Positions 1 to 64,000 of a DNA stretch of 64,000 nt are shown one piece after another. How positions within the stretch are numbered: position 1 is the first letter of the stretch; the number at the start of each line of letters is the position of its first letter. A program made the translations under genes and the position numbers. The DNA is taken from positions 124,001-188,000 of the IMG/VR virus record IMGVR_UViG_3300025364_000003; one strand, written 5' to 3'. The notes below the pieces were generated by a model. That model worked only from the letters and a program-made list of their open reading frames with translations, was not told the origin of the DNA and made no database searches.

Positions 1-203
1 TATCAGGCAAGGGTCCCAATGCATTATTGTTTGAAAATTCAGTTGCATATTTTCAAGGGTACGATTTTGGTCAACGATTAAGAACAGAAATTTTAGAAGA
101 GGCGAAAAAAAGATTTCCTTCTCCTGTCGATGGCCCGAAAGCAAAAGTAGGCTTATATGCAAATGCGTTAATTAAAAAAAATACGGAGATAAAAGAACTA
201 TGA
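1..203 (+). CDS. 3' end of hypothetical protein (truncated by window edge)
   Basis: Open frame from nt 3 (SGKGPNALLFENS...EIKEL) to TGA 201-203, overlapping the next ATG as ATGA. Confidence 0.6.
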   Translation, partial: SGKGPNALLFENSVAYFQGYDFGQRLRTEILEEAKKRFPSPVDGPKAKVGLYANALIKKNTEIKEL

Positions 204-553
204 AAGGTGATAGAGTAAGAATTGTAAATTCGAGTCACGTCCACGAGGATGAGAGTGGAGCATTGGCTTACGTTTATGGAGTGGTTCTTGATGATCAAGG
301 TCGTCCAGTTCACAACCATGATGGAACTGTTCAGGTTTTTAGTCAAGGAGGCGTAAAGAATGGCTCAACTGGCGTGGTAGTTGGTCATCCAGAAAAATGT
401 CACAGAACCCAACTCAAAGAACAGGGACAAGCTGTAGGGCTTGGTGCAAATGATTTCGTCAACATCATTCCAGTTATGCTTGACACCTACCAAAAGCTTG
501 GTTGGTTTCCAGCAGATAAAGTTCGTGTTGTTGCAGGTGGAGTTGCACAATAA
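200..553 (+). CDS. hypothetical protein (SH3/KOW-like start MKGDRVRIV)
   Basis: ORF track; ATGA coupling with upstream ORF. Confidence 0.7.
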   Translation: MKGDRVRIVNSSHVHEDESGALAYVYGVVLDDQGRPVHNHDGTVQVFSQGGVKNGSTGVVVGHPEKCHRTQLKEQGQAVGLGANDFVNIIPVMLDTYQKLGWFPADKVRVVAGGVAQ

Positions 554-557
554 TACC

Positions 558-563
558 TACTTA
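558..563 (+). promoter_or_regulatory. putative late-promoter motif TACTTA (representative of a family; see findings)
   Basis: ACCTACTTAA upstream of AGGAG RBS and ATG 581; same motif recurs before over 20 structural genes. Confidence 0.6.
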
Positions 564-580
564 AAGCGTAGGAGTAAAGA

Positions 581-1036
581 ATGACAGTACCACCAAACCC
601 ATTACAGGCTCACGAGACTTTCCAATACAGAAAAGCAGGCCAAGCAAGTGTTCTTGAATATATGGCTAGCGGATTGCCTTATGTGACGCAATCTAGCGTG
701 GGAACAACTCCTGAAAAAATTGAGTTTCCTTTTGTTACAAAGTTTTTTACTGTGAAGAATACTAGTGCAAATGACCTTCATGTTGGCTTCACAGAAAATG
801 GAGTTCAGGGCACGAATAGATTCACCCTTTCTACCAGTGAGTCTTTTACTGGCGATATTCGAATCAGAGATCTGTATCTGCAATCAGCTGGTGGCACAGC
901 CGATTTCGAGATCATTGCCGGACTAACCGGTATTCTACGCAGAGATTTCTTTATTTTAACCGGTTCTTTCGTTGGTTTTAGTGGAAGTCAGCAAGATTTT
1001 GGTTATCGTGCATTTGGTTATGACGGAATAGGATAA
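581..1036 (+). CDS. hypothetical virion protein (beta-rich)
   Basis: RBS AGGAG, late motif, Ser/Thr/Gly-rich beta-type composition. Confidence 0.65.
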   Translation: MTVPPNPLQAHETFQYRKAGQASVLEYMASGLPYVTQSSVGTTPEKIEFPFVTKFFTVKNTSANDLHVGFTENGVQGTNRFTLSTSESFTGDIRIRDLYLQSAGGTADFEIIAGLTGILRRDFFILTGSFVGFSGSQQDFGYRAFGYDGIG

Positions 1037-1085
1037 TTTAAACATATGACCTCTGATTGTCTAAACTTATCTAAGGAGTTTAGAC

Positions 1086-1931
1086 ATGAAGAAGACATAT
1101 GGTGGAAATGCTAATAAAAGTGGGATCTATAAAATCATCAACCATTCTAATGGACGATTTTACATTGGTTCCTGTAAGCGCTTTAAGCAAAGAGCATCCG
1201 AACATCACGGAGATTTAAGAACCAATCGACACTCGAATAAATTTTTGCAAAATGATTGGAATAAATGCGGGCCCGATTGTTTTGAATTTTTAGTGTTTGA
1301 GACTATAGAGAAACCAGAAGAAGAACGTCGTTTGCGAGAACAAGCGCTGTTGGACGAATTTTACGATGATCAAGTTCTTTGTTATAATATTGCAAAAACA
1401 ACTGTGGCAATTCCTCGACGAGTTTTTTCAAACGACCCTGATATCACCAAAAAGGTTCTTTCCCAAAAATCTAAGGCAATGTGGGCCGATTCTGAGTTTA
1501 GGGCTAAGATGAAAAAAATATATTCTGACCCTGGATTCCGCAAGAAGCAGTCTGAAAATCAGAAAAAAGTTTCACAAGACCCAAGCAATGGAAATTCGGC
1601 CGAAACTCTTCGAAAAAACATGTCGAATCCAGAAACGAAAGCGAAGTTATCTAAGAAGTTGAAAGAAGCTTGGGCTAGTGATGATGGAAGTCGTCGCAAA
1701 AAGGCTTCTAAAATTGCCAAGAAAGTGTATGAAGCAAACAAAGAAAAAATTACTAAAGCTAGGGTGAAAGCTAGAGCAAAATATTACGGCAAGGTTGTTT
1801 CTCCAGAAGGTGAAGTGTTTGAAATATACAACGCCAAGTCTTTTATAAGAGAGCAGGGTTTTTCGCAGACGTTTTATGACTTTTTAAATGGAAGGTACGA
1901 AGCCTATAAGGGTTGGAAGCGAGTGGAATAG
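1086..1931 (+). CDS. free-standing GIY-YIG homing endonuclease (Seg-like)
   Basis: GIYKI...FYIGS...R...H...LQ.DWNK.G...F.F...E...YN motifs, Lys-rich NUMOD-like repeats, C-terminal YKGW; RBS AAGGAG. Confidence 0.9.
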   Translation: MKKTYGGNANKSGIYKIINHSNGRFYIGSCKRFKQRASEHHGDLRTNRHSNKFLQNDWNKCGPDCFEFLVFETIEKPEEERRLREQALLDEFYDDQVLCYNIAKTTVAIPRRVFSNDPDITKKVLSQKSKAMWADSEFRAKMKKIYSDPGFRKKQSENQKKVSQDPSNGNSAETLRKNMSNPETKAKLSKKLKEAWASDDGSRRKKASKIAKKVYEANKEKITKARVKARAKYYGKVVSPEGEVFEIYNAKSFIREQGFSQTFYDFLNGRYEAYKGWKRVE

Positions 1932-1933
1932 AA

Positions 1934-3619
1934 TTAACGAATTCCGCTTCCCTCTTCAGCTTCAAGCTCGTTAGGTTTTCTAACGAGCTTTTTCTTTTCT
2001 ATATCATGACCCTTCACTTGTCCGACGTCTCTTAAATCGAACCCTGGCATTAGTGCAATTTTTTGCTTTGGAAAGCTTCCTCTTGCATTTGCATAACATG
2101 CTTGTCCAACAATCTCGGTAAAGGCTGCTGGAATTGCTTTTTTGGGCAAGAGTTTAGCATGTGCATTGAAAGCGGCCACTTCCCCTTTGTCACTAAAATC
2201 CACATTAGCCAAGATGTGAACAATATAATCATGAACAGCTCTAAACTTCAGATTTTGTTCAGGTGTAAACACATCATGTTGATTATAATCAGTTGATATT
2301 TTCAAAACGCCAGTTTTTTTAACTTCTTCGGACATTTCTTTCTGCGAATTATAAGGTTGCCCAGGAACAAACTCAACCTTTACCTTGGAAAGCATTCTCT
2401 GATACATTTTCTCAATATGTGAGATTAGTGCTTTATACGATGCAACAGCCTCAGGATCATAATCTGGGAGTTCATCATATGCATCTGCTACTAACTCACA
2501 ATATTTCTTGTAATTTGATAGAACCATTTTTTCTTGCAGGTGTCGGTCAAATCTTGCCTGGCTTTCATTTAGAGAATTGTGGACAACTTTGCCTGAGCGC
2601 TTATCAACAACCTTGAAATTGGGACTCCAAAATTTGGAGTAATCTGAAATGAATTGCTGCGGAAGGTTCCCATAGACAAGCTCAAGCACTTGTCCACGTC
2701 CTAAAACGATGGCAACAATTTTGTTTCGACCACTGAAACCAACTGGTTCTGTAATTCTTAAGGTTGTTTGCAGGCGCCACTCATCTTCTTTTGGAGGGAG
2801 CGCAAATTTTCTATATCTTTGTGAAAGCTTATCAAGAGCTTGTAAAAACTTCTTTTCTCCTTCTATAACATTAAATGTAGGGATTTCATTTTTCTGGTAC
2901 ATTTCTTGTGCAATTTCTCTAGCCTTTTCCCAATCCATCTTTTGTTCTAGGGCGTATTCATACGATTCAATATAGGCTTGCTTCGCCCTACCTTTCTTCA
3001 TGTCAACGTGACCCAAAACTCTTTCCATGGCTGCATCGAAAGTGTCTTGCATCATCGCCTTGTCCATTGGCATTTTTTCACTTGTCTTGAGTTTGTTATG
3101 CAAATTTGTGGCGAAGTCGGACATAAGTTCTTTATAAAAATTTGGGTCAGCATCAATGGTGCCTTTGGCCATTGGCACCGCTAAATCTAAATCTCTAGCA
3201 CCAAAATGTGAGCGTAACGCTTCTGCGAATGCTCGTTGTACAGGCATACGAACATCGTCTTCATCTGCTTTGGCAGATTGGGGCACGAGCTGAGCTACAA
3301 CAATCATCATTCGGCTTTCGCCACCAGTTGACATGGCATCTCTAGCAGAGCTATAGGCAGTTACAATGTTGTCAGTCCAATAGCTACCTTTCAGGGAATG
3401 CATTGACGGGCTTAGAATGGAACTCGCTTCAAGTTCTTCTTCGCCTTTCCAGCGACCTTCGGTTGGGTCTGGAATCATTCCGAGTTGGTAAATTTTTGGC
3501 AGATGTTTTGAACTTGTCCCGTGATACATTATCACGGGTTTTGCCCTCTTCCGCTCAAGAAGAAAATCAACTTCTTCTTTTACCAGTTTTTTGATGATAT
3601 TTTTGAGGTTATCGTTCAC
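1934..3619 (-). CDS. putative internal head polyprotein: leader + ADP-ribosyltransferase-fold domain + second conserved domain
   Basis: Leader LKNIIKKLVKEEVDFLLE; MYHGTS..L..I...G..P...GSYWT ART-like motif; second domain with FRAVHDYIVH...GE..AF..H...FTEIVGQ after SLNE/HLQE sites. Confidence 0.6.
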   Translation of the reverse strand: MNDNLKNIIKKLVKEEVDFLLERKRAKPVIMYHGTSSKHLPKIYQLGMIPDPTEGRWKGEEELEASSILSPSMHSLKGSYWTDNIVTAYSSARDAMSTGGESRMMIVVAQLVPQSAKADEDDVRMPVQRAFAEALRSHFGARDLDLAVPMAKGTIDADPNFYKELMSDFATNLHNKLKTSEKMPMDKAMMQDTFDAAMERVLGHVDMKKGRAKQAYIESYEYALEQKMDWEKAREIAQEMYQKNEIPTFNVIEGEKKFLQALDKLSQRYRKFALPPKEDEWRLQTTLRITEPVGFSGRNKIVAIVLGRGQVLELVYGNLPQQFISDYSKFWSPNFKVVDKRSGKVVHNSLNESQARFDRHLQEKMVLSNYKKYCELVADAYDELPDYDPEAVASYKALISHIEKMYQRMLSKVKVEFVPGQPYNSQKEMSEEVKKTGVLKISTDYNQHDVFTPEQNLKFRAVHDYIVHILANVDFSDKGEVAAFNAHAKLLPKKAIPAAFTEIVGQACYANARGSFPKQKIALMPGFDLRDVGQVKGHDIEKKKLVRKPNELEAEEGSGIR

Positions 3620-3634
3620 CCTGATAAATATGAA

Positions 3635-3868
3635 CTATGTTTTAGTTTCGTTATCAACTTCGGACTTCATTTTATTGTCAATTTGATTTATAGAAGCTTG
3701 TGTATGATAAGAAGCAACATCATCAGCTAGCTCTGCTGTCCACTTTACCTTTAGTTTTCTGGCGTTGGGCACAATGGCTGTTGTTTGTACATGAATCCAA
3801 TTTGGCAACTGGCTACGATAAATCTTTTCAGCTCGATAGAATTTGATCAAGTAAACTAAGTTCCTCAT
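3635..3868 (-). CDS. small hypothetical protein (LIxxYRxEK motif)
   Basis: ORF track; ATGA coupling with 3865-4083. Confidence 0.6.
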   Translation of the reverse strand: MRNLVYLIKFYRAEKIYRSQLPNWIHVQTTAIVPNARKLKVKWTAELADDVASYHTQASINQIDNKMKSEVDNETKT

Positions 3869-4083
3869 TTTTCAATTAACTTTTGTAAAATTTGAAACAC
3901 TTCAAGGTCTTCAATAGTCTTATCAATGTCACATGAGAATCCATCAAATGGAATATTGGGTCCACCAAATGCTTTTAGCAATGTCAGGGTCTTTTTGGCA
4001 GCTTCTTTTCTTCTTATGGCTTCATGGTATTGTCTTTCGGACCGGTAGATGCAAACAAGAGCAGTAAATTGAAGTTCCTTCAT
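3865..4083 (-). CDS. small hypothetical protein (LVxxYRxER motif)
   Basis: ORF track; ATGA coupling with def. Confidence 0.6.
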   Translation of the reverse strand: MKELQFTALVCIYRSERQYHEAIRRKEAAKKTLTLLKAFGGPNIPFDGFSCDIDKTIEDLEVFQILQKLIEK

Positions 4084-4646
4084 TTACGACGCTTTCCTTT
4101 TTGGGGTTTTTTGTTTTTTTCATTCTGAATTTGGTAACGCTGCGGAATTGAAACACCGTTGAGATGATCGAATTCATGTTGAAATAACCTGGCTGCCCAT
4201 CCTTCTAGTTGTTTTTCTTTCTCGACGAATTCGCCCTTCTCATTAGGTTCTACCCATTTAGCTGTGATCGTTTTCCAGCGAGTAATTTTGTATCCTTTTC
4301 CTGGTACAGAAAGACAATATTCAGCCATGTCCCATTTGCCATCATCGAGACGAGGCTCAAAGTTTGGGTTAACGTAAAGACGAAACTCGGAACGAAATTT
4401 GTAATCCCAGCCATCGCCATCCATTTCACGGCACAACATCACTTTTTTGAAAAGTCCCACTTGTGGAGCTGCCAAACCAATGCCATCCTCTAACATGCAG
4501 GTCTGTACCATTTTCCAGCCAAGCTCTTCAAAACCATCAAATTTTCCTGATTCGATCTCTTTAGCTTTTATTTTTTTTATTCGTTCCCAATGAAGAATTT
4601 CCATTGGCTTTGTTTTTGACGGGATTTCGTTTAAATCAAAAAGCAT
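4080..4646 (-). CDS. def: peptide deformylase
   Basis: GIGLAAPQVG, EYCLSVPG and QHEFDHLNG, the three PDF motifs; AAGGAG RBS. Confidence 0.95.
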   Translation of the reverse strand: MLFDLNEIPSKTKPMEILHWERIKKIKAKEIESGKFDGFEELGWKMVQTCMLEDGIGLAAPQVGLFKKVMLCREMDGDGWDYKFRSEFRLYVNPNFEPRLDDGKWDMAEYCLSVPGKGYKITRWKTITAKWVEPNEKGEFVEKEKQLEGWAARLFQHEFDHLNGVSIPQRYQIQNEKNKKPQKGKRRK

Positions 4647-4711
4647 GCTAACTCCTTGGTTTAATATAGCATGCCTTGTTTAAAAACAAATCGATAAACT
4701 ATAGAGTAATT

Positions 4712-5011
4712 CTACTTAGGTTTTGGTCCTTTGAAAGCTTGGAAAGGTACTTGATAGAGTGCTCTTCCGATCATCGATAAAGTAAGATCAAAGTCTTCTC
4801 TTAGTTTTTGAATTTCTTGATCGACGATTCCTTCATATTGGTCTTGACTTTCTATTTGATCGGCATAAGCACGTATGCCATTCTGAACGACTTGCATAAG
4901 TTGCTCTTTGAACCTATAGGCTTTGCCCATATGAACTTTACCATCGCTTTCAACAATCAATGATTCACGTACCGTTTCACGGATTAGTTTTTTGAGTTCT
5001 TCAAGTTTCAT
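4712..5011 (-). CDS. hypothetical leader-bearing (putative internal head) protein
   Basis: Probable start ATG at 5011 (MKLEELKKLIRETVRESLIVE), 6 nt after a TATTTA motif. Confidence 0.65.
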   Translation of the reverse strand: MKLEELKKLIRETVRESLIVESDGKVHMGKAYRFKEQLMQVVQNGIRAYADQIESQDQYEGIVDQEIQKLREDFDLTLSMIGRALYQVPFQAFKGPKPK

Positions 5012-5022
5012 CAGAGGTAAAT

Positions 5023-5493
5023 ATGACAAAGCAGGTGATTATTATAGGAGTTACGGGCCATCGAAAGCTTGATCACGATAAAGATGTTGTTAAAGAAGTG
5101 ATACGTGAAAAGTTACATCAATATGAGGCTGATGCAGTTGTCACTGGAATGGCACTTGGGTTTGATATGTTAGTAGCTGAAGTGTGCCTAGAAGAAACTA
5201 TTCCATTTGTTGCGGCTATACCATGCAAAGACCAAACAAAATTATGGCCGCCACATGAGAAAATACGTTGGACCGAGTTGATGAAAAAAGCTTGGAAATA
5301 TAAAATTGTTTCACCTGGGCCTTTTGAGACTTGGAAACTTTTTGAAAGAAATCGTTGGATTGTTGATCGTTCAAATATTATGTTGAGCTATTGGAATGGG
5401 GTACCCAAAGGAGGAACAGCGGCAACAGTTAAAGAAACCAAGAAATCTAAACGCCCTCACGAGAACCTGTATCCTCTTTGTGAATCCAGGTAA
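5023..5493 (+). CDS. YspA/DUF1273-like SLOG family nucleotide-binding protein
   Basis: IGVTGHR, GMALGFD, AIPC..Q...W, RNRWIVD.S, YWNG..GGT motifs. Confidence 0.85.
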   Translation: MTKQVIIIGVTGHRKLDHDKDVVKEVIREKLHQYEADAVVTGMALGFDMLVAEVCLEETIPFVAAIPCKDQTKLWPPHEKIRWTELMKKAWKYKIVSPGPFETWKLFERNRWIVDRSNIMLSYWNGVPKGGTAATVKETKKSKRPHENLYPLCESR

Positions 5494-5863
5494 AGAAATC
5501 AAGACAACGCTCATGAAGATAAACAGTTTGGACTGTGTTGTCATAGGAAAACAACACTTTGTAGTATTTCCAGGCATTGTCAACCAAAGACAATATTTTG
5601 AAGTCTTCGCCAGTAGAAATCACTTCATCAGGAACTAATGATTCAGACAAATACATTGCGACACAAACAACATCTTTCGTCTTTTCAACAAGGCACCAAC
5701 TGGCTTCGAAAACAGTACGTTTAATTTTGGGGTACCTATCTTTATATTCTTGTATTTTATCAACGGCAACAGTTAGGTACACATAATTTTTATCTACAAA
5801 TCTAGAAGAAGTAGGGTCAAATATCTCTTTCGTTAGAATGCCTAAACTACCGAGCTTCATCAA
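5447..5863 (-). CDS. hypothetical protein
   Basis: ORF track; fills gap. Confidence 0.55.
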   Translation of the reverse strand: MMKLGSLGILTKEIFDPTSSRFVDKNYVYLTVAVDKIQEYKDRYPKIKRTVFEASWCLVEKTKDVVCVAMYLSESLVPDEVISTGEDFKILSLVDNAWKYYKVLFSYDNTVQTVYLHERCLDFFTWIHKEDTGSREGV

Positions 5864-5923
5864 TTATTCTTATAATAAATAGTCGTTTGTTTTAGAGTCC
5901 CACCTCTAATTAAAAGAGGAGCG

Positions 5924-6610
5924 GTGGCACACATGAGAACTACTGAAGAATGGGCGAAACTTTATCTTGACGAAGTTGGTAGTAAGTACGCAAAAAAAAT
6001 ACATCTTAAATCAAAAGCTAATCCAAATTGGCTTTTGAAATTGATTGCACCTATTGTTAAAGTTTTTAACAAAACATTTATGACTGATTACATCACGACT
6101 CTCGGAAATACCATTTGGTATCCTGAGGGATGGTTGGAAAGAGGAGACGTAAAAAGTCGTTTAGCGATAATTGCACACGAGTGCATTCACATCAAACAAA
6201 GTTCTAAGCAAGGAAATTTTGTTCATGGTTTCCTCTACCTATTTCCCCAAAGTCTTGTAGTGTTTTCACTGTTTGCCTTATTGGCAATACCATTTAGCCT
6301 TTGGTGGCTTTTATGTCTCCTGTTTTTACTTTTCTTGGCGCCAATTCCGGCTCCATTTAGATACATGAAGGAGCTTGAAGCTTATCGAGTAAAACTTATA
6401 TTTTTTGAATATGTGTGGAACAGTAATGAAGAAATGATGAAGCTAGCCAAAAACCACGTGGTAAAACATATGACAGGTTCAGATTATTACTTTTGTTGGC
6501 CGTTTCCAAATTGGATCTTGAAAGACTTAGATAAAGAATCAGCATTAGAAGAAGAGCAATATCAAGAAATAGTAAAATTTCTCGAACGCCACAACCTGTT
6601 GGCAGGGTAA
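5924..6610 (+). CDS. membrane-associated HExxH zinc metallopeptidase-like protein
   Basis: TTLGNTIW...IAHECIH..Q, hydrophobic hairpin, downstream E.EAY third-ligand motif; GAGGAG RBS. Confidence 0.65.
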   Translation: MAHMRTTEEWAKLYLDEVGSKYAKKIHLKSKANPNWLLKLIAPIVKVFNKTFMTDYITTLGNTIWYPEGWLERGDVKSRLAIIAHECIHIKQSSKQGNFVHGFLYLFPQSLVVFSLFALLAIPFSLWWLLCLLFLLFLAPIPAPFRYMKELEAYRVKLIFFEYVWNSNEEMMKLAKNHVVKHMTGSDYYFCWPFPNWILKDLDKESALEEEQYQEIVKFLERHNLLAG

Positions 6611-6619
6611 AGCCTTCAG

Positions 6620-6853
6620 CTAGCCTTTGAGAACCCCATTGTCGTTAACTTTCAAGGCACGAGCTAATAGGTCCTTCAGGAGATCAACCTCGTGCTCCAA
6701 CTTCCTGACACGATTGTTGAGTTCATTTTTAGCTTCTTGTTCTGGATCGACCAAAATGCCGTCCTTGTCCATTGCATCAAATAGGGCATCGACGGCTTTT
6801 TGGCCTTCTATTTTATTTTTGTATTCTTGATTTTTTTGTTCTTTTTTGCTCAT
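6620..6853 (-). CDS. hypothetical coiled-coil protein
   Basis: ORF track. Confidence 0.6.
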   Translation of the reverse strand: MSKKEQKNQEYKNKIEGQKAVDALFDAMDKDGILVDPEQEAKNELNNRVRKLEHEVDLLKDLLARALKVNDNGVLKG

Positions 6854-6897
6854 AACAAATACCAGCGGTGAGAATAGACTAATTACTTCAGGTTACA

Positions 6898-7560
6898 ATG
6901 TCCATCTACGAAAAATATATCAAACAACTTATCGAAGAAGAGATCAATCGAAGTCTTCTTGAACAGGATTTGCCAGTTGAAGAACCGGCAGACACGCCTG
7001 CTGATGTTCCGGCACCCGATGCTGGTGCAGCGGGCGAAGCCGGGGCTCCAGAGGCCGGTGGAGAGGAAATTGATTTAGACATTGGTGCTGAAGGCGGCGA
7101 TATAGATTTGGACGTTGGAGGCGCTGCTGGGGGGCTCGAAGGAGGAGAACTGGGTGGCGATCTTGAGGACACTGAAGGCGTCGAGGGAGAAGAAGGGCTT
7201 GATGTAGCAGGTGGTGGTTTTGGAGGAGGCTTTGGCGGTGGTGGATTCTCTTTTGGAAGCGATGGCGAACCAGGACTGACTCCCGATGATGAAGAGGAGG
7301 CAGACACCGTTACAACTGTTGGTCCAGAAGATGTTGAAATCCCAGATGACCCATATATGGCCATTACTGACGAGGCAATCAATTTACTAAAAACAACTCG
7401 TCAGCCTGAGGTTATTCTAAAATCAGTTAAATCATCAATTCAGAGATATTTTGATGAATTTGATGATGCAACACCAGTAATTAAAACATTGTGGGATACT
7501 GAAGACATTACTCTTCGAGACGTTGCGAGAAGATTGCTTCTATTTATCAAAGGAAAATAG
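6898..7560 (+). CDS. acidic Gly-rich leader-bearing protein (putative head core/scaffold-like)
   Basis: Leader YIKQLIEEEINRSLLE; low-complexity D/E/G/A middle. Confidence 0.7.
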   Translation: MSIYEKYIKQLIEEEINRSLLEQDLPVEEPADTPADVPAPDAGAAGEAGAPEAGGEEIDLDIGAEGGDIDLDVGGAAGGLEGGELGGDLEDTEGVEGEEGLDVAGGGFGGGFGGGGFSFGSDGEPGLTPDDEEEADTVTTVGPEDVEIPDDPYMAITDEAINLLKTTRQPEVILKSVKSSIQRYFDEFDDATPVIKTLWDTEDITLRDVARRLLLFIKGK

Positions 7561-7574
7561 AAAAAGAGGATAAG

Positions 7575-7895
7575 ATGAAAATTACTGATGACGAACTTAG
7601 ATTGATGGTCCGTGAAGCTGTGCAAAAGAAAGTTGCGAAGCTTAAAGAGGCTAGTGATTTTACAGCACGAAGACAAATCGTTCACTCGGCTGAGAAGGCT
7701 TCAATGGATTTCGAAAAGGAAATTGTTGGACTTCTCAATCTTGTAAAACCAGATGAGATGCCACCTGCGCTTCAAAAACAATATTTCTACATTGTGGAGC
7801 AAATGAAGGACGAAATTAAATCTGCGGTTATGAAAGCAACACGTGATCTTGCCAAACTCCCGAAGACAGAAATGGGAACGCAGAAGAAACGCTAA
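7575..7895 (+). CDS. leader-bearing hypothetical protein
   Basis: MKITDDELRLMVREAVQKKVAKLKE; AGAGG RBS. Confidence 0.75.
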   Translation: MKITDDELRLMVREAVQKKVAKLKEASDFTARRQIVHSAEKASMDFEKEIVGLLNLVKPDEMPPALQKQYFYIVEQMKDEIKSAVMKATRDLAKLPKTEMGTQKKR

Positions 7896-7928
7896 ACTTT
7901 ACTATTTATCCTCACAAAGGAACTGACA

Positions 7929-8252
7929 ATGAAAAAGATTAGAAAAAGCGAATTAAAGGGCATGGTCAAAGAGGCCGTCAGAAAAGGTCTGCAAGAGAAA
8001 TTTGATTTTACAAACGACCTTGTTCCTGATGATGTTGCAGGATATTCACGAAAAGTTGATGAGTTCCTTAAAGACACTATCAAAAAGGCAAGAGAATTGC
8101 ATGACGAAGGCGAAGAAATGATGCGGGCCAATATTCTTTCGTCGTACGGGGTTCAGGAAAGAAATCGTTTTCTTCTTTACAACGTAGGTTTTTTAAATAA
8201 CCTTGTTGCAAGTTTGATTGCAAGACTTGAACACAAGTATCGTCAAGGGTAA
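7929..8252 (+). CDS. leader-bearing hypothetical protein
   Basis: MKKIRKSELKGMVKEAVRKGLQE; TATTTA motif at 7903. Confidence 0.75.
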   Translation: MKKIRKSELKGMVKEAVRKGLQEKFDFTNDLVPDDVAGYSRKVDEFLKDTIKKARELHDEGEEMMRANILSSYGVQERNRFLLYNVGFLNNLVASLIARLEHKYRQG

Positions 8253-8272
8253 TCAAATAAAAATCTGTTATT

Positions 8273-8306
8273 AAAGCTCGGGGTTTGTAATTCCGAGCTT
8301 TTTTTT
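8273..8306 (+). terminator. rho-independent terminator
   Basis: AAAGCTCGG-loop-CCGAGCTTT stem followed by T-run. Confidence 0.8.
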
Positions 8307-8327
8307 ATTGACCTACTTATAGCTGTT

Positions 8328-8528
8328 ATGAGTAGTTTTTTTGATGCAACGCCAGAAATCATTCTGATTGATAAAGAAGAGAGGAAGTTGGCCATTACTC
8401 AAAGCCAACCAATCTCAGGTTCTGGCATTACAACACCATTCTTAATTTTCGCAGGGTTGACTTCTTCAGGTTCTGCGACCTTTTTAAGAACAGATTCTTT
8501 TGGAAATTTAAAGGTAAAAGCAGAATAA
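8328..8528 (+). CDS. small virion protein, paralogous to N-terminus of 8536 and 44014
   Basis: FDATPE.ILI....KLA...SQ ... FLRTDS.GNLKV aligns with FDSTPE.ILI....KLA...SQ ... FVNLADDGALKI. Confidence 0.7.
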   Translation: MSSFFDATPEIILIDKEERKLAITQSQPISGSGITTPFLIFAGLTSSGSATFLRTDSFGNLKVKAE

Positions 8529-8535
8529 TTCAACC

Positions 8536-11247
8536 ATGCCAGCATTCGATTCAACACCAGAAGGCATTTTGATTAATGAGGACGGCACAAAACTTGCTGT
8601 CTCTGAAAGTCAAACCATCAACACTTCATCGCAACCTGCGTTGTTGTTGGGCGCTCTTCGCCCAGATGGAACAGCAACTTTTGTTAATCTAGCAGATGAT
8701 GGCGCACTCAAAATTTCTATTTCGGGCTCCGGATTGCTACCTTCCATTTCAAGCTCTACAGACAATGCAGTTGTTCGTTGGGATGGAACTACTGGCACCG
8801 CTATTCAAAATTCAAATGCAACTTTGTCAGATGCAGGAACCCTTTCTCTGGTTGGAGATTTGAACATTGCTGGCAACCTGAATGCAGTGGTCGGAGGAGA
8901 TTTAACAGGTTCTTTACCAACACCACAAGTCATTGCCTTTACTTCAGGCGCTACGCAGATCACGTTTGACAACATAATGGACGGTGAAATACTTCAACGA
9001 GTCGGTGATTTGATTGTTAGTATCTCGACTTCTTCATTTGGCGGTGGCGCAGTTGATTCGGTTTTTGGTAGAACTGGTGCAGTTGTTGCGGTTGCTGGGG
9101 ACTACAGCGGCTCACAAGTTACCTTTGTGCCTTCTGGCGACATTGCCGCAACGGATGTTCAAGCAGCAATTGTGGAGGTAAGAGACGACACTGATACCAA
9201 GCTTGCTGGAAAGGTAGACACAAGTACACAAATTATTGCAGGTGCTGGGCTAACAGGCGGTGGCGATCTTACAACAGATCGCACACTGGATGTGGTGGCA
9301 AATGGTGATGGCAGCATTGTCGTTAACGCCAATGATATTCAGGTCGGTGTTGTTTCTGATGCACAACATGGTAGCAGGGGTGGCGGTACGCTACATTCAG
9401 AAGCTACAACTTCTGTAGCTGGTTTTTTTGCTGCGGCAGATAAAGAAGCTCTGAACATAGTTGTAACATCATCATTGAACTTTGTCACCGGACCAGCATC
9501 TGCAACAGACAATGCTCTTGTTAGATGGGATGGAACAACAGGCAAACTTGTTCAAAACTCAAATGCCATTTTGACAGACGGCGGCTCTCTTTCAATTGTT
9601 GGCGATGTAAATGTTACTGGTAATTTAAATGCTTCTGTAAGTGGAGACTTGCAGGGTACACTTCCAAGTCCTCAGGTCATCGCCTTTACTTCTGGTTCAA
9701 CACAAATTTCTTATGACAATATTCCTGAGGGAACATTCTTGAGAAGAAGTGGCTCGTTTGTCATTGGAGATACGGTTACCTCAATTATTACTTCCTCTTC
9801 AGGCATTTCCGTTGTTGATTCTGTTGGCGGAACTGCACTTGCATCAACCCCGTCTTGGACTGACGTTCCATTAAACTTTACCAACGCAAAATCAGATGAT
9901 TTCAGCCACACGGAACCATCTTCAACCGTTCTTGTTAATACGACTGGAAGCTATCTTGTAGGTGGACATGTTACCATCTTCCAAAATGGCGGCAATGGGC
10001 GTTCCGCTGCTGAAATTAGGCTGGTAAAAAACACTGGCGATGGTTTTACCGAGGTAAGTGGAACACGTGGTGCAATTTATAGCAGATTAAATTCTCAAGG
10101 CGAAGGAACAGCTGGATTTACCGTGTTTTTGAATTTGCCGACTACGGCAAGTTTCAAGTTGCAAGCTAGAAAAATAAGCGGAGCGGGCAATCTCTTTTTA
10201 AGAGAAGATGGTTCTGGCCTTACCATTGTAAATACCCGTGGTGTAAAAGGAGAAAGAGGAGAAAAAGGATCGGCAGGTTCGGGAACTACAATAAATGTCA
10301 ACAATCAAGGCTCCCCAGTTTCTGGAACTCCGTTTGACCTTCTTAATTTTAATTTTGGGTTTACTGTTGCAGATGGTGGTGGAGGCGAGGTAGATATCGA
10401 GGTGGATGATTCTGGCACGCTTTCAAGCGTTGAAGCTGGTGATACATCGATAGATGGCACAGCTGATGGCTTTGCTCGCAAAGATCACCAACATGCAGTT
10501 TCTACTGGAACACCAAGTACAATTATTCCTGATCAGGCCAACGCAGAAGGAATCTCAACAAATCTTGCAAGAGCCGACCACATACACAATGTTCCAGCAG
10601 CAGTGCCAGTAGACATCACTCCCGAAGCTGGCAACTCCGAAGGGGTTGCCTCCAGCTTCGCTCGGTCTGACCACGTTCACAACATTCCTTCAGGAACACC
10701 TTCAACAATTACACCAGATCTGCCCAATGCAGAAGGTACGGCAAATTCTTTTGCAAGAACAGATCACATTCATAATGTCCCTACTGATACAGCTGTGGAC
10801 ATAGGTGCAGGTGGAACCTCTATCGAGGGCACGAGCAATTCATTTGCTCGTGCAGATCACGTTCACAGGATCATTGATCCAAGTAGCGAGGCTAGTGCCA
10901 CTGGCAACATTTCAACAACAAGCGCTTCGCCTACAACTGCTGCTGGTATGTCTATTACACCAGGTGCTGGCACTTATTTGGTTTGGTTCAGCACTTGGGG
11001 TTTACACAGCAGAAATTTCGCTGAACTGGCAATTGGAATCGCTGTTGCTGGGACTGATGTTGCAGCAAGTGAGCGAAGATGGGGTAACACCAACCAGAGC
11101 GATGGAGGCAGCGCCACTTTAGCAACGCAGGCTAGAGTAACTATAACAGCAGGCCAGGCTATCCAAGGTAGGTTTTGGAGGGCAAGCGGAGGGGGAAGTG
11201 TTGAAATAAATGATAGAACATTGACAATTCTAAAGGTGGACGGATAA
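8536..11247 (+). CDS. fibre protein with duplicated module and five ARxDHxH repeats
   Basis: Two TDNA.VRWDGTTG..QNS modules, VDSVFGRTGAV fibre motif, short collagen-like GVKGERGEKG, ARxDHxH x5. Confidence 0.8.
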   Translation: MPAFDSTPEGILINEDGTKLAVSESQTINTSSQPALLLGALRPDGTATFVNLADDGALKISISGSGLLPSISSSTDNAVVRWDGTTGTAIQNSNATLSDAGTLSLVGDLNIAGNLNAVVGGDLTGSLPTPQVIAFTSGATQITFDNIMDGEILQRVGDLIVSISTSSFGGGAVDSVFGRTGAVVAVAGDYSGSQVTFVPSGDIAATDVQAAIVEVRDDTDTKLAGKVDTSTQIIAGAGLTGGGDLTTDRTLDVVANGDGSIVVNANDIQVGVVSDAQHGSRGGGTLHSEATTSVAGFFAAADKEALNIVVTSSLNFVTGPASATDNALVRWDGTTGKLVQNSNAILTDGGSLSIVGDVNVTGNLNASVSGDLQGTLPSPQVIAFTSGSTQISYDNIPEGTFLRRSGSFVIGDTVTSIITSSSGISVVDSVGGTALASTPSWTDVPLNFTNAKSDDFSHTEPSSTVLVNTTGSYLVGGHVTIFQNGGNGRSAAEIRLVKNTGDGFTEVSGTRGAIYSRLNSQGEGTAGFTVFLNLPTTASFKLQARKISGAGNLFLREDGSGLTIVNTRGVKGERGEKGSAGSGTTINVNNQGSPVSGTPFDLLNFNFGFTVADGGGGEVDIEVDDSGTLSSVEAGDTSIDGTADGFARKDHQHAVSTGTPSTIIPDQANAEGISTNLARADHIHNVPAAVPVDITPEAGNSEGVASSFARSDHVHNIPSGTPSTITPDLPNAEGTANSFARTDHIHNVPTDTAVDIGAGGTSIEGTSNSFARADHVHRIIDPSSEASATGNISTTSASPTTAAGMSITPGAGTYLVWFSTWGLHSRNFAELAIGIAVAGTDVAASERRWGNTNQSDGGSATLATQARVTITAGQAIQGRFWRASGGGSVEINDRTLTILKVDG

Positions 11248-11867
11248 TGGCAAATATTATCTATAACTTTAACTTTTCAGATTTTCCAAGTGGTTCAATC
11301 GCCCCTGGAAAACTTTATGATCAAATGAATTCAACATACACAGCATCGAGATTTGACATGTCAACGGATGCAACAGCAGAAACAGTAGTTTTTACATTTG
11401 ATGATAATTTTTTTGTACCAACTTCTAGTTCTATTTCTGAAAATGTTATAAATAGTCATGATGGAAAACGTTGGCCTAACTTTACATTGAAAACACTTAC
11501 AGGGTTTGACAGAATAACAACAACTTCACGTGACTGGACCCCCATCAAACCAATGATAATTAAACCAGGCGCTCCTGGGAATTTTTTTGTAATATTTGAT
11601 GTAAATGCAAGACACACAACAGATGATACAAAAACAGAATATGCCATATTCTATAATGACACCATGTTATCAGGATCCAAGAAAGAACTTGAAGTAGCTT
11701 CGGGTTTATTTTCTTTTCTTGATACTCATGTCGAGGCTTTCTCAATAACAGGACAAGCGTTTATCTCTGGAGCAATGCCTGATTGCACCATAAGTGTTAG
11801 ATGGAAAACTACCGATCCGACAGCTGTGATTTTGGGAAGAAGCATGACCGTGCAAAGGATTAACTGA
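11247..11867 (+). CDS. putative fibre-associated virion protein
   Basis: TAATG coupling; C-terminal domain resembles C-terminus of 8536 (ends R.MTV.RI vs RTLTILKV). Confidence 0.65.
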   Translation: MANIIYNFNFSDFPSGSIAPGKLYDQMNSTYTASRFDMSTDATAETVVFTFDDNFFVPTSSSISENVINSHDGKRWPNFTLKTLTGFDRITTTSRDWTPIKPMIIKPGAPGNFFVIFDVNARHTTDDTKTEYAIFYNDTMLSGSKKELEVASGLFSFLDTHVEAFSITGQAFISGAMPDCTISVRWKTTDPTAVILGRSMTVQRIN

Positions 11868-11868
11868 A

Positions 11869-13089
11869 ATGACACTATATGACTACACGTACTCAATATC
11901 AGGTAGCTTCCCAAGTGGAAGTGTTGCTTCTGATCGACTTGAGAAAGAAATTAGAGACAGTTCAATTACCAAGGCTCTAAGTCACATTGATACTGCTGGC
12001 GATGATTGTGATATTTGGTTTAAGGCTTTGCTCACTACGGGTTCCAACAGTGAAAAAGAAACACTCGACGGCCTTGTTGCAGTCCATAGTGGGCAGCCTC
12101 TCATGGTAAAAACCATTAACACCTCTTCCCAAGGTTCGGTTGTATTTTCTCTAGAAAAAAGACAAAAAGACGAGGCGCCTCTTGTTGCATTGCAAGGTAG
12201 AATTGGCTCTGAAACTATATATGCGACGCACAATTTCTGTGATGAAACAACCTGGTATAATGGAAGTGTGCGTGTAACCAGTGCTTCTTTGGTTCAATCA
12301 GGCTCAATTTGGTATCACTCAGGCGTAGGATTTGGTACGCCATGGATTGACATGTACCACGGTAAAGTTTATGACGAAGAGGGCCTAGCCGAAGATCAGT
12401 TTATTTTCGCCTCTGCCAATGGTGAGGTTGGCCATGGGTACACTGTGCATGTGCTTGTAGACGGCACAGAAAAACAACAAAGAGCAGCATTTCACGCATC
12501 TGGTGGCGAATATACAGTAAATTATGCCTCTGGAGCAATTATGCCAGTATCCGGGCAGAATTGGTCTGGTTCGAATGTTGTGGCTTGTTTTTCACACAGA
12601 AACAGTTCCGCATGGTATCTTGAGCCTCTACCAAATAAAACTCTGGTGCTTGAAAAGGCCGAGGTTCAGTTTTCACACGATCTTGAGTTTAATTCCTCAT
12701 TCTTAATGACGACAGAGGGATATGCGGCAGTATTTGCACCGCACTTAATACAATCAAATGGCGGACCACTGCCAGATAATGCTCGCATACCGATAGACAA
12801 GACTCAATACAAAACGCCTGATCAAGTTATTGACGAAGCCATCATGGCATTTCCACAAGTTCCGCCAATTAGCACGAATACAAATAGAGGTTTCAAATTC
12901 CCAAGAAACATATTTCAATTTCATTATGGAGCTGTCAAAAAGTTATATTCGTCGCTAGGAATGCGAATAGGAATTTCGGTAGAGAATGATCAACCTTGGG
13001 GTGGTGAAAGAGCAACGGCTACATTTTATTGTATTTCTGAAACAGATCCTGGTCAACTTGAAGCACTTGCAATTTTAGGTTTGATATAA
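11869..13089 (+). CDS. putative virion protein
   Basis: N-terminus Y.YS..G.FPSGSVA..L resembles 11247; structural context. Confidence 0.65.
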   Translation: MTLYDYTYSISGSFPSGSVASDRLEKEIRDSSITKALSHIDTAGDDCDIWFKALLTTGSNSEKETLDGLVAVHSGQPLMVKTINTSSQGSVVFSLEKRQKDEAPLVALQGRIGSETIYATHNFCDETTWYNGSVRVTSASLVQSGSIWYHSGVGFGTPWIDMYHGKVYDEEGLAEDQFIFASANGEVGHGYTVHVLVDGTEKQQRAAFHASGGEYTVNYASGAIMPVSGQNWSGSNVVACFSHRNSSAWYLEPLPNKTLVLEKAEVQFSHDLEFNSSFLMTTEGYAAVFAPHLIQSNGGPLPDNARIPIDKTQYKTPDQVIDEAIMAFPQVPPISTNTNRGFKFPRNIFQFHYGAVKKLYSSLGMRIGISVENDQPWGGERATATFYCISETDPGQLEALAILGLI

Positions 13090-13092
13090 AAT

Positions 13093-13215
13093 ATGGTTAA
13101 GTTTGATAAAGACGGAAGACTTAGGATTTATGTTGAAGGCGTTGAAGTTGGTAATGTTACTGGTAGCCCTGTTTCACTTTCTGTTTTTGTTGTCGGTAGA
13201 GGTTTGGGCGTGTAG
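13093..13215 (+). CDS. 40-aa small protein missing from ORF track (MVKFDKDGRLRIYVEG...)
   Basis: Translated by hand; starts 3 nt after previous stop; FDKDGRLRI resembles LADDGALKI/LASDGALFI motif. Confidence 0.5.
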   Translation: MVKFDKDGRLRIYVEGVEVGNVTGSPVSLSVFVVGRGLGV

Positions 13216-13271
13216 TTGTTTACCTCTATTTACAATTGCTTGTCTGTGATGCAGGTGCAAGGAGATAAATT

Positions 13272-14138
13272 GTGGGAAAACGAGGATTGGTATTAAGTGG
13301 TGGTGGTTCCAAAGGAGCTTACCAGGTGGGTGTTCTAAAAGCTCTTATGGAAGAAGGTAGGCAATATGATGTAGTATCGGGCGTGTCTGTTGGTGCACTT
13401 ATTGGAGCACATATGGCAATGTATCCGCCAGAAAAACAAGCAGAAAATTTTGAAGGTCTTTTCAAAATATGGACAGAGAGCGTCAAGGGAAACAAAAGTG
13501 TTTATAAACCCTGGGCTCCTTGGGTGTTGACTTATTTGTGGTCCTTTTGGAAGGGCGGTATCTATAGCATGAAACCACTTAGGGACATCTTAGCCAAGGA
13601 AATGAACACCGAAGAAATGAGAAAAAGTGGGGTTGAATTTGAAGTAGGCGTTGTTTCCCTTCAATCTGGGAAATATCGCTCAGTCAATCTTACGAGTGAT
13701 CCTGGAAACAATCAATTAGCTGTAGATTGGGTATGGGCAAGCTGCATTTTTCCTGTTCTGTTCCCAGCTGTAGAAATTGGTGGAGAACAATGGGTTGATG
13801 GTGGCCTAAGAAATACAATTCCAATTCTAGATGTCTTGAAATACTCAGACGTAACCGAAATTGATGTTGTTCTAACAGGTCCTCGTGATGGTTTTATTCC
13901 GTCTGAAGATAAAAAATATAACTCTGCTCTTGACGTGGGGTTGCGTACCGCTGGGTTTTTAGCTGATGAAGTGTTTGCTACGGACCTTGATGAGGTTTGT
14001 TGCATAAATAAAGTAAAACTTAACATTTACGATCCTGTAGATCTAGTAAACGAAGATAGCTTCAAATTTGACCCGGACGAAATTGCTCGGTTGATCGAAA
14101 GAGGATACCGTGAAACTAAAACAAAACTAGGCAAATAG
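13272..14138 (+). CDS. patatin-like phospholipase
   Basis: LVLSGGGSKGAYQVG, G-V-S-V-G nucleophile elbow, DGG motif; AAGGAG RBS. Confidence 0.93.
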   Translation: MGKRGLVLSGGGSKGAYQVGVLKALMEEGRQYDVVSGVSVGALIGAHMAMYPPEKQAENFEGLFKIWTESVKGNKSVYKPWAPWVLTYLWSFWKGGIYSMKPLRDILAKEMNTEEMRKSGVEFEVGVVSLQSGKYRSVNLTSDPGNNQLAVDWVWASCIFPVLFPAVEIGGEQWVDGGLRNTIPILDVLKYSDVTEIDVVLTGPRDGFIPSEDKKYNSALDVGLRTAGFLADEVFATDLDEVCCINKVKLNIYDPVDLVNEDSFKFDPDEIARLIERGYRETKTKLGK

Positions 14139-14147
14139 GAGGCGCTT

Positions 14148-14690
14148 ATGTCTAGCGTACCTACCGTTGTAGTACCACCAGGCCCATATCTTTACGACGA
14201 CCCAAGATTCATTTACAACGAACCGTGTATGTTTTACGACGGTGGGTTCGACTTACAATGTTTAATTGATCGGCAACGTGTAGTTCTTCCCAAAAAGGTG
14301 GGAAAAAGCACTGCTGCCGTAGCAAGAAGGCGCAAGCCACAACTTCCACCAGAAGATTGTCGCACGATACTCGATTTTATCATTAGAGCCGAGGTTGAAA
14401 AGGTAAACAATAAGCCGGTGGAACATAGAGAAGTTGAAAAAAAATATCACCTCGAATACGACCCAATTAAAGTTGAAGTACAAGAATTGAAGCATCGAGC
14501 AGATGATTTTGAGGTCTGGGCCTATGCTTTAACATCATCTATAGTCCAACCTAAAATCTGTCCAACAGATAAAGTAAAACTTATCCCAATTAAAACCATT
14601 GTATCAAGTTCACTCGAAGCACGATTAAGGAAGTCGAAGATTCTAATTAAGGGTGAAGTTATTGATAGAAAGAATAAAAACAAGAAATGA
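14148..14690 (+). CDS. hypothetical protein
   Basis: GGAGG RBS; ORF track. Confidence 0.7.
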   Translation: MSSVPTVVVPPGPYLYDDPRFIYNEPCMFYDGGFDLQCLIDRQRVVLPKKVGKSTAAVARRRKPQLPPEDCRTILDFIIRAEVEKVNNKPVEHREVEKKYHLEYDPIKVEVQELKHRADDFEVWAYALTSSIVQPKICPTDKVKLIPIKTIVSSSLEARLRKSKILIKGEVIDRKNKNKK

Positions 14691-15361
14691 CCATTCCAAA
14701 ACTCAACCTCAATCTAAATGAAGAAAATGAGCTAGCTTTCAAAATCTCTATCGAAGGCTCTTCATCTGACATTGGAGCTACCAAGCCTAGGTTTAGACTT
14801 CTTGTGACCGAATCCGAAAATGGTCATGGAATGGTTTATCCGGCCGAACAAGGTGATGACGGCAACGTCATAGTTCGTCTTCCAAGCACTGAAACTTTTC
14901 TTGAGGAGACTAACTACCGTGGAAAACTTGAAGTGATTTTAGGCAATCATTACTTCGTTCCAACGGAGGTCGACATCGAGTTCATTAGGCCACTCAAAGT
15001 AGAAGCTGTTGTTGTAACAAACAAGGGCGGCTCTCTAAGGGAAGAAAAAGCTAAGCACGAATCTGCCGAGCCTTCCGTTTCCGTTTCTACGGTTGAGGTT
15101 AGAAACAAAAAGTCCATTAGAGAAACTCCTAACCCAGAATCGACGATGCAGAAGCCTAAAAAGCGCACTTGGAATGAGCTAACCGAAGCTGAAAAAAAGA
15201 AAGTCATTGCTTTCCGCAAAGAACAAAAACTCAAGAAGTTAAGAGAACAAAAAAGATTACAGGAAAAGAAAATTAGAGCAAAGAAATTTGCCGAACAAAA
15301 GGCTGAAGCACAATTGAAAGCTCAATTAAAAACTCTAATGTCGGATTCGCTTGAAGAATAA
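14687..15361 (+). CDS. hypothetical protein (Ig-like N-domain, basic coiled-coil C-tail)
   Basis: ATGA coupling; TAATTA motif at 14644. Confidence 0.7.
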   Translation: MTIPKLNLNLNEENELAFKISIEGSSSDIGATKPRFRLLVTESENGHGMVYPAEQGDDGNVIVRLPSTETFLEETNYRGKLEVILGNHYFVPTEVDIEFIRPLKVEAVVVTNKGGSLREEKAKHESAEPSVSVSTVEVRNKKSIRETPNPESTMQKPKKRTWNELTEAEKKKVIAFRKEQKLKKLREQKRLQEKKIRAKKFAEQKAEAQLKAQLKTLMSDSLEE

Positions 15362-15362
15362 T

Positions 15363-15569
15363 TTACCCTTTTGTGATTTTTTGACGCCTTTGTTGCATCA
15401 CTTTTCGATACATTCTCATTTTCCTAACTCGATTCATTAATTGTTTATTTTCCAAAGCAAGTTTGTAATTGAGAATTAGGTCAAAAAGATCAACACCTTC
15501 AATTTTTATTCCAATCTTACTCAAGATTGCTTTCCAAGCCAGGGAAAATGTTTGGGAATACAAGATCAA
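15363..15569 (-). CDS. small hypothetical protein (start uncertain)
   Basis: ORF track. Confidence 0.4.
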   Translation of the reverse strand: MILYSQTFSLAWKAILSKIGIKIEGVDLFDLILNYKLALENKQLMNRVRKMRMYRKVMQQRRQKITKG

Positions 15570-15666
15570 ATACTTCTTGTTGCCACTTTGACTTATTTTC
15601 TCTCACATATCGTTCTTTTCGATAAGTAAAAATAAGCTTTTGTAGTTTTTTGTTTGTTTGGTTCAT
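15517..15666 (-). CDS. 49-aa hypothetical protein (LIFTYRKER motif), missing from ORF track
   Basis: Hand translation MNQTNKKLQKLIFTYRKERYVRENK...LE*. Confidence 0.5.
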   Translation of the reverse strand: MNQTNKKLQKLIFTYRKERYVRENKSKWQQEVFDLVFPNIFPGLESNLE

Positions 15667-15675
15667 TAAATTTAT

Positions 15676-15837
15676 TTATTTTTTAACAAGCGGGATTTTG
15701 TTTGCCCTGGGAGCATTAGCCTTTATGTCTTGCATTAATTGTTTAATAATTTGTTCAGCTCTTTCAGCTCGATATTTCCTCAGAAGTTGTTCGAGCGTTT
15801 GACCGCAAATAACGATTGACTTAGAAGAGAAGCTCAT
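15676..15837 (-). CDS. 53-aa hypothetical protein (LLRKYRAER motif), missing from ORF track
   Basis: Hand translation MSFSSKSIVICGQTLEQLLRKYRAERAEQ...; ATGA overlap with 15834-16139. Confidence 0.55.
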   Translation of the reverse strand: MSFSSKSIVICGQTLEQLLRKYRAERAEQIIKQLMQDIKANAPRANKIPLVKK

Positions 15838-16139
15838 GTTTCGATAATTAGTTTCTTCTCTTCGGTCAAATCTTTTCTACCCACCTTACAAGCTTCAACA
15901 ATTGTTTTCATTGTTTCTTGATTTTCTATTTCAAGTGCAAGAAGATAAACAAGATAAAGTAATTGACGTTGTCCAGTTACCCCAAATCTTTTAATTTCTT
16001 GTACAATTTGTCGGCATTCATTTCTTTTTTGTGGAGAAAGAGTTAGTTCAAGATCTGGTTTGATGTATTCCACACCTTCTTCTGCTTCGTCTTCGTCGGT
16101 TAAGAATTTATCAAAACCTTCCTTTTCATTATTTGTCAT
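15834..16139 (-). CDS. hypothetical protein
   Basis: GAGG RBS; ORF track. Confidence 0.7.
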   Translation of the reverse strand: MTNNEKEGFDKFLTDEDEAEEGVEYIKPDLELTLSPQKRNECRQIVQEIKRFGVTGQRQLLYLVYLLALEIENQETMKTIVEACKVGRKDLTEEKKLIIET

Positions 16140-16205
16140 TTTTGAACCTCATCTGCTACTTAAGCATGGTAAAATATTTTCAGAAAGTGTAATCGGAGTT
16201 CTATA

Positions 16206-17276
16206 ATGCCAGCAAAATCACAAGATCAGCAGCAGGCCGCCGGAATTGCATTGCAGGCCAAAAGAGAAGGCACTGTGGACGAGCTACCCAGCGGTTCAGC
16301 TTCCAAAGAAATGGCCAAATCGATGACTAAAAAGGAATTGGAAAAACTGGCTGGAACAAAACATAAAGGGTTGCCAAAAGACATAGACGAGTCCAAAACA
16401 TGGGCCGGCTCGTCGTTAGTAGCTGTTTTCAAGGAGGAAATGCAAGGCGTTTCTGACCAAGACGATGAAGAAGAACAAATCACAACACAAAAATCCAAGG
16501 TAGAACGTTTGAATGATCGAGAAATTGGCACCGGCAAAGGCACAGAAGATACTTGGACTTCTACTGCTGGAGGAACTGCACCAGCCATTGCCAATAACGC
16601 TCGTAGTCCGATGACTTCAAATACTGCCGGTGCACGTGTTGCCGAGCAAGTAAAACTTTCAACCGGCAAGGAAACATGTCCAGCATGTGACGGCACTGGC
16701 CTGAAGGATGGCAGAGATAACAGACCAGCTCCTATGTGGCAACCGGATCTCTGTCCTGTTTGCCTTGGAAAAGGCGAGGTAGAAACAGGAAAAGAACTTG
16801 AAGAAATTCATGCTTCAAACAAAATAAATGAAACAATTAATCTCAGCAGGTGGCAACAGCTTGCAGGACTTAAAGTTGTTTCTGAACTTTTAACAGAAAA
16901 AAAAGAAAAGCGGGTGCAAAAAGCCGTGGACTCAAAAGCAGGTCAGGCAAAGCCTAATAAAGCTGCTAAATCCGTAGCAAAAGAAAGCACTTCATTTGAA
17001 GAAGTGTTAAAATCTCTTTTTAAAGAAGGAACGACTACAGAACAGAGATATTTTGATACCAATCAGGACGAAATTGGTGAAGGCAGAAACCCAAATAGCC
17101 TTGACATCGTTTTTGAAATGGACACAGCTCAGGCAAAAAATTATGTTAGTCGATTAGCAAAACATGGCTGGTCCTGGGACAAGGTTGCAGAACAACTAAA
17201 AAACCAATATGGAGTCAGGCCATATGAGATCGACAAAGTGTTGTTTCCTCATTGGAAAGAAGTAACTGGTCAATGA
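16206..17276 (+). CDS. modular protein: DUF3008-like N-terminus + DnaJ-type zinc finger + RWxxLAGL motif
   Basis: PAKSQDQQQAAGIAL.AKR...ASKEM..SM..KELE.LA.TK.KGLP; CPACDGTG...CPVCLGKG; several I/L-x-E sites. Confidence 0.7.
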   Translation: MPAKSQDQQQAAGIALQAKREGTVDELPSGSASKEMAKSMTKKELEKLAGTKHKGLPKDIDESKTWAGSSLVAVFKEEMQGVSDQDDEEEQITTQKSKVERLNDREIGTGKGTEDTWTSTAGGTAPAIANNARSPMTSNTAGARVAEQVKLSTGKETCPACDGTGLKDGRDNRPAPMWQPDLCPVCLGKGEVETGKELEEIHASNKINETINLSRWQQLAGLKVVSELLTEKKEKRVQKAVDSKAGQAKPNKAAKSVAKESTSFEEVLKSLFKEGTTTEQRYFDTNQDEIGEGRNPNSLDIVFEMDTAQAKNYVSRLAKHGWSWDKVAEQLKNQYGVRPYEIDKVLFPHWKEVTGQ

Positions 17277-17491
17277 CAAAAATTAGCAAACGTCGTTTGA
17301 TGGAATTAGCGGGGTTGGACATTGCCCCTTCGCCAACGAGTGTCAATGCATTTCATGCTCCGGGTCACATGGCAAAAGTAAACCAAGCACAAGAAATAAG
17401 AGATGTGCTTGGCCAAGATGAAGAAGATACTGTGCCCTCTGATGATATTGAAGAAGTAGAAAGTGAACTACTTGCTGTCGATTTTGACTAA
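17273..17491 (+). CDS. small acidic protein with ISKRRLMELAGL leader
   Basis: Likely start ATG 17273 (ATGA overlap). Confidence 0.6.
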   Translation: MTKISKRRLMELAGLDIAPSPTSVNAFHAPGHMAKVNQAQEIRDVLGQDEEDTVPSDDIEEVESELLAVDFD

Positions 17492-17950
17492 TCCATCAAA
17501 ACGCTCAAAAGGTTCAATCTTTTGAAGACTGTCTGACAATATTGTCATCACTTTTCCAAAAATTAGGTCACCCTCACGTTCTTTTGCTAAAATAACTGTT
17601 CTACCCCATAGTTGGTTCTCAACGATGAATTGAACTTCTTGCCAGGTTGGTAGATCACATTCATGTCTTTCGAGAATGGTGACAAGTTTTTGTGGCATTG
17701 TCAGTTTGATGTCATCTATGGTTGAAATACTGCGGATTGAGTCTTTATTTAGAATTTTACTAAGGCCAACTTCATTAACTCGATGCACCGCTCCGCAGTT
17801 AGGGCACTGTGCATATGAAGGCTTTACTTTTGCAGTTACTTCTTCGAGTACGCTGAACACTACAAATTTGTGAAATGGCGGCTCTGCCATTCGTTTAAAT
17901 TGCGGCAAGATACACTTGCATTCAACGAGATGTTTTACATACTCTGGCAT
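17468..17950 (-). CDS. hypothetical zinc-ribbon protein
   Basis: ECKC...QCPNCGAVH. Confidence 0.7.
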   Translation of the reverse strand: MPEYVKHLVECKCILPQFKRMAEPPFHKFVVFSVLEEVTAKVKPSYAQCPNCGAVHRVNEVGLSKILNKDSIRSISTIDDIKLTMPQKLVTILERHECDLPTWQEVQFIVENQLWGRTVILAKEREGDLIFGKVMTILSDSLQKIEPFERFDGLVKIDSK

Positions 17951-17958
17951 TTGGTTAA

Positions 17959-18120
17959 CTATAGGAATAAAAATAGCTTAACTATTATCGCAAAAAAAGC
18001 GCAGGTAGCCACTAAGCCAATGGCAACCCACGACTTTTTCTTCTTCAGGAGAGAGAGAGACTTTTGTCGTTTTTCGACTTTTTTAGCCTGCTCTACTCTC
18101 CTGAAGACGGCAAAGGGTTT
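17959..18120 (-). CDS. -1 frame extension of 18093-18368 encoding a C-terminal transmembrane anchor (putative programmed frameshift product)
   Basis: 53 sense codons with no upstream start codon; opens at slippery A_AAC_CCT; ends KKKKSWVAIGLVATCAFFAIIVKLFLFL*. Confidence 0.6.
   Translation of the reverse strand, partial: KPFAVFRRVEQAKKVEKRQKSLSLLKKKKSWVAIGLVATCAFFAIIVKLFLFL
18042..18120 (-). promoter_or_regulatory. putative -1 ribosomal frameshift signal (slippery heptamer + stem-loop)
   Basis: AAACCCT (18120-18114), 6-nt spacer, perfect 12-bp inverted repeat 18096-18107 / 18042-18053 with internal GTCG-AAAAA-CGAC hairpin. Confidence 0.6.
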
Positions 18121-18368
18121 TCTTCATCCGTGTATTTTGAAAGAGAAGTATCCAAACCTTTCATGAATCTATCAACATTACGTTGAAAGCCATCCATAAT
18201 TGCCTGATCAACGATGTCGAGAACACGAGCCATTGACTCTGGGTCAATATTTTGGCCAGTGCGACGCACGGTTAGTACCGTATGATCTCGGGTATGTTCC
18301 CTGATTGTACGGACGAGGTGAAATACTTCTTTTTCGATTGCTGTTTCGAGCTTTTTTCTGTCAGTCAT
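18093..18368 (-). CDS. hypothetical protein (0-frame product of the frameshift gene)
   Basis: ORF track; ends EENPLPSSGE*. Confidence 0.75.
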   Translation of the reverse strand: MTDRKKLETAIEKEVFHLVRTIREHTRDHTVLTVRRTGQNIDPESMARVLDIVDQAIMDGFQRNVDRFMKGLDTSLSKYTDEENPLPSSGE

Positions 18369-18370
18369 GC

Positions 18371-18934
18371 TTATCGCCTCTTTTGCTTACGTTCCTGACG
18401 CCTACGCTTTCGTGACTTCTTTTTTGTGTGCTTGTCAGCGATTGCGTGAGCAACATAAGACTCTGGCTTCAGCATGCACTCAAAACCCATTGATTGTACA
18501 TATCCCTTAAGCTGATCTGAGAATTTTGCAGTAAATTCTTCACGCTTGTGAGAGGGGCTTGCGTCAATGTGCACCTCCGGCGAAACAGAAATTGCTTCCT
18601 GCATTGCCAAGCCAATCATGCATGATCGAGTAACCTCGTCAAACATTCTCATCTTTTGCACACCAACAGGAAACTTTGCACGAGGCACAAATTCCTTAGT
18701 ATAAAAGTACAAACCACCCTTACCGACTCTGTGAACAGAGATTACGGAAATGAATTGGAATGCATGGCCAATCATCTGAGAGTCGGTACCAACGGCAACA
18801 ACATAATCGTATCCCTTGTGATTTGGATCACGCATGAAGGAGCCAATGTGCTTAAACACTTCTTCAGTGCTTCGCTTTTCCTTGGAACCAGGCTCGTTCC
18901 ATTGGACTGTCATTACTTGCTCTTGGTCATACAT
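18371..18934 (-). CDS. RNase H-like YkuK (DUF458) family protein
   Basis: VGTDSQ, HRVGKGG, R...E..RS, EVHID, G.....GF...KP.S..A...AD.H. Confidence 0.88.
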   Translation of the reverse strand: MYDQEQVMTVQWNEPGSKEKRSTEEVFKHIGSFMRDPNHKGYDYVVAVGTDSQMIGHAFQFISVISVHRVGKGGLYFYTKEFVPRAKFPVGVQKMRMFDEVTRSCMIGLAMQEAISVSPEVHIDASPSHKREEFTAKFSDQLKGYVQSMGFECMLKPESYVAHAIADKHTKKKSRKRRRQERKQKRR

Positions 18935-18945
18935 TTTAGAGTTAC

Positions 18946-19725
18946 CTATTCCTTTTCTAGGTCAGTGCGCAATGCGCCACAACGATTACAATTTTTTGAG
19001 CTTTTGCGGTTACGTGCTCCGCACTCTGCACAATCCCACCTTTGATCATCCAACTGCTTATATGTGTTGGGAGACTCCTTGGTTCTCACCAAAAAATTCT
19101 TTTTTACGTACTGACAATAATAACCCCTGCACATGTCAGGTCGCTTCTCATAAATTCCGCACATTCCATTGTCCGGATTTAAAAATTTACAACCAAATCT
19201 AGGACCCATCGCCTGAATCCTCATCATTGGATACGAGGTAGGTTTTTGAAAAATGGGGTGACCATTGAAAAATTTTTCCCCAATAAGCTTACCTTCCTCG
19301 TAATCTATAACTACGTCGCTACGCTTGTAGTTCCACCCCTTCTTCTTAGCATATCTCAGAAAAGATTTAACCCATTTCTCCTTAACGGGACCAAGAACAT
19401 GTTCTAAGTCGTCCGGATCAAGCCTGCAACATGCTGAAAATACTCCGGGAACTCCACAACAATTGGAAAGACAGGTTTCTGTTGCTACCTCATCTGTAAA
19501 TAACTTTCGTTCACTTTTTGGTTTTGATTGCCACATATCGGCATGATTTAGCGACAACACAGGAAGGTAGTATTTATTTTCTTTTCTTGCTTGTGATAAT
19601 TCTTCTTTTGTGTGTTTAATAGGCTTATCTTCATCTAATTCAGAAAATGGGTTAAGATCGATACGATCTTTGTCCATCGAAATAAGCTCATCCAAGCTCA
19701 AAGTTTTTCTATTTTGTTCTGACAC
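18946..19725 (-). CDS. YkgJ-family Cys-cluster (Fe-S/Zn) protein with C-terminal RanBP2-type zinc finger
   Basis: C...CC...ACC; C.FL....CGIYEKRP.MCR.Y.C; WDCAECGARNRKSSKNCNRC matches W-x-C-x2-C-x3-N-x6-C-x2-C. Confidence 0.8.
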   Translation of the reverse strand: MSEQNRKTLSLDELISMDKDRIDLNPFSELDEDKPIKHTKEELSQARKENKYYLPVLSLNHADMWQSKPKSERKLFTDEVATETCLSNCCGVPGVFSACCRLDPDDLEHVLGPVKEKWVKSFLRYAKKKGWNYKRSDVVIDYEEGKLIGEKFFNGHPIFQKPTSYPMMRIQAMGPRFGCKFLNPDNGMCGIYEKRPDMCRGYYCQYVKKNFLVRTKESPNTYKQLDDQRWDCAECGARNRKSSKNCNRCGALRTDLEKE

Positions 19726-19775
19726 GATTATCTATACTATTTAACTGTGAAATTGCAACTCAGGCCGGAGAAAAT

Positions 19776-21071
19776 ATGTCCTCGCTTAGACAAGAGTATA
19801 ACAAAAGTAAAACTCGCAAAGAAAAGATTGTCTCGGAAGCAGCTATTAATTGGCTGTCAGAAAATGTTATCATTATAAATGAAAAAATTGATAGAACTAC
19901 TGTTTCTAGATTGATTGACAGCATCCAAAAGTTTGAAGAAACTTTTGGCAAATTTGCCGCTCGACTTCCGACAATCAACCAATACCTTAGCGCAGCCGAA
20001 GCTGGTTTGCAACAGGTTATCACTGGAAAGGCTAATGATCGTAAAGCCTCAACAATGTTAAAGAAATTGACCATTCTTTATTTCACCTTCAGCGATTTCT
20101 TTTCAAGAGATTTGCCAATTCTTCTTAGGGCAAAGATTTTTGATGCTGCAAAGGAACAGCCGGATGTTCGACTTGATATGCTCAGAAATCGAAATGGCGC
20201 AACGTACGATCCACATCTTGTAAGAGATGCGCTTGCAAATGCTCTGAAACCAACAAAAGAAGAAAAAAAGCTTCTTGCAAAAATTTATCGTTCATCGCTT
20301 CTTCCAAAACTTAATGCCGAAGAAATTGCTGGACAAATGATGACTCTAACCTTTAACGAACTTCAAGAATTAACACAGGTCGGCAGAGTGCCAATGGCAG
20401 CTACTCCAGAAGAAATGACTGGTGGACAAGCTGGTTTGCCTGGGGAAGAAATCCCGCCAGCCGAAGTTCCCGTACCTGAAGGTGCCGTGGGAAAAGGAGA
20501 GGTGCTTACCGAGCAGGCCCTTAGAGAAGCTGCCGGATTGCTCAGTGAAGCAAAAATTGACGAATTGCGAGGAGCTGTTGCAAGTTTAAAACAACTTGTA
20601 GACTCAGCCGGACTCAGCAAATTATCGCCAAAGGTAGATAAGCTACAGTCAGATTTGCTTAGGGCAATGAATTCTGATGCATTCGTTAGTTATTGGGAAA
20701 CTGTTAAGCAAGCAGGTAGCGCAGGCGGCGCCAGGGGCCTGGCATCACAGCTTGGTGCTTTGTTTAAGCAAAGCCCTCAAGCCCAAGAAATTGCTAAATT
20801 AATTGGCAGAACGAACGCAACGGTAGAAATTTTTAAGTCTATCGCCCAAGCATGGCCTTCTATTGAGAAAGCAATTGCGAACAAAGAATCTTTAAATGCT
20901 GCGGATGTTGCCAACATCAGAAAGATACTCATTGGTGCAGCACCAAAGCAAAAGGCAGGATTGGTTGGCATGGTTGGCAATGCTCTCAATAGGCTCGTTG
21001 GCAAAGACGCAACTGAACCATATATTAGCGTCGAAGAAATTGTTGAAGCACTCGTTGGAGAATTGCAATGA
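19776..21071 (+). CDS. hypothetical helical late protein
   Basis: TATTTA motif 19738, GGAG RBS; several L/I-x-E sites. Confidence 0.7.
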   Translation: MSSLRQEYNKSKTRKEKIVSEAAINWLSENVIIINEKIDRTTVSRLIDSIQKFEETFGKFAARLPTINQYLSAAEAGLQQVITGKANDRKASTMLKKLTILYFTFSDFFSRDLPILLRAKIFDAAKEQPDVRLDMLRNRNGATYDPHLVRDALANALKPTKEEKKLLAKIYRSSLLPKLNAEEIAGQMMTLTFNELQELTQVGRVPMAATPEEMTGGQAGLPGEEIPPAEVPVPEGAVGKGEVLTEQALREAAGLLSEAKIDELRGAVASLKQLVDSAGLSKLSPKVDKLQSDLLRAMNSDAFVSYWETVKQAGSAGGARGLASQLGALFKQSPQAQEIAKLIGRTNATVEIFKSIAQAWPSIEKAIANKESLNAADVANIRKILIGAAPKQKAGLVGMVGNALNRLVGKDATEPYISVEEIVEALVGELQ

Positions 21072-21556
21072 CGAAAAATAAAAGACTCTCTGTGCAAGAA
21101 CAAGACCAAACTGGAGTTGACGCTGCGGTCGCCCGTGGACAAAATCAAGTTCCTGATGATAAGTTTGAAGAGTTCAAAACCACGATGTCGAGGTTGTACC
21201 AGGCGACACAACAAATTGGTGGAGGCACTGCCGGCTCGGCGCCGACAGCGGCGGCTGGACAGACACAACCACCAAGACAAACTGGCGCTCCGTCAGCAAC
21301 AGGTACGCCTGGTCAGACCCAAAGGGGTGGTTCACAACCTCAAGGTCGTCAAACACCTTTGGAACAACAAATACAACAAAGTATTAGCCAGCCTGCCAAC
21401 GTTCAAGGATTTGTCGAAATAAAAAGAGACGCATCTGATGCGGCATTGACCCATATAGCAAGGCAATTAGGCGTAGAAGAAGATCGGCTCAAGAAACTTG
21501 CAATTGATGCAGACGTTAGGTTGTTAATCAATCCTGATCTTCTTAGGGTCCAGTGA
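21068..21556 (+). CDS. hypothetical protein with Q/T/G/P linker
   Basis: ATGA coupling, GGAG RBS. Confidence 0.7.
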   Translation: MTKNKRLSVQEQDQTGVDAAVARGQNQVPDDKFEEFKTTMSRLYQATQQIGGGTAGSAPTAAAGQTQPPRQTGAPSATGTPGQTQRGGSQPQGRQTPLEQQIQQSISQPANVQGFVEIKRDASDAALTHIARQLGVEEDRLKKLAIDADVRLLINPDLLRVQ

Positions 21557-23024
21557 ATTTTACAAAGCCTGAACTTGTCATAAGGAGCATAATAGCTTTG
21601 CCGGCGAGCATTATACCACCGATGCTGCTAATTGCAGGAACTTTTTGAACCTTTTCTTGTTTGAGCCTCTCGCTAAAGTTTGCGAACACCTTTTTAAAGA
21701 AATGTTCAATTTCTTCATCGTTAATGGGTGCCGTTGTGAATTCCTCACAAAAATATTTTAATTCATTAACTAAATTTACTGTACCATAATGAAGCATTGT
21801 TTTGATCTGTCTCAAAGCAATATCAATTTTAACTCTTTGTTCATCATTTTTTGTAGATGATAAATTTGGCAAGTGAACCAAAACAGAATTTGATACCAGT
21901 GAACGGAGTCGTTTGTCAAACAACTCTTGCACTTCTTCGTGCAAAAAATAATTCTGCCTTTTTTGAAGGATAGATTGAGCTTGGGAAGCAACTGCTGCTC
22001 TCGTGCTTCCGTTTTCGATTGTGCATTCGTTCGAATCTAATCTCACTCGTTCTACCAAGGGCAGTTCATCATATTTTGTAAAAACAACAAGGTCACCTTT
22101 CATGGATGAAACAGGTAAAGAACCACAAACTACCGCAATATCATTGACAATGTTTAGCGAATCAATATCGGAAGGCACTCGCACAGGTTGCACGTCAAGT
22201 AATCCTCGCTCCTGGTTTGCTTTTAAAGTTGCGACGACCTCTTCAGAAAAACCATGAGCAATTATTACCATTGGTATTTTTGTTTCCAAACACTTTGTTA
22301 GTAGATGATCGATTTCTGAAACTTTCTCGACTAATCCATCTACAACTAAAAGCTTACAATTACGGCGTTCCCAGGTATTTTTTTCGAGCATAAATTTGAA
22401 TGGCTTCAATTGAAAAGTGTAGCCTTCTTTTAGTTCAATAAAAAAGTTATCTTGCCGACCATTTTCTACGAAAATGCGACCTTCAAGACCAGCAAGATTT
22501 AAAGCTTCCCAAATGGCTTGAGCCAGAACTTTGTCGGACCCGCAAATTTTATCAACAACATCACGAATGTTGTTAGGGCTAGGAATCGAGGAGTTTTTTT
22601 CAACCTGATTTTTAAATTGATCTACAACTTTATCGAATTGCTGTAGCAAAATTTGGGCATTGGTTTTTTCCATTGAAGTTTTGATCATTTCATTGACAAG
22701 CGTCACTCCGAACAAATAAGCTATATTCGCTCCACCGGCCGAAAGAAGTTCAGACTGGTAACATGACTTGAAAAGTGTAGAAGCCAATGCACGGGTTGTT
22801 CTGTCCGCTGGAGCGAGCTTTTTAAGAAGCTTTCCAATGAAATGGTAGCTGTCCTTTTCAAGAGGGTACAAGTCTTCATGGAGAATTAAATTTATTTTTG
22901 AGTATAACGAATCAATATTGTTGATTCCTGAAAATAACTCTCTGTGAACTTGTTCCTGTGGAATAAATGTGGTTGCTGTCTTCATATTTAATAAATGTAA
23001 ACTCTTTAGAGTAGAAGGTATCAA
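21543..23024 (-). CDS. degenerate GroEL/Cpn60-like chaperonin (start probably 22985)
   Basis: Apical-domain signature LLVVDG.VE.VSEI.HLL......PMVIIA.GFSEEVVATL..N...DIAVVCG; GDGTTT motif absent. Confidence 0.75.
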   Translation of the reverse strand: MIPSTLKSLHLLNMKTATTFIPQEQVHRELFSGINNIDSLYSKINLILHEDLYPLEKDSYHFIGKLLKKLAPADRTTRALASTLFKSCYQSELLSAGGANIAYLFGVTLVNEMIKTSMEKTNAQILLQQFDKVVDQFKNQVEKNSSIPSPNNIRDVVDKICGSDKVLAQAIWEALNLAGLEGRIFVENGRQDNFFIELKEGYTFQLKPFKFMLEKNTWERRNCKLLVVDGLVEKVSEIDHLLTKCLETKIPMVIIAHGFSEEVVATLKANQERGLLDVQPVRVPSDIDSLNIVNDIAVVCGSLPVSSMKGDLVVFTKYDELPLVERVRLDSNECTIENGSTRAAVASQAQSILQKRQNYFLHEEVQELFDKRLRSLVSNSVLVHLPNLSSTKNDEQRVKIDIALRQIKTMLHYGTVNLVNELKYFCEEFTTAPINDEEIEHFFKKVFANFSERLKQEKVQKVPAISSIGGIMLAGKAIMLLMTSSGFVKFTGP

Positions 23025-23030
23025 AAATAA

Positions 23031-23552
23031 ATGTCTGACTCAGAACGTGATGAAAAAATTGATAAACTTTTAGAGTTGCTTATAGAAGCTCCAGCGCTAA
23101 ATGGCGGATTCGCCAAATTATCTGATGCTGTTAAAAATATAAAAGATACCAACACTAAAGTTTTATATGAATTGCAATTGGTAAAAACAAACCAAAACGT
23201 TCACACGAAAAAAATTGAAGATATGCATGAATCACTTTATGATCCAGACAATGGTCTTTTTTCAAGAGTTACTGCCGCAATTAAAGACAATAAAGCACAG
23301 GAAGCTGGCATTGAATTTATTAAACAAAAAACAGAACACCTAGAAACGGCTCATACTGATTTTGCGAAAAAAATTGCCTTGCTTGAAGAAAAGCATGATG
23401 CAATAGAAAGAATTGCCGGAAAAGATTTACAAGAGCTTCATTCGACCATATCTATCAGAAAGAACATGTTGCGAGCGTTTTGGATATTTATAACAGGAAC
23501 GATTGCAGGACTGGCAAAATTTTTATGGGACATATTCCCAGTATTGTTTTGA
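23031..23552 (+). CDS. coiled-coil protein with C-terminal transmembrane helix
   Basis: AFWIFITGTIAGLAKFLW tail; TATTTA motif at 22985. Confidence 0.65.
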   Translation: MSDSERDEKIDKLLELLIEAPALNGGFAKLSDAVKNIKDTNTKVLYELQLVKTNQNVHTKKIEDMHESLYDPDNGLFSRVTAAIKDNKAQEAGIEFIKQKTEHLETAHTDFAKKIALLEEKHDAIERIAGKDLQELHSTISIRKNMLRAFWIFITGTIAGLAKFLWDIFPVLF

Positions 23553-23617
23553 TTTTTAGACACTTGTTTGATGAAAGAAAATAATTCAAGAATCAGGTGT
23601 TATAAAAGGAGATAAAG

Positions 23618-23830
23618 ATGAGTGATGTAAAAACAGCTGAAGAACTCAAGGAGCTTTGGGCAGACCTTTGTCATTGTGTGGAGTCCATGGAAAAGGACTT
23701 AGAAAAAAATCTAAACAAAGGAAATTCTGCTGCGGGCCGACGAGTACGAGCACAGCTTAGAGATCTTAAGAAGAAGTCCGCAGAGTTGATCAGGGAGCTT
23801 GTAAAGCTCGATAAATCATCAAAGGACTGA
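23618..23830 (+). CDS. Hc1/histone H1-like small protein
   Basis: D.EK...KGNSAAGRRVRA.L..LK motif typical of Hc1 family; AAGGAG RBS. Confidence 0.7.
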   Translation: MSDVKTAEELKELWADLCHCVESMEKDLEKNLNKGNSAAGRRVRAQLRDLKKKSAELIRELVKLDKSSKD

Positions 23831-23831
23831 T

Positions 23832-24269
23832 ATGGGTTTCAGAAAAGCAATTTATGATGTTGAGGAAAAGGGACTGGATCCTACCGTTCCTCATAACCAA
23901 ATTGGTGATGATGGAAGATTGTTGTCTGACGTTGAACCAAGCGAACCTGCTGCTGCGAGTTCTCCAAAAAAAGAATCGCCAAAGGAGAAGTCCACCCAGA
24001 AACCATCTAAGGGAGTAGCAGCAAAAAGTCGTAAAAGGAAAGAGGTGGAGACTCCCGACAGCAAGGTTTCTGTAGAAATCGAGTTCAAGGATGAACCTCT
24101 TCAGGCGGCAGAGGAATTATCGGACAACGAACCAAAAATTGAAACCAAAAAGAGGAATAAGAAAACTTCAGCAAAAACCAAATCCAGAACAAGAGCCAAA
24201 AAAAAGACCTCTTCGCCCACCAAGAAGAAGATAAGCAAAGAAAGGGCTGGAGGTAAGAAGGAATCCTAA
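23832..24269 (+). CDS. Lys/Ser-rich low-complexity protein
   Basis: ORF track; basic C-terminal tail. Confidence 0.65.
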   Translation: MGFRKAIYDVEEKGLDPTVPHNQIGDDGRLLSDVEPSEPAAASSPKKESPKEKSTQKPSKGVAAKSRKRKEVETPDSKVSVEIEFKDEPLQAAEELSDNEPKIETKKRNKKTSAKTKSRTRAKKKTSSPTKKKISKERAGGKKES

Positions 24270-24272
24270 TAG

Positions 24273-25610
24273 ATGGCCAAGAAAACATTCGTACTTGACA
24301 CAAACATTCTTTTAGCCGACCCAAACGCAATTTTTTCTTTTGAAGAAAACGAAGTTATTTTACCTTTTGTTGTTCTGGAGGAACTTGATAAGCATAAGTC
24401 CAACCAAGGAGAGATTGGCCTCAGCGCACGTGAAGTAAGTCGTCAATTGCATGACTTATTAAAGGTTGCCGATAGACAAACTATGAAACGTGGCATTTCG
24501 CTACCTAATGGTGGCAAGTTGAAAGTTGTTTCTTCCTCAGGACAATCCGATCTTTTTGACAAAGAGCTTGCAGCAGATAAAGCAGACAATCATATTCTAG
24601 CGGTTTGTCTTGGACTGAAAAACAAAAAAGTTATTTTAGTCACGAACGACATGCTTCTTAGGGTAAAGGCAGATGCCTATGGCATTGCCAATGAAAATTA
24701 TAGAAAAAATGTCATAGCCAAAAACATTGAAAGCATGTATTCAGGCATCAGAGAACTGAATGTCACGAAATCTGTATTGCATGAACTTTGGCAAAAATAT
24801 AGAGACAAGGACAGTTTAACGAATTTTATCAATGATAAAATTGATAACTTAAAACCAAATGAATTTGTTCATATAACAAACGGTGGATCAAATAAGCCAT
24901 TTTTAATTCGAAAGCAAAACGATTCAATCAGGTTCGTACCCGAAGGCTTTGAATTGTCGAAAGTGAAACCTCGCAATCTAGAACAGAGACTTGCTTTTGA
25001 TCTTCTTATGGACAATTCTGTCAACCTTGTTTCTATCGTAGGAAGCGCAGGAACAGGCAAGACATTAATTACTCTTGCGGCAGGACTCGAACAAGTTGTA
25101 GACAAAAAGAAATACAAATCATTGCTTGTGTGTCGGCCAGTTCAACCTCTTGGAAAAGACATTGGTTATCTTCCAGGAAGCAAAGAAGAAAAGATGGAGC
25201 CATGGATTGCCCCCATAAAAGACAATCTTCGTTTTCTTCTTACAAGTGATGGAAGAAAGTCTAGGAATAGCGAGAACAGTCTAAATTACTACTTCGATAT
25301 GGGAATCATCGAGGTTGAGGCAATGACCTACATTCGAGGTCGCTCTATTGCCAATGCATATATGATCATTGATGAAGCACAGAATTTGTCAGCTCATGAA
25401 TTGAAAACAATCATTACACGAGTGGGCGAAGGTACCAAGATTGTACTAACTGGCGACATTGAACAGATTGACAACATGTACGTTGATTCTGTTTCAAACG
25501 GACTTGCTGTTGCCGTTGAGAGGTTCAAGGAACATGACATAGCTGGTCATATTACCTTGAAGAAGGGCGAACGAAGCAAGTTGGCAACTTTAGGTTCAAA
25601 AATATTGTGA
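24273..25610 (+). CDS. phoH: PIN-PhoH (PhoH2-like) ATPase
   Basis: FVLDTNILL PIN domain; GSAGTGKT, IGYLPG, RGRS, IIDEAQN, TRVGEG.K...GD..QID motifs. Confidence 0.95.
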   Translation: MAKKTFVLDTNILLADPNAIFSFEENEVILPFVVLEELDKHKSNQGEIGLSAREVSRQLHDLLKVADRQTMKRGISLPNGGKLKVVSSSGQSDLFDKELAADKADNHILAVCLGLKNKKVILVTNDMLLRVKADAYGIANENYRKNVIAKNIESMYSGIRELNVTKSVLHELWQKYRDKDSLTNFINDKIDNLKPNEFVHITNGGSNKPFLIRKQNDSIRFVPEGFELSKVKPRNLEQRLAFDLLMDNSVNLVSIVGSAGTGKTLITLAAGLEQVVDKKKYKSLLVCRPVQPLGKDIGYLPGSKEEKMEPWIAPIKDNLRFLLTSDGRKSRNSENSLNYYFDMGIIEVEAMTYIRGRSIANAYMIIDEAQNLSAHELKTIITRVGEGTKIVLTGDIEQIDNMYVDSVSNGLAVAVERFKEHDIAGHITLKKGERSKLATLGSKIL

Positions 25611-25661
25611 ATCGTCAAAACGAGTCCTCTGATTTATACTAACTTTGATTGAAAGTTGTGT

Positions 25662-26141
25662 ATGAAAAGGAAATTTAATGGCAATTCTGACAAAGGTAGA
25701 ATTTATCGGATTGCCAATACTAAAAACGGTAAATTTATATTGGTTCTACAATTCTGCAAAAACTTTAAAAGCGTGCTTATCAACACGTTTTTTCTTTGAA
25801 AAACAACAAACACCAAAAAATGAAGCATGCATGGAAGGTAATGCTGCCGAAAAAAGAAAGCAACGTTCTCAAAAAATTTCCAAAGCATTGTCCGGAATCA
25901 AACGTTCACCACAAGAACATAAAAGAAAAATAAGTTATTCCTTGAAAGGAAATATAAAGGAGATAAAAGTCCACTTCTCAGGTGATGCGAAAACATTAGA
26001 CTTGTTTCTCCAAGAGGTGAACAATTCGACTACATTGTCAATCTAAATAAGTTCTGTATTCAGAATGACTTGAATTATAAATGTATGTGGAAATTCCTCA
26101 ACAGGAAGATGAAAAGTTATAAAGGTTGGCATCTTGAATAA
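25662..26141 (+). pseudogene. decayed GIY-YIG homing endonuclease (relative of 1086-1931)
   Basis: MKRKFNGNSDKGRIYRIANTKNGKF then frameshift to YIGST; NUMOD3-like EHKRKIS.SLKG; ends KFLNRKMKSYKGWHLE*. Confidence 0.8.
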
Positions 26142-26191
26142 ATGTTAGTGATGATAAGACTAAAAGAAGCCTTGAATGGTAATTACCGAGT

Positions 26192-26923
26192 GTGATAGAC
26201 GATAGCAACAAATACGGTCGAAATAGGAATCTATGGCGCAGGGTTTATAGTTTTAGGAGACGCAAACCTGTCAACACTCAATTGGTTGATGCTGAAACAG
26301 GTGTGACTTTCTCCTATGATCTTCAGCAAATCTTGCGGCATAGAGATTATTTTATTATTAAGACCACTGCCACTGCTTCAGCTGTTATTCCGCCCATACC
26401 ACCTCCGTTACTCCTGGGAGAATACGATGAGGGTTTGGTGTTCTTCAACAATACAGATTCGGCAGTTGCTTCGTTTGATACTTGTTTTTCTGACACCCCC
26501 GATGCGGTTGTTCTTTCGGTAGAGCCAAGCCCTAATAATGATGATTTTATAATTCCGTATGGTATTACTTTTAATTCATGTTCAATGAGTATTGGGTTGT
26601 CGGCGCCTTATAGTGGTGCGGTTAGATATCGAGCAGTTTATTCTTCAACAGGTTACCCCATCAATGTCACCAGTTCGCTTGTGCCAGCCTCGGGTACATT
26701 TCAAGTTTCAGCTGGACACATTACAGCTTCGCAGGCAACGGAATTTACGGCAAGTCATCCTTCGGGCGGAAGCTTGGACTTTTTTGCCAAAACAGCCTGG
26801 GACTTTTTTGGCAACTTTGACAATAACGTATTTATATCAGAAGACAATGCAACCAGCACATCAACTTCAGGATCAATATCAGCGCCACTTAGCAATCCAA
26901 TATATTTCATAGCATTCTTTTGA
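26192..26923 (+). CDS. putative virion protein
   Basis: TAATTA motif 6 nt before GTG; Ser/Thr-rich beta composition. Confidence 0.7.
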   Translation: MIDDSNKYGRNRNLWRRVYSFRRRKPVNTQLVDAETGVTFSYDLQQILRHRDYFIIKTTATASAVIPPIPPPLLLGEYDEGLVFFNNTDSAVASFDTCFSDTPDAVVLSVEPSPNNDDFIIPYGITFNSCSMSIGLSAPYSGAVRYRAVYSSTGYPINVTSSLVPASGTFQVSAGHITASQATEFTASHPSGGSLDFFAKTAWDFFGNFDNNVFISEDNATSTSTSGSISAPLSNPIYFIAFF

Positions 26924-26955
26924 AGAACTATTTACCCTAGTCAAGGAACGTAATA

Positions 26956-29900
26956 ATGGCAAAAGACTTTCGAGCCAGTCAAGTACAAACAACCCAAATA
27001 ATCTCTTCGGGATCTTCCGGCACAAATGCAAGAATTGTTGTCTACCCCGTGGAGAAGCAGTCGGGTGCTAGCCCAAATCAGGGCATAATCGATCCTGACA
27101 AGTTTTCAACTGGTTCTATTGGAGTAGATACATTTATTTTTGTTTCTGGCGGCATCGGCGAGCGGAACACAATCAATAATTCTATTGCTGTATTCGGTGG
27201 TGACGTTCATATTTCTGGTAATCTTACTTCAGATCAACAAATTTTTGGCGAAGGAGAGAGCCTTTTTAGGTTGGGTGTTGTTGATTATGCTACAACTGAA
27301 AACACCTCTTCGAATCCGTTAGTTGCTGGACAAGTTGCATTTCCTGGTAATGAATTTTCCGGGTCTTCATTAACTCTTAGAGCAATCCTTGCCAATACAA
27401 CTGGTTCTGGCATTGCAGCTGTAAAACTTTTTAACCTTGATTCACTAACTTTTGTTGATATTAATGGACCTTCCCAGCAAGAGCTTGCGGTAACTGGTAC
27501 TACGCCAACTCTTGTTGAATCTGTCAATCTATTGAGTGCCTCAGGATTTACGACCGGGTCGTTGGCTCTTTACGAACTTCAGCTGTTTTCAAACAGCAGT
27601 ACAAACACTGCGCAAGTGGGTGGAGGTGAACTTCGTCCTTCGGGCTCATTTACCGCCAACACAATTATAACAAGCAGCGTAACCGTCATATCTGGAAATT
27701 GGATAGATGACAATAGTCGTTTGAGAACCACTGCTTCCGTAGCTATTGATAGTGATGGAAATTTTGCCAATGAGAAAGGTTCCGATAATTATTTTTATGT
27801 TTCAGGAACTATAAATTCTTGGACTACAGCTTCGCTGTTTGGCAATCGCAGCATTTCTGTTTTTGGGGGAGATGTAAGAATCTCTGGTTCTGTAATCGGA
27901 GGTTCGGGTTCAGTAATACAAGACAATTTCCCCGGAGGGACAACTGGAAGTAATTCACCGTTCAACTTTATAGGCGGTGGTGTCAACCACACAATCACTC
28001 CGTTCTCAAACGGCCAGGAGACTAGCACAGCTGGGACAACTGCAAGAAACTTCATTGGTGCAGGTACGGCAAATACTATCACTCAATCTAGCGATTCCGC
28101 TATTGTGGGTGGAAAAAGAAACCAAATTTCCGAAGGGGTTCTTTCGGGTGCATTTATTGGTGCCGGCAGTTCCAACAGTGTTAACGGCAATGATGCTACA
28201 CAAGTAGCCGGTTTTGACAATTCAGTTGGTGGCGATAGAGCATTTGGTGGCGCCGGCGACTCAAATGTTTCAAGTGCTGACGATGGTTTTGTAGGTGCGG
28301 GCGCAAACAACGTTGTCGCACTTGGAGCTAACCGCTCAGCAATCGTAGGCGGAAGCACTAACAATATTCAAAATGGTGATACCGATTCCTTCATTGGGGC
28401 AGGTACTTTTAACACTATTGATGCAAAAAACTCGGCTATTGTAGCTGGCACAAACAACATTGTTGATTTTGATGCAAACCATTCTTTCATTGGCGCAGGT
28501 CAAAATAACCGAATTGATACTCTCGGTGCTACATTATGGGAGGCGATCCTTGTTGGCTCTGGGAACAGAATCCAAGGATTTAGCGCAAATGCTACAAATT
28601 ACTCTGTTATTCTTGGCGGTCAAAGCAATTTGATTGTCAACAGCGCTTCCCTTCTTTATGGATTTGATCTTACAAGTAGTTTTTCTGAGGGGAACACAAT
28701 CCAGTTTGGTAGCCGAATTTCAGGCAAACGCCCATATAGATTTGTAGTTTCGGCTTCCAAAGGTTCCGTTTTTCACGGTGGATTGTCAGGTTCGCTTACA
28801 ACACTAACCGATGGCAGCCCTTATCTTATTGCTGGAACCAATATTACACTCTCAACTGGTTCCAGTGGAGCCGTAACTATCAATTCTACCGGTGGTGGAG
28901 GCGGCGCCGACTCAGATTGGACTTTAACAGGTTCAACACTCTATACAACTTCATCAATTGTAGTTGGTCAACAAACCACTACCAATCCAATTGGAGAAGA
29001 TGTATTTTTCTTTGTTTCAGGCACCTTTGGATCTGGTTCTGCTGTCGATGCAGTTTCCGTATTCGGCGGCGATGTTAGGATTTCTGGTACGTTAGCAGTT
29101 GGAACTGGTTCTGTTTTCATTAAGGATGACTCCATTTTCTTTGGTTCGGCCTCCATTAGAAATGTTGGAGGTCAACTCCAATTCTTTGATGATAATAATT
29201 TAGCTGGACAAACCTTGCAGCAGCTCGCAACTGGTAGTGGGGGAGGAGAAACATCATCTCTACAACAAGCTTATAATCTAAACAATGTTGTTACTACAAG
29301 TGTAGCAAGTGGTTCATTTACATTGTTCGCAAATGACGACACTCATTCTCCATTTGTGATTAGTGCCAGCGCACACTCCACTGGCGATCCTCCGATTATT
29401 GATATAAGAACTGGCACAGGAAGTCCAGAATTTTTCCGAGTCATCGATACGGCCAATAAAGAATTCATGACCATTGAAAAGGCTGGAAATTTTGATAGCC
29501 GTATTAATATGAGGTCAGAGGGTTCTTTTGGTATTTCATATGGCTGGCTCAACAACACAAACGCTGGAATCGGTCTTAACACAGACAATATACGGTTCCA
29601 GGTTAGCTCTGGCGATTCTTTTGAATTCGTTTCCACTGAAGGCGTCGTCGCCTTTACAATTAGTGCTGGAGGCAGCATTGCTGCATCTTCGATTGTTGCT
29701 GGAGTAAGTGTAGCTGTTTCAAGCACGCTCGGTGTTACAGATACCATTCGTGCCAGAGGCGGGCTTGCGGTTGATCCAGGCGCAAACATTAGCGAAACTA
29801 CATATGGCACAGATGCTATCATGGTTGTTTCTGGAGTTGTTGGCGGCAAGGATTCTACTGCAAATTCCACTGCTTTGTTTCTTGGTGATGTTCATATTTC

Positions 29901-31347
29901 TGGCAACCTTACTGTAGATGGTACAGCACCTGGTGGTGGCGGAAGTTCTTTCTTCTATTCAGATACGGCTAACGTTATTGAACAATCAGGCTCGCTTGAA
30001 ATGTCAGGCTCTGGGCTTTTCAAGTCTGGCCTAACTGGTGCCTTAAACGTGCTTCCAGACGGTTCACCGTTTATTGTTGGGGGTGGAGATGTTTCGGTAT
30101 CTTCGGCTTCCAATGGAAGAATTACAGTAAGTGCAAATCTGTCAACATCAAGCAGCCTAATCCAGCTTTCTGTTGTCGATTACACAACTACGACTGCCAC
30201 ATCAAGCAATCCAGCAGCTCTTGGACAAATCATTTTTGACCCAAGTGATTATACGGGTAACATTATTCTAAAATCAGTTCTTTCAGCAGCTTCTTCATCA
30301 GTCACTGCTTCTGTCAGACTTTTCAATGTAACCTCTGGTGCTCTTGTTCACATTGGAGGAGCAGGTCAGACCGAAATTACCTCGGTTGGCACAACTCCAA
30401 CAATCGTTGAATCAGTCAACTTGCGTAATGCAACCAACTTCTCTGCCGGGGCGGCCATTTACGAATTCCAAGCATTCACCTCGGATGAGTCTCAGCTTGT
30501 TACAGTTGGTGGTGGCGAAATCAGGACCAATGGTTTGGTTGATAAGAGCATTCCTATTACTGGTAGCTTGTTGTCATTTGGTATTGCCGACTATGCTACT
30601 ACCAATAGCACTTCCTCCAACCCAGAGGCCGTAGGACAGCTTGTATTTGATCCATCGGAATACACCGGCCCAATTAAACTTAGAGCGGTTCTAGCGTCAA
30701 CCACAGGCTCTGTGACAGCTTCTATGCGACTGTTTAACGTAACTTCGGGCTCGTTGGTTCATATTGGTGGTTCAGGCGTTACAGTGTTGGAAACAACAAG
30801 CGTGACACCGGAGTTAGTTGAATCTGTTAATTTGCGTGACGCCACAAACTTTTCAACAAACCAGGCCATTTATGAACTTCAGCTTTACACAACAACTGGT
30901 TCGCAATCTGCCATTGTTGGTAGTGCTGAGTTTAGAGTGACCGGCTCAGTTACTGCGCCTCCAACAAGACTTAGCCTTGGAAGCTATACTACTACAACAG
31001 CAACTTCATCAAATCCACAAGCTGTTGGTGGTGGTTACTTCGTACCTTCAGAGCATAATACCAACTTGTGTGTTTTCCGAGCTGTTCTTTCTACTACAAC
31101 AGCTTCAAATACCGCATTTGCACAGCTTTATAATATAACATCAGGGGCGTTGGTTCATGTGGGCGGACCAGGAATAACAGAACTTTCTTCGTCGGCCAAT
31201 TCGCCAACCAATGTTGAATCCGTGAACCTGTTTAACGCAACAAACTTTAACCCAGACACAAGCTCTGTATATGAGGTTCGTGTTTATGGAAGTGGCTCGT
31301 CGTCGCCAACAACGACGCTAGTAAATTCAGAACTGGTGTGTTCTTAA
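26956..31347 (+). CDS. large modular fibre/spike protein (1463 aa)
   Basis: Four copies of ~130-aa DY.TT..SSNP...VESVNL domain, four D...FVSG...FGGDV.ISG modules, central FIGAG..N beta-helix repeats. Confidence 0.8.
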   Translation: MAKDFRASQVQTTQIISSGSSGTNARIVVYPVEKQSGASPNQGIIDPDKFSTGSIGVDTFIFVSGGIGERNTINNSIAVFGGDVHISGNLTSDQQIFGEGESLFRLGVVDYATTENTSSNPLVAGQVAFPGNEFSGSSLTLRAILANTTGSGIAAVKLFNLDSLTFVDINGPSQQELAVTGTTPTLVESVNLLSASGFTTGSLALYELQLFSNSSTNTAQVGGGELRPSGSFTANTIITSSVTVISGNWIDDNSRLRTTASVAIDSDGNFANEKGSDNYFYVSGTINSWTTASLFGNRSISVFGGDVRISGSVIGGSGSVIQDNFPGGTTGSNSPFNFIGGGVNHTITPFSNGQETSTAGTTARNFIGAGTANTITQSSDSAIVGGKRNQISEGVLSGAFIGAGSSNSVNGNDATQVAGFDNSVGGDRAFGGAGDSNVSSADDGFVGAGANNVVALGANRSAIVGGSTNNIQNGDTDSFIGAGTFNTIDAKNSAIVAGTNNIVDFDANHSFIGAGQNNRIDTLGATLWEAILVGSGNRIQGFSANATNYSVILGGQSNLIVNSASLLYGFDLTSSFSEGNTIQFGSRISGKRPYRFVVSASKGSVFHGGLSGSLTTLTDGSPYLIAGTNITLSTGSSGAVTINSTGGGGGADSDWTLTGSTLYTTSSIVVGQQTTTNPIGEDVFFFVSGTFGSGSAVDAVSVFGGDVRISGTLAVGTGSVFIKDDSIFFGSASIRNVGGQLQFFDDNNLAGQTLQQLATGSGGGETSSLQQAYNLNNVVTTSVASGSFTLFANDDTHSPFVISASAHSTGDPPIIDIRTGTGSPEFFRVIDTANKEFMTIEKAGNFDSRINMRSEGSFGISYGWLNNTNAGIGLNTDNIRFQVSSGDSFEFVSTEGVVAFTISAGGSIAASSIVAGVSVAVSSTLGVTDTIRARGGLAVDPGANISETTYGTDAIMVVSGVVGGKDSTANSTALFLGDVHISGNLTVDGTAPGGGGSSFFYSDTANVIEQSGSLEMSGSGLFKSGLTGALNVLPDGSPFIVGGGDVSVSSASNGRITVSANLSTSSSLIQLSVVDYTTTTATSSNPAALGQIIFDPSDYTGNIILKSVLSAASSSVTASVRLFNVTSGALVHIGGAGQTEITSVGTTPTIVESVNLRNATNFSAGAAIYEFQAFTSDESQLVTVGGGEIRTNGLVDKSIPITGSLLSFGIADYATTNSTSSNPEAVGQLVFDPSEYTGPIKLRAVLASTTGSVTASMRLFNVTSGSLVHIGGSGVTVLETTSVTPELVESVNLRDATNFSTNQAIYELQLYTTTGSQSAIVGSAEFRVTGSVTAPPTRLSLGSYTTTTATSSNPQAVGGGYFVPSEHNTNLCVFRAVLSTTTASNTAFAQLYNITSGALVHVGGPGITELSSSANSPTNVESVNLFNATNFNPDTSSVYEVRVYGSGSSSPTTTLVNSELVCS

Positions 31348-32627
31348 TGGCTGGTAATAAAATCATAGTTCCTGACATTTTTGTATCTTCAAGAACTGAA
31401 GACACAAATTCAAATGCTTATAGCACCTTTCAAGGCGCCTTTAAAGCATGTTGGGATCACCTAAAATACCTCGAAACTTTAGGAATAACTACGGAAATTG
31501 CACGAAATCATGGGACTGCTGTAAATGGTCGTGGACCAGGAACCGGCTGGTGGGACGAACCAACACGTTTTGGTAACAACGGGTGGTCATGTTTTAGATG
31601 GAATTCAAACACTAATAGAAGCTGGGAATGGTACATGTTTATTCAAAATTGCGATACCGTTGGTCCGACTGGCCCTGGATTACCTGGCTATAGTATTCCT
31701 GGAGCTGGTAGTACTCGTGGATTTCATGTAGCAGCCGCTATTACAATTTCTGGTTCTGTTACATCTAACCCTTGGGGTGGAACCACTGGTTCTCTTGGTT
31801 CTGATGCCAAAGGCAGCCCAGTTTGGATATCTGGTTCAAATAATCACAAGCTTTTTGTTTTTCCTGAAGCCAATGGCGTTAGTGGTGTTTTGGGAGATGG
31901 AAGAACCAGCACCGATCGTGAAGGACTCGCTGTGGATAGCGACGCAGGTGGAAATGCCTCACATCGTAGAATAAGCTTTATTACAGATGATGATTCGTTT
32001 TTATATATCAGAAACAACGGTCAGGCTGATTATTCGATTGGATATTTGGGACTCTACGAGGCTTTTAATCGACAAAATGCTGAAGGAGTTGAGGATACTA
32101 CAACGCCAAACTTTGTTTGTTATTGGGATTTCTCTCCGTCAGACCCATGGGAAGCGTCTAAAGACATTGGAAGTTTGACAGTTGAACCAGGCGACAATGA
32201 ACAAGGGGCTTGTATTTTGCCGCACGAGCAAGATAGCCAAATGAGAGGAATACGACTTTTGACTATACCAGATAGTACAGTTGATGGTGTTCATGTTTTG
32301 AAATACGGACAAAGGCTGACCAAGCCAACGGTTGCATTGCACGATGCAACATTTTCTCTGCGGTCCGCTGGGGTTTTTGAGGCTTCGACACTATATCAAG
32401 GAACAGTCGGTAGGTTTGATCCGACTATGTTACAGGTTTCGAAAGGAATACCAAATTTTGCTCGTATTACAAATACAAGCATACCCAAAATGGCAATAAA
32501 CCCACTTCAAAATAGTTCAAATCTTGCAACATCTTGGATAATTCCATGGCATCCAGATGCTCCATATCTGGAGAGGCGTGATCGATTTGGTGATAGAAGA
32601 AGATACGTTATAACGAGTAGCGGTTAA
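31347..32627 (+). CDS. virion protein, paralogue 1 of 3 (RSWEWY family)
   Basis: Start likely ATG 31347 (TAATG overlap); FRWN..NRSWEWY, NPWGGTTGSLGSD.KG.PVW. Confidence 0.75.
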   Translation: MAGNKIIVPDIFVSSRTEDTNSNAYSTFQGAFKACWDHLKYLETLGITTEIARNHGTAVNGRGPGTGWWDEPTRFGNNGWSCFRWNSNTNRSWEWYMFIQNCDTVGPTGPGLPGYSIPGAGSTRGFHVAAAITISGSVTSNPWGGTTGSLGSDAKGSPVWISGSNNHKLFVFPEANGVSGVLGDGRTSTDREGLAVDSDAGGNASHRRISFITDDDSFLYIRNNGQADYSIGYLGLYEAFNRQNAEGVEDTTTPNFVCYWDFSPSDPWEASKDIGSLTVEPGDNEQGACILPHEQDSQMRGIRLLTIPDSTVDGVHVLKYGQRLTKPTVALHDATFSLRSAGVFEASTLYQGTVGRFDPTMLQVSKGIPNFARITNTSIPKMAINPLQNSSNLATSWIIPWHPDAPYLERRDRFGDRRRYVITSSG

Positions 32628-32628
32628 A

Positions 32629-33867
32629 ATGGCAGGAACAATTAGAGCAAAACTTGACGGATATTTCTTTGGCGAATCCGACGACAACAATGCTAAAGCT
32701 GCGTTTAAGTTTGTTTGGGACCATCTAAAGGAGCTTGAAACACTAGGCATTGTGACCGAAGTCGCTAGAAACAATGGAACTAGCGCAGGCGTAGGCGATA
32801 CTGGCTGGTGGAACGATAGCAATTCATTTGGCAACGATTGCTGGGCCGTATTTCGATGGAACGCAAGTTCCAATCGTTCATGGGAATGGTACTTCTATAT
32901 GCAAGCTGCTGTTAGCTATACAGCGGGAGTGGGTGCACCAGCGTTAGTTCAAGGTGGTACAAGCATTGATGGTTTAGTGATGGCTGCGGCAATTTCTGCC
33001 AATACCGCATCGGGTGTCACGTCTAACCCCTGGGGCGGAACCACTGGTTCTCTTGGTTCTGATACCAAAGGTGATCCCGTCTGGACTACAGGTTCTGTTG
33101 GCGATGGTCTTTTTGTTTTTCCTCGTTCGAATAATTTAAGTGGTTCGCACAATACAAGCAAGCAAAATTTATGGCTAGCTTCTTCTGAAGCTAGCCATAT
33201 GCGGGCTCATGTTATTACTGACGAAGATAGTTTTCTTGGCATTTTTGGCAACCCGGACGCAGAATCTGACTACTCTTCATATTCTATGAGCTTTATCGGA
33301 CCATACAAGCCAAACCAAATTATATCTTCAAGCGTAACCACGCCATTAACTGTTGTACAGGCAACAGAAGATACGCTTGGCATGTTTAATCCAGGCGTAG
33401 AACATGGCGGCACAGCGGGATCTGCTGTTAATTGTGGCGGAGGTATAATTGCAGCAGATAAAATTTCAGTACGAAGTCTTAGAGTTGATTTTCCAAGACC
33501 TAATATAGGCAGTGCATTTTTACCCACTGATCAGTGGGGTTCAGAGATACAAGGACACGTTTCTGGTTCCGATGATGCGAAATGGATTCCTTTAGACCCA
33601 TTTTTATTTGTTCATAATAATGAACCTGATTATCAGGGTTACGTTGGTCAACTTAACAATCAACTAATTAAACTGGTTCGGTATGCACACCTAACACATC
33701 GCTCATCAGATGGAACTAAAATAACCTTTTCTACAAACAGAAACTGGTTTGTTGATTCCATTGGAACTGTTGCAGATAATGTTGTTCTTGTTCCTTGGAC
33801 TGGCTCTGTTGATGTAGGAAAAAATCTTGGGATTCGTGATGGTGTATTTAGTGGGAGCATTGGCTAA
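32629..33867 (+). CDS. virion protein, paralogue 2 of 3
   Basis: Same motifs as 31347. Confidence 0.75.
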   Translation: MAGTIRAKLDGYFFGESDDNNAKAAFKFVWDHLKELETLGIVTEVARNNGTSAGVGDTGWWNDSNSFGNDCWAVFRWNASSNRSWEWYFYMQAAVSYTAGVGAPALVQGGTSIDGLVMAAAISANTASGVTSNPWGGTTGSLGSDTKGDPVWTTGSVGDGLFVFPRSNNLSGSHNTSKQNLWLASSEASHMRAHVITDEDSFLGIFGNPDAESDYSSYSMSFIGPYKPNQIISSSVTTPLTVVQATEDTLGMFNPGVEHGGTAGSAVNCGGGIIAADKISVRSLRVDFPRPNIGSAFLPTDQWGSEIQGHVSGSDDAKWIPLDPFLFVHNNEPDYQGYVGQLNNQLIKLVRYAHLTHRSSDGTKITFSTNRNWFVDSIGTVADNVVLVPWTGSVDVGKNLGIRDGVFSGSIG

Positions 33868-34121
33868 TGGCTGACTACGAAGGTATAGACACAACTGATT
33901 ATGAAGCTGAAGTATTTCAAGCTTATTCTTCGCAACCAGTTAGCTTAAGAAAACGTGACATTTGGGTGGCCGCAGAAACAGCAAGGCAGCCAACTACTAC
34001 GACAGGTGCTAACGTTGTTAGACTATTTCGTGGGATAGTCGGAGGACAATTTGTATTTAGCACAGGTAGTCCTCCGACAGGGGCAACAGACGTCGTTGTA
34101 ATTACTGAGGTTATAGAATAA
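33867..34121 (+). CDS. small virion-associated protein
   Basis: TAATG coupling. Confidence 0.6.
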   Translation: MADYEGIDTTDYEAEVFQAYSSQPVSLRKRDIWVAAETARQPTTTTGANVVRLFRGIVGGQFVFSTGSPPTGATDVVVITEVIE

Positions 34122-34123
34122 AC

Positions 34124-35386
34124 ATGGCCGGAACAATCAAAGGAAGGTTGCTTGTATCTTTGTCTAGTAGCGGAGCTGGCGCTGATCAGAAAAACATCGC
34201 CTTATTTTACCGCTCTGTTTATGATTTTCTTAAGGTTCAAGTTGAAACAGAAGGCTATGTTACAGAAATAGCCAATGGCGGAAGCAGCGGAAGTAATATT
34301 AGCCCAGGAGCCTTTTCTGTTTGGCGTTGGAATACCAGTTCTAACAGAAATTGGGAATGGTACATGCTTATTCAGTTTACTTCTGGAAGCACTGTACCTT
34401 CAAGTCGTTTGCCAGTTAATATTGAAGGTTTCGGTAGCACATTTAACAACATGGGTTTTGGCGCCGCTGTTGGCATAAATCACATATCTGGTAGTTATAC
34501 ATTCTTTAATCCATGGAATGGAACTACTGGTTCTTTTGGCTCTGACAGTAAAGGCAACCCTGTTTGGGGTACGACCGCTTCAAATCCTTTGGCAGACGTA
34601 CATCTTTCTGTTATGCCGAGGAGCAATATTAGTGGTAGTAGGATTATCAGTAACGCAGGAGCAACTACCTTTTGGGACGAACGTTCTGATTTAGCTGGAT
34701 TTGCGAGTGGCTTTACGGGTCAGTACAACAATGGACTGATGTTAAACATGTTTGCTGACGAAGACAGCATCATGGTTTTGGTAAAAGATGATGATTCAAA
34801 CGATCACGGTCATATATACATTGGCCCATATGATCCGCTACCAAGTTTGTCTGCTTCAGTTCCCGCCCCACTGATGATGTATAGGAAACTTTGGGCAGAG
34901 TCTAGTGACTTATTTGACAACAGTGACACTATTTGGAGCAATATAAGAGCTGGAACAGCATGTACTGTTTTCCCAATGAGCAACACTCTATCAAGCTCAG
35001 AGCTTTTCCTCCCAACTTGTGGGATAATGCCCACCTTTGCCCCCTTGTTTGGAACTATTCAGCCGAACAAGCAAGCTCAAATTGCTTTGAATACCACTTC
35101 AAGCTTTTATGAGTCAACACCAATTTTTATTCATAGACTCGAACGTCCATTTGGAATGGTTGGTATGTTTAGAAGTCAATTGTTGCGCCTTATTTCTGGG
35201 GTGGGAGGGGATACTTTTCGGTATGCCACTAGTAATAGTGGTTCCAGTGCGCTAAGAAGAGCATTTTTTCCCGTTGATAACATAAGTGAGGAAGCTGGCA
35301 CATATTCGACACCTTGGTCGGGCTCATTGTTGCCCAACACTGGGTCAGGTGTTTTTACAACCATTTCTGGCGGATTCATATTTTAG
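34124..35386 (+). CDS. virion protein, paralogue 3 of 3
   Basis: WRWNTSSNRNWEWY, NPWNGTTGSFGSDSKGNPVW, DEDS motif. Confidence 0.75.
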   Translation: MAGTIKGRLLVSLSSSGAGADQKNIALFYRSVYDFLKVQVETEGYVTEIANGGSSGSNISPGAFSVWRWNTSSNRNWEWYMLIQFTSGSTVPSSRLPVNIEGFGSTFNNMGFGAAVGINHISGSYTFFNPWNGTTGSFGSDSKGNPVWGTTASNPLADVHLSVMPRSNISGSRIISNAGATTFWDERSDLAGFASGFTGQYNNGLMLNMFADEDSIMVLVKDDDSNDHGHIYIGPYDPLPSLSASVPAPLMMYRKLWAESSDLFDNSDTIWSNIRAGTACTVFPMSNTLSSSELFLPTCGIMPTFAPLFGTIQPNKQAQIALNTTSSFYESTPIFIHRLERPFGMVGMFRSQLLRLISGVGGDTFRYATSNSGSSALRRAFFPVDNISEEAGTYSTPWSGSLLPNTGSGVFTTISGGFIF

Positions 35387-35387
35387 T

Positions 35388-36047
35388 TTATAAATTGAAA
35401 ATAATGAACGGTTCTGGCCTGGGTCCTAGCACCATCATTCTTACATGTTCTATGTCTTCTTCAGTAATTGAACCTCTTCGTCCATTGTTGTGAGGATACA
35501 TCACTGACTGAATTTCTCTATCATGATGCAGTCCAAGTGCATGACCAAATTCATGTATAGCGGTACTTAAAACCCTGTCGTCGGGTATTCCAACGTGTAG
35601 TTGAATTTTGCTTCTTGCAATTGACATTTTTATTCCAAAAAAATCATGTCGAAAATAACGATGAGCCAAACCAAAAAGTTGGTAACCACATTCATTTTGC
35701 GGTAGCGGTTCTTCATTTATCCAAATTGTATTTTCTTCCATTGTTTCCATTGGAACACTTTCTTCATACGAAAATATATTTAATTCGGTTTCTCGATTCC
35801 AGGTTGCAATGGCCTGTTGCACAACTCTTTTTCGTTTTTCTCTCATAGAATAATCAACAATGACTCGTATTGGGAAAGCTTCTTGATTCCATAAAACTGG
35901 TTGTCCGAAGTCGTTTTCAATGACATTGGCAAAATCAGCAGATGGCACATTATGATTTTCATTGCAGTGCGAAGGTGTCGTTTCGGCATGTGTCGGAACG
36001 CAACCAGATGCTAAAGCAATAAATAAAAATGCAAAGTTTTTCAACAT
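35388..36047 (-). CDS. matrixin (M10-like) zinc metalloprotease, probable lipoprotein
   Basis: HEFGHALGLHH + SVMYP Met-turn; start MLKNFAFLFIALASGC with lipobox-like ASGC. Confidence 0.85.
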   Translation of the reverse strand: MLKNFAFLFIALASGCVPTHAETTPSHCNENHNVPSADFANVIENDFGQPVLWNQEAFPIRVIVDYSMREKRKRVVQQAIATWNRETELNIFSYEESVPMETMEENTIWINEEPLPQNECGYQLFGLAHRYFRHDFFGIKMSIARSKIQLHVGIPDDRVLSTAIHEFGHALGLHHDREIQSVMYPHNNGRRGSITEEDIEHVRMMVLGPRPEPFIIFNL

Positions 36048-36073
36048 GTTCTTAAATATATAAAACCTACTTA

Positions 36074-38617
36074 ATGAAAGCAATGTCTTCCAAGAACAAA
36101 AATAATAATTGGGAAAAGCAATTCCGTGAACTTGAAAAAAGGGCGGTTAGACATGAACAAATTTTACAAGAGGCTGGTTATGCTGGAGGCCCGAGTTCCG
36201 TTGATGGGTCTGCAACTTTCAGGGGAGGCCCATACGGTTTTGGAGGCGTAAATCAACTGGCTGCTGGTTTGTCTGAGCCGGTAAAGAAGTTGAAAAAACA
36301 AAGAGATGAGGAAGCGGTTTATAACATTGCAAGCCAACAAAGAATAAATCGTGGGTACCCGGCACCACAATCCGTCACAGGATTTCCCGGTGGTGAATCT
36401 AATTCCGGCATTCGCTCTGGACAGCATTTCCCCACAGAAATTGAACCAATAGCAGTTTCTTCCGACGACCTTTCAAAAATGGCTGCTGACGAAGATCCAA
36501 CAGATGACTATTTTGGCTTTGATGATGATGAATTAGAAGACATGAAAGATAGGTCAGACAGAGGGCTGAAAGAATTTGGAGTATCAGGTGCTCAAGGAGC
36601 TATGAGAGGTGTTCCTTCAGACAAGAATTATCGTGACCTTCCTGGGTGGCCACGTCACAATTCGCTTGAGAAACCCGGCAACTTCGTTCCAGAAATTGAA
36701 GGAGACGAAGATGGGGATGGCGAAGAAGATGACTACTTGACCGATGAGGAATACGTCAATGACGTGCTGCGTTTGAATGGCATGGGGGTTAAACCCGGTC
36801 ATCTCAAAAAATTGTTTGGTCAGGGTGGGCTTGAGGAATCAGCTCTCTATGAGCGCACGCTTTATCATGGAACTGTGATTGATCACAAGGACAGCATAGA
36901 GCAGTATGGCCTCACGGGTGAACTTGGAGACTGGGTAAAAGATGCTTACGGTTTGGAACTGGATGAAGAAGACTGGGAAGAACAACTTGGTGGTATAACT
37001 TTCGCTGCTCAAAAGAGCGACATGAGCATGGCTGTTGGAGCGATGCGTTTTCACATTGGCAAGAAGCTGGGAAAGTCACTGAGGGATGTAACAATTGAAG
37101 ATATTCGTCGCTGGGGTATGTTGGTTGTCATAAAAGATGTCGAAGAAGAAGACGATTCATATGGCGACGGGTGGAAACAGCGTCCACCACATGGGCAAGA
37201 AGGCTATTATGATGAATATCCTGTTTCTGTAGAGCCTGGTGATTGGTTTACTAAAGAACAAGTGTACATCGATCATGTTCTTACAGGTGGTAAACTAATT
37301 GACTTCCTTCGTCGACATGGAGCACTCAGACATGTTACTTCGCAAGTAAAAGAAGACAAAGAAGCAGCTGCACGAAGAGAGTTGATCAAACTTGCAGTTG
37401 CTTATCATGATCCCAAGTATCGGGATGATATTGTAAATAAAGTAAAGCAGCTGTCTGGGAAAATGCTGCAAAAGCAACTTGAAAACTACAGAGATATTGA
37501 AGAAGCACATGAAACCATTGCTCAAAAGAGAGCGCAAAGATACGGCGGGACTGCGCAAAAGCAGCGAGGACAACAGCTAAAATTTGATTTTGGGGAAGCG
37601 CTAAGTTTGAAAAATGTATTTCTAGAAACGTATGTTGCTCCCCCCTATGGTCCAGAACCCGACAAAGGAACAGAGCATTACAAGCGTGGGAATTGGGAAG
37701 AAACTCCAATAGGAGATGATTGGCTTATTAATCCAGTCGATCATTCTGGTGGTCATGCTGAAATGCCAGCAGCAAAACATAGTCCTGGCAGACAAGCTTA
37801 TGGACAAATAGGTTCTCCTAAAGACTTTGTACCTGAAGACTGGGAGCAGAGACATTCCAAAACAAAAGAGGAACCAATGGATCCAGAAGAACTGAAAAAA
37901 TTTATCGAATCTGTTGTTAAGGAAGCAATCAGAGAAGAAAGAGTGAACGAAGAAGACTTGGTTGAAGGTTCGAAAAATGAACCAACCAATCCAGAACTTT
38001 GGTCTAGGGCAAAAGTAGCAGCAAAGCGTAAGTATGATGTATATCCGAGCGCTTATGCTAACGCTTACGCTAGTAAATGGTATAAAGACAAAGGTGGTGG
38101 CTGGCGCAAAAAGAAAAAACCCAAGAAAGAATCTCTTGAGAATATCATTCGAAATCTCGTTAAAGAAGAAATGGGCGTTCAAGAAAAAGTTCACAAAGAT
38201 AGCGGTCTTGGAAAATGGTTTGGAGAAAAGTGGGTTGATATCTCCAGAAAGAAAAAAAGCGGTGGACATCCTGAATGTGGCGCCTCGGCTGACAAGGGTA
38301 AAAGAAAAAGTGATAGTTCAAAAGCATACCCAAAGTGCGTGAAGAAGTCAAAGGCGCAATCCATGACCAAAAAGGAAAAAGAAAGTGCTACTCGCCGTAA
38401 AAGAGCAAAGCCTAACAAACCTGGAAAGCCTGACAACACAGCCACAGACAAGACAAAAAAAGAAGCATACACTGGCATTGACGACAAAACAGGTCGTGGA
38501 GAACCAAAAGGTGGCAGTAAGGCTTTTCAAAAAAGTCGTAAAAAAGTTTTTGACTACGATGAAGAACACAAACCCAAGGGAATTGAGGATTTGAAAAATT
38601 ATCACATGGATGATTAA
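36074..38617 (+). CDS. large modular internal-head-type polyprotein with ART-like domain
   Basis: RTLYHGT...I.QYGL...GGITFA domain; YDVYPSAYAN and GL.KWF.EKWVDI...YPKC modules; internal leader copies ELKKFIESVVKEAIRE and LENIIRNLVKEE. Confidence 0.65.
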   Translation: MKAMSSKNKNNNWEKQFRELEKRAVRHEQILQEAGYAGGPSSVDGSATFRGGPYGFGGVNQLAAGLSEPVKKLKKQRDEEAVYNIASQQRINRGYPAPQSVTGFPGGESNSGIRSGQHFPTEIEPIAVSSDDLSKMAADEDPTDDYFGFDDDELEDMKDRSDRGLKEFGVSGAQGAMRGVPSDKNYRDLPGWPRHNSLEKPGNFVPEIEGDEDGDGEEDDYLTDEEYVNDVLRLNGMGVKPGHLKKLFGQGGLEESALYERTLYHGTVIDHKDSIEQYGLTGELGDWVKDAYGLELDEEDWEEQLGGITFAAQKSDMSMAVGAMRFHIGKKLGKSLRDVTIEDIRRWGMLVVIKDVEEEDDSYGDGWKQRPPHGQEGYYDEYPVSVEPGDWFTKEQVYIDHVLTGGKLIDFLRRHGALRHVTSQVKEDKEAAARRELIKLAVAYHDPKYRDDIVNKVKQLSGKMLQKQLENYRDIEEAHETIAQKRAQRYGGTAQKQRGQQLKFDFGEALSLKNVFLETYVAPPYGPEPDKGTEHYKRGNWEETPIGDDWLINPVDHSGGHAEMPAAKHSPGRQAYGQIGSPKDFVPEDWEQRHSKTKEEPMDPEELKKFIESVVKEAIREERVNEEDLVEGSKNEPTNPELWSRAKVAAKRKYDVYPSAYANAYASKWYKDKGGGWRKKKKPKKESLENIIRNLVKEEMGVQEKVHKDSGLGKWFGEKWVDISRKKKSGGHPECGASADKGKRKSDSSKAYPKCVKKSKAQSMTKKEKESATRRKRAKPNKPGKPDNTATDKTKKEAYTGIDDKTGRGEPKGGSKAFQKSRKKVFDYDEEHKPKGIEDLKNYHMDD

Positions 38618-38635
38618 AAAGTTAATCGCAAGATG

Positions 38636-38663
38636 TTGACAGTCTTCACTGAGTGTTTACCTT
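38636..38663 (+). promoter_or_regulatory. sigma70-like promoter for hsp20
   Basis: TTGACA-N16-TACCTT upstream of AGGAGG RBS. Confidence 0.5.
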
Positions 38664-38705
38664 ACAGCTGTCACAAGAGTGACAACATTTTTAGGAGGAA
38701 ACATT

Positions 38706-39134
38706 ATGGGACTTTTAGCAAGAAAAAACCTTAATTCTGTTAACCCAATTTTTAATGATAGCTTTTTTGATGATTTCTTTAGAGATCCTTGGGGTGTTTC
38801 CCTTGCTCGCCCCAACTATTCAAACGTTGCTCGATACCCAATTAGGCGTCTAAGAACTGACAATGGAACGTTTAAAGTAGAATTTGATGTTCCAGGCGCC
38901 GGAAAAGATGACATCGAAATTCATTATGATGAAGAAACTGGTATTCTCACCGTCTCCTCTAAGACAGAGGAAAATTCCAAAGAGTTGGAAACGAGTCGCA
39001 CATTTAGCTACCAAGTTTCGGCCTATGATCTAGATACCGAAACCATAGAAGCTACCTGCGACAAAGGAATATTGACTATAATAGGCAAGCCTATAACAAA
39101 GCAGCTGACCCGAAAGCGAATTGAGATCAAGTAA
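38706..39134 (+). CDS. Hsp20/alpha-crystallin small heat-shock protein
   Basis: FDDFF N-terminus, DVPG..K.DI.I, F, I.A...GIL.I, terminal IEI; AGGAGG before ATG 38706. Confidence 0.9.
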   Translation: MGLLARKNLNSVNPIFNDSFFDDFFRDPWGVSLARPNYSNVARYPIRRLRTDNGTFKVEFDVPGAGKDDIEIHYDEETGILTVSSKTEENSKELETSRTFSYQVSAYDLDTETIEATCDKGILTIIGKPITKQLTRKRIEIK

Positions 39135-39165
39135 AAAAAAGCCCCCGATTACGGGGGCTTTTTTT
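39133..39165. terminator. bidirectional rho-independent terminator
   Basis: A-run GCCCCCG-ATTA-CGGGGGC T-run between convergent genes. Confidence 0.9.
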
Positions 39166-39190
39166 ATTTATACACCTGTCTCTGTTGTGA

Positions 39191-39691
39191 TTACCAGTTG
39201 ATTTTGAAAGACTGCCAACCTCTGTTAGGAACACGAGCTGGCTTTGACTTTTCATTTAAGCCAAGAACTGCCTTCTCTTCCTCGGTTAGCTTTGCAAGGG
39301 CATTTTTCCTGAGCTTTTCTTTTCTTTCTTTTTCGGCTCTAATCTTAGCCTGGCGTTCTTTTTCAGCTTTCTCTTTTGCTCTCTTTTCGGCTGTAGTGTC
39401 AAGTTCAGCTAGCTTTATGATCCGAAACCCAAACTTTCCTTCTTTTTTCAATTTTTTCAGACGGTTGTAAACCCCTTTTTCAACATCTTTGACAAAAGGG
39501 TCGCCATATGGTCGAGAATAACATTCGGGAGTTACACCAGAAGGGTTTCTCCTTCTCACTTCTGCCCAGTAATTTTCGACGAAAGTTTTAGAATCATCAA
39601 CTGAAAGATGAACGGTATAGCCATCAGGGCGCTGCCCCCATCCACTTTCAGACTCAAGCCATTCTTGAAGAACAACGGGGAAAGTAGTCAT
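39191..39691 (-). CDS. hypothetical phage protein
   Basis: WLESESGWGQRPDGY..H motif; AGGAGG RBS. Confidence 0.75.
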   Translation of the reverse strand: MTTFPVVLQEWLESESGWGQRPDGYTVHLSVDDSKTFVENYWAEVRRRNPSGVTPECYSRPYGDPFVKDVEKGVYNRLKKLKKEGKFGFRIIKLAELDTTAEKRAKEKAEKERQAKIRAEKERKEKLRKNALAKLTEEEKAVLGLNEKSKPARVPNRGWQSFKINW

Positions 39692-39711
39692 ATCTGCCTC
39701 CTAATTTTAGT

Positions 39712-40095
39712 TTAGCTGCACCAGACAGGTCTGTAAACTACTCGAAACCATTTCTTAAATTCTTTTAGCGTTGCTTCAACATAAATGTACTCTTCTTTAA
39801 GAATTTTGAATCTGAAATGATCACGTCCACGTCGTGACGGCTGAACATCCAAATACATAAACAACTCCCCCTTTAAAAGGGCCGCTTCTTTTCCAGAACC
39901 AAGCTCTACTCCAATTAGGTCGTTTTCTATTTGAATCAACGCACCTGGACTTAATAGCAACGGGTCACGCACTGGCAAAAGAAAACAATCCACAAATATA
40001 ACTATTTCTTTAGATGTGAACCAATTATATATCAACATAAGTGATAAATTGAGATGATTGTTTCTCAAGCTATTACAAACTAACATTAGGAGCAA
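39712..40095 (-). CDS. hypothetical protein (start uncertain)
   Basis: ORF track. Confidence 0.5.
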   Translation of the reverse strand: MLLMLVCNSLRNNHLNLSLMLIYNWFTSKEIVIFVDCFLLPVRDPLLLSPGALIQIENDLIGVELGSGKEAALLKGELFMYLDVQPSRRGRDHFRFKILKEEYIYVEATLKEFKKWFRVVYRPVWCS

Positions 40096-40098
40096 TTA

Positions 40099-40617
40099 AT
40101 GGAAGATTGGGAAAAAAAATATTGGGCACAAAAAATGCAACAGCTCCAAAAAAATCCTCAGGAACTACCACATCATGAGCCGGCACACATAGCTCAAGAT
40201 AGACAAAGGGCGCAACAAGCTGGAAATCATTGGAGAGAAATTGATCCTCTTACGGCCATGTATGCTAATCAACAGGGCATGACGTCTAGGGGAATGGGTC
40301 CTCAGGTGCAAGTTGTTCATTTACGTGAAGGGGTAGTCTACTACAAGAAAGTAGATGTAGAAGGATTTGGCACTACAATGCCAATGGTTCGCTCATGTGG
40401 ACCAGCAGTAGGCGTTGTTGGAAGGGAATTTGAAATGCGCCAAGAATGTCATTGTTATCTTATTGACAATCTTGAAGTTGTTGATCTTGGAAATGTAAAC
40501 CCACAAAAGATGTTAAAATTAGTTGAGGTTCGGGCACCATTCATTGGAACTATTTTGGTTGAAAGTAGTGCAGTTGTTGCACCTGGAGACAGGGGACCAA
40601 AAATTCTCAAAGGATAA
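40099..40617 (+). CDS. hypothetical protein
   Basis: AGGAG RBS. Confidence 0.7.
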   Translation: MEDWEKKYWAQKMQQLQKNPQELPHHEPAHIAQDRQRAQQAGNHWREIDPLTAMYANQQGMTSRGMGPQVQVVHLREGVVYYKKVDVEGFGTTMPMVRSCGPAVGVVGREFEMRQECHCYLIDNLEVVDLGNVNPQKMLKLVEVRAPFIGTILVESSAVVAPGDRGPKILKG

Positions 40618-40923
40618 CAAGGATTATGTCTATCTTTCGTATCTGATGTGAAGTCAAGCTCCGGAAACATCATTATAGAGTAAAAGAAGCACTGTTCCTT
40701 GCGAGTGAAATTCGTTGGGAGAATATAGAACGTTGGTCAATTTGAAGTTGTATGTATTTGCAAATACAAATAAGTGATGTCTTTTAATAAAAATCCCGGA
40801 TTGTCTCTATAGAATACAAGATCCATTTTTGGCTGTAAACCAAATAATATCAAGAAAGACCGACAATAATCCTGCAAAATTTGAGATTACTACTTATGCT
40901 TAAGTTTACCAGGACCGGAACCA

Positions 40924-42894
40924 ATGACATCAAATTTTCCAATTTTATTAGATGATTTTCCAAATCCGTCAGGCAGTACATTTTTGTCTGCTACGGGTGC
41001 ATTGGGTCACGCTGCACAACATACCAATATGAATGATGCCATTGAGGCCATTCAAACACGTATTGGTGTAACGGGTTCAACGGTAAACACGAGTCTTGAC
41101 TATGAAGTTCACAATGTCGATCACGGTCATGATCATGATGGTATCAACTCAAGACCAATTGCTTTAGGCACCAGCGGTTCAGGTTGTACATTTGAAGATG
41201 GTTTGTTTGATTTTACAGTTTTCACACGAGCCGGTGAGGCAATTTGTAAAATAAACGAAATTCTAAAATCACTTGCGCCATCACCAGCACCCAATCTTGA
41301 TGATCTTGGAGTTGTGGATACGGGCACGGCTGGCATTTTATCGTTTGGCAATACCCAAGGGGTGTCTGGATATGCGAATGTAACTGGAACTGGTTCTTTG
41401 CCAGCTGTCGATATCAACGATTTATATTCCGTGTCTTCTTTTTCGGGTGATCTTAGACGTGGATTGTTCAACAATTCTACGACGATAAATGGAATTTTGA
41501 ATGATGACGTCGCCGCCGATCTTCCAAACTATCCTGGCAATGCTTTTGGAAACGCCGACCAAGGGATACTTCGGCTTGTTCTAAACGGAGCAACCTTGGT
41601 AACCATGAGTCTAACCTCTACTTCTTCATCCATAACATCCTCTACAGCCGATGGAAGTTTTTTAGCCGTCTCTTCATTGCAGACAGGAAGTTTTTCCAAT
41701 GGTGACCCTTTTACACTATTCAAACATAGAACAGGTGTGTGGTCAGTTGATCCTGGCGACCAAAGAAACGGATGGAATGTTGCTCGTGTTTTTCATGAAA
41801 TTGGTGGGACCTCTACCGAAACAAACAGGGTGGCCTGGGTTGTTGACGACAATCCTGCTGCTCCCACTGCACCGTCAGGTTCCTTACATACGTTGAACCT
41901 TACAGGGTTAAAATATCTCACAGGGGTAAAATACTTTACTGGTGGATCAGCTCTTTACAACACAGCTATTTCTGGAGCGTATAGAAATGCATACTCTTCA
42001 GGAAACGCTGTTACTTTTACCAATTCTACCAATATATCTTTTAGTTCACAACCTTTGTCTTCTATTGTTGTCGGTCTCGAAGATGAAAACAAAGTAGAGG
42101 TAATCACAAACAAGGCTGGCACAATCACAGCAGCCAAACTCTTACCAGGAACCATTACTGCGAGAGTTAACTGCACCAAGCCTATTGGTCCAAATCTCAC
42201 AAACGGGGGAGTTTCGAGCATAGGTGAAATATTCTTAAACAGTCAAGCTGCAAACAGCACCGTTTTAAGAGATAGATTTAGAGATGAAAATTTTAGACTT
42301 GAGGTTGCTGATTACGATCTTCAAGCAGATATTCCAGCTTCTGGTTGGGATAGCACCACCAATCGTTCTGGTTCTTCAGCTCTTCCGTTAGTCGTTTTCG
42401 ATGAGTGCTTAAGAGCACTTCCCGGTCTTCCGGACAGTGGCGGAGGGAATGGAGATTTCAGTGGGTTTGCCAATGGCCCATCGGCCAATGTGGACTATAG
42501 TGATTTCTCTGGTTCCCTAACATATTACCGTGAGTTTATAAACAACACTGGTGGTTCAAGATCAAATTTTGATTTACAAATAACTGGCTCTGGCACTTGG
42601 AGCACTGGAAGTGCAGTTTTGGGTGCTAATAATAGATTTTTGGTGGAGGTAAAATTACCAGAGAAAACAGGTTGGAACGTCTATACTCCGTTTCAAAAGG
42701 TTGGTGATCCGCAGATTCCAAATGATGGAGCAGGAATTTTAAATGGATCGTTTGATGAAACACTTCCTGCTGCAAACAAAGGAACGTTTGGCACCATATT
42801 TGTAGCGGACGGCAACTACATCGTTGTAAGAATAACCGCCAATGCACAGTGGTCTGGAGAAATCTGTGACATGAGATTGGTGTGGACGTCATAA
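40924..42894 (+). CDS. putative virion structural protein
   Basis: N-terminal TSNFP..LD.F.NP...HA.QH.N.NDAIEAIQ..IG fibre-type motif; TACTTA 40891. Confidence 0.75.
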   Translation: MTSNFPILLDDFPNPSGSTFLSATGALGHAAQHTNMNDAIEAIQTRIGVTGSTVNTSLDYEVHNVDHGHDHDGINSRPIALGTSGSGCTFEDGLFDFTVFTRAGEAICKINEILKSLAPSPAPNLDDLGVVDTGTAGILSFGNTQGVSGYANVTGTGSLPAVDINDLYSVSSFSGDLRRGLFNNSTTINGILNDDVAADLPNYPGNAFGNADQGILRLVLNGATLVTMSLTSTSSSITSSTADGSFLAVSSLQTGSFSNGDPFTLFKHRTGVWSVDPGDQRNGWNVARVFHEIGGTSTETNRVAWVVDDNPAAPTAPSGSLHTLNLTGLKYLTGVKYFTGGSALYNTAISGAYRNAYSSGNAVTFTNSTNISFSSQPLSSIVVGLEDENKVEVITNKAGTITAAKLLPGTITARVNCTKPIGPNLTNGGVSSIGEIFLNSQAANSTVLRDRFRDENFRLEVADYDLQADIPASGWDSTTNRSGSSALPLVVFDECLRALPGLPDSGGGNGDFSGFANGPSANVDYSDFSGSLTYYREFINNTGGSRSNFDLQITGSGTWSTGSAVLGANNRFLVEVKLPEKTGWNVYTPFQKVGDPQIPNDGAGILNGSFDETLPAANKGTFGTIFVADGNYIVVRITANAQWSGEICDMRLVWTS

Positions 42895-42910
42895 AAGGTA
42901 AGGTATCTAA

Positions 42911-43975
42911 ATGTCTCTAAACCAGGCACTGATTGCTTTCAAGAAGCTCTTCAATAGGCCACATACGTCCAATGATAAACAATTGCTGGCTAACGAAGGT
43001 TATTTTGTAGGCTTTCAACAAGACACTTCTACCATTTTTGCAGAGCGACCTCCGGCAAACCCGCCGGGTAGTCCTTTCCAAGTAAACACAGGTTCGTTTT
43101 ATGCTAATGATGGCACCACTGAAAAGGTTAGACTAACTTTAGAATTTGTTTCGGGAACTGACACTTCTAATGGTAGACACGGTTTCCAGGCAAAATTACC
43201 TTCCGACTATGAAACCAGTTCTTCCAATCCAAAAGCTGGAACCGGTTTTTTTGTTAATAATCAAGTTCTACAGTTCACAACCGGTTCTGTGCAAATTGTT
43301 ACAGAATTTGTTGGTGGTTCAGGGTACCAGGCACTTCTACGAAATAAAAATTTGCAACAAATTCCGTTGCTTGATCCCAGAGAATGGATTCTTTATGAGT
43401 TTGGTGGTTTAATTTATCAAGAAACGCCGCCAGCCGTTGGTCCGACAAATGAAAACCCAGGGTTTTTAGATTGTTGGATTTATATCGGCGACATGGCTTC
43501 AGATGTAACCAGTTCGGTTTCTGCATCTGGAATTACAACTAGAATTAATGGCACGAACCTCACTACCAATACGCAAGTTATTAATATAAGCGGCTCAATT
43601 GTTTCTGCATCGGTCACAGGCGGAACTGATGTAACTTATGCTTTTGATGCTCTAAAAGCTGATGACAGAGTTCACATACTTTTGTCTGACGGTGGACCTT
43701 TTGAAAAGTATCTTTCCGGTTCCTTCAGGGAGGCAATTTATATTAATAAAATTTTCCCTTCAGCTTCTGTTTGGTATGAGGATAGCTCTAAAACAAAAAA
43801 AATTGTTGAGAAGATTTGGTCATATAATTCAAACAAAACTGTGAATACGATAGTCAGGAACGTATATGCTACTGATGGTACAACAATTCTAACAACCGCT
43901 ACCGACGCAATTACCTATGGCAGTGGCTCTGTTCCACCTATTGCAGAAGTAAGTCGCATAAGAAATATTACATAG
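42911..43975 (+). CDS. putative virion structural protein
   Basis: Context and composition. Confidence 0.7.
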   Translation: MSLNQALIAFKKLFNRPHTSNDKQLLANEGYFVGFQQDTSTIFAERPPANPPGSPFQVNTGSFYANDGTTEKVRLTLEFVSGTDTSNGRHGFQAKLPSDYETSSSNPKAGTGFFVNNQVLQFTTGSVQIVTEFVGGSGYQALLRNKNLQQIPLLDPREWILYEFGGLIYQETPPAVGPTNENPGFLDCWIYIGDMASDVTSSVSASGITTRINGTNLTTNTQVINISGSIVSASVTGGTDVTYAFDALKADDRVHILLSDGGPFEKYLSGSFREAIYINKIFPSASVWYEDSSKTKKIVEKIWSYNSNKTVNTIVRNVYATDGTTILTTATDAITYGSGSVPPIAEVSRIRNIT

Positions 43976-44013
43976 AACAATATACTTAAGACCAACGCAG
44001 TAAAGGTAAAAAC

Positions 44014-44871
44014 ATGAGTCTAGAATCACCATTTTCAGTTTTGTTTGATTCCGAAGGAACAGAGCTTGCGGTAACCGCAAGTCAGTCTGGTTCATTCTTG
44101 GACGGCACACAGCCAGGATTTTTGGTTATGGGTTCTGGTTCCAATGGAGCACAGTTCCTCAGACTGGCAAGCGATGGTGCTCTTTTTATTACTGGTCAAG
44201 TAACTGACACAGTCGATATTACAGGTGCGTTGCTTATTACAGGTGCAGTTGCACAGGGCGACGCCGGCTCTATACCTGAATCGTGGTACGTTAGAATCAC
44301 TGACGGCACTCAGGTTATTGGCGATAGTTTTTCTACTCCGATTTTTGTTACCGGATCTGTTCTTGCTGAATTGGATGGAGCTACTTTTGACGGAGGCGCT
44401 CTTCTTGTTACTGGTAATCTTGCACTGGATCCAAATTCTGTCGTTGTTGTTTCTGGTAACAACTATGATGCAGATGGCAATCTTCTTGTTGCTCTTTCAG
44501 GCGTTGCAGTTTTCAATGAACATCTACAGGTCACAGGTACTGTAAATGTCGTAGAACCTGTAACAGTTACCGGCTCCGTTTCCACAACACCTGTAAAGTG
44601 TCCCAACACGACAGTTACAGGATTTGATGCTAATACTACATCAGTTACAGTTCTTGCAACAAATACTGCCCGCTGTGGTGCAACATTCTTCATGGATGGA
44701 AACTCTCGGGCATTTATCAAGCTCGGCACAGGCGCCTCTACAACCGATTTCTCGATTCTGCTAAGAAATAATGGTTATTTTGAACTTCCAGCGAGTTACA
44801 CCGGAGAAGTTTCAGCAGTTTTCAACAATAACGCAAACAACACATTGAGGATTACAGAAATCACAGAATGA
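44014..44871 (+). CDS. putative virion protein with shared N-terminal module
   Basis: N-terminus similar to 8328/8536; repeated L.VTG motifs; TACTTA 43983. Confidence 0.7.
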   Translation: MSLESPFSVLFDSEGTELAVTASQSGSFLDGTQPGFLVMGSGSNGAQFLRLASDGALFITGQVTDTVDITGALLITGAVAQGDAGSIPESWYVRITDGTQVIGDSFSTPIFVTGSVLAELDGATFDGGALLVTGNLALDPNSVVVVSGNNYDADGNLLVALSGVAVFNEHLQVTGTVNVVEPVTVTGSVSTTPVKCPNTTVTGFDANTTSVTVLATNTARCGATFFMDGNSRAFIKLGTGASTTDFSILLRNNGYFELPASYTGEVSAVFNNNANNTLRITEITE

Positions 44872-44891
44872 TAGCACTATAAGTTTGAAAC

Positions 44892-44919
44892 AAAAAGCCA
44901 CGTCTAACGTGGCTTTTTT
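44892..44919. terminator. bidirectional rho-independent terminator
   Basis: AAAAAGCCACGT-CTA-ACGTGGCTTTTT between convergent genes. Confidence 0.88.
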
Positions 44920-45517
44920 ATTTAACTAATTCAATTTCTATTTGAACCTCTGGAAATTCTTCCACAAGTTTTTCCGCAGCTTGTACATTAAACAGATTGT
45001 CATCGAAGAATCGTAGAATTTTTATATTTCCTTGTTGAAGCTTACCCCTCAGATATGCTTGTTTTCTTGCAGCGTTTAGCTCACCAACATCACCCGTAGG
45101 CGTGAAATCTCCAACTGCTACAACTTCAACGTCCGGCATTCCTTGTTGGGATATGAATTCAATAATTTCATTGGCCGCTGGTCGTGCAGTACAAATAGAA
45201 ACCCCGTAAGGTCCTAGACGCTTGTAGTCGGCTTTCATTCGATCAAAATGAGGTAAAGTAACAGGATTTAAAATAACTCCAAAGTCTGATAAATCAAATT
45301 CTTCATCATCCTTAAGATGATATTCATGAAATTCGTGCGGCGATAGTTCTCTTGTTTTACCAGTTGTCTTATTTATTAAGTGAACAGTGCCTTCTGTACT
45401 GCAAAGTGTATCGTCAAAATCATAAACATTTAGCTCATTTGGTGCGTTATCAAATATTTCTCTCAATATTTTACTTGCATATTCTTTGATCAATATTTCT
45501 AATCTGGGCTTTGACAT
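44918..45517 (-). CDS. HAD-superfamily phosphatase with leader
   Basis: VYDFDDTL (motif I), ICTAR (II), K, FFDDN..N (IV); leader LEILIKEYASKILRE. Confidence 0.8.
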   Translation of the reverse strand: MSKPRLEILIKEYASKILREIFDNAPNELNVYDFDDTLCSTEGTVHLINKTTGKTRELSPHEFHEYHLKDDEEFDLSDFGVILNPVTLPHFDRMKADYKRLGPYGVSICTARPAANEIIEFISQQGMPDVEVVAVGDFTPTGDVGELNAARKQAYLRGKLQQGNIKILRFFDDNLFNVQAAEKLVEEFPEVQIEIELVK

Positions 45518-45544
45518 ATTTTCATCCTAATTATCTCTGATGCT

Positions 45545-46828
45545 ATGTCCACTTTCACAACAATAATCAGACCAACACCTTTCGGCTTTTACGACTCAGA
45601 TCCAATTTATCAATTGGATGCTGATAAAATCATTTTTTATGTGCTGAGGAAACTGGGTGAGGATGTTCTTTCGGTTGAGCTCACCAAGAAGATGATATGG
45701 GCTTGTTTCGAGGAGGCCACATTAGCTTTTAACGCTCACATTATAGAATACCAAGCTAAGTCAAATCTTTCAAGTCTATTAGGACAAGCCACAGGTTCTG
45801 TTGATCCTAATAATCCTACAAATAACACAGCAGAACTAAACATCAACCTTACGGACAATTACGTTCGTCCAAATCTTGATTTCCTTGTTCGCCAAGCGGA
45901 GCCATACGCCGCTGAAATAGGCTATGGACAATCTTTAGATACTTTCAGCGGGTCTATCGATCTTCAAACTGGCAGACAAGACTATGATCTTTATACGGAA
46001 TTAAAAAGCACCGCTGGGACACCACTTCTTCAGCTTATGCCAACAGGTTCTCGTGGAAGAATGAAAGTAGTCGAAGTTTTCCATTTTGGTCCTATCCAGT
46101 TTGTATATAACTCCAATCTTGCTTCCAATTTCATTGCTTCTGGACTTCCGGTGGAGTCCTATGTTCCAGATACACGTTTTTATGTTCTTCCCTTGTTTGA
46201 AGATATTCTCAGAGCAGGCATGCTTGAAACAGCTCAGAGAGTTAGACGTTCTCACTATCGTTACAGAATTGATGGTAGAAATCTCAGAATCTTCCCAGCA
46301 CCAAGTCACCTCATACCCGGATTTAGCGATAAGCTTTGGGTCCGTGTAGCATTTCCTCCATCAGTAGCGCCAGGCATTGTTCCCGGAGGCGGTGTTTCAA
46401 GTTCAATAGGTGGTGACGTAAACGGTGAACTATTGCCTCCGCTTCCTGATGATACACTTTTTGGCGTTTCTCACCCAGCTAACGTACCATTTGGATTGAT
46501 CAAATATCGTTCTCTAAACCCTTGGGCCAAACATTGGATTTTCCAATACACTCTTGCTCTTTGCAAAGAGTTACTTGGCTTGATCAGAGACAAATTCAAA
46601 AACTTCCCTATCCCAAATGCCGAACTTACTTTGAATGGTGCCGATCTCATTCAGCAAGCACGTGAGGACAAACAAAACCTCCTTACTGGTGATGGTGGGT
46701 TGCTAAGTGTTCTCGACGGTCTCACCTATGACAAGTTGGCTGAAATGAAAGCAAACACAGCAGAATTTGAAATGAAACAATTGCAAATGTTACCATTTCC
46801 GCCCAAATATGTTATTAGCTTCGGGTAG
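45545..46828 (+). CDS. neck protein (T4 gp13-like)
   Basis: LRKLG....VEL......C..EA; WI..Y.LAL.KE.LG.IR.KF...P.P...TLNG.DL...A. Confidence 0.75.
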   Translation: MSTFTTIIRPTPFGFYDSDPIYQLDADKIIFYVLRKLGEDVLSVELTKKMIWACFEEATLAFNAHIIEYQAKSNLSSLLGQATGSVDPNNPTNNTAELNINLTDNYVRPNLDFLVRQAEPYAAEIGYGQSLDTFSGSIDLQTGRQDYDLYTELKSTAGTPLLQLMPTGSRGRMKVVEVFHFGPIQFVYNSNLASNFIASGLPVESYVPDTRFYVLPLFEDILRAGMLETAQRVRRSHYRYRIDGRNLRIFPAPSHLIPGFSDKLWVRVAFPPSVAPGIVPGGGVSSSIGGDVNGELLPPLPDDTLFGVSHPANVPFGLIKYRSLNPWAKHWIFQYTLALCKELLGLIRDKFKNFPIPNAELTLNGADLIQQAREDKQNLLTGDGGLLSVLDGLTYDKLAEMKANTAEFEMKQLQMLPFPPKYVISFG

Positions 46829-46982
46829 GGGACAAACGTATCCTTTCATATAACCTATGAGTGCAAAGCTCAAAAATATAAAGGGTTACAAAGTTGATTT
46901 GGAAGGCAAGAATTAATTTCTTGCATTGGGTTAGTAGCTCTACTTATCAGTAGTTTATTATGATTAATGTTTGGATTAATAA

Positions 46983-47444
46983 ATGAAAATTTCCAAGAAA
47001 CAAATAAGAACCTTGGTTCGTGAAGCAGTACGAGTGCAGCTTGATGAAATTTATGGCATTTCACAGTATGAACGTATGCTTGAGCTAAAACATCAATATG
47101 AAGACGACATTAAAGTTCTTGATAAGATTGGTCCCGAATTATATCAAAAGATCATTGATTTTAGAGAACAGGCAAGTGATTTCAATGAATTCAAAAGGCT
47201 TGTGAGGGGCATGCCCGTTCACATGGCAAAGAAGTTTTGGGATCGCCAAATGGGCAAAGTTTCAACAGAGCGACTTGTGGAACTGCGTGATGAATGGGAA
47301 GAACTTAAAGATCGTTTCAAAGAGATAGATGCAACAACAGAAGCTGACCGAGCTTATGGACGCAAGCGAACAAAAATTATTGATACAGAAACTGGTGAGG
47401 TCATTGGGACCGAAACGGACAAACGAGGCAGTCTGGGTTCCTGA
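46983..47444 (+). CDS. leader-bearing hypothetical protein
   Basis: MKISKKQIRTLVREAVRVQLDE; TACTTA 46941. Confidence 0.75.
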   Translation: MKISKKQIRTLVREAVRVQLDEIYGISQYERMLELKHQYEDDIKVLDKIGPELYQKIIDFREQASDFNEFKRLVRGMPVHMAKKFWDRQMGKVSTERLVELRDEWEELKDRFKEIDATTEADRAYGRKRTKIIDTETGEVIGTETDKRGSLGS

Positions 47445-47453
47445 GGAGTTTCA

Positions 47454-48041
47454 ATGAATGCTCAGCTCGAAAAGCTTATTTGCGATATTCTAATTTTAGA
47501 ATTTGCAGATCATATAAATGAAATAAAAGCAACAATCAACAGCGAACCTCCCACGTTTGAGCGTTGGTTGCAACATGTCGGCGGACTTGATTTTCTCGAA
47601 GATGAATTTCATGAATTTCGCAATGTAGATGAATTGGAAGACTCGGAAGCATATGAAGACGCTTTAAGATTTGCCGAGGAGGAGTATGAACATCTTTTTG
47701 ATAAATTTATCAACTTCTCCAATCCAGAAACACTATACCGTTGCATTAGTGCTCCAACCATATAGGATATAAATTTGTCAAAATTAGGAGAGTATTGGTC
47801 AGTTTTTCCTTCGCATCAAAGTTGTTATCTTAGTAAAAATAAAAAGCACCCAAAATGGGTGGTAGCTGCAAATGTTCCATTGAATGGGATAAATTGGTAT
47901 GAAACCATGACAGCTAACATGGGAACATTTGCCGCCGAACAGGAAGTGACTTTATACAAGCATGCAGAAGTAGAGGTGCTTTACATCCTTGACAATAATG
48001 GCAAAAAACATAAGCCAAAACAAAAAATTGGAATAATCTAA
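47454..48041 (+). pseudogene. R-S-E type ADP-ribosyltransferase-fold gene interrupted by in-frame TAG (47763-47765)
   Basis: ORFs 47454-47765 and 47775-48041 are in the same frame; joined product has LYRCI...LGEYWS...EQEVTL; leader LEKLICDILILE. Confidence 0.6.
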
Positions 48042-48442
48042 TGACCTACCACAGCAAAAAGCATATTCAACAAATTATTGAAAGTGTTTTAGAAGAACAG
48101 TGGGGAGCAATTACATCCAATAGAATTTATGGACGACAAAGGAATGGCGGGAATGTTAATCCACCAGAATGGAATGACAGTACGCCCAAGGTTGTTGAAT
48201 ACAGAAACAAACTTCGAGACTTAGAACCAGTCATTCGTCAAAGTCAACAGTACAAACAATTTCTTGAAGATTTAGGCCACACCAACCCAAATGATCAATC
48301 TTCATTGTTTGGCATGTATGAGAACTTCTTGAGATATTTTGCTATTGATAAGCACGTCTTTCAAGATGGCGATAATGATGATTGGACAGCGGCAAAAGCT
48401 GTAGCCGAGTATTTCAAATATCATCCTGACCGTCTGAGTTGA
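48041..48442 (+). CDS. leader-bearing hypothetical protein
   Basis: HSKKHIQQIIESVLEE; TAATG coupling. Confidence 0.7.
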   Translation: MTYHSKKHIQQIIESVLEEQWGAITSNRIYGRQRNGGNVNPPEWNDSTPKVVEYRNKLRDLEPVIRQSQQYKQFLEDLGHTNPNDQSSLFGMYENFLRYFAIDKHVFQDGDNDDWTAAKAVAEYFKYHPDRLS

Positions 48443-48854
48443 CTGGAATTAGTTTCCAATCAATTTTCATTGGACAGAACACTATTCTTTTATACACCTT
48501 GTCACTGACAAGCAAAGTAATAAAATCCTTTTGATCAAATTCGGTAGACGCATCCTCAAGAAACATAACTGGTTTGTCAAAAGAGTGAACTTCGTACTCT
48601 TTAGAAAAGAAAGGTTTCTTTTTCACTTCTCTAAGGACCAGATAGTGCGCATTCCAATATGAATCCAGATCTTTTTTGGTATCTTTGTTGTTGGACGGAC
48701 GAATTACGTAGCCTTCGAATATGTCTGATGACACATCTTCTATTGACGTGCACTCTTTGGGGATAACCCAGTACAGTTTTCCCGGAATAAGATTGGGAAC
48801 ATCCAAACTTCGCTGCATCTCAGATAAAATGCTGTTGAGTGCATCAATGTTCAT
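48414..48854 (-). CDS. hypothetical protein
   Basis: GAGG RBS; ORF track. Confidence 0.6.
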   Translation of the reverse strand: MNIDALNSILSEMQRSLDVPNLIPGKLYWVIPKECTSIEDVSSDIFEGYVIRPSNNKDTKKDLDSYWNAHYLVLREVKKKPFFSKEYEVHSFDKPVMFLEDASTEFDQKDFITLLVSDKVYKRIVFCPMKIDWKLIPVNSDGQDDI

Positions 48855-48905
48855 ATTCTAAATAACCTCTTGGCCTACCTAATTATTGCTGAGAGGTAGG
48901 TCACC

Positions 48906-49610
48906 ATCGCACGCTTATTCATTACGCCCCGTGAGCAGCAGCTAATCAACGACTGGACTAAAGAGTTCGTGAAAGACGTTGTTGGTCAGTACATTTGGTA
49001 CTATCCAATTTCAATTCTTAAATCGGACGTTCATCCGGTGTATGATGAAGCGATCGTTAAAATATTTGATAATCCCATCAAGATTGATGCTTTGGTCGAT
49101 CAACCAGACAGGGGGCAATCCATTGGCAAATGGACAGTGGAAAGCACAACTACTATTTCTGTTTACGTTCAAGTCAGAGATTTGATTGACAAGGGTTTTT
49201 CACCAGACATTGGTGATTATTTTGTTTATGGTGAAGATGTTTTTGAAATTAATGTCATTATGCAAATGGGTGATGCTTTTGGTCAGGCAGAATATGATGT
49301 ATATTGGAAAATAGATGGCAAACTTGCTCGCTCGGGACGATTTGATCTTCCACAATTTAAAAAGCTTCTTGAAGATAGGAAAGTGTTTGAAGAATCGCAA
49401 GTTCAGAAAAGATTTGAGCAACAGCGTGGACTCAAGGAAAACACTGAGGACGGAGCAACTGGTGATGTCCGTCAGGTTAGAGAACGACTTGCTGACGACA
49501 TGGCACCTATCGCTCTCAATGAAGGCCCGAGAACTGTAAATCCTGAAGATGAAGAAGATACCTCCGATACTACTGGTAAGAAGGCTTCATCTTCTTTTTA
49601 TAATGAATAG
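48906..49610 (+). CDS. head-closure/neck protein (T4 gp14-like), probable ATC start
   Basis: In-frame extension (M)ARLFITPREQQLINDWTKEFVKDVVGQ after GAGAGG; VYDEA..K.F..P, P.IGDYF.YG..FEI. Confidence 0.65.
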   Translation: MARLFITPREQQLINDWTKEFVKDVVGQYIWYYPISILKSDVHPVYDEAIVKIFDNPIKIDALVDQPDRGQSIGKWTVESTTTISVYVQVRDLIDKGFSPDIGDYFVYGEDVFEINVIMQMGDAFGQAEYDVYWKIDGKLARSGRFDLPQFKKLLEDRKVFEESQVQKRFEQQRGLKENTEDGATGDVRQVRERLADDMAPIALNEGPRTVNPEDEEDTSDTTGKKASSSFYNE

Positions 49611-49634
49611 TGTTCATTCACTATAAATTAAATT

Positions 49635-50126
49635 ATGGCACAAAATTCTATAAAGAAGCCGTCTAAGCCTCGACGTCGAAGAAGCAAAAAGAAAAGCGGT
49701 GGGAGGGGTCACTACAAAACCGGTTATCACACTTCTCCTAAGTGTTCCAATGGCCCAGCAAAATATCGCTCTGGTTGGGAGAAAGTTGTTTGCGAAAGCT
49801 TGGATGCAGATCCGGATGTTGTAGAATATCAATACGAACCTTTTGAGATCAAATACGTTTCTAATCACAGAACTGGAAGAATAAGAATCTACATTCCTGA
49901 TTTCTTAATCACATACTCTTCCGGAGATAGAAAATTGGTTGAAGTTAAGAGAGAGAAGCATCTTGAACGACCAACAGTCAAAAAGAAAGCGTTGGTTGCA
50001 AGAGCTTATGCAAGCCGTAACGGTATGGAGTATCAGTTTTGGACAGAAAAGAAAATCAAGGAACTCCAGAAGATGCTAAAGAGTTCGAAGACCTCTTTGA
50101 CGAAAGCGAAGACGAACGAGAAATAG
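49635..50126 (+). CDS. head-completion nuclease (T4 gp4/TnsA-N-like PD-(D/E)xK)
   Basis: YRSGWE...LD.DP.V..Y.YE...I.Y...YIPDF...LVEVK. Confidence 0.85.
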   Translation: MAQNSIKKPSKPRRRRSKKKSGGRGHYKTGYHTSPKCSNGPAKYRSGWEKVVCESLDADPDVVEYQYEPFEIKYVSNHRTGRIRIYIPDFLITYSSGDRKLVEVKREKHLERPTVKKKALVARAYASRNGMEYQFWTEKKIKELQKMLKSSKTSLTKAKTNEK

Positions 50127-50707
50127 TAGACATAGGTCTCGATATTTCCACAAGTATTGTTGGTCTTGTAGTTTTGAATGCAACCACCAACGATCTTATC
50201 AAGATGGATGCAATTAAGCTCACCAGCAAAAAGTATTCAGATACCTGGGACAAGGGGACTCGTGTTGAAAAGGAACTTGCTAGGATTGTTGATCTAGAAA
50301 AGTATGTTGTCAACCACATTTTTGTGGAAGAAGCTCATATGAAGTTTACGCCAGGATTTTCTAGTGCAAAGACTTTGTTTTCCCTTGCATGCTTCAACGG
50401 TATTGTTTCATTTACAGCTTATAAGTTGTTTGGTGTGAAACCAAAAATGATCAATGTAAGAACTGCTCGTAAAAACCTTGGGATTAAGATCAACTATAAG
50501 GACAAGTCCAAGGACACTAAAACAAAGATATTTGAAGCGGTCAAAAAAATGAACCCGCATTTCCCGTGGGCTAAACATGTAGCTAAAGGTGGAAAGAAAA
50601 AAGGTCAAACTGTGTGGAGTAAACACAATTTTGATATGGCAGATGCTTGGATTATATGCGAAGGCGGTCGTCGAACAATAAACCCTTCTGGTAAAAAGAA
50701 ACGCTAA
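50039..50707 (+). CDS. RuvC-like Holliday junction resolvase
   Basis: IGLDISTS..G, IFVEE, L..FNGIV, DMADA; TTG start 8 nt after GGAG. Confidence 0.8.
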   Translation: MDRKENQGTPEDAKEFEDLFDESEDEREIVDIGLDISTSIVGLVVLNATTNDLIKMDAIKLTSKKYSDTWDKGTRVEKELARIVDLEKYVVNHIFVEEAHMKFTPGFSSAKTLFSLACFNGIVSFTAYKLFGVKPKMINVRTARKNLGIKINYKDKSKDTKTKIFEAVKKMNPHFPWAKHVAKGGKKKGQTVWSKHNFDMADAWIICEGGRRTINPSGKKKR

Positions 50708-50708
50708 T

Positions 50709-51091
50709 ATGGAACCTGGTGATATCGTTGTAGCAAAACGGTTAATATACCATGAAGGAATCAATATCAAAGGTGTTTGGTCATCTCCTAGTAGTCATGA
50801 ATCAAATCTTGTTTTGGCGATAAAATTTCTGTTTATTCTCATAAAGAAGCTTATTTGTTTACCGTATTGAGTGAAGGGCGTACGTTAGAAAAACATTATT
50901 CGGGTTATGAAGAATTTTCTAAAGAAGTTCTTCATGTTTCTAAAATTAAAGGGATGGTAATTGACTTCGATCCATTGGGTTCAAAAAGACCCCATATTGA
51001 AGGAATAGCAGCAGTTTTAATTGAAGACAAGGTTTGGTGGATAGTTGCTGGCGATCTTCAAGTAGTAAAGTTAGGCAAGGGTAAGCAATGA
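50709..51091 (+). pseudogene. hypothetical gene with apparent 1-nt frameshift near 50805
   Basis: MEPGDIVVAKRL...SSHES appears to continue as SCFGDKISVYSHKEAYLFTVLSEG in the frame of ORF 50855-51091. Confidence 0.45.
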
Positions 51092-51735
51092 GTGCAACCG
51101 GAAGAAAAAAACACAACTCTAAAGGGAAGGCCGAAGAACGTGATCCTTTCGATTATTATCCTACGCCAAATTGGTGCATAAAACGCTTTGTAGAAAAAGC
51201 ATCGCACAGGTTGCCAGTTGGTAATTGGATTGAACCAGCAGCTGGCGATGGCGCAATCATACGTTCTATCACCTCTTATGGTAAGGGATATGAGAAAGTT
51301 CAATGGACTTCGGTTGAAATTCAAGATAGATTTAAAGAATCGCTTGAGGAAGTATCTGATAAAGTTTGTATTGGAAATTTTGCGTCTTATTTACATCCAG
51401 GCTCAAAAGCCGACGTGTGCATTACCAATCCTCCATACAAACTTGCTGAGTCAATGATTAAACATGCACAGACTCAGGCTAAATCCGTTGTTATGTTGTT
51501 GCGAATTAACTTTTTGGCAAGTGAAAAAAGACGTGATTGGATGGAACAAGATACTCCTGACATTTATGTTATTCCAAATCGTCCTTCGTTTCGTGGTAAA
51601 GGTTCTGACGCTACTGAATATGCTTGGTTTGTGTGGGACGATAAATCGTGTGGTAGAATTTTCATACTCGATTCAACGCCTCGGGGCGTGCGACAAGCAG
51701 AAAAGAAGGCTTTGAGACAAAAGCAAACTATTTAA
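51088..51735 (+). CDS. DNA N6-adenine methyltransferase
   Basis: DYYPTP, IEPAAGDGAI (SAM motif I), ITNPPY (motif IV), YAWFVW. Confidence 0.9.
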   Translation: MSATGRKKHNSKGKAEERDPFDYYPTPNWCIKRFVEKASHRLPVGNWIEPAAGDGAIIRSITSYGKGYEKVQWTSVEIQDRFKESLEEVSDKVCIGNFASYLHPGSKADVCITNPPYKLAESMIKHAQTQAKSVVMLLRINFLASEKRRDWMEQDTPDIYVIPNRPSFRGKGSDATEYAWFVWDDKSCGRIFILDSTPRGVRQAEKKALRQKQTI

Positions 51736-51742
51736 TGTTGCT

Positions 51743-52489
51743 GTGTTACTCAAAGAATATATAAACTATCAAGTTGCTAGTGTCTTGCTCGAAATCAGAG
51801 GCACGTTCAAGTGGAATGAATTTAAGGCACTTAGTACCCTAGACCAAAAACTTCAATACGCTCAACAACATCTCAAGGAGCTTGGAAGAGGTAGCAGCAG
51901 GGCTGCCTTCCTACTAAGCAATCGATATGTTTTAAAGATTGCCCTTCCTCAAGCGGCAGAAAAGGGAATGGGGCAGAACAAAGGCGAGCTTCAGGTCTTT
52001 GCTAATACGGCAAGCAAGAATTATGTAACCGCTATTCATGACGCTGGCGAAGATGGCCATTGGCTCGTTTCAGAAATTGCACGACCACTTGCAAGCACAG
52101 AAGAATTTCAGAAGCTCACAGGGGTTCCCTGGGAACAGTTTGTTTCTATACTGAAAAATCATGAAGATATCAAGAGTGAATTTAGCGAGATCGAACAGGG
52201 CATTCAAATGTGGTCTCGTCGTCTCAAAAATGCTCAATCGCAGGGTAATGAAGCGGGTATTGACAAGTTTACAAAGAACGTTCAAAACCTTCAGCAAAGA
52301 AAAACAAACCTTCAAAAAATGTTAAATTCACCAGTGGTACAAGGTGCTCTTGCTTTGATGAATCAAGCTGGTGTTATGCGTGGTGATATTCTTGAAGTGG
52401 ATCATTGGGGCAAAACCGCTGATGGTCGTGTAGTTCTATTAGACTACGGCTTTACAGAGGACTTGGTTGACCTTTACCGAGCTGCATGA
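51743..52489 (+). CDS. protein-kinase-fold enzyme, paralogue 1, with leader
   Basis: LGRGSSR Gly-loop, VLKIA Lys, QN..E helix C, D....HWG catalytic loop, LLDYG; leader LKEYINYQVASVLLE. Confidence 0.8.
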   Translation: MLLKEYINYQVASVLLEIRGTFKWNEFKALSTLDQKLQYAQQHLKELGRGSSRAAFLLSNRYVLKIALPQAAEKGMGQNKGELQVFANTASKNYVTAIHDAGEDGHWLVSEIARPLASTEEFQKLTGVPWEQFVSILKNHEDIKSEFSEIEQGIQMWSRRLKNAQSQGNEAGIDKFTKNVQNLQQRKTNLQKMLNSPVVQGALALMNQAGVMRGDILEVDHWGKTADGRVVLLDYGFTEDLVDLYRAA

Positions 52490-53283
52490 TGAGACTGAAA
52501 GAACAAATACGCTTCATGGTTTTTCAAACACTTCATGAAATTAGGAGTAATTTCAAGTGGTCTGAATTTAAAAAGATAGATGATCACTTTGACAGGGCCT
52601 TGTACCTTATAAACACTGGTACTCAAGTATTAGGGGAGGGAACTTCACGTCTTGTATTTTTGTTAAGCAATAGGTTTGTGCTCAAACTAGCCCAACTAGC
52701 CCAACCTCTTCCACGTTCTCCTCGTAGTTTTGAGAGAGGGAAGGCGCAAAACAAATATGAAGTAGATTTGTCTACCGATCCAGATGTAAAACCAATTGTG
52801 GCCGAAGTCTATGATGCGGCCGATGATTACTCGTGGATTGTTTCGGAGTTGGTTCGACCAATAAAAAATATAAATGAATTTAAAGATTTAACTGGGTTTT
52901 CGTTCACTGATTTTCGCCAGGTTCTTAAACTTGTTTTTGAGGGCGAACTTGAAAATACCATTGAGAAACATCGCAAATTGCGACAGAGGTATATCGAAGA
53001 GATCAATCGACTTGACTCTGAAGATACGGCCGATAAAACAAATATTGAATACTACAAAAGCCAACTTGAGGCTATTGAAAAAGTTATTGAATATCAAACT
53101 GAATTACCCGAACACCCAATGGTACAAGCTGCTATTGAATTAATTTCTGATAAGGGTGCAATGGCTGCCGATATGATCGTGTTAGACCACTGGGGCAAAA
53201 CTGCCGATGGCCGTGTAGTTTTGTTGGATTATGGTTATTCGAGAGATGTAGCTAGAAAACATTATGATGTTACGTGGATCTGA
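52486..53283 (+). CDS. protein-kinase-fold enzyme, paralogue 2, with leader
   Basis: LGEGTSR, VLKLA, QNKYE, DMIVLDHWG, LLDYG; leader LKEQIRFMVFQTLHE. Confidence 0.8.
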   Translation: MMRLKEQIRFMVFQTLHEIRSNFKWSEFKKIDDHFDRALYLINTGTQVLGEGTSRLVFLLSNRFVLKLAQLAQPLPRSPRSFERGKAQNKYEVDLSTDPDVKPIVAEVYDAADDYSWIVSELVRPIKNINEFKDLTGFSFTDFRQVLKLVFEGELENTIEKHRKLRQRYIEEINRLDSEDTADKTNIEYYKSQLEAIEKVIEYQTELPEHPMVQAAIELISDKGAMAADMIVLDHWGKTADGRVVLLDYGYSRDVARKHYDVTWI

Positions 53284-53307
53284 ACAAACAAAATCATATA
53301 TATTGTT

Positions 53308-54017
53308 ATGTTAGTTGCAAATCTTAAAGAACAAATACATTTCATGGTGTCGCAAACTCTTTTAGAAATTAGGAGTAATTTCAAGTGGTCGGAGTTTAAA
53401 GAACTTGAAACTCCTAAGGGAATGGCATATTACCTAGAAAAAACAGGCACCGAAAAACTAGGCAGCGGGTCTTCTAGATGGGTTTACTTATTGAGCAACC
53501 GCTATGTCTTAAAATTAGCTGATCCTTTAAATCCTCGTAGGGGACTGGCCCAAAATCATGCAGAACTTGAAGTTGCAACCGACTCAGTGTAGCTCCATTC
53601 GTGTCGCAAATTTTTGATTATGATCCTGATGGTTTCTGGTTGGTATCTCAACTTGTTAGACCATTGAATAGCGATGAAGATTTTGAAAAACTAACTGGTG
53701 GAATCGACTGGGAAGCATTTCAGTATGCCGTACAAACTTTTTTGTATGAAGCTAGGGGGGATTTTAAAAAAGCTGCTGATGAACTTGAGTTTAGGGCATC
53801 AAGGAGAAATTCTGATCATTATGCAGAAGTATTACTCAAGGCTCTTTCATATCTTAAGACAAACAAGTGGGTGAGAAATTTTCTAAAAATGGCAAAAAAA
53901 TACGATTTGCTTCCAGAAGATTTAACATTTTTAGATCATTGGGGCAAAACCGCTGATGGACGTGTAGTGCTTCTTGACTATGGTTATACGGCATTAGTTC
54001 ATGATCTACACTACTGA
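53308..54017 (+). pseudogene. protein-kinase-fold enzyme, paralogue 3, split by a 1-nt frameshift near 53588
   Basis: 53308-53592 has leader, GSGSSR, VLKLA, QNHAE; 53601-54017 has WLVSQ, DLTFLDHWG, LLDYG; one added base gives a continuous ATDSxVAPFVSQ matching STDPDVKPIVAE. Confidence 0.75.
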
Positions 54018-54086
54018 CAATTCTCTATTGTCTAAACAATTATTTCTAAAATGCGTTCGACGTGGGTTTACTTACTATTTACCCAT

Positions 54087-55304
54087 ATGTCCGGCAATGA
54101 AACTCGACAGAATATCCCAAGAGATCCAAGGAATCCTGAACCACATGTAGATTCTGGATATGAGGGTGACGATACCTCGGATACGTTTTTGATTCCGCCA
54201 GTTGGAATTGAAGATGCGGACATGACTCTGTTCAGACTTTTTGACAAAGATATTGGATTTACTGTTCGATTAGTAGAGACGGCAAACAAAGATATCCAGA
54301 TTAAAAAGCCTTTTGTAATTTTCGCTACTGGTGAACGATTTGTGCTTGCAAAGCGATTGCGTCCACCAAGAGATAGAAACGACAAATTGATGCTTCCGGC
54401 CATTTCTATCCGAAGAACATCTATTGAACAAACATCGCTGGACATTACTGGCAGAGGTATCAATCAGTTTACTGGCAATCTTGTCATTAAGCGACGTCTT
54501 GAAAAGGGAGACAGGGATTACCAAAACTTTATTAATAAGCTGGGGTTTAAAAACTTAAAAAATTCTTATTCTACCGAAAGAGAAACAGGCGAACTGAAAA
54601 ACGACGTTTCGGTGCAGCAAGGCGGGCTTTTAGAACAGAGAACCAGTTTGAATAACATGTGGGAAATTATCACAGTACCACAGCCACAGTTTTTTACTGC
54701 AACATACGAAGTAACTTTTTGGACTTCGTTTACCCAACACATGAATTATATGATAGAAACGTTTATCTCATCGTTTCTACCAAACGATAGAATACACAAG
54801 TTGGTAACCGACAAGGGTTACTGGTTTCTTGCTTACACGCAAGAACAGTTTGCGAATCAAGAAAATATTGATGATTTCACTGAAGATGAAAGAATTTTGA
54901 GGTACTCTTTCAATGTTCAGGTTAAAGGTTATATTTTCGCACCACAGCATCCAACTAATGCTGTTCCAGTGAGAAGATGGATTTCATCGCCAACGGTAGT
55001 TTTCGACGTAAGTTCATATTCTACCGAAGTGTTGGAGAAGGAACATCTAAATCGTCCACCGCAAAAAAACAAGGACAATCCGGAAAATTTCACATTGACA
55101 GACATTGAACTGGATCCCCAAACAAAACAGACTCCAACAACAAATGAAAGATTCGCTGTTCGAAAAGATATAATCGACCCGATCACAGGAAAGAGGAAGC
55201 GTCGTTACGTATCTATTTTAGAGTCCAATGAAAAAAAGGGAGAGACAGTTTACAGGGCATCCGACGTTGAAACATTGGAAGAGTTTATCAAGACACTCAA
55301 ATAA
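54087..55304 (+). CDS. tail terminator / sheath stabiliser (T4 gp15-like)
   Basis: ATGERF, LPAISIRR, P.P.F....YEV..W....HMN..IE motifs; immediately before sheath; start likely ATG 54087 after TATTTA. Confidence 0.6.
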   Translation: MSGNETRQNIPRDPRNPEPHVDSGYEGDDTSDTFLIPPVGIEDADMTLFRLFDKDIGFTVRLVETANKDIQIKKPFVIFATGERFVLAKRLRPPRDRNDKLMLPAISIRRTSIEQTSLDITGRGINQFTGNLVIKRRLEKGDRDYQNFINKLGFKNLKNSYSTERETGELKNDVSVQQGGLLEQRTSLNNMWEIITVPQPQFFTATYEVTFWTSFTQHMNYMIETFISSFLPNDRIHKLVTDKGYWFLAYTQEQFANQENIDDFTEDERILRYSFNVQVKGYIFAPQHPTNAVPVRRWISSPTVVFDVSSYSTEVLEKEHLNRPPQKNKDNPENFTLTDIELDPQTKQTPTTNERFAVRKDIIDPITGKRKRRYVSILESNEKKGETVYRASDVETLEEFIKTLK

Positions 55305-55385
55305 GAAGATTTCTCCTCAGGTGGTGTCTAATTAGTTAGGAGTATACTGACAAATTGCCTCAGGTAATGGTAAAAGGAACGGAAC

Positions 55386-58300
55386 ATGGTTAGCCAAATT
55401 TTTAACTTTCCAGGCTTCTTCGATAGAGAAATCGATCTAACAGCCCAGATTCAGGAGCCAGTAGGCGTTCCAGCTGGTGTAATTGGTGGTGCCGAACGTG
55501 GTCCGGCATTCGTCCCATTCACTGTTGGATCATTTGCTGATTTCCGAACTCGCTTCGGCGATCTAAATCCAAGATATGCTGCGCCATACGCAGTCGATAG
55601 ATTCCTGGAAAACAGGACAGCACTTACCTTCATCAGAATTCTTGGTGCGGGTGCCAATGAGACGTCAAGTGATATCGAGACAACTCGTTTGCAAGGAACA
55701 GTCAAAAATGCTGGATTCCGTCTAAGTGGAACTCTCAGTTCCGTTAACCCAGCTACTACTAATGGTGCTGTTCAATTCCTCGTCGCTCGCCACGTTGTTA
55801 CTGCTTCAGAAGCACTCGGAATGCCGATGTTTTCTGACAATAATTCACTTCTTACCTCGGGTTCGAACGACGAGGTTTACCTTACTCGTGGTGTTATTTT
55901 CGCTGCGTCAGGTACTCGAATTCAAATTCTAAATGGAGATGACAGCAACGAGCAGTACAGCAGCTTTGTTGATGACGTTGCAACTGTAAACTCTGCAAGC
56001 AGAGAATTCAAAATTGTTATTTCTTCATCGGCTGGTGCGTCGTTTGGCAATGACGACGGATTCCCTGGCGTTAGAATTCTAACCGCTTCTCTGAATCCAA
56101 GTTCTGATAACTACTTTGCCAAGCTGATGAATACTGATCCAGAAAGGTTCAGCGACGAAAAACATGTGGTCTATGCTGATTATGCAGTCGATGCCGAACT
56201 CGCAAATGTTGGCACTGGAAGCGGCGATGTTGCTATTGCAAGCGGTAGCATTAACACTTCTTCTACTTCTGGCAACACCTCTCTTCCATTCCTAGAGGCG
56301 TTCGGTCGTTTTGACACCAGATTCACAACTCCAAAAACACCTTGGTTTATCTCGCAACCATATGGCAAAACTGAGTATGACCTCTTTTACATTGAAGCTG
56401 TTGATGATGGCGCATACGCAAATCAGCGTTTCAAGATTTCTATCACCAATCTTCTCAAGTCTTCAAATGTTCGTGATAAACACGGAACTTTCACACTTGT
56501 TGTAAGAACATTTGATGATACAGATGCCGAACCACAGATTCTTGAGCAGTTCAACAACCTTTCTCTTGATCCGGATTCGGACAACTACATTGCTAAGGTT
56601 ATTGGAGATAAGCGTGCTCGCTTCAACTTTGACGCTGAAGCTGAAGAAGATCGTCGCCTTCTCACCACTGGCAAGTTTGAAAACAGAAGCCGATACATTC
56701 GAGTATTTGTTTCTGACCAGGTAGCACAAAAGAAGATTCCTGAAGATGCTGTTCCATTCGGCTTCCGAGGAACTGCTCCATTGAGCACCAACTCACTTCT
56801 TTCTGATACTGCTGGGTCGGCGGCCCTAGCAAGACTTGCTTTGTCGGGTGCAACTGATCCACGTCTTGCGTGGTCTATAGTACCTCCTCTTCCATACCGT
56901 TATAAGGTAACAAGAGGAAATGCAGCAACCAATCCGGGTTTCGAAGGTGCTCCAGGAGCAACCGAATTAACTGATGCACGTTATTTTTGGGGGGTCAAGA
57001 CTTCTAGAAACACCAACGCACTGAATCCAAACATTGTCAATCTTCCAAACCAGTTGGTCAACAGCTACACTAAGTTTGCAGGTATTGAAAAACTTGATGT
57101 ACTTGTTACAGGTTCAGCTAAAGATGATTTCAACAACAATAAGTTTACGCTTGCTCGTGTTGCGCTAGGAAATGCATCACTCAATGATGTTACATCATCA
57201 GCCGCAATCCACATGAAAGAAGCTGCTTATCTTCGTAACAGAACGCCAGATGGGTTCGAATACAAGATAACTGATGAAATTTCTGGTCTGGATAGAATTA
57301 CATTTGCCACCCTTTACCAAAAGGGCACGTCTGCTGCCGACTTCAACAAGTTCACCAACTTTGCAAAGTTTACCTCTATTCTATATGGTGGTTTCGATGG
57401 CGTCAACATTCTTGATAAGAATGCAGCTACATTTAATGACCGTTCCACTTCAACAGAAACTGCTGGAAGCGAGGTTGGAAATGCAGCATCTACTTTCACT
57501 TCACCTGGACTTAACGAGAACGTAAACGGATTTGGTACTTCAAACCAGACTGTTTTCGCTTATCGAAGAGCTTCAGAGATTATCACTGATGCAATCGCAT
57601 CTAACATCAATCTGCTTACTATTCCAGGTCAGCGTGATCCGTTGGTCACAGACTTTGCTGCTGATGAAGTTCGTGACTTTGGTCTTGCTTTCTATGCCAT
57701 GGATTTACCAGCATATGACTCTGATGGTAACAGAATTTGGGACAATCAAACTTCAAGATTTATCGACATCGAACAGACTGCAAATAACTTTGAGCAGCGT
57801 GCTCTTGACAATGAGTTTGCAGGTGCTTACTTCCCAGATTTCGTACTTGAGGATGATGTAAACAGGCGCAGAGTAACCGTTCCAGCTTCTGTTGGAGCAC
57901 TTGCAGCACTTGGATTCAATGACCGTGTTGCTTATCCTTGGTTCGCACCAGCAGGCTTCAACAGAGCAGCTCTTGATTTTGTACAGCTTACAAAGACAAG
58001 AATTAAGCAACCAGAACGTGAACGTCTTTTTGACATTCACATTAACCCAATCGTCAAATTCCCTGGCGAATCTGGTTTCGTAATCTTCGCACAAAACACG
58101 CTTGAACAAGCCGAGTCTGCGCTCGGCAGTATCAATGTTGTTCGAATGTTGAATGAACTCAAGCGCAGGATAATCGAGATTGGCAACCGAGCAATCTTCG
58201 AACAGATTACTCCGGAAATTTACACTGAACTTGATAGGAGATTCCGCAGCGTTCTTAACCTCATTTCGGCTCGTGCTGGTATTGAGAGATTTGATGTCAT

Positions 58301-58445
58301 CGTTGATGGCAGAAACAATACAAACCTTGATCGTGAGAACAATAGAGTCAATGCTCGAATTGTGCTCGTTCCAACGAGGGCGGTTGAGTTCATTGCAATT
58401 GACTTCATCATTACTAGAAGCGGCGTGTCGTTCGATGCCGTATAA
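55386..58445 (+). CDS. tail sheath protein 1 (T4 gp18-like)
   Basis: PGF..REIDL, AGVIG.AERGPAFVP, GGFDG, YFP, PWFAPAGFNR, INPIV.F, INV.R, P.RAVEFI.IDF. Confidence 0.93.
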   Translation: MVSQIFNFPGFFDREIDLTAQIQEPVGVPAGVIGGAERGPAFVPFTVGSFADFRTRFGDLNPRYAAPYAVDRFLENRTALTFIRILGAGANETSSDIETTRLQGTVKNAGFRLSGTLSSVNPATTNGAVQFLVARHVVTASEALGMPMFSDNNSLLTSGSNDEVYLTRGVIFAASGTRIQILNGDDSNEQYSSFVDDVATVNSASREFKIVISSSAGASFGNDDGFPGVRILTASLNPSSDNYFAKLMNTDPERFSDEKHVVYADYAVDAELANVGTGSGDVAIASGSINTSSTSGNTSLPFLEAFGRFDTRFTTPKTPWFISQPYGKTEYDLFYIEAVDDGAYANQRFKISITNLLKSSNVRDKHGTFTLVVRTFDDTDAEPQILEQFNNLSLDPDSDNYIAKVIGDKRARFNFDAEAEEDRRLLTTGKFENRSRYIRVFVSDQVAQKKIPEDAVPFGFRGTAPLSTNSLLSDTAGSAALARLALSGATDPRLAWSIVPPLPYRYKVTRGNAATNPGFEGAPGATELTDARYFWGVKTSRNTNALNPNIVNLPNQLVNSYTKFAGIEKLDVLVTGSAKDDFNNNKFTLARVALGNASLNDVTSSAAIHMKEAAYLRNRTPDGFEYKITDEISGLDRITFATLYQKGTSAADFNKFTNFAKFTSILYGGFDGVNILDKNAATFNDRSTSTETAGSEVGNAASTFTSPGLNENVNGFGTSNQTVFAYRRASEIITDAIASNINLLTIPGQRDPLVTDFAADEVRDFGLAFYAMDLPAYDSDGNRIWDNQTSRFIDIEQTANNFEQRALDNEFAGAYFPDFVLEDDVNRRRVTVPASVGALAALGFNDRVAYPWFAPAGFNRAALDFVQLTKTRIKQPERERLFDIHINPIVKFPGESGFVIFAQNTLEQAESALGSINVVRMLNELKRRIIEIGNRAIFEQITPEIYTELDRRFRSVLNLISARAGIERFDVIVDGRNNTNLDRENNRVNARIVLVPTRAVEFIAIDFIITRSGVSFDAV

Positions 58446-58501
58446 GATGAGCCAGGCAAATAGTTACATAGAAAGATTAGTCGACTAATCGGAGAGAATT
58501 C

Positions 58502-61500
58502 ATGACTCAAATTAATTTCAAAAGTGCAGGAGTTTCAGCCAGGGTTATCAACCTTACTGGCCCAACAGCAATTCAACCTGTTGGAATCCCAGCTGGTGTG
58601 ATCGGAACTGCTGTAAAGGGACCTGCATTTGTTCCTGTAACTTTTGCAACAACGCAGGACTTTACGGTTGTATTCGGACTTCCAGAAGACAACAAGGCAA
58701 ATGGACCACTTGCTGTGGGCGAGTGGCTTCGTAATAGACAAGCAGCAACTTACCTTAGGGTTCTTGGTGCTGGTCAAGCCAAGAGAAGAGAACAATCTGG
58801 AGAGAATCAGGGTAAAGTTCAGGGTGCAGGTTTTGTTGTTGGTGACGAACAGCCACAAGCTGGTGGAGCATTGGATAACAACATGTACGCCAATGAAGGG
58901 GGACCTCTAGGGCGTTTGTATTTCCTAAACACCTTTATGTCAGAAGCAAACGGTTCGGGTTTTCTTACTGACGCTGGTCTCCCTGGTGAGGGAACGCCAA
59001 TCGTTAGGGCAGTTCTTTTAGCTGCTTCCGGTGTTATCATCACCCTTTCTTCGTCACTTTCTGCATCGACAATGGTTCCAGGAGCAGCTCCAGCGTCAAA
59101 CCTTGTTGCCACAGAAGAAAATAAGAGCGGTTCATTCCTAGGCTCCGTCAACCTCTCCGGCGGCAGACAGGAATTTGTGATGTTCTTGAATGGTCACAAG
59201 GGAACTGATCCTCTATTTCCCAATGTCATTACTGCATCTTTTGATGTTGACGCACCAAATTACCTTGGCAGTGCCCTTAACACCGATCCTTTCAACCTTG
59301 AAAAGGCAGGTTACTTGCTTTATGCCGATTACTCGGTTCATCCAAACCTTGCAACCGTTACTGGTTCTTCTGTGGTCGATACCACTACTGATGAAGTTGT
59401 AGGTGGAGGTTTGGCAGCTGGATTTGAACCAATCGCATTCTTGGCAACTGGTTCATTGTCTCGAAACTCCGGCTCAACCGTAGTACCAAGTTATGAAAAC
59501 TGGGAAGATAGATACACTACGCCAAAATCACCTTGGATTGTTTCACAGAGGCTTGGCGGCAAGCCAAGAAATCTCTTCAGAATTCATCTTTTGGATGACG
59601 GTGCTTGGGGCAACGATCAGGTCAAATGGTCTGTTGAAAACATTGTTCCGGCAATCAATGATGTAAACCCTTATGGAACTTTCGACCTTCTCATCCGTCG
59701 TTTCAACGACATCGATAAGAAACGTGAGGCAACTGAGGCTTGGAGAGGGCTTTCACTCAATCCAAGCTCCGACAATTACATTGCTAGAGTGATTGGTGAC
59801 CTCAACACCTTCTACAACTTTGATGCTGCCGAAGGTAACCAGAAGATTCAAACTACTGGCGAGTATCCAAACCAGTCCAAGGTTATCAGAGTAGAAGTCT
59901 CGCCAGACGTTGAAAACGTTGAGTTGGATGCTTCGGCTCTTCCGCTTGGTTTCAGAGGAATTCCACACTTGGTAACCTCGGGAACTGCACCATTGGCTCC
60001 ATTAGGCGAAGCACTTGCAGACAGCGTTCTTATTACTGGCTCTTCTGATCCAGCTCACAATGTCGTACAGATGCCAGTTCAGTTCCGCAGAAGCCTTAAC
60101 CTTGGTTCGGTTACCAGCCGTCGTGTAGACAAGGGCCTCTATTGGGGTATTCAGTTTACTCGTCAGCTTTCAGTTGAAGAGCCAAACTCAACAACCGAGC
60201 CAGAAAGAACTATTGCCAACTTCACCAAGTTCTTCCCTAAGCATCAGACTGATTGGTTGAATGTTGTCGTCAGCGACAATGAAGGAGTGGCAGATGCGGC
60301 AGAAACCGGTATTCTTGATGCGGATAGGTTCAATAACAACCTATTCTCTCTTGAGAACATCAGGATCGTAAGAGATCCGATCACGAATCTTGCTGACACT
60401 ACCCAGCTTGTAAGTTGGAGTTATGTAAGAGCCGGAAACGTAGCTACCTCTGGTTCGGTTAGAGCATTGACAGCTGACGATTTGTCGGATTCATCTGTAA
60501 GGCAGGTTGCTAAGTTCAGCGGAATTATCCAGGGCGGATTTGATGGTGTTAGAATCTTTGATGAAGACACTGCCAATCTTACCAACCTCGCAATTATCGA
60601 AGAAATGGACAACACAAACAGGGGAGTGTCGAATGGTCCTACCGTAAAGGCTTATGATACCGCTTTGGATATCATTGCCGACGACACCGAAACTGATATC
60701 CAACTTCTTACCATCCCAGGAATTAGACATCCACAGATCACCGATGACGCTCTACAGCTTATCGAGGAAAGATTTGATGCAATGTACATCATGGATCTTC
60801 CAGAGTATGACACCACAAATCAACTCGTTACTGCTTCCTCACAGGATTTGAGCGTTAGATTTACCGCAAATCAGCACCGTGATCGAGGTTTGAACACTTC
60901 CTTCGGAGCAGCTTACTTCCCAGACGTAATCTTGAGGGATACACTCAACAACACTATTCGACAGGTTCCGCCTTCGGTTGCTGTTCTTGGTGCATTCGGT
61001 CTCAATGATGCAGTCGGATTCCCATGGTTTGCCCCAGCAGGTTTTGCACGTGGCGCCCTACAGACAACTGAAGAATCTACGCTTCCATTGTCCCGTGACA
61101 ACATGGATGCGCTTCAAGATGTCAAGATTAACCCACTTGTATCCTTTGCAGGATCGGATGGTGTTGTAGTCTGGGGTCAGCGTACTCTACTTGCTCGTGA
61201 TTCTGCACTTGAGAGAGTCAATGTACGTAGACTTCTCATTCAACTTAGAAGAGATGTTCGCCGTGTTGCTCGACGCTTCGTATTCGAACCTGGTCGTGCC
61301 GAAACGCTTGCAAGATTTTCTCAGTTGGTAAACCCAATCTTGAAGAGGGTGCAGGACCAGAGAGGCGTGGAGAGATTCCTTGTAAGAATTGACACCACAA
61401 CTACTACACAAGCCGACATTGAAAACAGAACGGTTCGTGGAAAGATTTTCCTTGTTCCAACCAGAACTTTGGAATTCTTGTCCATCGACTTCGTCGTTAC

Positions 61501-61531
61501 CAATCAAGGCAATTTCGTTTCATCGCAATAA
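58502..61531 (+). CDS. tail sheath protein 2
   Basis: SAGV, AGVIGTA.KGPAFVP, PWFAPAGFARG, INP, VWGQRTL, RVNVRRL, PTRTLEFL.IDF. Confidence 0.93.
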   Translation: MTQINFKSAGVSARVINLTGPTAIQPVGIPAGVIGTAVKGPAFVPVTFATTQDFTVVFGLPEDNKANGPLAVGEWLRNRQAATYLRVLGAGQAKRREQSGENQGKVQGAGFVVGDEQPQAGGALDNNMYANEGGPLGRLYFLNTFMSEANGSGFLTDAGLPGEGTPIVRAVLLAASGVIITLSSSLSASTMVPGAAPASNLVATEENKSGSFLGSVNLSGGRQEFVMFLNGHKGTDPLFPNVITASFDVDAPNYLGSALNTDPFNLEKAGYLLYADYSVHPNLATVTGSSVVDTTTDEVVGGGLAAGFEPIAFLATGSLSRNSGSTVVPSYENWEDRYTTPKSPWIVSQRLGGKPRNLFRIHLLDDGAWGNDQVKWSVENIVPAINDVNPYGTFDLLIRRFNDIDKKREATEAWRGLSLNPSSDNYIARVIGDLNTFYNFDAAEGNQKIQTTGEYPNQSKVIRVEVSPDVENVELDASALPLGFRGIPHLVTSGTAPLAPLGEALADSVLITGSSDPAHNVVQMPVQFRRSLNLGSVTSRRVDKGLYWGIQFTRQLSVEEPNSTTEPERTIANFTKFFPKHQTDWLNVVVSDNEGVADAAETGILDADRFNNNLFSLENIRIVRDPITNLADTTQLVSWSYVRAGNVATSGSVRALTADDLSDSSVRQVAKFSGIIQGGFDGVRIFDEDTANLTNLAIIEEMDNTNRGVSNGPTVKAYDTALDIIADDTETDIQLLTIPGIRHPQITDDALQLIEERFDAMYIMDLPEYDTTNQLVTASSQDLSVRFTANQHRDRGLNTSFGAAYFPDVILRDTLNNTIRQVPPSVAVLGAFGLNDAVGFPWFAPAGFARGALQTTEESTLPLSRDNMDALQDVKINPLVSFAGSDGVVVWGQRTLLARDSALERVNVRRLLIQLRRDVRRVARRFVFEPGRAETLARFSQLVNPILKRVQDQRGVERFLVRIDTTTTTQADIENRTVRGKIFLVPTRTLEFLSIDFVVTNQGNFVSSQ

Positions 61532-61563
61532 TTGAATAAATTTCCCCATAAGAGAGGTAAATA

Positions 61564-61668
61564 ATGAAGGGTCTACTCCACCGTTTAATAAATCTTTTCA
61601 ACTCTGAGCACTGTTGCTGCTGTTGTGGCTGCTGTCAGTGCCGGAACTGCAAGGGCAGCTGTAAGTGA
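61564..61668 (+). CDS. 34-aa Cys-rich peptide (metallothionein-like), missing from ORF track
   Basis: MKGLLHRLINLFNSEHCCCCCGCCQCRNCKGSCK*; GAGAGG RBS; stop overlaps next GTG (GTGA). Confidence 0.65.
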   Translation: MKGLLHRLINLFNSEHCCCCCGCCQCRNCKGSCK

Positions 61669-62519
61669 ATGATAGGGATAGAATACAAGGATTCATTTCT
61701 GACTTAGTCAAAGAAGAATTGACTGAGGTATCTCCTGTATTTTATCCCACAATCAAAAAGGGAATAGAAGCTGGCCGTGAGGCTTCTCGTAGACAGGCTT
61801 CGGCCTACAGGGGAAGGCACGGCCAAACCTTTTCTGATGAACTTGCTCAAATACGTCGAGATTCCAAGCGTAAAAGGGATAGGCATCATAAGATGCTGTC
61901 GCTTTCCAAGCATCTGAAAAAAGTTTTCGGAAATAATGCATATGGTGGCTCTGCACTTGCCACTGTAGAAATTTCTAACGATTTTAAAGCTGATGTTAAA
62001 GCTGAATTTGTGAGCGTTATGGGAATTGATAATGTCAAGTTTGTAGTTTCAATAAAGAAAAACGGCAAAGAAATTCTTACCAAAGAATTTGTTGCTGGAT
62101 TAGGGGCAAAACAAAGTGTAGCAAGGTTCATTAAGAAATTTCAGGAAAAATTGCAAGAGGATGCAGCAATGAAGGTTACGAAAGCGCAACTAAAAGAAAT
62201 GGTCCGCAAGATCATTAGAAAAAAATTAACAGAAATGGATCTTGGTGAAAAAAGTCGATCTACTACAGGGGCTGACAGGAGGATGAGTCCATCTCAACTT
62301 GAAAAGCATCTTGAAAAGGAAAGAGAAAGATCAAAACAAGCCAAGGTTGTTAAAAAACGACAAGCAATGAAGCAATCGGCTCGTGGTATGGAATTAGAGA
62401 GTCGCATAGATATTGATCGAGATGTTGACAACGAAGAAATGGTTGATGCTAAAGAAGAAGAATATCTTACCAAGCTCGAAAAGTTAATTCTTCAAAGTGA
62501 AAAGGAAGGGCTTTGCTAA
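61665..62519 (+). CDS. leader-bearing protein with two leader copies
   Basis: RIQGFISDLVKEELTE and internal MKVTKAQLKEMVRKIIRKKLTE. Confidence 0.7.
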   Translation: MNDRDRIQGFISDLVKEELTEVSPVFYPTIKKGIEAGREASRRQASAYRGRHGQTFSDELAQIRRDSKRKRDRHHKMLSLSKHLKKVFGNNAYGGSALATVEISNDFKADVKAEFVSVMGIDNVKFVVSIKKNGKEILTKEFVAGLGAKQSVARFIKKFQEKLQEDAAMKVTKAQLKEMVRKIIRKKLTEMDLGEKSRSTTGADRRMSPSQLEKHLEKERERSKQAKVVKKRQAMKQSARGMELESRIDIDRDVDNEEMVDAKEEEYLTKLEKLILQSEKEGLC

Positions 62520-62520
62520 A

Positions 62521-63078
62521 ATGACTACTATAAAACAAATAATTGAAGAAGCTGTCAAGGAAGCACTTGACCCAGTTGGGAAAACTGAAACGGGGAAAAA
62601 GGTAGGGGTCGGTCAAATTCGTGACATCGACAACGATGGTGATATTGATAGTTCTGATGCGTATCTTGCATATCGTCGAAAAAAAATTACACAGGCAATG
62701 AAAAAAGAAGATCGTGAACTCAATGAAAAAACAATGACTTGGGGTGATCTTCCATCGGAAGATGTTTTTGAAGATTTAATGGATGGCAAAGCTTTCAACA
62801 TGAAACTTCAGGGTGCCGACTCTCTTGCGTTTGAATATGCCATGACTCTATCTGATAATCCAGGAGCGGGAAGTACAGCATCTGCGGGCAGTCTTAGAGC
62901 TACCATAGAAGCCCTTATCAACGCTCCAGAGCCAGACGAACTTTCTGATGACCAATACGAAGAGGTTGAAAATGTTCTTGACGAATGGAACGACAGATAC
63001 GGGGATGTGAGCATTGAAGAAACTGCGTGGTCTTTGGCTTCTGGTATTATGGAAGTCCTTGGAATTGAATGGATTTGA
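62521..63078 (+). CDS. leader-bearing head-core-type protein
   Basis: Start likely MTTIKQIIEEAVKE; LDPVG...DIDNDGDIDSSDAYL..RRK.I..AM module seen in T4-like phage head proteins. Confidence 0.65.
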   Translation: MTTIKQIIEEAVKEALDPVGKTETGKKVGVGQIRDIDNDGDIDSSDAYLAYRRKKITQAMKKEDRELNEKTMTWGDLPSEDVFEDLMDGKAFNMKLQGADSLAFEYAMTLSDNPGAGSTASAGSLRATIEALINAPEPDELSDDQYEEVENVLDEWNDRYGDVSIEETAWSLASGIMEVLGIEWI

Positions 63079-63087
63079 TAGAGTAAA

Positions 63088-63582
63088 ATGCCAAAGAGTA
63101 AATATCCAAAAAGCGTACAAGATCTACCAGAAGACGACTACAGTCAGTGGACGGCAGTTTATCACAGTGCACGTGACGGGGGCGACAGCAAAGAAACCGC
63201 AGCAAAAAAAGCTTGGGGTGCTGTTAAGGAATCCGGCTTGCAAGAAAGTGGTGAAGATAATCCATGCTGGGATGGTTACGAAATGGTCGGTATGAAAACC
63301 CAAAACGGGAAAGAAGTACCTAACTGCGTTCCGAAAAATGAATCAAAAAAACCTGTACGTATTTCAAAAACGCAGCTTAAAGAAATGGTAAAGCGGGCCG
63401 TTAGAAATCAATTACAAGAGGCTTCCACTGTTCGAAAGCGTCAAATGATACTTGATCGGTTTAGAACCGAAGCAAACCTTTCAACTTATGAATTGCTAGA
63501 AGACGTCCTTGAATTCATTGATGAAAAGACTTGGCAGAAAGTATTGCAGGGCATTGGTAACAAATATGGTTATCGACTTTAA
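63088..63582 (+). CDS. ChaB-like domain + CWxGY...VPNCV module + internal leader
   Basis: P.SV..LP......W..VY.SA......ETA.K.AWGAVK (ChaB-like); NPCWDGYEMVGMK..NGKEVPNCVP; ISKTQLKEMVKRAVRNQLQE. Confidence 0.7.
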   Translation: MPKSKYPKSVQDLPEDDYSQWTAVYHSARDGGDSKETAAKKAWGAVKESGLQESGEDNPCWDGYEMVGMKTQNGKEVPNCVPKNESKKPVRISKTQLKEMVKRAVRNQLQEASTVRKRQMILDRFRTEANLSTYELLEDVLEFIDEKTWQKVLQGIGNKYGYRL

Positions 63583-63654
63583 CAGAATAAAACAAAGACA
63601 TAATAAATGAGCAGAATAATTTACCTATAGAGCCTTTATACGGGAACAGGTAAA

Positions 63655-64000
63655 ATGAAGCTTAATAGAACACAATTCAAGAAAATTTTAAAAGAGTGCA
63701 TCAGAGAATTAATAACAGAAGGTGCATTTGACAATGTAATCAAAGAAAATGTTCAACCAGTTGCTGCAACAGCTAGGGTTGCTCCAAATGATTTTGTAGG
63801 ACAGGTTACTAAAAATTCTACCACGGCGCAACCACCATTCTCTTCTGTTGGTCATATGACACCAAATGAAAGACTTAGGGAACTTTCTCGTATTGCAGCT
63901 ATGCAGACCGCTCAAGGTGACCCAAAACAAGCTGCAATGATGGAAAGTATTTTTGCAGACACGGCAATGACGACCCTACAATCGCAACTTGGAACAGAAA
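63655..64000 (+). CDS. leader-bearing protein, truncated by window edge
   Basis: Hand translation MKLNRTQFKKILKECIRELITEGAFDNVIKE... Confidence 0.7.
   Translation, partial: MKLNRTQFKKILKECIRELITEGAFDNVIKENVQPVAATARVAPNDFVGQVTKNSTTAQPPFSSVGHMTPNERLRELSRIAAMQTAQGDPKQAAMMESIFADTAMTTLQSQLGTE

What the first reader, a model, noticed from the sequence alone, without database searches (positions are those of the whole stretch)
558..58466. Window-wide TA(C/T/A)TTA late-promoter-like motif, often only 5-12 nt before the start codon
Seen: TANTTA, usually preceded by C, at 558, 3625-30(-), 5018-23(-), 5907, 6880, 7903, 8314, 13227, 14644, 16157, 19738, 22985, 26180, 26929, 36068, 40891, 43983, 45528, 46941, 48880, 51729, 54076, 55329 and 58461 (TAGTTA). 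Each lies just upstream of a structural, leader-bearing or nearby gene, with no obvious -35 box. At 3619, 5011, 8328, 26192, 51743 and 54087 the start codon is 5-8 nt away with little or no Shine-Dalgarno, implying leaderless or near-leaderless mRNAs. Known: T4 late promoters are a lone -10 element (TATAAATA) read by gp55. Inference: a different late-sigma specificity, independently grouping the leader-tagged enzymes with virion genes. Caveat: a 6-mer in AT-rich DNA needs a statistical test.
Basis: partly seen in the sequence, partly recalled or inferred. Interest (0 to 1): 0.65.

Follow-up and report, generated by a model that had tools for sequence, protein, structure and literature searches.

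The report
Late promoter motif of huge phage
The short sequence TA(T/A/C)TTA, usually preceded by C, is a real and evolutionarily conserved promoter-like signal in front of the virion genes of a 461-kb phage; it is most likely read by a phage-encoded relative of the T4 late sigma factor gp55, but no RNA data exist to prove it.

Summary
All 24 listed sites exist, and 18 are preceded by C. In the 60 nt upstream of 75 window genes, TA[ACT]TTA occurs 25 times against 8.6±2.7 in dinucleotide shuffles (z 6.1). CTA[ACT]TTA occurs 14 times against 1.7 (z 8.9). Control AT-rich hexamers, including TATAAT, are not enriched. An unbiased hexamer scan ranks TAATTA and TATTTA first.

The motif is strand-specific, has no -35 partner, and is concentrated at strand switches and operon starts. 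It precedes the genes for sheath, tube, major capsid protein, prohead protease and adaptor.

It is conserved upstream of the sheath gene in all 14 relatives, down to 46% protein identity. It is the top upstream hexamer in two related phage records. It also recurs as TATTTAT before structural operons of cultured Flavobacterium and Microcystis phages.

These phages share a roughly 240-270-aa divergent sigma factor that weakly matches the T4 gp55 family. I found this gene in the window's own phage, 26.6 kb beyond the 206-kb record.

Best explanation: a -10-only late promoter read by a gp55-family sigma, a new variant of the T4 late-promoter scheme. Leaderless mRNAs are plausible at about ten sites. 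No RNA data exist, so transcription start sites remain untested.

The parts
169..174 (+).
558..563 (+). C-TACTTA, 17 nt before ATG 581 (151 aa), SD in between; the ortholog in G001 and G002 also has the motif
3625..3630 (-). TATTTA, 5 nt before GTG 3619 (561 aa); no room for an SD; the start is pinned by the N-terminal peptide leader; leaderless candidate
5018..5023 (-). TATTTA, 6 nt before ATG 5011 (99 aa, peptide leader MKLEELKKLIRETV); leaderless candidate
5876..5881 (-).
5907..5912 (.). C-TAATTA (palindromic core) in a divergent intergenic region; 11 nt before GTG 5924 / 20 nt before ATG 5933
6880..6885 (.). C-TAATTA, 12 nt before ATG 6898 (220 aa, peptide leader) and 26 nt before ATG 6853 of the divergent (-) gene
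7541..7546 (+).
7903..7908 (+). C-TATTTA, 20 nt before ATG 7929 (107 aa, peptide leader)
8314..8319 (+). C-TACTTA, 8 nt before ATG 8328; lies just after a terminator-like hairpin and T-run
13227..13232 (+). C-TATTTA, 39 nt before GTG 13272 (patatin-like phospholipase)
14644..14649 (+). C-TAATTA inside the end of gene 14148-14690, 37 nt before ATG 14687; possible internal promoter, weaker case
15845..15850 (-).
16157..16162 (+). C-TACTTA, 43 nt before ATG 16206 (DUF3008 / DnaJ-zinc-finger protein)
19738..19743 (+). C-TATTTA, 32 nt before ATG 19776 (431 aa), at a strand switch
22985..22990 (+). A-TATTTA, 40 nt before ATG 23031; lies in the 5' end of the divergent gene; the G002 ortholog also has the motif
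26180..26185 (+). G-TAATTA, 6 nt before GTG 26192; weak case
26929..26934 (+). C-TATTTA, 21 nt before ATG 26956 (1463 aa); the G001 ortholog also has the motif
36053..36058 (-). TATTTA, 5 nt before ATG 36047 (219 aa); back to back with the site at 36068; leaderless candidate
36068..36073 (+). C-TACTTA, abutting ATG 36074 (847 aa); the true start may lie further downstream
40891..40896 (+). C-TACTTA, 27 nt before ATG 40924 (656 aa)
43983..43988 (+). A-TACTTA, 25 nt before ATG 44014 (285 aa)
45528..45533 (.). C-TAATTA in a 27-nt divergent intergenic region: 11 nt before ATG 45545 (adaptor-like, 427 aa) and 10 nt before ATG 45517 (-); candidate bidirectional element; the G001 and G002 orthologs have the motif
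46941..46946 (+). C-TACTTA, 36 nt before ATG 46983 (153 aa, peptide leader)
48859..48885 (.). TATTTA(-) at 48859-48864, 4 nt before ATG 48854; plus C-TAATTA at 48880-48885, 25 nt before ATG 48854(-) and 83 nt before GTG 48969(+). In L009 the motif sits at a different position in this spacer
51729..51734 (+). C-TATTTA overlapping the stop codon of the upstream gene, 8 nt before GTG 51743; conserved in L009, but the start codon is uncertain
54076..54081 (+). C-TATTTA, 5 nt before ATG 54087. In L009 it reads C-TACTTA with the same 5-nt gap, while the upstream flank is unalignable; best leaderless candidate
55329..55334 (+). C-TAATTA, 51 nt before ATG 55386 (tail sheath 1); TA[ACT]TTA is present 28-50 nt upstream of this gene in all 14 relatives
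58461..58466 (+). A-TAGTTA, 35 nt before ATG 58502 (tail sheath 2); conserved in L009; TAGTTA is a common variant in G002

Best explanation
TA(T/A/C)TTA, with C at -1 in this phage, is the core and probably only sequence element of the phage's late promoters. It is a -10-type box without a -35 partner.

Proposed mechanism. The host's core RNA polymerase is redirected by a phage-encoded, highly divergent sigma factor of the T4 gp55 family. This is a 267-aa protein encoded 26.6 kb beyond the right end of the 206-kb record, in the 461-kb assembly of the same phage. The sigma binds the box through its sigma-2-like domain. Transcription would then start a few nucleotides downstream.

Consequences for the mRNAs. 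Most transcripts would have 10-45-nt leaders with a Shine-Dalgarno. About ten in the window, where the start codon lies 4-8 nt after the box, would be leaderless or nearly so. The palindromic variant TAATTA sits in several divergent intergenic regions and may fire both ways.

Shown: enrichment, strand bias, position, operon-start association, conservation across relatives, and presence of the sigma gene.

Inferred: that the box is bound by this sigma, the start-site position, late timing, leaderless translation and bidirectionality.
For: Statistics: (z 6.1 and 8.9; top two of all hexamers; 47% of CTA[ACT]TTA copies fall in 4% of positions; sense far exceeds antisense).

No -35 information.

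Operon logic: the motif precedes 20 of 31 genes at strand switches, 18 of 51 after same-strand gaps over 15 nt, and 10 of 53 operon-internal genes (p 0.0016). Several sites lie directly after terminator hairpins.

Gene class: sheath; major capsid protein Gp23, tail tube, prohead protease and adaptor-like protein.

Conservation:
- All 14 sheath loci keep TA[ACT]TTA although the flanks diverged.
- L009 (84% aa identity) keeps the site at 54076 with a change at the degenerate position and the same 5-nt gap.
- TATTTA is the top non-SD upstream hexamer in G001 (37 against 11.1 expected) and the top hexamer in G002 (7 against 0.8; antisense 1).
- Motif presence correlates between G000 and G001 orthologs: 13 of 19 against 7 of 28, p 0.004.
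- TATTTAT precedes terL, portal, sheath, tube, TMP and baseplate operons in Flavobacterium phage immuto, and the sheath, tube and other operons in Microcystis phage Mel-JY01.

Sigma:
- The A1 family is present in G001, immuto, Mel-JY01 and LR756508.
- It is present in the window's own phage: E 5e-81 to the A1 profile and 42% identity to the G001 protein.
- phrog_234, the T4 gp55 family, is its only meaningful PHROG hit (E 1.9e-5). It is also the only hit in G001 (E 0.002).
- Sigma70_r2 scores weakly in 7 of 20 family members.
- The AF2 model's top 50 Foldseek and VIA matches are all sigma factors. The sigma-2 domain aligns at rmsd 2.2-2.9 Å over about 90 residues, Z 9-11.
- immuto and Mel-JY01 have the motif and the A1 protein but no RpoD-like sigma.
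- No phage RNA polymerase was detected.
- G001 has a separate early class, GTGCAAA-N14-15-TGnTATAAT, which shows that the box marks a distinct promoter class.
- The sigma gene itself has no box upstream.
Against: - There are no RNA data of any kind. All runs holding this DNA are DNA metagenomes from a hypersaline lake.
- The gp55 link is weak at sequence level: 26 bits to phrog_234, and hhalign of the A1 profile against T4 gp55 alone is not significant (probability 0.04).
- The A1 protein has a C-terminal domain that T4 gp55 lacks, so a second DNA contact cannot be excluded.
- No gp33 or gp45 homologue was detected in the three incomplete records.
- The 6-7-bp motif carries only about 11 bits. 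About half of its copies lie elsewhere in the genome, and some upstream copies must be chance.
- My gene starts come from a home-made caller.
Confidence: 0.68

Rival explanations
1. The box is a promoter, but it is read by the phage's RpoD-like sigma factors. These are two paralogues of 232 and 239 aa at G000 80.1-80.8 kb and 96.3-97.0 kb. They end before the region 4.2 helix-turn-helix, so they cannot read a -35 box.
For: Both proteins have regions 1.2, 2 and 3 but only the first ~18 residues of region 4. A conserved family of 227-237-aa sigmas without region 4 exists. G001 has an orthologue that also lacks the region 4.2 helix-turn-helix. A sigma without region 4.2 fits -35-independent initiation.
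Against: Regions 2.3-2.4 are nearly identical to primary sigmas (about 65% identity to M. tuberculosis SigA). That predicts TATAAT-type boxes, and extended -10 boxes of the TGnTATAAT type exist as a separate class. TAnTTA cannot be aligned so that both A-11 and T-7 are kept. The complete genomes of immuto and Mel-JY01 use TATTTAT but give no Sigma70_r2 match at all.
Confidence: 0.12
2. The box is a variant -10 (or -7) element read by the host's own housekeeping or alternative sigma, with no phage factor needed.
For: It begins with TA like a -10 hexamer. The host is unknown, so its promoter consensus cannot be checked.
Against: The same core is used by relatives infecting Flavobacterium (Bacteroidota) and Microcystis (Cyanobacteria) and by an uncultured phage from a hypersaline lake. 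There is no -35 or -33 partner. TATAAT is not enriched. The box does not extend to the Bacteroidetes TAnnTTTG. It is concentrated on virion genes.
Confidence: 0.07
3. The motif acts on RNA rather than DNA. It would be an A/U-rich translational enhancer (a ribosomal protein S1 site) or a processing site in front of start codons, especially for the genes without a Shine-Dalgarno.
For: It lies 0-50 nt before start codons. About ten copies sit 4-8 nt before starts that lack an SD. It is U/A-rich.
Against: The letters are fixed (T, A, N, T, T, A plus C at -1) rather than a general AU-rich stretch, and other AT-rich hexamers are not enriched. The distance to the start varies from 0 to 50 nt. The motif tracks operon starts and strand switches rather than every gene. 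It follows terminators directly. Most copies are followed by a normal SD.
Confidence: 0.08
4. Chance: an AT-rich hexamer is simply common in AT-rich spacers.
For: Spacers are AT-rich, and some copies are tails of terminator T-runs.
Against: Dinucleotide-preserving shuffles give z 6-9, while control AT hexamers give z<1. There is a strand bias. The result is replicated in two relatives and two cultured phages. The motif is conserved where the flanks are not.
Confidence: 0.01

Closest known systems
Bacteriophage T4 late promoters (TATAAATA) read by gp55 with gp33 and the gp45 sliding clamp
   Same: A lone -10-type box with no -35. It sits in front of virion genes and close to the start codons. 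It depends on a small phage sigma of the gp55 family acting on host core polymerase. The phage has T4-type virion genes: Gp23 capsid protein, gp20-like portal, gp21-like protease, gp18-like sheath and gp19-like tube. The T4 scheme itself is from established knowledge and from the T4 record's annotation.
   Different: The consensus is TA(T/A/C)TTA, or TATTTAT(A) in relatives. It differs from TATAAATA at positions 4-5, and TATAAA and TATAAT are not enriched. The sigma is 240-270 aa with a further C-terminal helical domain, against 185 aa in T4. Sequence similarity to gp55 is marginal. gp33 and gp45 homologues were not detected.
Sigma factors of 'group 2' jumbo phages (Iyer et al. 2021, PMC7824862)
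   Same: That survey describes gp23-type jumbo phages that lack their own RNA polymerase. They carry two kinds of sigma: a minimal phage type and an RpoD-like type. This phage has both kinds.
   Different: The survey gives no promoter motif for them. Here the RpoD-like copies lack region 4.2, and the 'minimal' one has two domains.
Extended -10 promoters, and sigma70 lacking region 4.2
   Same: Initiation is independent of a -35 box.
   Different: There is no TG at -15/-14 and no TATAAT. TGnTATAAT promoters exist in these phages as a separate class, with a GTGCAAA -35-like box in G001.
phiKZ and AR9 non-virion RNA polymerase late promoters (TATG; AACA-N6-TW)
   Same: These are short late-promoter motifs of jumbo phages without a -35 (PMC7598289, listed).
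   Different: Those are read by phage multisubunit polymerases. No beta or beta' domain was found in G000, G001 or G002, and the motifs are unrelated.

Membership tests
T4-type late transcription (gp55-dependent -10-only promoters) | A single -10-region box with no -35 element | tested here: met
   Position counts from -25 to -2 are flat; only C at -1 carries information. The same holds in G001 and G002.
T4-type late transcription (gp55-dependent -10-only promoters) | Consensus TATAAATA | tested here: not met
   TATAAA and TATAAT are not enriched (z -0.9 each). The motif is TA[ACT]TTA here and TATTTAT(A) in relatives.
T4-type late transcription (gp55-dependent -10-only promoters) | The phage encodes a gp55-family sigma | tested here: met
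   L142:15262-16065(-), 267 aa, lies in the 461-kb assembly of the same phage. Overlaps are 100% between walk loci and 99.97-99.996% to G000. phrog_234 is the only meaningful PHROG hit (E 1.9e-5, 25.9 bits). The similarity is weak: hhalign against T4 gp55 alone is not significant.
T4-type late transcription (gp55-dependent -10-only promoters) | gp33 co-activator and gp45 sliding-clamp activator | tested here: inconclusive
   phrog_254 and phrog_223 give no match in G000, G001 or G002. These records are 45%, 78% and 19% complete, and gp33 diverges fast.
T4-type late transcription (gp55-dependent -10-only promoters) | Drives virion (late) genes | tested here: met
   The motif precedes sheath, tube, Gp23 capsid protein, prohead protease and adaptor-like genes. 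Timing itself was not measured.
T4-type late transcription (gp55-dependent -10-only promoters) | Transcripts start a few nt downstream of the box, late in infection | not testable with these tools
   No RNA run holds this DNA.
Sigma-70 superfamily (for the A1-family protein) | Sigma-2 domain fold and sequence signature | tested here: met
   In the AF2 model (pLDDT 79.5), residues ~19-121 align to sigma-2 domains at rmsd 2.2-2.9 Å over 89-96 residues, Z 9-10. All top 50 matches are sigma factors. Pfam Sigma70_r2 scores only below threshold, in 7 of 20 members.
Canonical sigma70 promoter | TTGACA-like -35 box, 17-bp spacer, TATAAT | tested here: not met
Bacteroidetes sigmaA promoter (-7 TAnnTTTG, -33 TTTG) | TAnnTTTG box | tested here: not met
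   The aligned sites show no TTTG extension. SD motifs are common in this phage.
Jumbo-phage multisubunit RNA polymerase promoters (phiKZ, AR9) | Phage-encoded beta and beta'-like subunits | tested here: not met
   PF00562 and PF00623 give no match in G000, G001 or G002. Caveats: the records are incomplete, and phiKZ-type subunits are very divergent.

The most novel reading that the evidence does not exclude
A large, mostly uncultured clade of aquatic T4-related phages has replaced the T4 late box TATAAATA by TA-N-TTA. The clade runs from 160-kb Flavobacterium and Microcystis phages to this 461-kb phage from a hypersaline lake.

The box would be read by a two-domain gp55-family sigma that needs no -35 box and perhaps no clamp. 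In this phage the system would have three unusual features:
- The base at -1 has co-evolved with the sigma (C here, A in the nearest relatives).
- Start codons are placed 4-8 nt after the box, giving a set of leaderless late mRNAs.
- The palindromic version TAATTA serves as a single box firing in both directions between divergent genes.
Probability: 0.3. Interest if true: 0.7.

Novelty: new variant of a known kind. Interest (0 to 1): 0.58.

Why it matters
This gives a testable promoter code for a widespread but unstudied group of huge aquatic phages. More than 1,800 relatives of the sigma are in public data.

The motif allows late genes to be recognised from sequence alone in genomes where most proteins have no annotation. 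It also flags enzymes, such as a patatin-like lipase, and the 'ELxxLVREAV' leader proteins as co-expressed with the virion.

It pairs a sigma family that had no name in any source with a likely DNA target. That pairing would show how far the gp55-type minimal promoter can drift.

Two cultured relatives, Flavobacterium phage immuto and Microcystis phage Mel-JY01, make the idea directly testable.

Tried and rejected
RNA evidence. The look-up of sequencing runs found only DNA metagenomes (hypersaline lake, microbial mat) and no RNA.

Close relatives in the phage collection. megablast of 8 kb found none.

Locating the sigma gene:
- tblastn and hmmsearch for the A1-family sigma in the 206-kb record found nothing. 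The gene lies outside that record.
- The search for related loci with the single protein, and then with the A1 alignment, did not return the window's own phage.
- The genome search could not open the 461-kb records.
- An exact 30-mer from the end of the record gave no hit in viral contigs.
- One look-up of the walk found no record.

Classifying the sigma:
- The A1 profile against PDB sequences gave no sigma hit.
- hhalign of A1 against T4 gp55 alone gave probability 0.04.
- phrog_12791 gave no match.

Other transcription machinery. gp33 (phrog_254), gp45 (phrog_223), T7-like RNA polymerase (PF00940, whose control also did not ring), beta (PF00562) and beta' (PF00623) all gave no match.

Annotation. 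Pfam and PHROGs left most motif-bearing genes of the window unannotated.

Literature. Searches for TATTTA or TATTTATA phage promoters, Mel-JY01 and Immutovirus gave nothing on promoters.

Sequence features. A -35-like partner or extended -10 TG was looked for and not found. The 'GTTTAC' word seen near some boxes has no fixed spacing, so it was not pursued.

Full report
WHAT THE WINDOW IS

The window is bases 124,001-188,000 of a 206,528-bp IMG/VR virus record. The record has about 42% G+C and is rated 45% complete. The same phage is assembled as 461-kb contigs in several independent samples. The samples are hypersaline-lake metagenomes.

The phage is a distant T4-type myovirus. The window holds two tandem sheath paralogues of about 1,000 aa, a PhoH protein and a GroEL-like protein. 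Just outside it lie a Gp23-type major capsid protein, a tail tube protein, a prohead protease and a portal gene that also matches HNH endonuclease families. Most other proteins match nothing in Pfam or PHROGs.

THE OBSERVATION

All 24 listed coordinates carry TANTTA, and 18 are preceded by C. I built a rough gene model from codon-usage-scored ORFs, choosing starts by Shine-Dalgarno and codon, and tested the motif in three ways.

1. Unbiased hexamer scan. I counted all hexamers in the 70 nt upstream of 255 genes, using the whole record as background. TAATTA (18 against 2.4 expected) and TATTTA (22 against 4.2) rank first and second, ahead of every Shine-Dalgarno word. TACTTA ranks twelfth. TATTTA occurs 22 times in sense and 7 times in antisense.

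2. Dinucleotide-preserving shuffles of the window's 75 upstream stretches.
   - TA[ACT]TTA: 25 observed against 8.6±2.7 (z 6.1).
   - CTA[ACT]TTA: 14 observed against 1.7±1.4 (z 8.9).
   - TATAAT, TAAATA, TATAAA, TTATTA, TAATAA and TTTATA all give z below 1.

3. Position in the genome. Of the 53 CTA[ACT]TTA copies on either strand of the record, 25 lie within 60 nt upstream, in sense, of a predicted start. Only 4% of positions fall there. Several more do so once starts are corrected. The reverse complement TAAATAG scores 3 of 22.

The enrichment is strongest in the window itself. The signal is therefore real, directional and positional.

ANATOMY

- Aligned on the box, positions -25 to -2 carry no information. 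Only -1 does, with C in 24 of 49 sites. There is no -35 partner and no TG of an extended -10.
- The distance from the box to the start codon ranges from 0 to about 50 nt. Most sites have a normal Shine-Dalgarno in between.
- The box tracks places where a promoter is needed. It precedes 20 of 31 genes at strand switches, 18 of 51 genes after a same-strand gap over 15 nt, and 10 of 53 operon-internal genes (p 0.0016).
- Several boxes follow terminator hairpins directly: window 8314, and record positions 194128, 201048 and 203990.
- The palindromic variant TAATTA sits in four short divergent spacers: 5907, 6880, 45528 and 48880.
- Two TATTTA copies, at 39165 and 44919, are only tails of terminator T-runs and are false positives.

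CONSERVATION

- A search with sheath 1 found 14 loci. One is in the 461-kb contig (100% identity), one has 84% identity, and twelve have 46-50% identity. Every one has TA[ACT]TTA 28-50 nt upstream of the sheath start, although the surrounding spacer has diverged. In the relatives the base at -1 is A rather than C.
- In the 84% relative (L009), the box at 54076 reads CTACTTA instead of CTATTTA. That is a change at the degenerate position. The 5-nt gap to ATG is the same and the upstream flank is unalignable. In the spacer at 48880 the box sits at a different position.
- I fetched two related records whole and repeated the unbiased scan. In G001 (267 kb), TATTTA is the top hexamer after the Shine-Dalgarno words (37 against 11.1 expected). 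In G002 (63 kb) it is the top hexamer outright (7 against 0.8; antisense 1), followed by TAGTTA.
- Motif presence correlates between orthologues of G000 and G001: 13 of 19 against 7 of 28, p 0.004. In the small G002 record it does not reach significance.
- In the cultured Flavobacterium phage immuto, TATTTAT(A) precedes the terminase, portal, sheath, tube, baseplate-hub, tape-measure and other operons.
- In Microcystis phage Mel-JY01, A-TATTTAT(A/G)TATG precedes the sheath operon, the tube gene and three further units.
- The same core is thus used in hosts of different phyla, which points to a phage-encoded reader.

WHO READS IT

No phage RNA polymerase domain was found in G000, G001 or G002.

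The RpoD-like sigmas.
- The 206-kb record encodes two RpoD-like sigmas.
- They have regions 1.2, 2 and 3, about 65% identical to M. tuberculosis SigA over regions 2-3. They stop before the region 4.2 helix-turn-helix.
- Similar region-4-less sigmas of 227-237 aa form a family in the protein collection. G001 has one too.
- Their -10-reading residues are almost those of primary sigmas.
- G001 has a separate promoter class, GTGCAAA-N14-15-TGnTATAAT, that would suit them or the host sigma.
- immuto and Mel-JY01 have the TATTTAT boxes but no Sigma70_r2 match at all.

The gp55-like sigma.
- What all these phages share is a protein of about 240 aa, first seen in G001 as a weak Sigma70_r2 hit.
- It has more than 1,800 unnamed relatives in aquatic metagenomes.
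- It has homologues in immuto, Mel-JY01 and the 484-kb uncultured phage LR756508.
- The T4 gp55 family profile, phrog_234, hits exactly this ORF and nothing else in G001 (E 0.002).
- An AlphaFold model has pLDDT 79.5. All of its top 50 Foldseek and VIA matches are sigma factors. Residues ~19-121 superpose on sigma-2 domains at 2.2-2.9 Å. One of these is sigmaE region 2 bound to -10 DNA.

Finding it in the window's own phage. The gene is not in the 206-kb record. I walked the 461-kb assembly by exact-protein look-ups. The walk loci overlap each other at 100% identity and match the record at 99.97-99.996%. At 26.6 kb beyond the record's right end, next to a glycosyltransferase cluster, as in G001 where a glycosyltransferase-like ORF adjoins the gene, lies a 267-aa protein with these properties:
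- It matches the family profile at E 5e-81.
- It is 42% identical to the G001 protein.
- Its only meaningful PHROG hit is phrog_234, at E 1.9e-5.
- It has no TANTTA box upstream, as expected for a gene that must be expressed before the late genes.

MECHANISM PROPOSED

The gp55-family sigma redirects host core polymerase to TA-N-TTA boxes, with initiation a few nt downstream.

From established knowledge of T4, the late box TATAAATA is centred near -10 and transcripts start a few nt after it. If the same spacing holds here, start codons 4-8 nt after the box would give leaderless or near-leaderless mRNAs. In the window these are 3619(-), 5011(-), 8328, 15837(-), 17950(-), 26192, 36047(-), 48854(-), 51743 and 54087.

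For 3619 and 5011 the start codon is independently pinned by a conserved N-terminal peptide ('ELxxLVREAV'). That peptide begins a few residues after the first residue in six proteins. For 54087 the gap is conserved in L009. The GTG starts at 26192 and 51743 are the least secure.

All of this is inference, because no RNA data exist.

COMPARISON WITH WHAT IS KNOWN

In logic this is the T4 late system: a -10-only box, a gp55-family sigma and virion genes. It also fits the 'group 2' jumbo phages, which carry sigmas but no polymerase (PMC7824862). It differs in four ways:
- The consensus differs. TATAAA and TATAAT are not enriched.
- The sigma is larger and has two domains.
- gp33 and gp45 were not detectable.
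- The apparent leaderless set and the palindromic divergent boxes have no T4 counterpart that I know of.

I found no description of this motif in the searchable literature. I therefore rate it a new variant of a known kind.

LIMITS

- Gene starts come from my own caller.
- The motif has low information content, so individual sites may be chance.
- 'Late' rests on gene content alone.
- The sigma-promoter pairing rests on co-occurrence across genomes, not on binding data.

Noticed in passing
G000:C1 about 62,000-98,000 (outside the window; loci L001, L002, L125, L126): A 36-kb island of 50-60% G+C sits in a genome of about 40% G+C. It carries both RpoD-like sigma genes. The identical sigma protein is on 15 contigs, the longest of 461 kb, so the island is probably not an assembly chimera. 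Its origin is unexplained.
   Followed up: partly
L001:1144-1842(-) and L002:1363-2082(+): Two RpoD/SigA-like sigma paralogues end right after 'LRLRF', so they lack the region 4.2 helix-turn-helix. The first Trp of the conserved 'WWIRQ' is replaced by His. A family of such 227-237-aa sigmas without region 4 exists in metagenomes.
   Followed up: partly
window starts 3619(-), 5011(-), 6898, 7575, 7929, 46983; also L139:17404-18132: A shared N-terminal peptide of about 20 aa (consensus roughly ELxxLVREAV) heads otherwise unrelated proteins. It may be a capsid-targeting or propeptide signal. Each of these window genes has the promoter box upstream.
   Followed up: partly
G001 (L111-L116), about 150-260 kb: The relative G001 has a second, very regular promoter class: GTGCAAA, 14-15 nt, TGnTATAAT, in more than 10 copies. 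These are presumably early promoters. Only scattered TGnTATAnT copies occur in the 206-kb record, and one occurs at L140 upstream of the (-) gene at 8567-8854.
   Followed up: partly
window 55386-58445 and 58502-61531: Two tandem tail-sheath paralogues of about 1,000 aa each, conserved as a pair in relatives.
   Followed up: no
G000:C1:112972-116199 (L127:12972-16199): The 1,075-aa ORF matches portal families over residues 591-854 and HNH endonuclease families over residues ~98-290. GIY-YIG and HNH genes are scattered through the structural region.
   Followed up: no
G000:C1 about 5,380-5,470: A 42-nt direct repeat contains a hairpin-like 'aaaggtagcc...ggctaccttt' around a TATTTA box, two copies side by side.
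   Followed up: no
window 21543-23024(-) and G000:C1:122121-123788: Two chaperonin-like genes: a strong GroEL match (E 9e-149) just upstream of the window, and a weak GroEL-like match inside it.
   Followed up: no
L142:16489-21917(-): A glycosyltransferase and sugar epimerase/dehydratase gene cluster lies next to the gp55-like sigma gene in the window's phage. In G001 a glycosyltransferase-like ORF also sits beside the sigma gene.
   Followed up: no

What the first reader, a model, noticed from the sequence alone, without database searches (positions are those of the whole stretch)
1934..64000. Shared capsid-targeting-like leader on about 15 unrelated genes: a candidate virion-packaged effector delivery system
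Seen: unrelated ORFs begin with, or internally repeat, one amphipathic helix, roughly (K/R)(I/L/V)(S/T)xxxL(K/R)x(L/M/I)(I/V)(R/K)ExxxxxL-x-E. Instances: 3619 LKNIIKKLVKEEVDFLLE; 5011 LKKLIRETVRESLIVE; 6898 IKQLIEEEINRSLLE; 7575 KITDDELRLMVREAV..LKE; 7929 KIRKSELKGMVKEAVRKGLQE; 45517 LEILIKEYASKILRE; 46983 KISKKQIRTLVREAVRVQLDE; 47454 LEKLICDILILE; 48041 KKHIQQIIESVLEE; 51743/52486/53308 LKE.I...V...LLE; 61665 (twice); 62521; 63088 (internal); 63655 KLNRTQFKKILKECIRELITE; two internal copies in 36074. A folded domain starts right after the terminal Glu: three kinases, ART-fold domains, a HAD phosphatase and several unknowns. Known: T4 internal proteins IPI-III carry an N-terminal capsid-targeting sequence removed by prohead protease gp21 after L/I-x-E, and T4 Alt is a packaged, injected ART. 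Inference: the leader is a portable packaging tag that loads a diverse enzyme set into the head for co-ejection with the DNA. def, phoH, hsp20, the methyltransferase, fibres and sheaths lack it.
Basis: partly seen in the sequence, partly recalled or inferred. Interest (0 to 1): 0.9.

Follow-up and report, generated by a model that had tools for sequence, protein, structure and literature searches.

The report
Shared packaging-tag leader on phage proteins
A giant (461 kb) T4-like phage puts the same short N-terminal helix on many unrelated proteins, and the same tag is common in uncultured T4-like phages, mostly next to their head-assembly genes. It is therefore probably a new version of the T4 "capsid targeting sequence" that loads proteins into the phage head.

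Summary
All listed coordinates hold. A loose motif starts within the first 20 residues of 9 of 88 proteins, against 0.04 in shuffles.

Seven copies form a tight family: 7575, 7929, 46983, 63655 and 4712 are N-terminal, and 61665 aa169-191 and 63088 aa90-112 are internal. The rest are looser variants.

The same leader is widespread. Its consensus is MKITKxQL[KR]xII[KR]EE..L.E. A DNA pattern with about 1 expected chance match hit at least 200 gene starts in at least 120 IMG/VR loci. The parts after the leader are almost all unrelated. 57 of those 120 loci carry a T4-type portal, S77 prohead protease or Gp23 capsid gene within a few kb.

The window comes from a circular genome of about 461 kb. 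It encodes a T4 portal and a gp21-family protease just upstream of the window, and a scaffold and Gp23 capsid protein just downstream.

A second N-terminal leader, RWxxLAGL..E, matches the conserved C-terminal tip of the scaffold protein.

The kinase-like and ART-like folds are supported by structure models. The HAD call is only weakly supported.

Verdict: the capsid-targeting reading is well supported by context but not proven. Cleavage, packaging and injection are untested. This is a new variant of a known kind, the CTS of the T-even internal proteins.

The parts
7575..7649 (+). Leader-1, N-terminal, tight family (gene 7575-7895, 106 aa)
   Evidence: HMM 35 bits; regex hit; CTAYTTA 35 nt upstream
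7929..7997 (+). Leader-1, N-terminal, tight family (gene 7929-8252, 107 aa)
   Evidence: Orthologues at 75-80% identity keep the leader and L-x-E
46983..47048 (+). Leader-1, N-terminal, tight family (gene 46983-47444, 153 aa)
   Evidence: 14.9 bits with the external HMM; matches the DNA pattern used
63655..63720 (+). Leader-1, N-terminal (gene 63655 to beyond the window end; 163 aa in L006:10568-11059)
   Evidence: Similar leader genes (MK.TK..K..VKEC..E...EG) sit right after the S77 protease in L030, L033, L097 and L108
4949..5011 (-). Leader-1, N-terminal (gene 4712-5011, ATG at 5011)
   Evidence: HMM E 7e-6 after iteration; 6.6 bits with the external HMM
62169..62237 (+). Leader-1, internal copy in gene 61665-62519 (aa 169-191). 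It starts with Met and has GAGGA 7 nt upstream
63355..63423 (+). Leader-1, internal copy in gene 63088-63582 (aa 90-112), between a ChaB/Cys module and the C-terminal part
3554..3619 (-). Looser leader on gene 1934-3619 (561 aa: ART-like H-Y-E domain plus a widespread C-terminal domain)
   Evidence: Regex; homologues P0103-5, P0158 and P0231 carry similar leaders; AF2 helix 3-25 at pLDDT 77 precedes the first strand
6898..6963 (+). Looser leader on gene 6898-7560 (220 aa, acidic low-complexity protein)
   Evidence: Regex
45458..45517 (-). Looser leader on gene 44918-45517 (HAD-like, DxDxT)
   Evidence: Regex; phrog_415 E 2.7e-6
47454..47501 (+). Weak leader-like helix, gene 47454-47765
   Evidence: Seen by eye only
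48041..48097 (+). Weak leader-like helix, gene 48041-48442
   Evidence: Seen by eye only
51743..51793 (+). Family-conserved N-terminal helix ending LLE on kinase-like gene 51743-52489
52486..52539 (+). Same helix on kinase-like gene 52486-53283
   Evidence: Alignment A4, AF2 pLDDT 93.6, Foldseek kinase-like hits
53308..53367 (+). Same helix on the first piece of a split kinase-like paralogue (53308-53592; second piece 53601-54017 in another frame)
61665..61727 (+). Looser leader at the N-terminus of gene 61665-62519
   Evidence: Regex
62521..62571 (+). Leader-like N-terminus of gene 62521-63078 (no terminal h-x-E)
   Evidence: gene callers start at this ATG
37880..37939 (+). Internal leader-like helix a in gene 36074-38617 (aa 603-622)
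   Evidence: Regex
38129..38185 (+). Internal leader-like helix b in gene 36074-38617 (aa 686-704)
   Evidence: Seen by eye
17273..17317 (+). Leader-2 (K.S.RRL.ELAGL), N-terminal on small gene 17273-17491
   Evidence: The motif equals the scaffold C-terminal peptide
16842..16886 (+). Leader-2 motif (SRWQQLAGL..SE), internal in DUF3008 gene 16206-17276

Best explanation
The shared helix is a portable N-terminal leader that marks proteins for incorporation into the prohead of a T4-type phage. It is a functional analogue of the T4 capsid targeting sequence.

Proposed mechanism:
1. The amphipathic, Lys/Glu-rich helix docks the nascent protein onto the scaffolding core or inner shell while the prohead assembles. 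Its consensus in relatives is M-K-I-T-K-x-Q-L-[KR]-x-I-I-[KR]-E-E-h-x-x-h-L-x-E. It has diverged in this genome.
2. The gp21-family serine protease (Peptidase_S77) encoded about 7 kb upstream of the window then removes the leader after an (I/L/V)-x-E site. One site is the invariant hh[KR]E at residues 11-14. A second lies near residue 22.
3. The mature proteins stay in the head. Some are probably core or scaffold components that get degraded. Others leave with the DNA, possibly including a protein-kinase-like family, H-Y-E ART-like domains and a HAD-like protein.

A second leader, K-h-x-K-E-R-W-x-x-L-A-G-L-h-x-E, reuses the conserved C-terminal peptide of the scaffold protein. It presumably targets the same binding site as the scaffold tip.

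Internal copies are most simply relics or working sites of gene fusions between leader+module cassettes.

Shown: the motif, its N-terminal bias, its portability, its wide distribution, its linkage to head genes, and the presence of protease, portal and MCP.

Inferred: docking, cleavage, packaging and ejection.
For: - N-terminal enrichment: 9 of 88 proteins against 0.04 in shuffles.
- External-family HMM: 7 hits at 6 bits or more in this genome against 0.06 in shuffles.
About 0.5-2 are expected from base composition. Positions the pattern did not fix are also conserved: E15 76%, h16, E22 41%.
- Post-leader parts of 175 proteins fall into 148 BLASTP clusters.
- 57 of 120 harvested loci (median 8.6 kb) carry a T4-type portal, S77 protease or Gp23 on the same strand. 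The leader genes sit in the gp67/68 and gp22 slots.
- This genome: Peptidase_S77 E 5.6e-22, Portal_T4 E 5e-66, Gp23 E 2.5e-78. Leader genes 61665 to 63655 sit between the sheaths and scaffold+MCP.
- A second h-x-E ends at residues 19-24 in 62% of leaders, against 11.7% background.
- Orthologues keep the leader and L-x-E.
- The leader-2 motif is the extreme C-terminus of the scaffold in this phage, in Mel-JY01 and in most harvested loci where the gene upstream of the MCP could be read. 15 of its 17 occurrences in the harvested loci lie within 5 residues of a stop.
- Precedent: T-even internal proteins share only an N-terminal leader that directs packaging (PMC12373910, PMC3012670, PMC5694885).
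- In a T4-species record, the two internal proteins examined show h-x-E ending at residue 10, and gp23 shows L-T-E at residue 65.
- The promoter-like CTAYTTA motif is shared by leader genes and structural genes.
Against: - There are no virion proteomics. Cleavage and packaging are not shown for any member.
- There is no significant sequence similarity to the T4 CTS or to T4 gp67, gp68 or gp22.
- The leader is about twice as long as the T4 CTS.
- Several copies are internal (36074, 61665, 63088).
A similar helix inside a SLOG fold scores as a false positive.
- In the kinase-like family the helix is conserved and modelled at pLDDT 86-90, so it may be part of the fold.
- About half of the harvested loci show no head gene nearby. 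Some sit beside replication genes.
- Roughly 20% of the proteins in the ~100 kb examined would be head-targeted, which is a lot.
- Cargo is mostly acidic.
- Cultured cyanophage Syn1 (head module) and pelagiphage HTVC008M (first 50 kb) lack the leader, so no cultured model is at hand.
Confidence: 0.6

Rival explanations
1. The leader marks prohead-core or scaffold components only. It is an assembly or oligomerisation helix of proteins that build the internal core and are degraded at maturation. On this reading nothing functional is delivered to the host.
For: Leader genes occupy the gp67/gp68/gp22 slots next to the protease. Many are small, acidic and of unknown fold. 61665 and 6898 are highly charged or low-complexity. 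The scaffold itself carries the leader-2 motif.
Against: In this genome the leader also sits on enzyme-like folds: kinase-like, ART-like and HAD-like. Tandem arrays of hypervariable small genes away from head modules resemble the T-even internal-protein loci (PMC12373910).
Confidence: 0.2
2. The leader targets something other than the capsid. Candidates are a phage chaperonin, the membrane, or another hub protein. Alternatively it is a general solubility or translation-start feature of late genes.
For: The genome encodes two chaperonin-like proteins. About half of the harvested loci show no head genes in the stretch fetched. The helix is a generic Lys/Glu amphipathic type.
Against: Strong physical linkage to portal, protease and MCP. 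A conserved h-x-E at a fixed distance. The parallel leader-2 is identical to the scaffold tip. Conservation runs over 22 residues, far beyond what a translation start would need.
Confidence: 0.1
3. The genes form one fast-evolving family related by descent, in which only the N-terminus stayed recognisable. On this reading the leader is not a portable tag.
For: Tandem arrays of small genes with the same start (L126 x8, L028 x7, L076 x6) are what serial duplication gives. The three kinase-like genes are true paralogues.
Against: The cargo includes clearly different folds: protein-kinase-like, ART-like with a helical insert and HAD-like. Homologues of the ART-like domain occur with and without the leader, and as internal tandem copies. 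There are 148 BLASTP clusters among 175 proteins.
Confidence: 0.07
4. Chance or composition: ordinary amphipathic helices in a Lys/Glu/Ile-rich phage proteome.
For: Some listed copies (47454, 48041, 36074b) are weak. A fold-internal helix in 5023 scores as a hit.
Against: Shuffle tests, N-terminal position bias, conservation in orthologues, and at least 200 pattern matches against about 1 expected.
Confidence: 0.03

Closest known systems
Capsid targeting sequence (CTS) of the phage T4 / T-even internal proteins (IPI, IPII, IPIII, Alt), processed by prohead protease gp21
   Same: A short N-terminal leader is shared by otherwise unrelated proteins. It ends in (L/I)-x-E. The genome encodes a gp21-family (Peptidase_S77) protease, a Gp23 capsid protein and a gp20 portal. 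The genes form hypervariable arrays. The leaders start Met-Lys and contain an h-h-x-E element (PMC12373910, PMC3012670, PMC5694885).
   Different: There is no detectable sequence similarity. The leader is about 22 residues rather than about 10. It has two candidate cleavage sites. Many carriers sit inside the portal-protease-MCP module. Internal copies exist. Cargo in this genome includes kinase-like and ART-like enzymes. Function is untested.
T4 prohead core proteins gp67, gp68 and scaffold gp22
   Same: The same gene slots are used: between portal and protease, and right after the protease. The proteins are small and charged. In T4 these proteins are cut by gp21 (PMC5694885). T4 gp67 has an h-I-K-E-E-K...L-I-E stretch that looks like the leader core.
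   Different: The gp67 match is only 3.6 bits, which is not significant. The T4 proteins do not share one common N-terminal leader.
Long N-terminal propeptides of ejection and inner-body proteins in phiKZ-like giant phages (SPN3US, phiKZ, 201phi2-1)
   Same: Giant phages load many different proteins into the head. Propeptides are removed after Glu by a T4-related protease (PMC5694885, PMC10052503).
   Different: Those propeptides are often longer than 100 residues, use an A/S/G-x-E motif, and are not one conserved portable peptide.
C-terminal coat-binding peptides of phage scaffolding proteins (for example P22 gp8; own knowledge)
   Same: Leader-2 is identical in motif to the conserved extreme C-terminus of the scaffold gene upstream of the MCP in this lineage.
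   Different: Here the peptide is moved to the N-terminus of small unrelated proteins and is followed by h-x-E. Binding to the capsid protein has not been shown for this lineage.

Membership tests
T4-type capsid targeting sequence system | A short leader at the extreme N-terminus shared by otherwise unrelated proteins | tested here: met
   9 of 88 proteins against 0.04 in shuffles. Post-leader parts are unrelated. At least 200 ORF starts in other viral contigs.
T4-type capsid targeting sequence system | The leader ends in an (L/I)-x-E site of the kind cut by gp21 | tested here: met
   Sequence level only. There is an invariant h-h-[KR]-E at residues 11-14 and a second h-x-E ending at 19-24 in 62% against 11.7% background. 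The window copies end LQE, LDE, ITE, LTE, LKE, IVE or LLE.
T4-type capsid targeting sequence system | The same genome encodes a gp21-family prohead protease | tested here: met
   L009:2984-3604, Peptidase_S77, E 5.6e-22, 78.6 bits (cut-off 27). tblastn matches 2578 phage records, mostly annotated as prohead protease or prohead core scaffold protein.
T4-type capsid targeting sequence system | T4-type head: Gp23 major capsid protein and gp20 portal | tested here: met
   Gp23 E 2.5e-78 and Portal_T4 E 5e-66. A conserved LL[KRS]E lies in the MCP N-terminal region.
T4-type capsid targeting sequence system | Sequence similarity of the leader to the T4 CTS | tested here: not met
   The leader HMMs give no positive score on the two internal-protein genes of a T4-species record. 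Only the reduced pattern (Met-Lys start, h-h-x-E) is alike.
T4-type capsid targeting sequence system | The leader is removed by the protease and the mature protein is present in virions | not testable with these tools
   Needs virion mass spectrometry. No cultured member was found.
T4-type capsid targeting sequence system | The leader is sufficient to package a foreign protein | not testable with these tools
   Needs a fusion experiment.
Protein-kinase-like fold (genes 51743, 52486, 53308/53601) | Gly-rich loop, beta-3 Lys, alpha-C Glu, catalytic Asp and DFG-like Asp; bilobal fold | tested here: met
   In 53 homologues G.GSSR.VF is conserved, and K66, E91, D228 and D247 (LDYG) are invariant. 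AF2 pLDDT 93.6. Foldseek top hits are MTR kinase, APH(2''), PknA/B and PRPK, with E 7e-4 to 1e-2, probability 0.9-1.0 and TM about 0.33. Pfam and PDB sequence searches were negative.
ADP-ribosyltransferase fold, H-Y-E clade (gene 1934 N-domain) | Split beta-sheet core with a His (HGT), Tyr, Glu triad | tested here: inconclusive
   H33, Y80 and E120 are invariant in 18 homologues. AF2 pLDDT 90.4. Foldseek best hits are Tpt1/KptA and PARP catalytic domains, but only E 0.14-1 over about 100 columns. Gene 36074 and L010:8708-9952 carry the same YHGT motif only by eye.
HAD phosphatase (gene 44918-45517) | DxDxT motif I and a Rossmann-like HAD core | tested here: inconclusive
   DFDDTL is visible. 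phrog_415 polynucleotide kinase (family description only) E 2.7e-6. Pfam and PDB sequence searches were negative.

The most novel reading that the evidence does not exclude
Uncultured T4-type phages, including this 461 kb one, may use a sequence-readable packaging code with at least two tags. One is the MKITK..IIKEE leader. The other is a copy of the scaffold's C-terminal RWxxLAGL peptide. Both would be cut after h-x-E. The code would load dozens of unrelated proteins per genome into the head and inject them with the DNA. Cargo would include kinase-like and ART-like enzymes, and polyproteins cut into modules. If so, the injected proteome, which is likely to include anti-defence and takeover proteins, could be read directly from metagenomes.
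Probability: 0.3. Interest if true: 0.85.

Novelty: new variant of a known kind. Interest (0 to 1): 0.7.

Why it matters
Proteins that a phage injects together with its DNA act before any phage gene is expressed. In T4 they disarm restriction systems (PMC12373910). So far they are recognised by sequence only in T-even phages, through their short CTS.

A different and longer leader is conserved across very many uncultured T4-type phages. If it does the same job, candidate packaged proteins could be listed from sequence alone in aquatic and other environmental phages, this 461 kb genome included. That list would contain enzyme families (kinase-like, ART-like) that would then be candidate first-minute host-takeover or counter-defence factors.

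The match between the second leader and the scaffold's C-terminal tip points to a concrete way such tags could arise, by borrowing the scaffold's docking peptide. It also points to a binding site that can be tested.

The leader could also serve as a tool for loading foreign proteins into capsids of non-enterobacterial T4-like phages.

Tried and rejected
- T4 late promoter TATAAATA: 4 copies against 2 expected, none upstream of leader genes. Rejected as a timing marker. CTAYTTA was found instead.
- Pfam, PHROGs and PDB sequence searches on the leader-bearing proteins gave almost nothing.
- The search for homologous proteins restricted to the first 40 residues returned only orthologues, because the word filter does not pick up motif-only relatives.
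- tblastn of a 26-aa leader and of leader proteins against cultured phages gave no match or only noise.
- Megablast of 24 kb of the window against cultured phages gave no match.
- A literature search for leader strings found 0 papers. The moraphage paper (PMC12619734) describes a different lineage, with genomes up to 307 kb.
- Cultured Syn1 (head module) and HTVC008M (first 50 kb) have no leader-1.
- Similarity to T4 gp67 was considered, but 3.6 bits is not significant.
- The idea that the leader also occurs in giant eukaryotic viruses rested on one GVMAG-labelled contig (L043). That contig shows no giant-virus marker gene, so the idea has no support.
- No tRNA genes were found in the window.

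Full report
**Where the window comes from.** The window is positions 124001-188000 of IMG/VR contig IMGVR_UViG_3300025364_000003 (206,528 bp). The same sequence is part of a 460,987 bp contig, Ga0081520_100001. Window position 49406 maps to base 1 of that contig and position 49446 to its last base. The two ends therefore overlap by about 41 bp, and the genome is a circle of about 461 kb. Cultured phages show no nucleotide match. The tail sheath is 29% identical to that of Microcystis phage Mel-JY01. Most proteins have no Pfam or PHROG family.

**Checking the observation.**
- A loose regex for the helix begins within the first 20 residues of 9 of 88 proteins. Composition-preserving shuffles give 0.04. 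There are 4 internal sites against 0.32 expected.
- An HMM seeded with window copies converges on six strong copies: 7575, 7929, 46983 and 63655 at the N-terminus, and 61665 aa169-191 and 63088 aa90-112 internally. It also finds 4712. In addition it picks up a helix inside a SLOG/YpsA fold (5023), which shows that single weak copies cannot be trusted.
- The remaining copies are not individually significant: 1934, 6898, 45517, 47454, 48041, the kinase-like genes, 62521, the N-terminus of 61665 and two helices in 36074.
- The post-leader parts are unrelated by BLASTP, apart from the three kinase-like paralogues.
- Leader-coding DNA is only 51% identical, and 41% at third codon positions. Selection therefore acts on the peptide, and recent duplication does not explain the similarity.
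- Orthologues of 7929 at 75-80% identity keep the leader and its L-x-E.

**The leader is a widespread family.** I back-translated M-K-h-[TS]-K-x-[QE]-h-[KR..]-x-h-[VIM]-[KR..]-E into a degenerate DNA pattern and scanned IMG/VR.
- From base composition, about 0.5-2 matches are expected in 50-200 Gb.
- Nearly all matches are starts of small ORFs (median 110 aa). Many lie in tandem arrays: eight in L126, seven in L028 and six in L076.
- Positions the pattern left free are conserved too: Ile3 82%, Thr4 92%, Leu8 97%, Ile12 95%, Glu15 76%, hydrophobic at 16, 19 and 20, and Glu22 41% followed by Gly, Ala, Gln or Asp.
- A second h-x-E ends at residues 19-24 in 62% of the leaders, against 11.7% in equal-sized windows further along the same proteins.
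- The parts after residue 24 of 175 distinct proteins fall into 148 BLASTP clusters. They are mostly acidic.
- The ten longest have no Pfam family. Ten from head-module slots have no annotated PHROG.
- An HMM built only from these foreign leaders finds L010:5555 (35 bits), 61665 aa169 (15.4), 46983 (14.9), 63088 (9.9), 63655 (9.8), 7929 (9.4) and 4712 (6.6) in this genome. Shuffles give 0.06 hits at 6 bits or more. The window's tight copies are therefore diverged members of that family.

**Linkage to head assembly.**
- I searched the 120 harvested loci with this phage's own proteins. These loci had been chosen only by the leader and have a median length of 8.6 kb. 57 of them carry a T4-type portal, an S77 protease or a Gp23 capsid gene, always on the strand of the leader genes.
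- The leader genes lie upstream of the portal, between portal and protease (where T4 has genes 67 and 68), directly after the protease (where T4 has gene 22), between protease and capsid gene, or after the capsid gene. My rough estimate is that a random stretch of that length in a 200 kb genome would overlap this module less than 10% of the time.
- In this genome a portal (with an intein) and a Peptidase_S77 protease lie 7-10 kb upstream of the window. A 753-aa acidic scaffold-like protein and a Gp23 capsid protein lie 8-10 kb downstream.
- Genes 61665, 62521, 63088, 63655 and one more small gene fill the space between the two sheath genes and the scaffold.
- The other harvested loci hold replication and repair genes: Pol III alpha, SbcCD-like and a CCA-adding-type enzyme. 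That fits arrays placed elsewhere in the genome, as the T4 internal-protein genes are.

**A second leader.** Outside the window, in the 20 kb beyond the capsid gene, five small ORFs start with K-(I/L)-x-K-E-R-W-x-x-L-A-G-(L/I/V)-h-x-E. Another lies next to the capsid gene. One lies in the window (17273), and there is an internal copy in 16206.
- The same R-[WFM]-x-x-L-A-G-[ILV] motif is the extreme C-terminus of the scaffold protein in this phage, in Mel-JY01 and in most harvested loci where the gene upstream of the capsid gene could be read.
- In the harvested loci, 15 of 17 occurrences lie within five residues of a stop codon.
- In other tailed phages the scaffold C-terminus is the part that contacts the coat protein (own knowledge, P22 gp8). 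A copy of it at the N-terminus of unrelated small proteins, followed by h-x-E, is what a borrowed docking peptide with a cleavage site would look like. This supports head targeting independently of leader-1.

**Comparison with T4.**
- The literature says that T-even internal proteins share nothing but an N-terminal leader that directs packaging. It also says that many ip genes were found through that signal, and that the CTS is a 10-20-residue propeptide removed by gp21 after Glu (PMC12373910, PMC3012670, PMC5694885).
- I checked a T4-species record (RB55). The two internal-protein genes there have an h-x-E ending at residue 10. gp23 has L-T-E at residue 65, where established knowledge places the maturation cut.
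- The leader HMMs give no positive score on those T4 proteins. T4 gp67 scores only 3.6 bits.
- The system therefore works like the T4 CTS in every feature that sequence can show, but the leader is not a sequence member of the T4 CTS family.

**The cargo in this window.**
- *Kinase-like genes.* They have 94 homologues. An alignment of 53 shows G.GSSR.VF and invariant Lys66, Glu91, Asp228 and Asp247. The AlphaFold model has pLDDT 93.6. All leading Foldseek hits are protein-kinase-like enzymes, although TM is only about 0.33 because of a helical insert. The N-terminal helix is conserved across the family. In some members it is a canonical leader, for example P0070 and P0039. Its pLDDT of 86-90 leaves open that it packs on the fold.
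- *Gene 1934.* It is made of two separable modules. The first has invariant His33, Tyr80 and Glu120. Its model (pLDDT 90.4) best matches Tpt1/KptA and PARP catalytic domains, but only weakly, at E 0.14-1. Homologues occur with and without a leader. In tandem-domain proteins, each domain copy is preceded by h-x-E plus a basic stretch. This could mean cleavage into modules.
- *The HAD call for 44918.* It rests on DFDDTL and a weak PHROG match.

**Timing.** The T4 late promoter is not enriched. A CTAYTTA motif is not over-represented overall. However, 12 of its 16 copies lie within 50 nt upstream of same-strand gene starts. These include leader genes 7575, 7929, 46983, 51743 and 36074, and structural genes 8328, 26956 and 40924. 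The capsid gene has ATACTTA at -36. This suggests shared regulation but does not prove late expression.

**Verdict.**
- The motif is real, N-terminal, portable and under selection. I put that at about 0.95.
- The reading as a head-targeting leader removed by the S77 protease is the best-supported explanation (0.6). It rests on context, not on any direct test.
- Whether the cargo is ejected and acts in the host is open, at perhaps 0.3-0.4.
- The main rival is that most carriers are core or scaffold parts that are simply degraded.
- The kind of system is known from T-even phages. What appears new is this leader family, its length and double site, its breadth in uncultured phages, the scaffold-derived second leader, and the enzyme cargo in a 461 kb phage. 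Searches of the held literature found no description of it.

Noticed in passing
L009:1-2000 (about 8-10 kb upstream of window position 1): The T4-type portal gene carries an intein (Portal_T4 plus Intein_splicing/HNH hits).
   Followed up: partly
L009:2984-3604, and L006:11663-15902 relative to the window: The head module is split. Portal and S77 protease lie upstream of the window, and scaffold and Gp23 capsid gene lie downstream. About 70 kb of tail, fibre and accessory genes sit between them.
   Followed up: partly
window 55386-58445 and 58502-61531: Two tandem tail-sheath paralogues of about 1010-1020 aa. Related contigs (L109, L076) show the same sheath-then-leader-genes order.
   Followed up: partly
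window 53308-53592 and 53601-54017: A third kinase-like paralogue is split into two ORFs in different reading frames. The same split appears in three independent assemblies. It may be a pseudogene or a frameshifted gene. The pieces were searched separately and were not joined.
   Followed up: partly
window 557, 7540, 7902, 8313, 13226, 16156, 19737, 26928, 36067, 40890, 46940, 51728: CTAYTTA motif: 12 of the 16 copies in the window lie within 50 nt upstream of a same-strand gene start. This is a candidate phage promoter element shared by structural and leader genes.
   Followed up: partly
window 17273-17317 and 16842-16886; L010:1833-8701; L006:17761-18132; L006:13880-13924: The motif R-W/F/M-x-x-L-A-G-L/I is the conserved C-terminal tip of the scaffold protein in this lineage. 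It is reused at the N-terminus of at least 7 small ORFs of this genome.
   Followed up: yes
window 62150-62171: GAGGA lies 7 nt before the in-frame ATG at 62169, which opens the internal leader of gene 61665. A nested internal start is possible.
   Followed up: no
window 36074-38617, 62521-63078, 63088-63582, 16206-17276: These proteins are chains of small modules (ChaB-like, DUF3008, a Cys-rich CW.GY module, a PSAYANAYA module) that match many PHROGs of unknown function. Leader-like helices sit between the modules.
   Followed up: partly
proteins P0106, P0151, P0200, P0221 (homologues of window 1934-3619): In tandem-domain homologues, every ART-like (YHGT) domain copy is preceded by h-x-E plus a basic stretch. 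This looks like polyprotein cleavage sites.
   Followed up: no
window 21543-23024 (-) and L009:7922-9589: Two chaperonin-like genes in one phage: a GroEL-like PHROG match and a Cpn60_TCP1 match.
   Followed up: no
window 13272-14138: A patatin-like phospholipase gene (E 6e-38) lies within the structural region, with CTAYTTA upstream.
   Followed up: no
window 1086-1931 and L006:16087-16980: Two GIY-YIG-type endonuclease-like genes. One lies directly after the capsid gene, as homing endonucleases do in T4.
   Followed up: no
L134:3223-3465 (T4-species gp67): T4 prohead core protein gp67 contains h-I-K-E-E-K...L-I-E, which resembles the leader core. The score is only 3.6 bits.
   Followed up: partly
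L043 (IMGVR_UViG_GVMAG-S-1030632-100_000001): A contig labelled as a giant-virus MAG carries three leader-1 genes but no giant-virus marker gene among its larger ORFs. It is probably a phage fragment.
   Followed up: partly

Follow-up and report, generated by a model that had tools for sequence, protein, structure and literature searches.

A natural fusion of a predicted His-Tyr ADP-ribosyltransferase and an unnamed phage domain in a T4-like myovirus, with candidate head-protease sites at its joints

The gene and its product

The gene described here lies in a 64,000-nucleotide window, the whole stretch of DNA that was analyzed, from the 206-kb record of an uncultured T4-like myovirus of ∼461 kb, of which this record represents ∼45%. 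Within the window, positions 1934–3619 hold a single open reading frame on the minus strand, the plus strand of this interval is crowded with stop codons, and the frame is a real coding sequence. Homologs with an ATG start align over the N-terminal 30 amino acids of its product, P0001, so translation starts upstream of M31. The layout of gene and protein is given in Table 1.

Every amino acid string quoted in an earlier note on this DNA was found in this minus-strand frame. In the N-terminal part these are IMYHGTS (containing H33), GSYWT (Y80), and A..SSA, in the linker LNE (residues 350–352) and LQE (361–363), and in the C-terminal part FRAVHDYIVH (of which HDYIVH is 463–468), GE (479–480), H487, and FTEIVGQ. 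Scans of the protein against Pfam, NCBIfam, and PHROG returned no functional name, a whole-protein sequence search against solved structures gave no match, and a search for near-identical DNA in cultured phages found none.

The gene is part of a variable accessory island that contains a peptide deformylase gene, a YpsA-like SLOG gene, and a homing endonuclease gene and is located away from the head genes. The same phage encodes a gp21-type Peptidase_S77 (G000:C1:117261-117686; 78 bits at E 5.8e-23, which exceeds the cut-off) and a capsid protein of the gp23 type (E 4e-65). The T4 late-promoter consensus TATAAATA has four matches compared with 2.1 expected, none of them close to the gene, and because the consensus is not enriched we draw no conclusion from it about the timing of expression.

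Table 1. Coordinates of the P0001 coding sequence and of features predicted in its product
Feature	Position	Strand	Description
Whole CDS, P0001	1934..3619	minus	561 aa; GTG start at 3619, stop codon 1934-1936
N-terminal leader, aa 1-22	3554..3619	minus	predicted amphipathic helix ending L20-L21-E22, then RKR
N-module, aa 23-352	2564..3553	minus	predicted ADP-ribosyltransferase fold, H-Y class
ART motif 1, MYHGT (H33), strand 1	3515..3529	minus	H33, G34, T35 at least 90% conserved
ART motif 2, GSYWT (Y80), strand 2	3374..3388	minus	Y80 invariant; strand 79-82 in model
D119-E120-D121, after strand 3	3257..3265	minus	invariant in 29 sequences
Helical insert of ~155 aa, aa 120-273	2801..3262	minus	seven helices, pLDDT 92-98
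ART-fold C-terminal strands, aa 285-318	2666..2767	minus	R288, G297 invariant; N299 near-invariant
Linker, aa 350-363	2531..2572	minus	L350-N-E352, variable 8-aa spacer, L361-Q-E363, then K
C-module, aa 364-545	1985..2530	minus	unnamed phage domain family; matches PHROG 3170
H463-D464-x3-H468, central helix of C-module	2216..2233	minus	invariant
C-module E480, H487, E502, Q506	2102..2182	minus	invariant polar residues
Acidic C-terminal tail, aa 546-561	1937..1984	minus	poorly conserved in orthologs; low pLDDT (61-78)

Fold and candidate active site of the N-module

The predicted structure of the N-module (pLDDT 90.1, pTM 0.82) contains the split β-sheet core of the ADP-ribosyltransferase (ART) superfamily, including its NAD-binding unit of strand 1, helix, and strand 2. 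ART chains account for ∼35 of the best 50 VIA matches to this model, led by KptA (9ld3; Z 8.7, rmsd 2.4, 83 residues aligned) and including TreX (Z 7.5), Tpt1 (7.3), PltA (7.0), pertussis S1 (6.9), DarT (6.7), PARP16 (6.7), and Arr (6.0). Foldseek gave local probabilities of 0.9–0.99 for Tpt1 and PARP15, and the neighbors of the N-module in the structure atlas were DarT/PARP, DUF3990, and ART-PolyVal.

At the sequence level, the family profile matches eight Tpt1/KptA entries exactly at YHGT (E 0.004–0.9), and weak matches to PTS_2-RNA and PARP were obtained for 11 and 10, respectively, of the 29 N-module sequences. Across these homologs H33, G34, T35, Y80, and D119-E120-D121 are invariant or nearly so, and H33 and Y80 both fall in predicted strands, which gives them the placement of the His and Tyr of H-Y-[EDQ] enzymes. 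The N-module of P0001 satisfies no Pfam family: PF18760 (ART-PolyVal) has zero matches in P0001 and in all 29 sequences, those to PF01885 are subthreshold (best E 0.082), and the NCBIfam KptA model reaches 23.7 bits in a relative against a cut-off of 239.

The earlier note had read a His-class ART signature from the N-terminal motifs and had proposed examining each half of the protein with AlphaFold and Foldseek. For the N-terminal half this recovered an ART fold, and the model, the structure matches, the Tpt1/KptA profile match, and the conserved residues all agree with the signature. These results support the assignment of the modeled N-module to the ART fold of the His-Tyr class, and we infer from fold and conserved residues that it is a divergent NAD+-dependent ADP-ribosyltransferase with a His-Tyr-acidic active site.

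In the H-Y-[EDQ] clade of ARTs, strand 5 opens with the third residue, a Glu, Asp, or Gln. The best candidate for this acidic catalytic position in the N-module is probably D119-E120-D121, a placement made by spacing without superposition; the cluster is retained as M-D-E-D in Stenotrophomonas phage RAS14. Against a firm assignment, position 291, on the strand expected to carry this residue, varies among E, Q, and T, and position 300 has K or R. In the model the helical insert splits the ART fold, and ART matches cover only residues 26 to ∼120 and ∼285 to 318. The insert occupies the place of the target-recognition loop of other ARTs and is possibly a target-recognition module itself. ARTs are common weapons of large phages. 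The ART is thus an expected find, and it belongs to an unnamed family with an unusual helical insert.

Among known ARTs, Tpt1/KptA proteins provide both the best structural match of the N-module and its only profile-level sequence match, at YHGT...L..I...GL.P. The N-module differs from them in that only their NAD lobe is matched (chain residues 91–180), the N-terminal RNA-binding lobe is missing, strand 2 carries Tyr rather than His, and the NCBIfam KptA score is far below the cut-off. With PARP, DarT, Arr, and diphtheria-type H-Y-E ARTs it shares the fold (Z 5–7) and G-x-Y-[WF] in strand 2, although it satisfies none of their family models. Judged by spacing, it resembles Arr in having an acidic cluster after strand 3. 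Where PARP begins its penultimate core strand with the catalytic Glu, the N-module seems to have K or R. The ART-PolyVal/Tox-ART-HYD2 group (Iyer et al. 2017, PMC5512222) shows the same pattern of H, Y, and acidic residue and is likewise found in multi-enzyme polypeptides; in one relative, P0034, this N-module occurs together with a weak match to ART-PolyVal. Unlike that group, P0001 lacks a match to PF18760 and has the 155-aa insert.

Independence and chemistry of the C-module

Stand-alone N-module proteins of 300–370 aa stop at residue ∼352 of P0001, and stand-alone C-module proteins of ∼200 aa begin at residue ∼361–364. The domain boundary that the earlier note had placed at the linker is therefore exact, and the free-standing homologs of the C-terminal domain whose search it had proposed do exist. 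Most members of the C-module family stand alone, and syntenic relatives carry either an N-module alone after the peptide deformylase gene or a C-module alone beside it. Elsewhere the C-module is fused to ART-PolyVal (P0204, 34.8 bits, above the cut-off, and, more weakly, P0202), NUDIX, LPD23, 2H phosphoesterase, or GNAT domains, and both modules are also found within proteins of >1,000 aa. P0001 thus has the makeup of a polyvalent protein, in which unrelated domains are combined with partners from a shared pool (ART-PolyVal, LPD23, GNAT, NUDIX, and 2H), although its two modules place it at the small end of the reported range of 2 to 15 domains (PMC5512222). Fusions to MuF or portal domains, which would have pointed to an association with the head, were not detected by Pfam in 25 larger C-module proteins and one protein carrying a relative of the N-module. 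Sequence comparison supports the conclusion that two phage modules, each mobile in its own right, are naturally fused in P0001, and the two-domain reading of the earlier note holds: the modules are evolutionarily independent and joined by a short variable linker.

The C-module matches PHROG 3170, a family of unknown function (E 1.5e-20), and has no match in Pfam or NCBIfam. Its family comprises 6,103 cluster representatives at E ≤ 0.001 (clusters at 50% identity) and is ∼100 times commoner than this ART. PHROG 3170 includes a true homolog, gp102 of Mycobacterium phage Rizal, with its cluster C relatives; gp102 is 35% identical to the C-module over residues 377–524 and is encoded among head and tail genes. 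It differs from P0001 in its length (433 aa) and its flanking regions, and Rizal lacks an S77 protease.

About fifteen residues of the C-module are invariant, and twelve of them are polar. The set comprises four His, two Glu, Asp, Arg, Asn, Gln, and Lys; N456, R460, Q519, and K520 belong to it in addition to the residues in Table 1. This dense group of His, Asp, and Glu is compatible with a metal site, as the earlier note had suspected. The model of the C-module is confident (pLDDT 92.9), and a solved counterpart was not found, the best match having a Z of 3.9. A search of the C-module profile against solved structures matched only designed helical repeat proteins, which we took as spurious. 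A reading of the His/Asp/Glu set as an HD domain or a ferritin-like site was also considered and rejected, as neither fold appeared in any structure list.

The named structural neighbors of the C-module from three structure searches (ArdC, ImmA/IrrE, selecase, abylysin, 3e11, DUF2201_N, and Zn_peptidase_2) are all zincin-like peptidases. This raises the question of whether the C-module is a derived zincin-like peptidase acting as a polyvalent hub, which would cleave the linker of P0001 to free the ART, in place of the prohead protease, or attack host proteins. In common with ArdC, ImmA/IrrE, and the zincins of polyvalent proteins, it has an α/β N-lobe, two His at an interval of four residues on a central helix, a glutamate (E480) on the next helix, and a hub-like choice of partners (ART, GNAT, NUDIX, 2H, and LPD23); in addition, polyvalent metallopeptidases include a HEXXXH variant with identical His spacing (PMC5512222). 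However, the resemblance to zincins is recurrent but weak (Z 2.2–3.5, TM 0.31–0.48), within upper bounds of Z ≤ 3.9 and TM ≤ 0.48 for all structural likenesses of the C-module. The HEXXH of zincins is replaced by H-D-x-x-x-H, in which Asp follows the first His where zincins have Glu, and the invariant set, with its many extra polar residues, is richer than a simple zincin site. No sequence profile links the two: 68 C-module members lacked a match to the Pfam peptidase models, and alignment of the family with an ArdC-type metallopeptidase from a relative gave an hhalign probability of 0.5%. Most family members, standing alone, would also have nothing to self-process. We consider a peptidase hub of this kind improbable, and infer from the conserved residues and the model that the C-module is a hydrolase that depends on metal, perhaps of a zincin-like kind that has diverged strongly.

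The two modules could also serve one pathway, with the KptA-like ART supplying an ADP-ribose derivative or adduct for the C-module to hydrolyze or remodel, for example to destroy NAD-derived immune signals. KptA/Tpt1 are indeed the best ART matches, the separate fusions of the C-module to ART-PolyVal, NUDIX, and 2H phosphoesterase all concern NAD/ADP-ribose chemistry, and the gene is adjoined by that for a YpsA-like SLOG protein; for viral domains of this type, the predicted targets are cyclic ADP-ribose-type signals (PMC9503650). Against this, Y80 assigns the N-module to the H-Y class whereas KptA is an H-H-h enzyme, the N-module lacks the RNA-binding lobe of Tpt1, and the modules occur mostly apart, with C-modules far outnumbering this ART. 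A complex prediction for the N-module and C-module gave a score of 0.00, which counts neither for nor against any of these readings. A shared pathway appears unlikely to us.

It is more improbable still, and indeed barely credible, that P0001 resembles a toxin joined to its antidote, with the C-module holding the ART in check or undoing its effect. Reversing enzymes are frequent partners of ARTs (PMC9503650), and the modules are fused here and occupy the same island in relatives. Yet relatives have the ART without a C-module at that locus, thousands of phages have the C-module without this ART, and the C-module is unlike the Macro, ARH, or NADAR folds. Genes for Macro and NADAR proteins were not found in the 206-kb record (∼45% of the genome).

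Motifs at the joints and the proposed life history

The gp21 protease of T4 cuts after L/I-X-E, the packaged T4 protein Alt is trimmed at both ends, and the capsid-targeting leaders of T4 are 10–19 aa long (PMC9026906). P0001 contains four [LI]xE motifs compared with 5.7 expected, so that they are not enriched, and three of the four fall within ∼9% of its length, at the end of the leader and at both ends of the linker. As in T4-type head proteins, L/I-X-E thus stands at the end of a short putative propeptide and at putative processing borders.

The leader is modeled as a helix (residues 3–25, pLDDT 76–84). Its L-x-E is kept in six of the seven fusion orthologs, namely the six whose recorded N terminus reaches that far, and distant homologs have leaders of 8–12 aa that end in L-x-E followed by A. 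In the cultured, S77-positive phage RAS14, a 12-aa leader ending in LNE, then A, precedes the ART core; a literature search found no virion proteomics paper for this Stenotrophomonas phage. The second linker site is [LIV]xE followed by K in all seven fusion orthologs, and the first is L-x-E in four, with a variable spacer between them. Among 71 stand-alone C-modules, the N-terminal leader has a median length of ∼16 aa.

In records that are at least 80% complete, a strict [LI]xE precedes the C-module in 10/10 phages with an S77 protease and 0/6 without it, a comparison confounded by descent because a single 60-kb lineage supplies five of the six negatives and the positives are T4-like relatives of one another. 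C-module relatives from protease-lacking phages show N-P or A-K at the junction and not x-E; F-N-E is still present there in L027, a nearly complete jumbo relative without S77.

These observations make packaging of P0001 into the head and its cleavage by a gp21-type protease plausible, as judged from sequence and by analogy to T4; the earlier note had proposed a two-effector polyprotein that is cut into separate enzymes as the head matures. Because a gp21-type protease is encoded and [LI]xE is conserved at the ends of leader and linker, a life history like that of T4 Alt and the internal proteins is the most likely one, and we give a probability of roughly 55% to the reading that P0001 is a two-module enzyme, ART plus C-module, that is packaged in the prohead, cleaved by the gp21-type protease, and injected as two enzymes. 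The leader would direct P0001 to the prohead, cuts would follow after E22 and after E352 and/or E363, and two separate enzymes would be injected along with the DNA, of which the ART module might ADP-ribosylate a host macromolecule.

The comparison with T4 Alt and the internal proteins extends to the type of phage, with its gp21-type protease and gp23-type capsid genes, to a short N-terminal leader ending in L-x-E, and to a further L-x-E close to where the ART module ends, as would suit a protein trimmed at both ends like Alt (PMC9026906). It differs in that Alt belongs to the R-S-E clade (PMC5512222) while the ART of P0001 has His and Tyr, and in that Alt has no second fused enzyme. Packaging and cleavage, established for Alt, are for P0001 a prediction from sequence.

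The main competing explanation, to which we allow a sizable chance while favoring it less, is that P0001 is a cytoplasmic two-domain enzyme that is made during infection and is neither packaged nor cleaved, with incidental or structural [LI]xE motifs and a leader that is simply the N-terminal helix of the ART. The position of the gene in an accessory island distant from the head genes and the unremarkable overall number of [LI]xE motifs are in keeping with this. In addition, the residues that directly precede YHGT look like the inter-lobe linker of cellular KptA, which would allow a structural role for the first L-x-E, and the association with the protease may merely reflect shared descent. 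Such a protein would, on the other hand, leave it to chance that three of the four motifs lie exactly at the module borders, that N-P or A-K replaces x-E in the C-module relatives of protease-lacking phages, and that leader lengths fit those of T4 capsid-targeting sequences (PMC9026906).

Within the packaged and cleaved reading, we advance more tentatively, and with a modest probability, the proposal that the C-module represents a new enzyme class that depends on metal and is related to the zincins distantly if at all. In T4-like phages it would be loaded into the head by a short capsid-targeting leader, freed by the gp21-type protease at a conserved [LI]xE-K, and injected as an early effector. 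If this is true, P0001 would be a two-effector precursor, an ART and a new enzyme, cut at the [LI]xE-K junction, and thousands of uncultured phages, along with a new enzyme family, would share in delivery of the kind used by T4 Alt and the internal proteins. The co-variation of [LI]xE with S77 offers a cheap sequence rule, testable in cultured relatives, by which the head-packaged and injected proteins of uncultured T4-like phages could be predicted. The C-module is among the larger unannotated families of phage proteins and is a worthwhile target for studies of structure and activity.

P0001, its island and the phage that encodes it

P0001 is encoded by a single ORF, and the plus strand across the same interval is closed by many stops. 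Each of the motif strings quoted for this region in the earlier note was found in the translation, so that both the ORF and the motifs are confirmed. The window corresponds to bases 124001-188000 of the source IMG/VR record, which is 206.5 kb long and estimated to be 45% complete; an identical copy is present on an IMG/VR contig of 460,987 bp. Genes for a major capsid protein of the T4 gp23 type and a prohead protease of the T4 gp21 type mark the phage as a giant T4-like myovirus. No similar DNA was found among cultured phages. With a genome of roughly 461 kb, the phage is T4-like yet unusually large for that lineage.

Features of the phage and of P0001 (window nucleotides unless marked aa, for P0001 residues, or G000:C1, for coordinates of the IMG/VR record)
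Feature	Position	Strand	Details
GIY-YIG homing endonuclease	1086-1931	plus	281 aa; PHROG 314, E 1.9e-21; Pfam GIY-YIG
P0001	1934-3619	minus	561 aa; GTG start
[LI]xE, leader end	aa L20-L-E22
[LI]xE, inside fold	aa I289-T-E291		then Pro
[LI]xE, first end of linker	aa L350-N-E352
[LI]xE, second end of linker	aa L361-Q-E363
Small ORF just upstream of P0001 gene	3635-3868	minus	77 aa; T4 Gp23 model, E 9e-4, 19 bits, below cut-off
Peptide deformylase	4080-4646	minus	188 aa; PF01327, E 4e-27
YpsA-like SLOG protein	5023-5493	plus	156 aa; PF06908, E 4e-8; PF02481, E 8e-8
GroEL-like chaperonin	21543-23024	minus	PHROG 5725, E 7e-18
PhoH-like protein	24273-25610	plus	PHROG 2765, E 8e-115
Large ORFs	26956-31347, 31338-32627, 32629-33867, 34124-35386, 40924-42894, 42911-43975	plus	up to 1,463 aa
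Prohead protease, gp21-type	G000:C1:117261-117686		Peptidase_S77, E 5.8e-23; ~6.3 kb before the window
Major capsid protein, gp23-type	G000:C1:191295-192956		E 4e-65

Searching a word index with full-length P0001 and with either half recovered three classes of relatives: six full-length fusion orthologues (51-66% identity); some 25 proteins, 300-370 aa long, in which the match is confined to residues 5/31-352; and, as the suggested search for stand-alone homologues of the C-terminal domain, more than 150 proteins (mostly 200-240 aa) that match just residues ~361-545. The proposal of an independent second domain after the linker is thereby borne out, as relatives carry the two parts in separate genes, and P0001 almost certainly consists of two modules (N-module, residues ~23-352; C-module, residues ~364-545). 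In some syntenic relatives, peptide deformylase is followed by two to three small ORFs and then by an N-module gene lacking the C-module at the same locus; in another, a stand-alone C-module adjoins peptide deformylase. Since each module occurs alone in relatives at a locus that differs among them, P0001 joins two modules, each mobile on its own, in a variable island that, in the window, also includes the genes for peptide deformylase, the YpsA-like SLOG protein, and the GIY-YIG homing endonuclease. A rival reading of this pairing is that the modules form a toxin and its antidote. One fusion orthologue, P0005 (641 aa), has an extra C-terminal extension of ~85 aa beyond the C-module, which starts with two more [LI]xE motifs (L-V-E then S, and L-M-E then K).

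Peptide deformylase anchors the island syntenically in every relative examined. The homing endonuclease gene is convergent with that of P0001, their stops 2 nt apart; it is missing at the locus in syntenic L003, L005, and L006, as is the fused C-module, and in L008 a GIY-YIG gene lies two genes away from a stand-alone C-module. Homing-endonuclease traffic may have shuffled the modules. The SLOG gene is kept in the same island of L003 and L008, and YpsA-like SLOG proteins are part of a jumbo-phage NAD/ADP-ribose network (PMC9503650). Another rival reading is that both modules serve one coupled NAD/ADP-ribose pathway. A Cpn60 gene lies near the ADP-ribosyltransferase (ART) gene in L003 and L005. 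The Gp23 match of the 77-aa ORF, which a genome-wide gp23 search likewise flags, is probably spurious. The six large ORFs had no PHROG matches and may encode virion or other lineage-specific proteins.

The N-module as a probable ADP-ribosyltransferase

An AlphaFold model of the N-module, built on a 29-sequence alignment, was confident (pLDDT 90.1, pTM 0.82). Foldseek against the PDB gave local probabilities of 0.9-0.99 for Tpt1/KptA and PARP15, with E-values that are weak because of a large insert: seven helices (residues 120-273) split the fold, and ART matches cover model residues 26 to ~120 and ~285 to 318. In an exhaustive VIA search, KptA (9ld3) ranked on top (Z 8.7, rmsd 2.4, 83 residues), followed by TreX (7.5), Tpt1 (7.3), PltA (7.0), pertussis S1 (6.9), DarT and PARP16 (6.7 each), and Arr (6.0); ARTs made up about 35 of the 50 rows. 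The family profile matches eight Tpt1/KptA entries precisely at YHGT...L..I...GL.P, and atlas neighbours are clusters of viral DarT/PARP, DUF3990, DarT, PARP, and ART-PolyVal. A Pfam scan placed neither P0001 nor the 29 members in any ART family, with weak matches to PTS_2-RNA in 11 and to PARP in 10 of the 29.

Based on the model, these profile matches, H33, and Y80, the N-module very probably has an ART fold, and the His-class assignment in the earlier note holds. H33 and Y80 place it in the His-Tyr class, whereas KptA is His-His; the RNA-binding lobe of Tpt1 is missing. For the third catalytic residue, the best candidate is the invariant D119-E120-D121 that follows strand 3, preferred because the homologue in RAS14, a cultured Stenotrophomonas phage, keeps the cluster too. 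In the later strands, the alignment has an invariant R288, E/Q/T at 291, and K/R at 300. Distant relatives also lie inside giant ORFs of other IMG/VR contigs (L105:2218-5415, 1,066 aa; L106:1-6813, at least 2,271 aa); a Pfam scan of the L105 ORF gave no match.

The C-module as a large unnamed family

The C-module matches PHROG 3170 (E 1.5e-20), a family with no assigned function. Its cultured-phage matches are chiefly in Mycobacterium cluster C phages, and in one of these, Rizal, the homologue gp102 has head and tail genes as neighbours. When 1.84 billion representatives were searched with a profile of the family, 6,103 clusters passed E <= 0.001, and 5,219 of them also passed E <= 1e-10; the majority are small stand-alone proteins, and many others have larger architectures. 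These include fusions with ART-PolyVal (P0202, and P0204, which is over the Pfam cut-off and also has KTSC), with NUDIX and LPD23, with GNAT, and with 2H phosphoesterase and SprT-like domains in one 1,874-aa protein; the biggest reach 2,464 aa. This fusion pattern is that of the polyvalent proteins (Iyer et al., PMC5512222). In a ~60-kb phage lineage (L067-L093, e.g. L073:631-3309), the C-module is mid-protein in products of ~850-1,150 aa with a conserved H-D-Q-x-T-H-G-N-W motif upstream; the S77 protease is absent and the module border lacks [LI]xE.

Invariant residues are Y381, N456, R460, H463, D464, H468, F475, G479, E480, H487, A498, E502, Q506, Q519, and K520, and the putative metal-binding site suggested in the earlier note is a reasonable reading of the sequence. 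The model was confident (pLDDT 92.9), with no good counterpart among solved structures (Foldseek E at least 0.29; best VIA Z 3.9). The only recurring named structural neighbours were zincin-like metallopeptidases, including ArdC, abylysin/jannalysin, 3e11, and an ImmA-like Mycobacterium tuberculosis regulator (VIA), IrrE, selecase, and PPEP-2 (Foldseek), and ArdC/M78, ImmA/IrrE, DUF2201_N, and Zn_peptidase_2 clusters (TM 0.31-0.48). Metallopeptidases of polyvalent proteins include an HEXXXH variant (Iyer et al., PMC5512222) with the same His spacing as the C-module, but with Glu after the first His where the C-module has Asp. No profile link to metallopeptidases was found with Pfam, a solved-structure profile search, or hhalign. 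A derived zincin-like hydrolase is a lead from the model and a metal-dependent hydrolase, possibly zincin-derived, a guess; the zincin link itself is rather doubtful. A rival to cleavage by the phage protease is that the C-module carries out self-processing of P0001.

[LI]xE sites and possible processing

T4 gp21 cleaves after L/I-X-E; cleavage at such sites removes the capsid-targeting leaders (10-19 aa) of T4 internal proteins, and T4 Alt, a packaged ART, is trimmed at both ends (PMC9026906). The two protease-like L-x-E sites that the earlier note saw in the P0001 linker are present, one at either end. The N-terminal [LI]xE is kept in all six fusion orthologues with a recorded N-terminus that is long enough (seven compared). 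At the second junction site, 7 of 7 have [LIV]xE followed by K, and the spacer between the junction sites varies. Distant N-modules, including that of S77-positive RAS14, have leaders of 8-12 aa ending in L-x-E then A. Among 276 C-module family members, the junction position has [LI]xE in 99 and lacks Glu in 97 (N-P or A-K types); N-terminal leaders ending in [LI]xE (n = 71) have a median of ~16 aa. Of the IMG/VR records with a completeness of at least 80%, 10 of 10 that encode Peptidase_S77 and 0 of 6 that lack it have strict [LI]xE. Common ancestry confounds this association, and in one jumbo relative without S77 the motif is F-N-E.

The rival reading, an uncleaved cytoplasmic enzyme, is favored by the total of four [LI]xE in P0001 versus 5.7 expected from composition, by the position of the gene outside the head genes, and by the resemblance of the segment preceding YHGT to that of cellular KptA. 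Weighing sequence and analogy with T4, we give packaging of P0001 and its cleavage by the gp21-type protease into two enzymes a probability of roughly 40%; the cleavage idea is coherent, and its support circumstantial.

More than 40% of jumbo phages encode ARTs, which in many cases are packaged (PMC9503650), and polypeptides with several effectors have been described (PMC5512222), so proteins of the kind of P0001 are known. P0001 is new in three respects: its ART family has no name and contains a large helical insert, the domain fused to this ART is likewise unnamed and very abundant, and the [LI]xE motifs at the junctions suggest processing of the T4 type.
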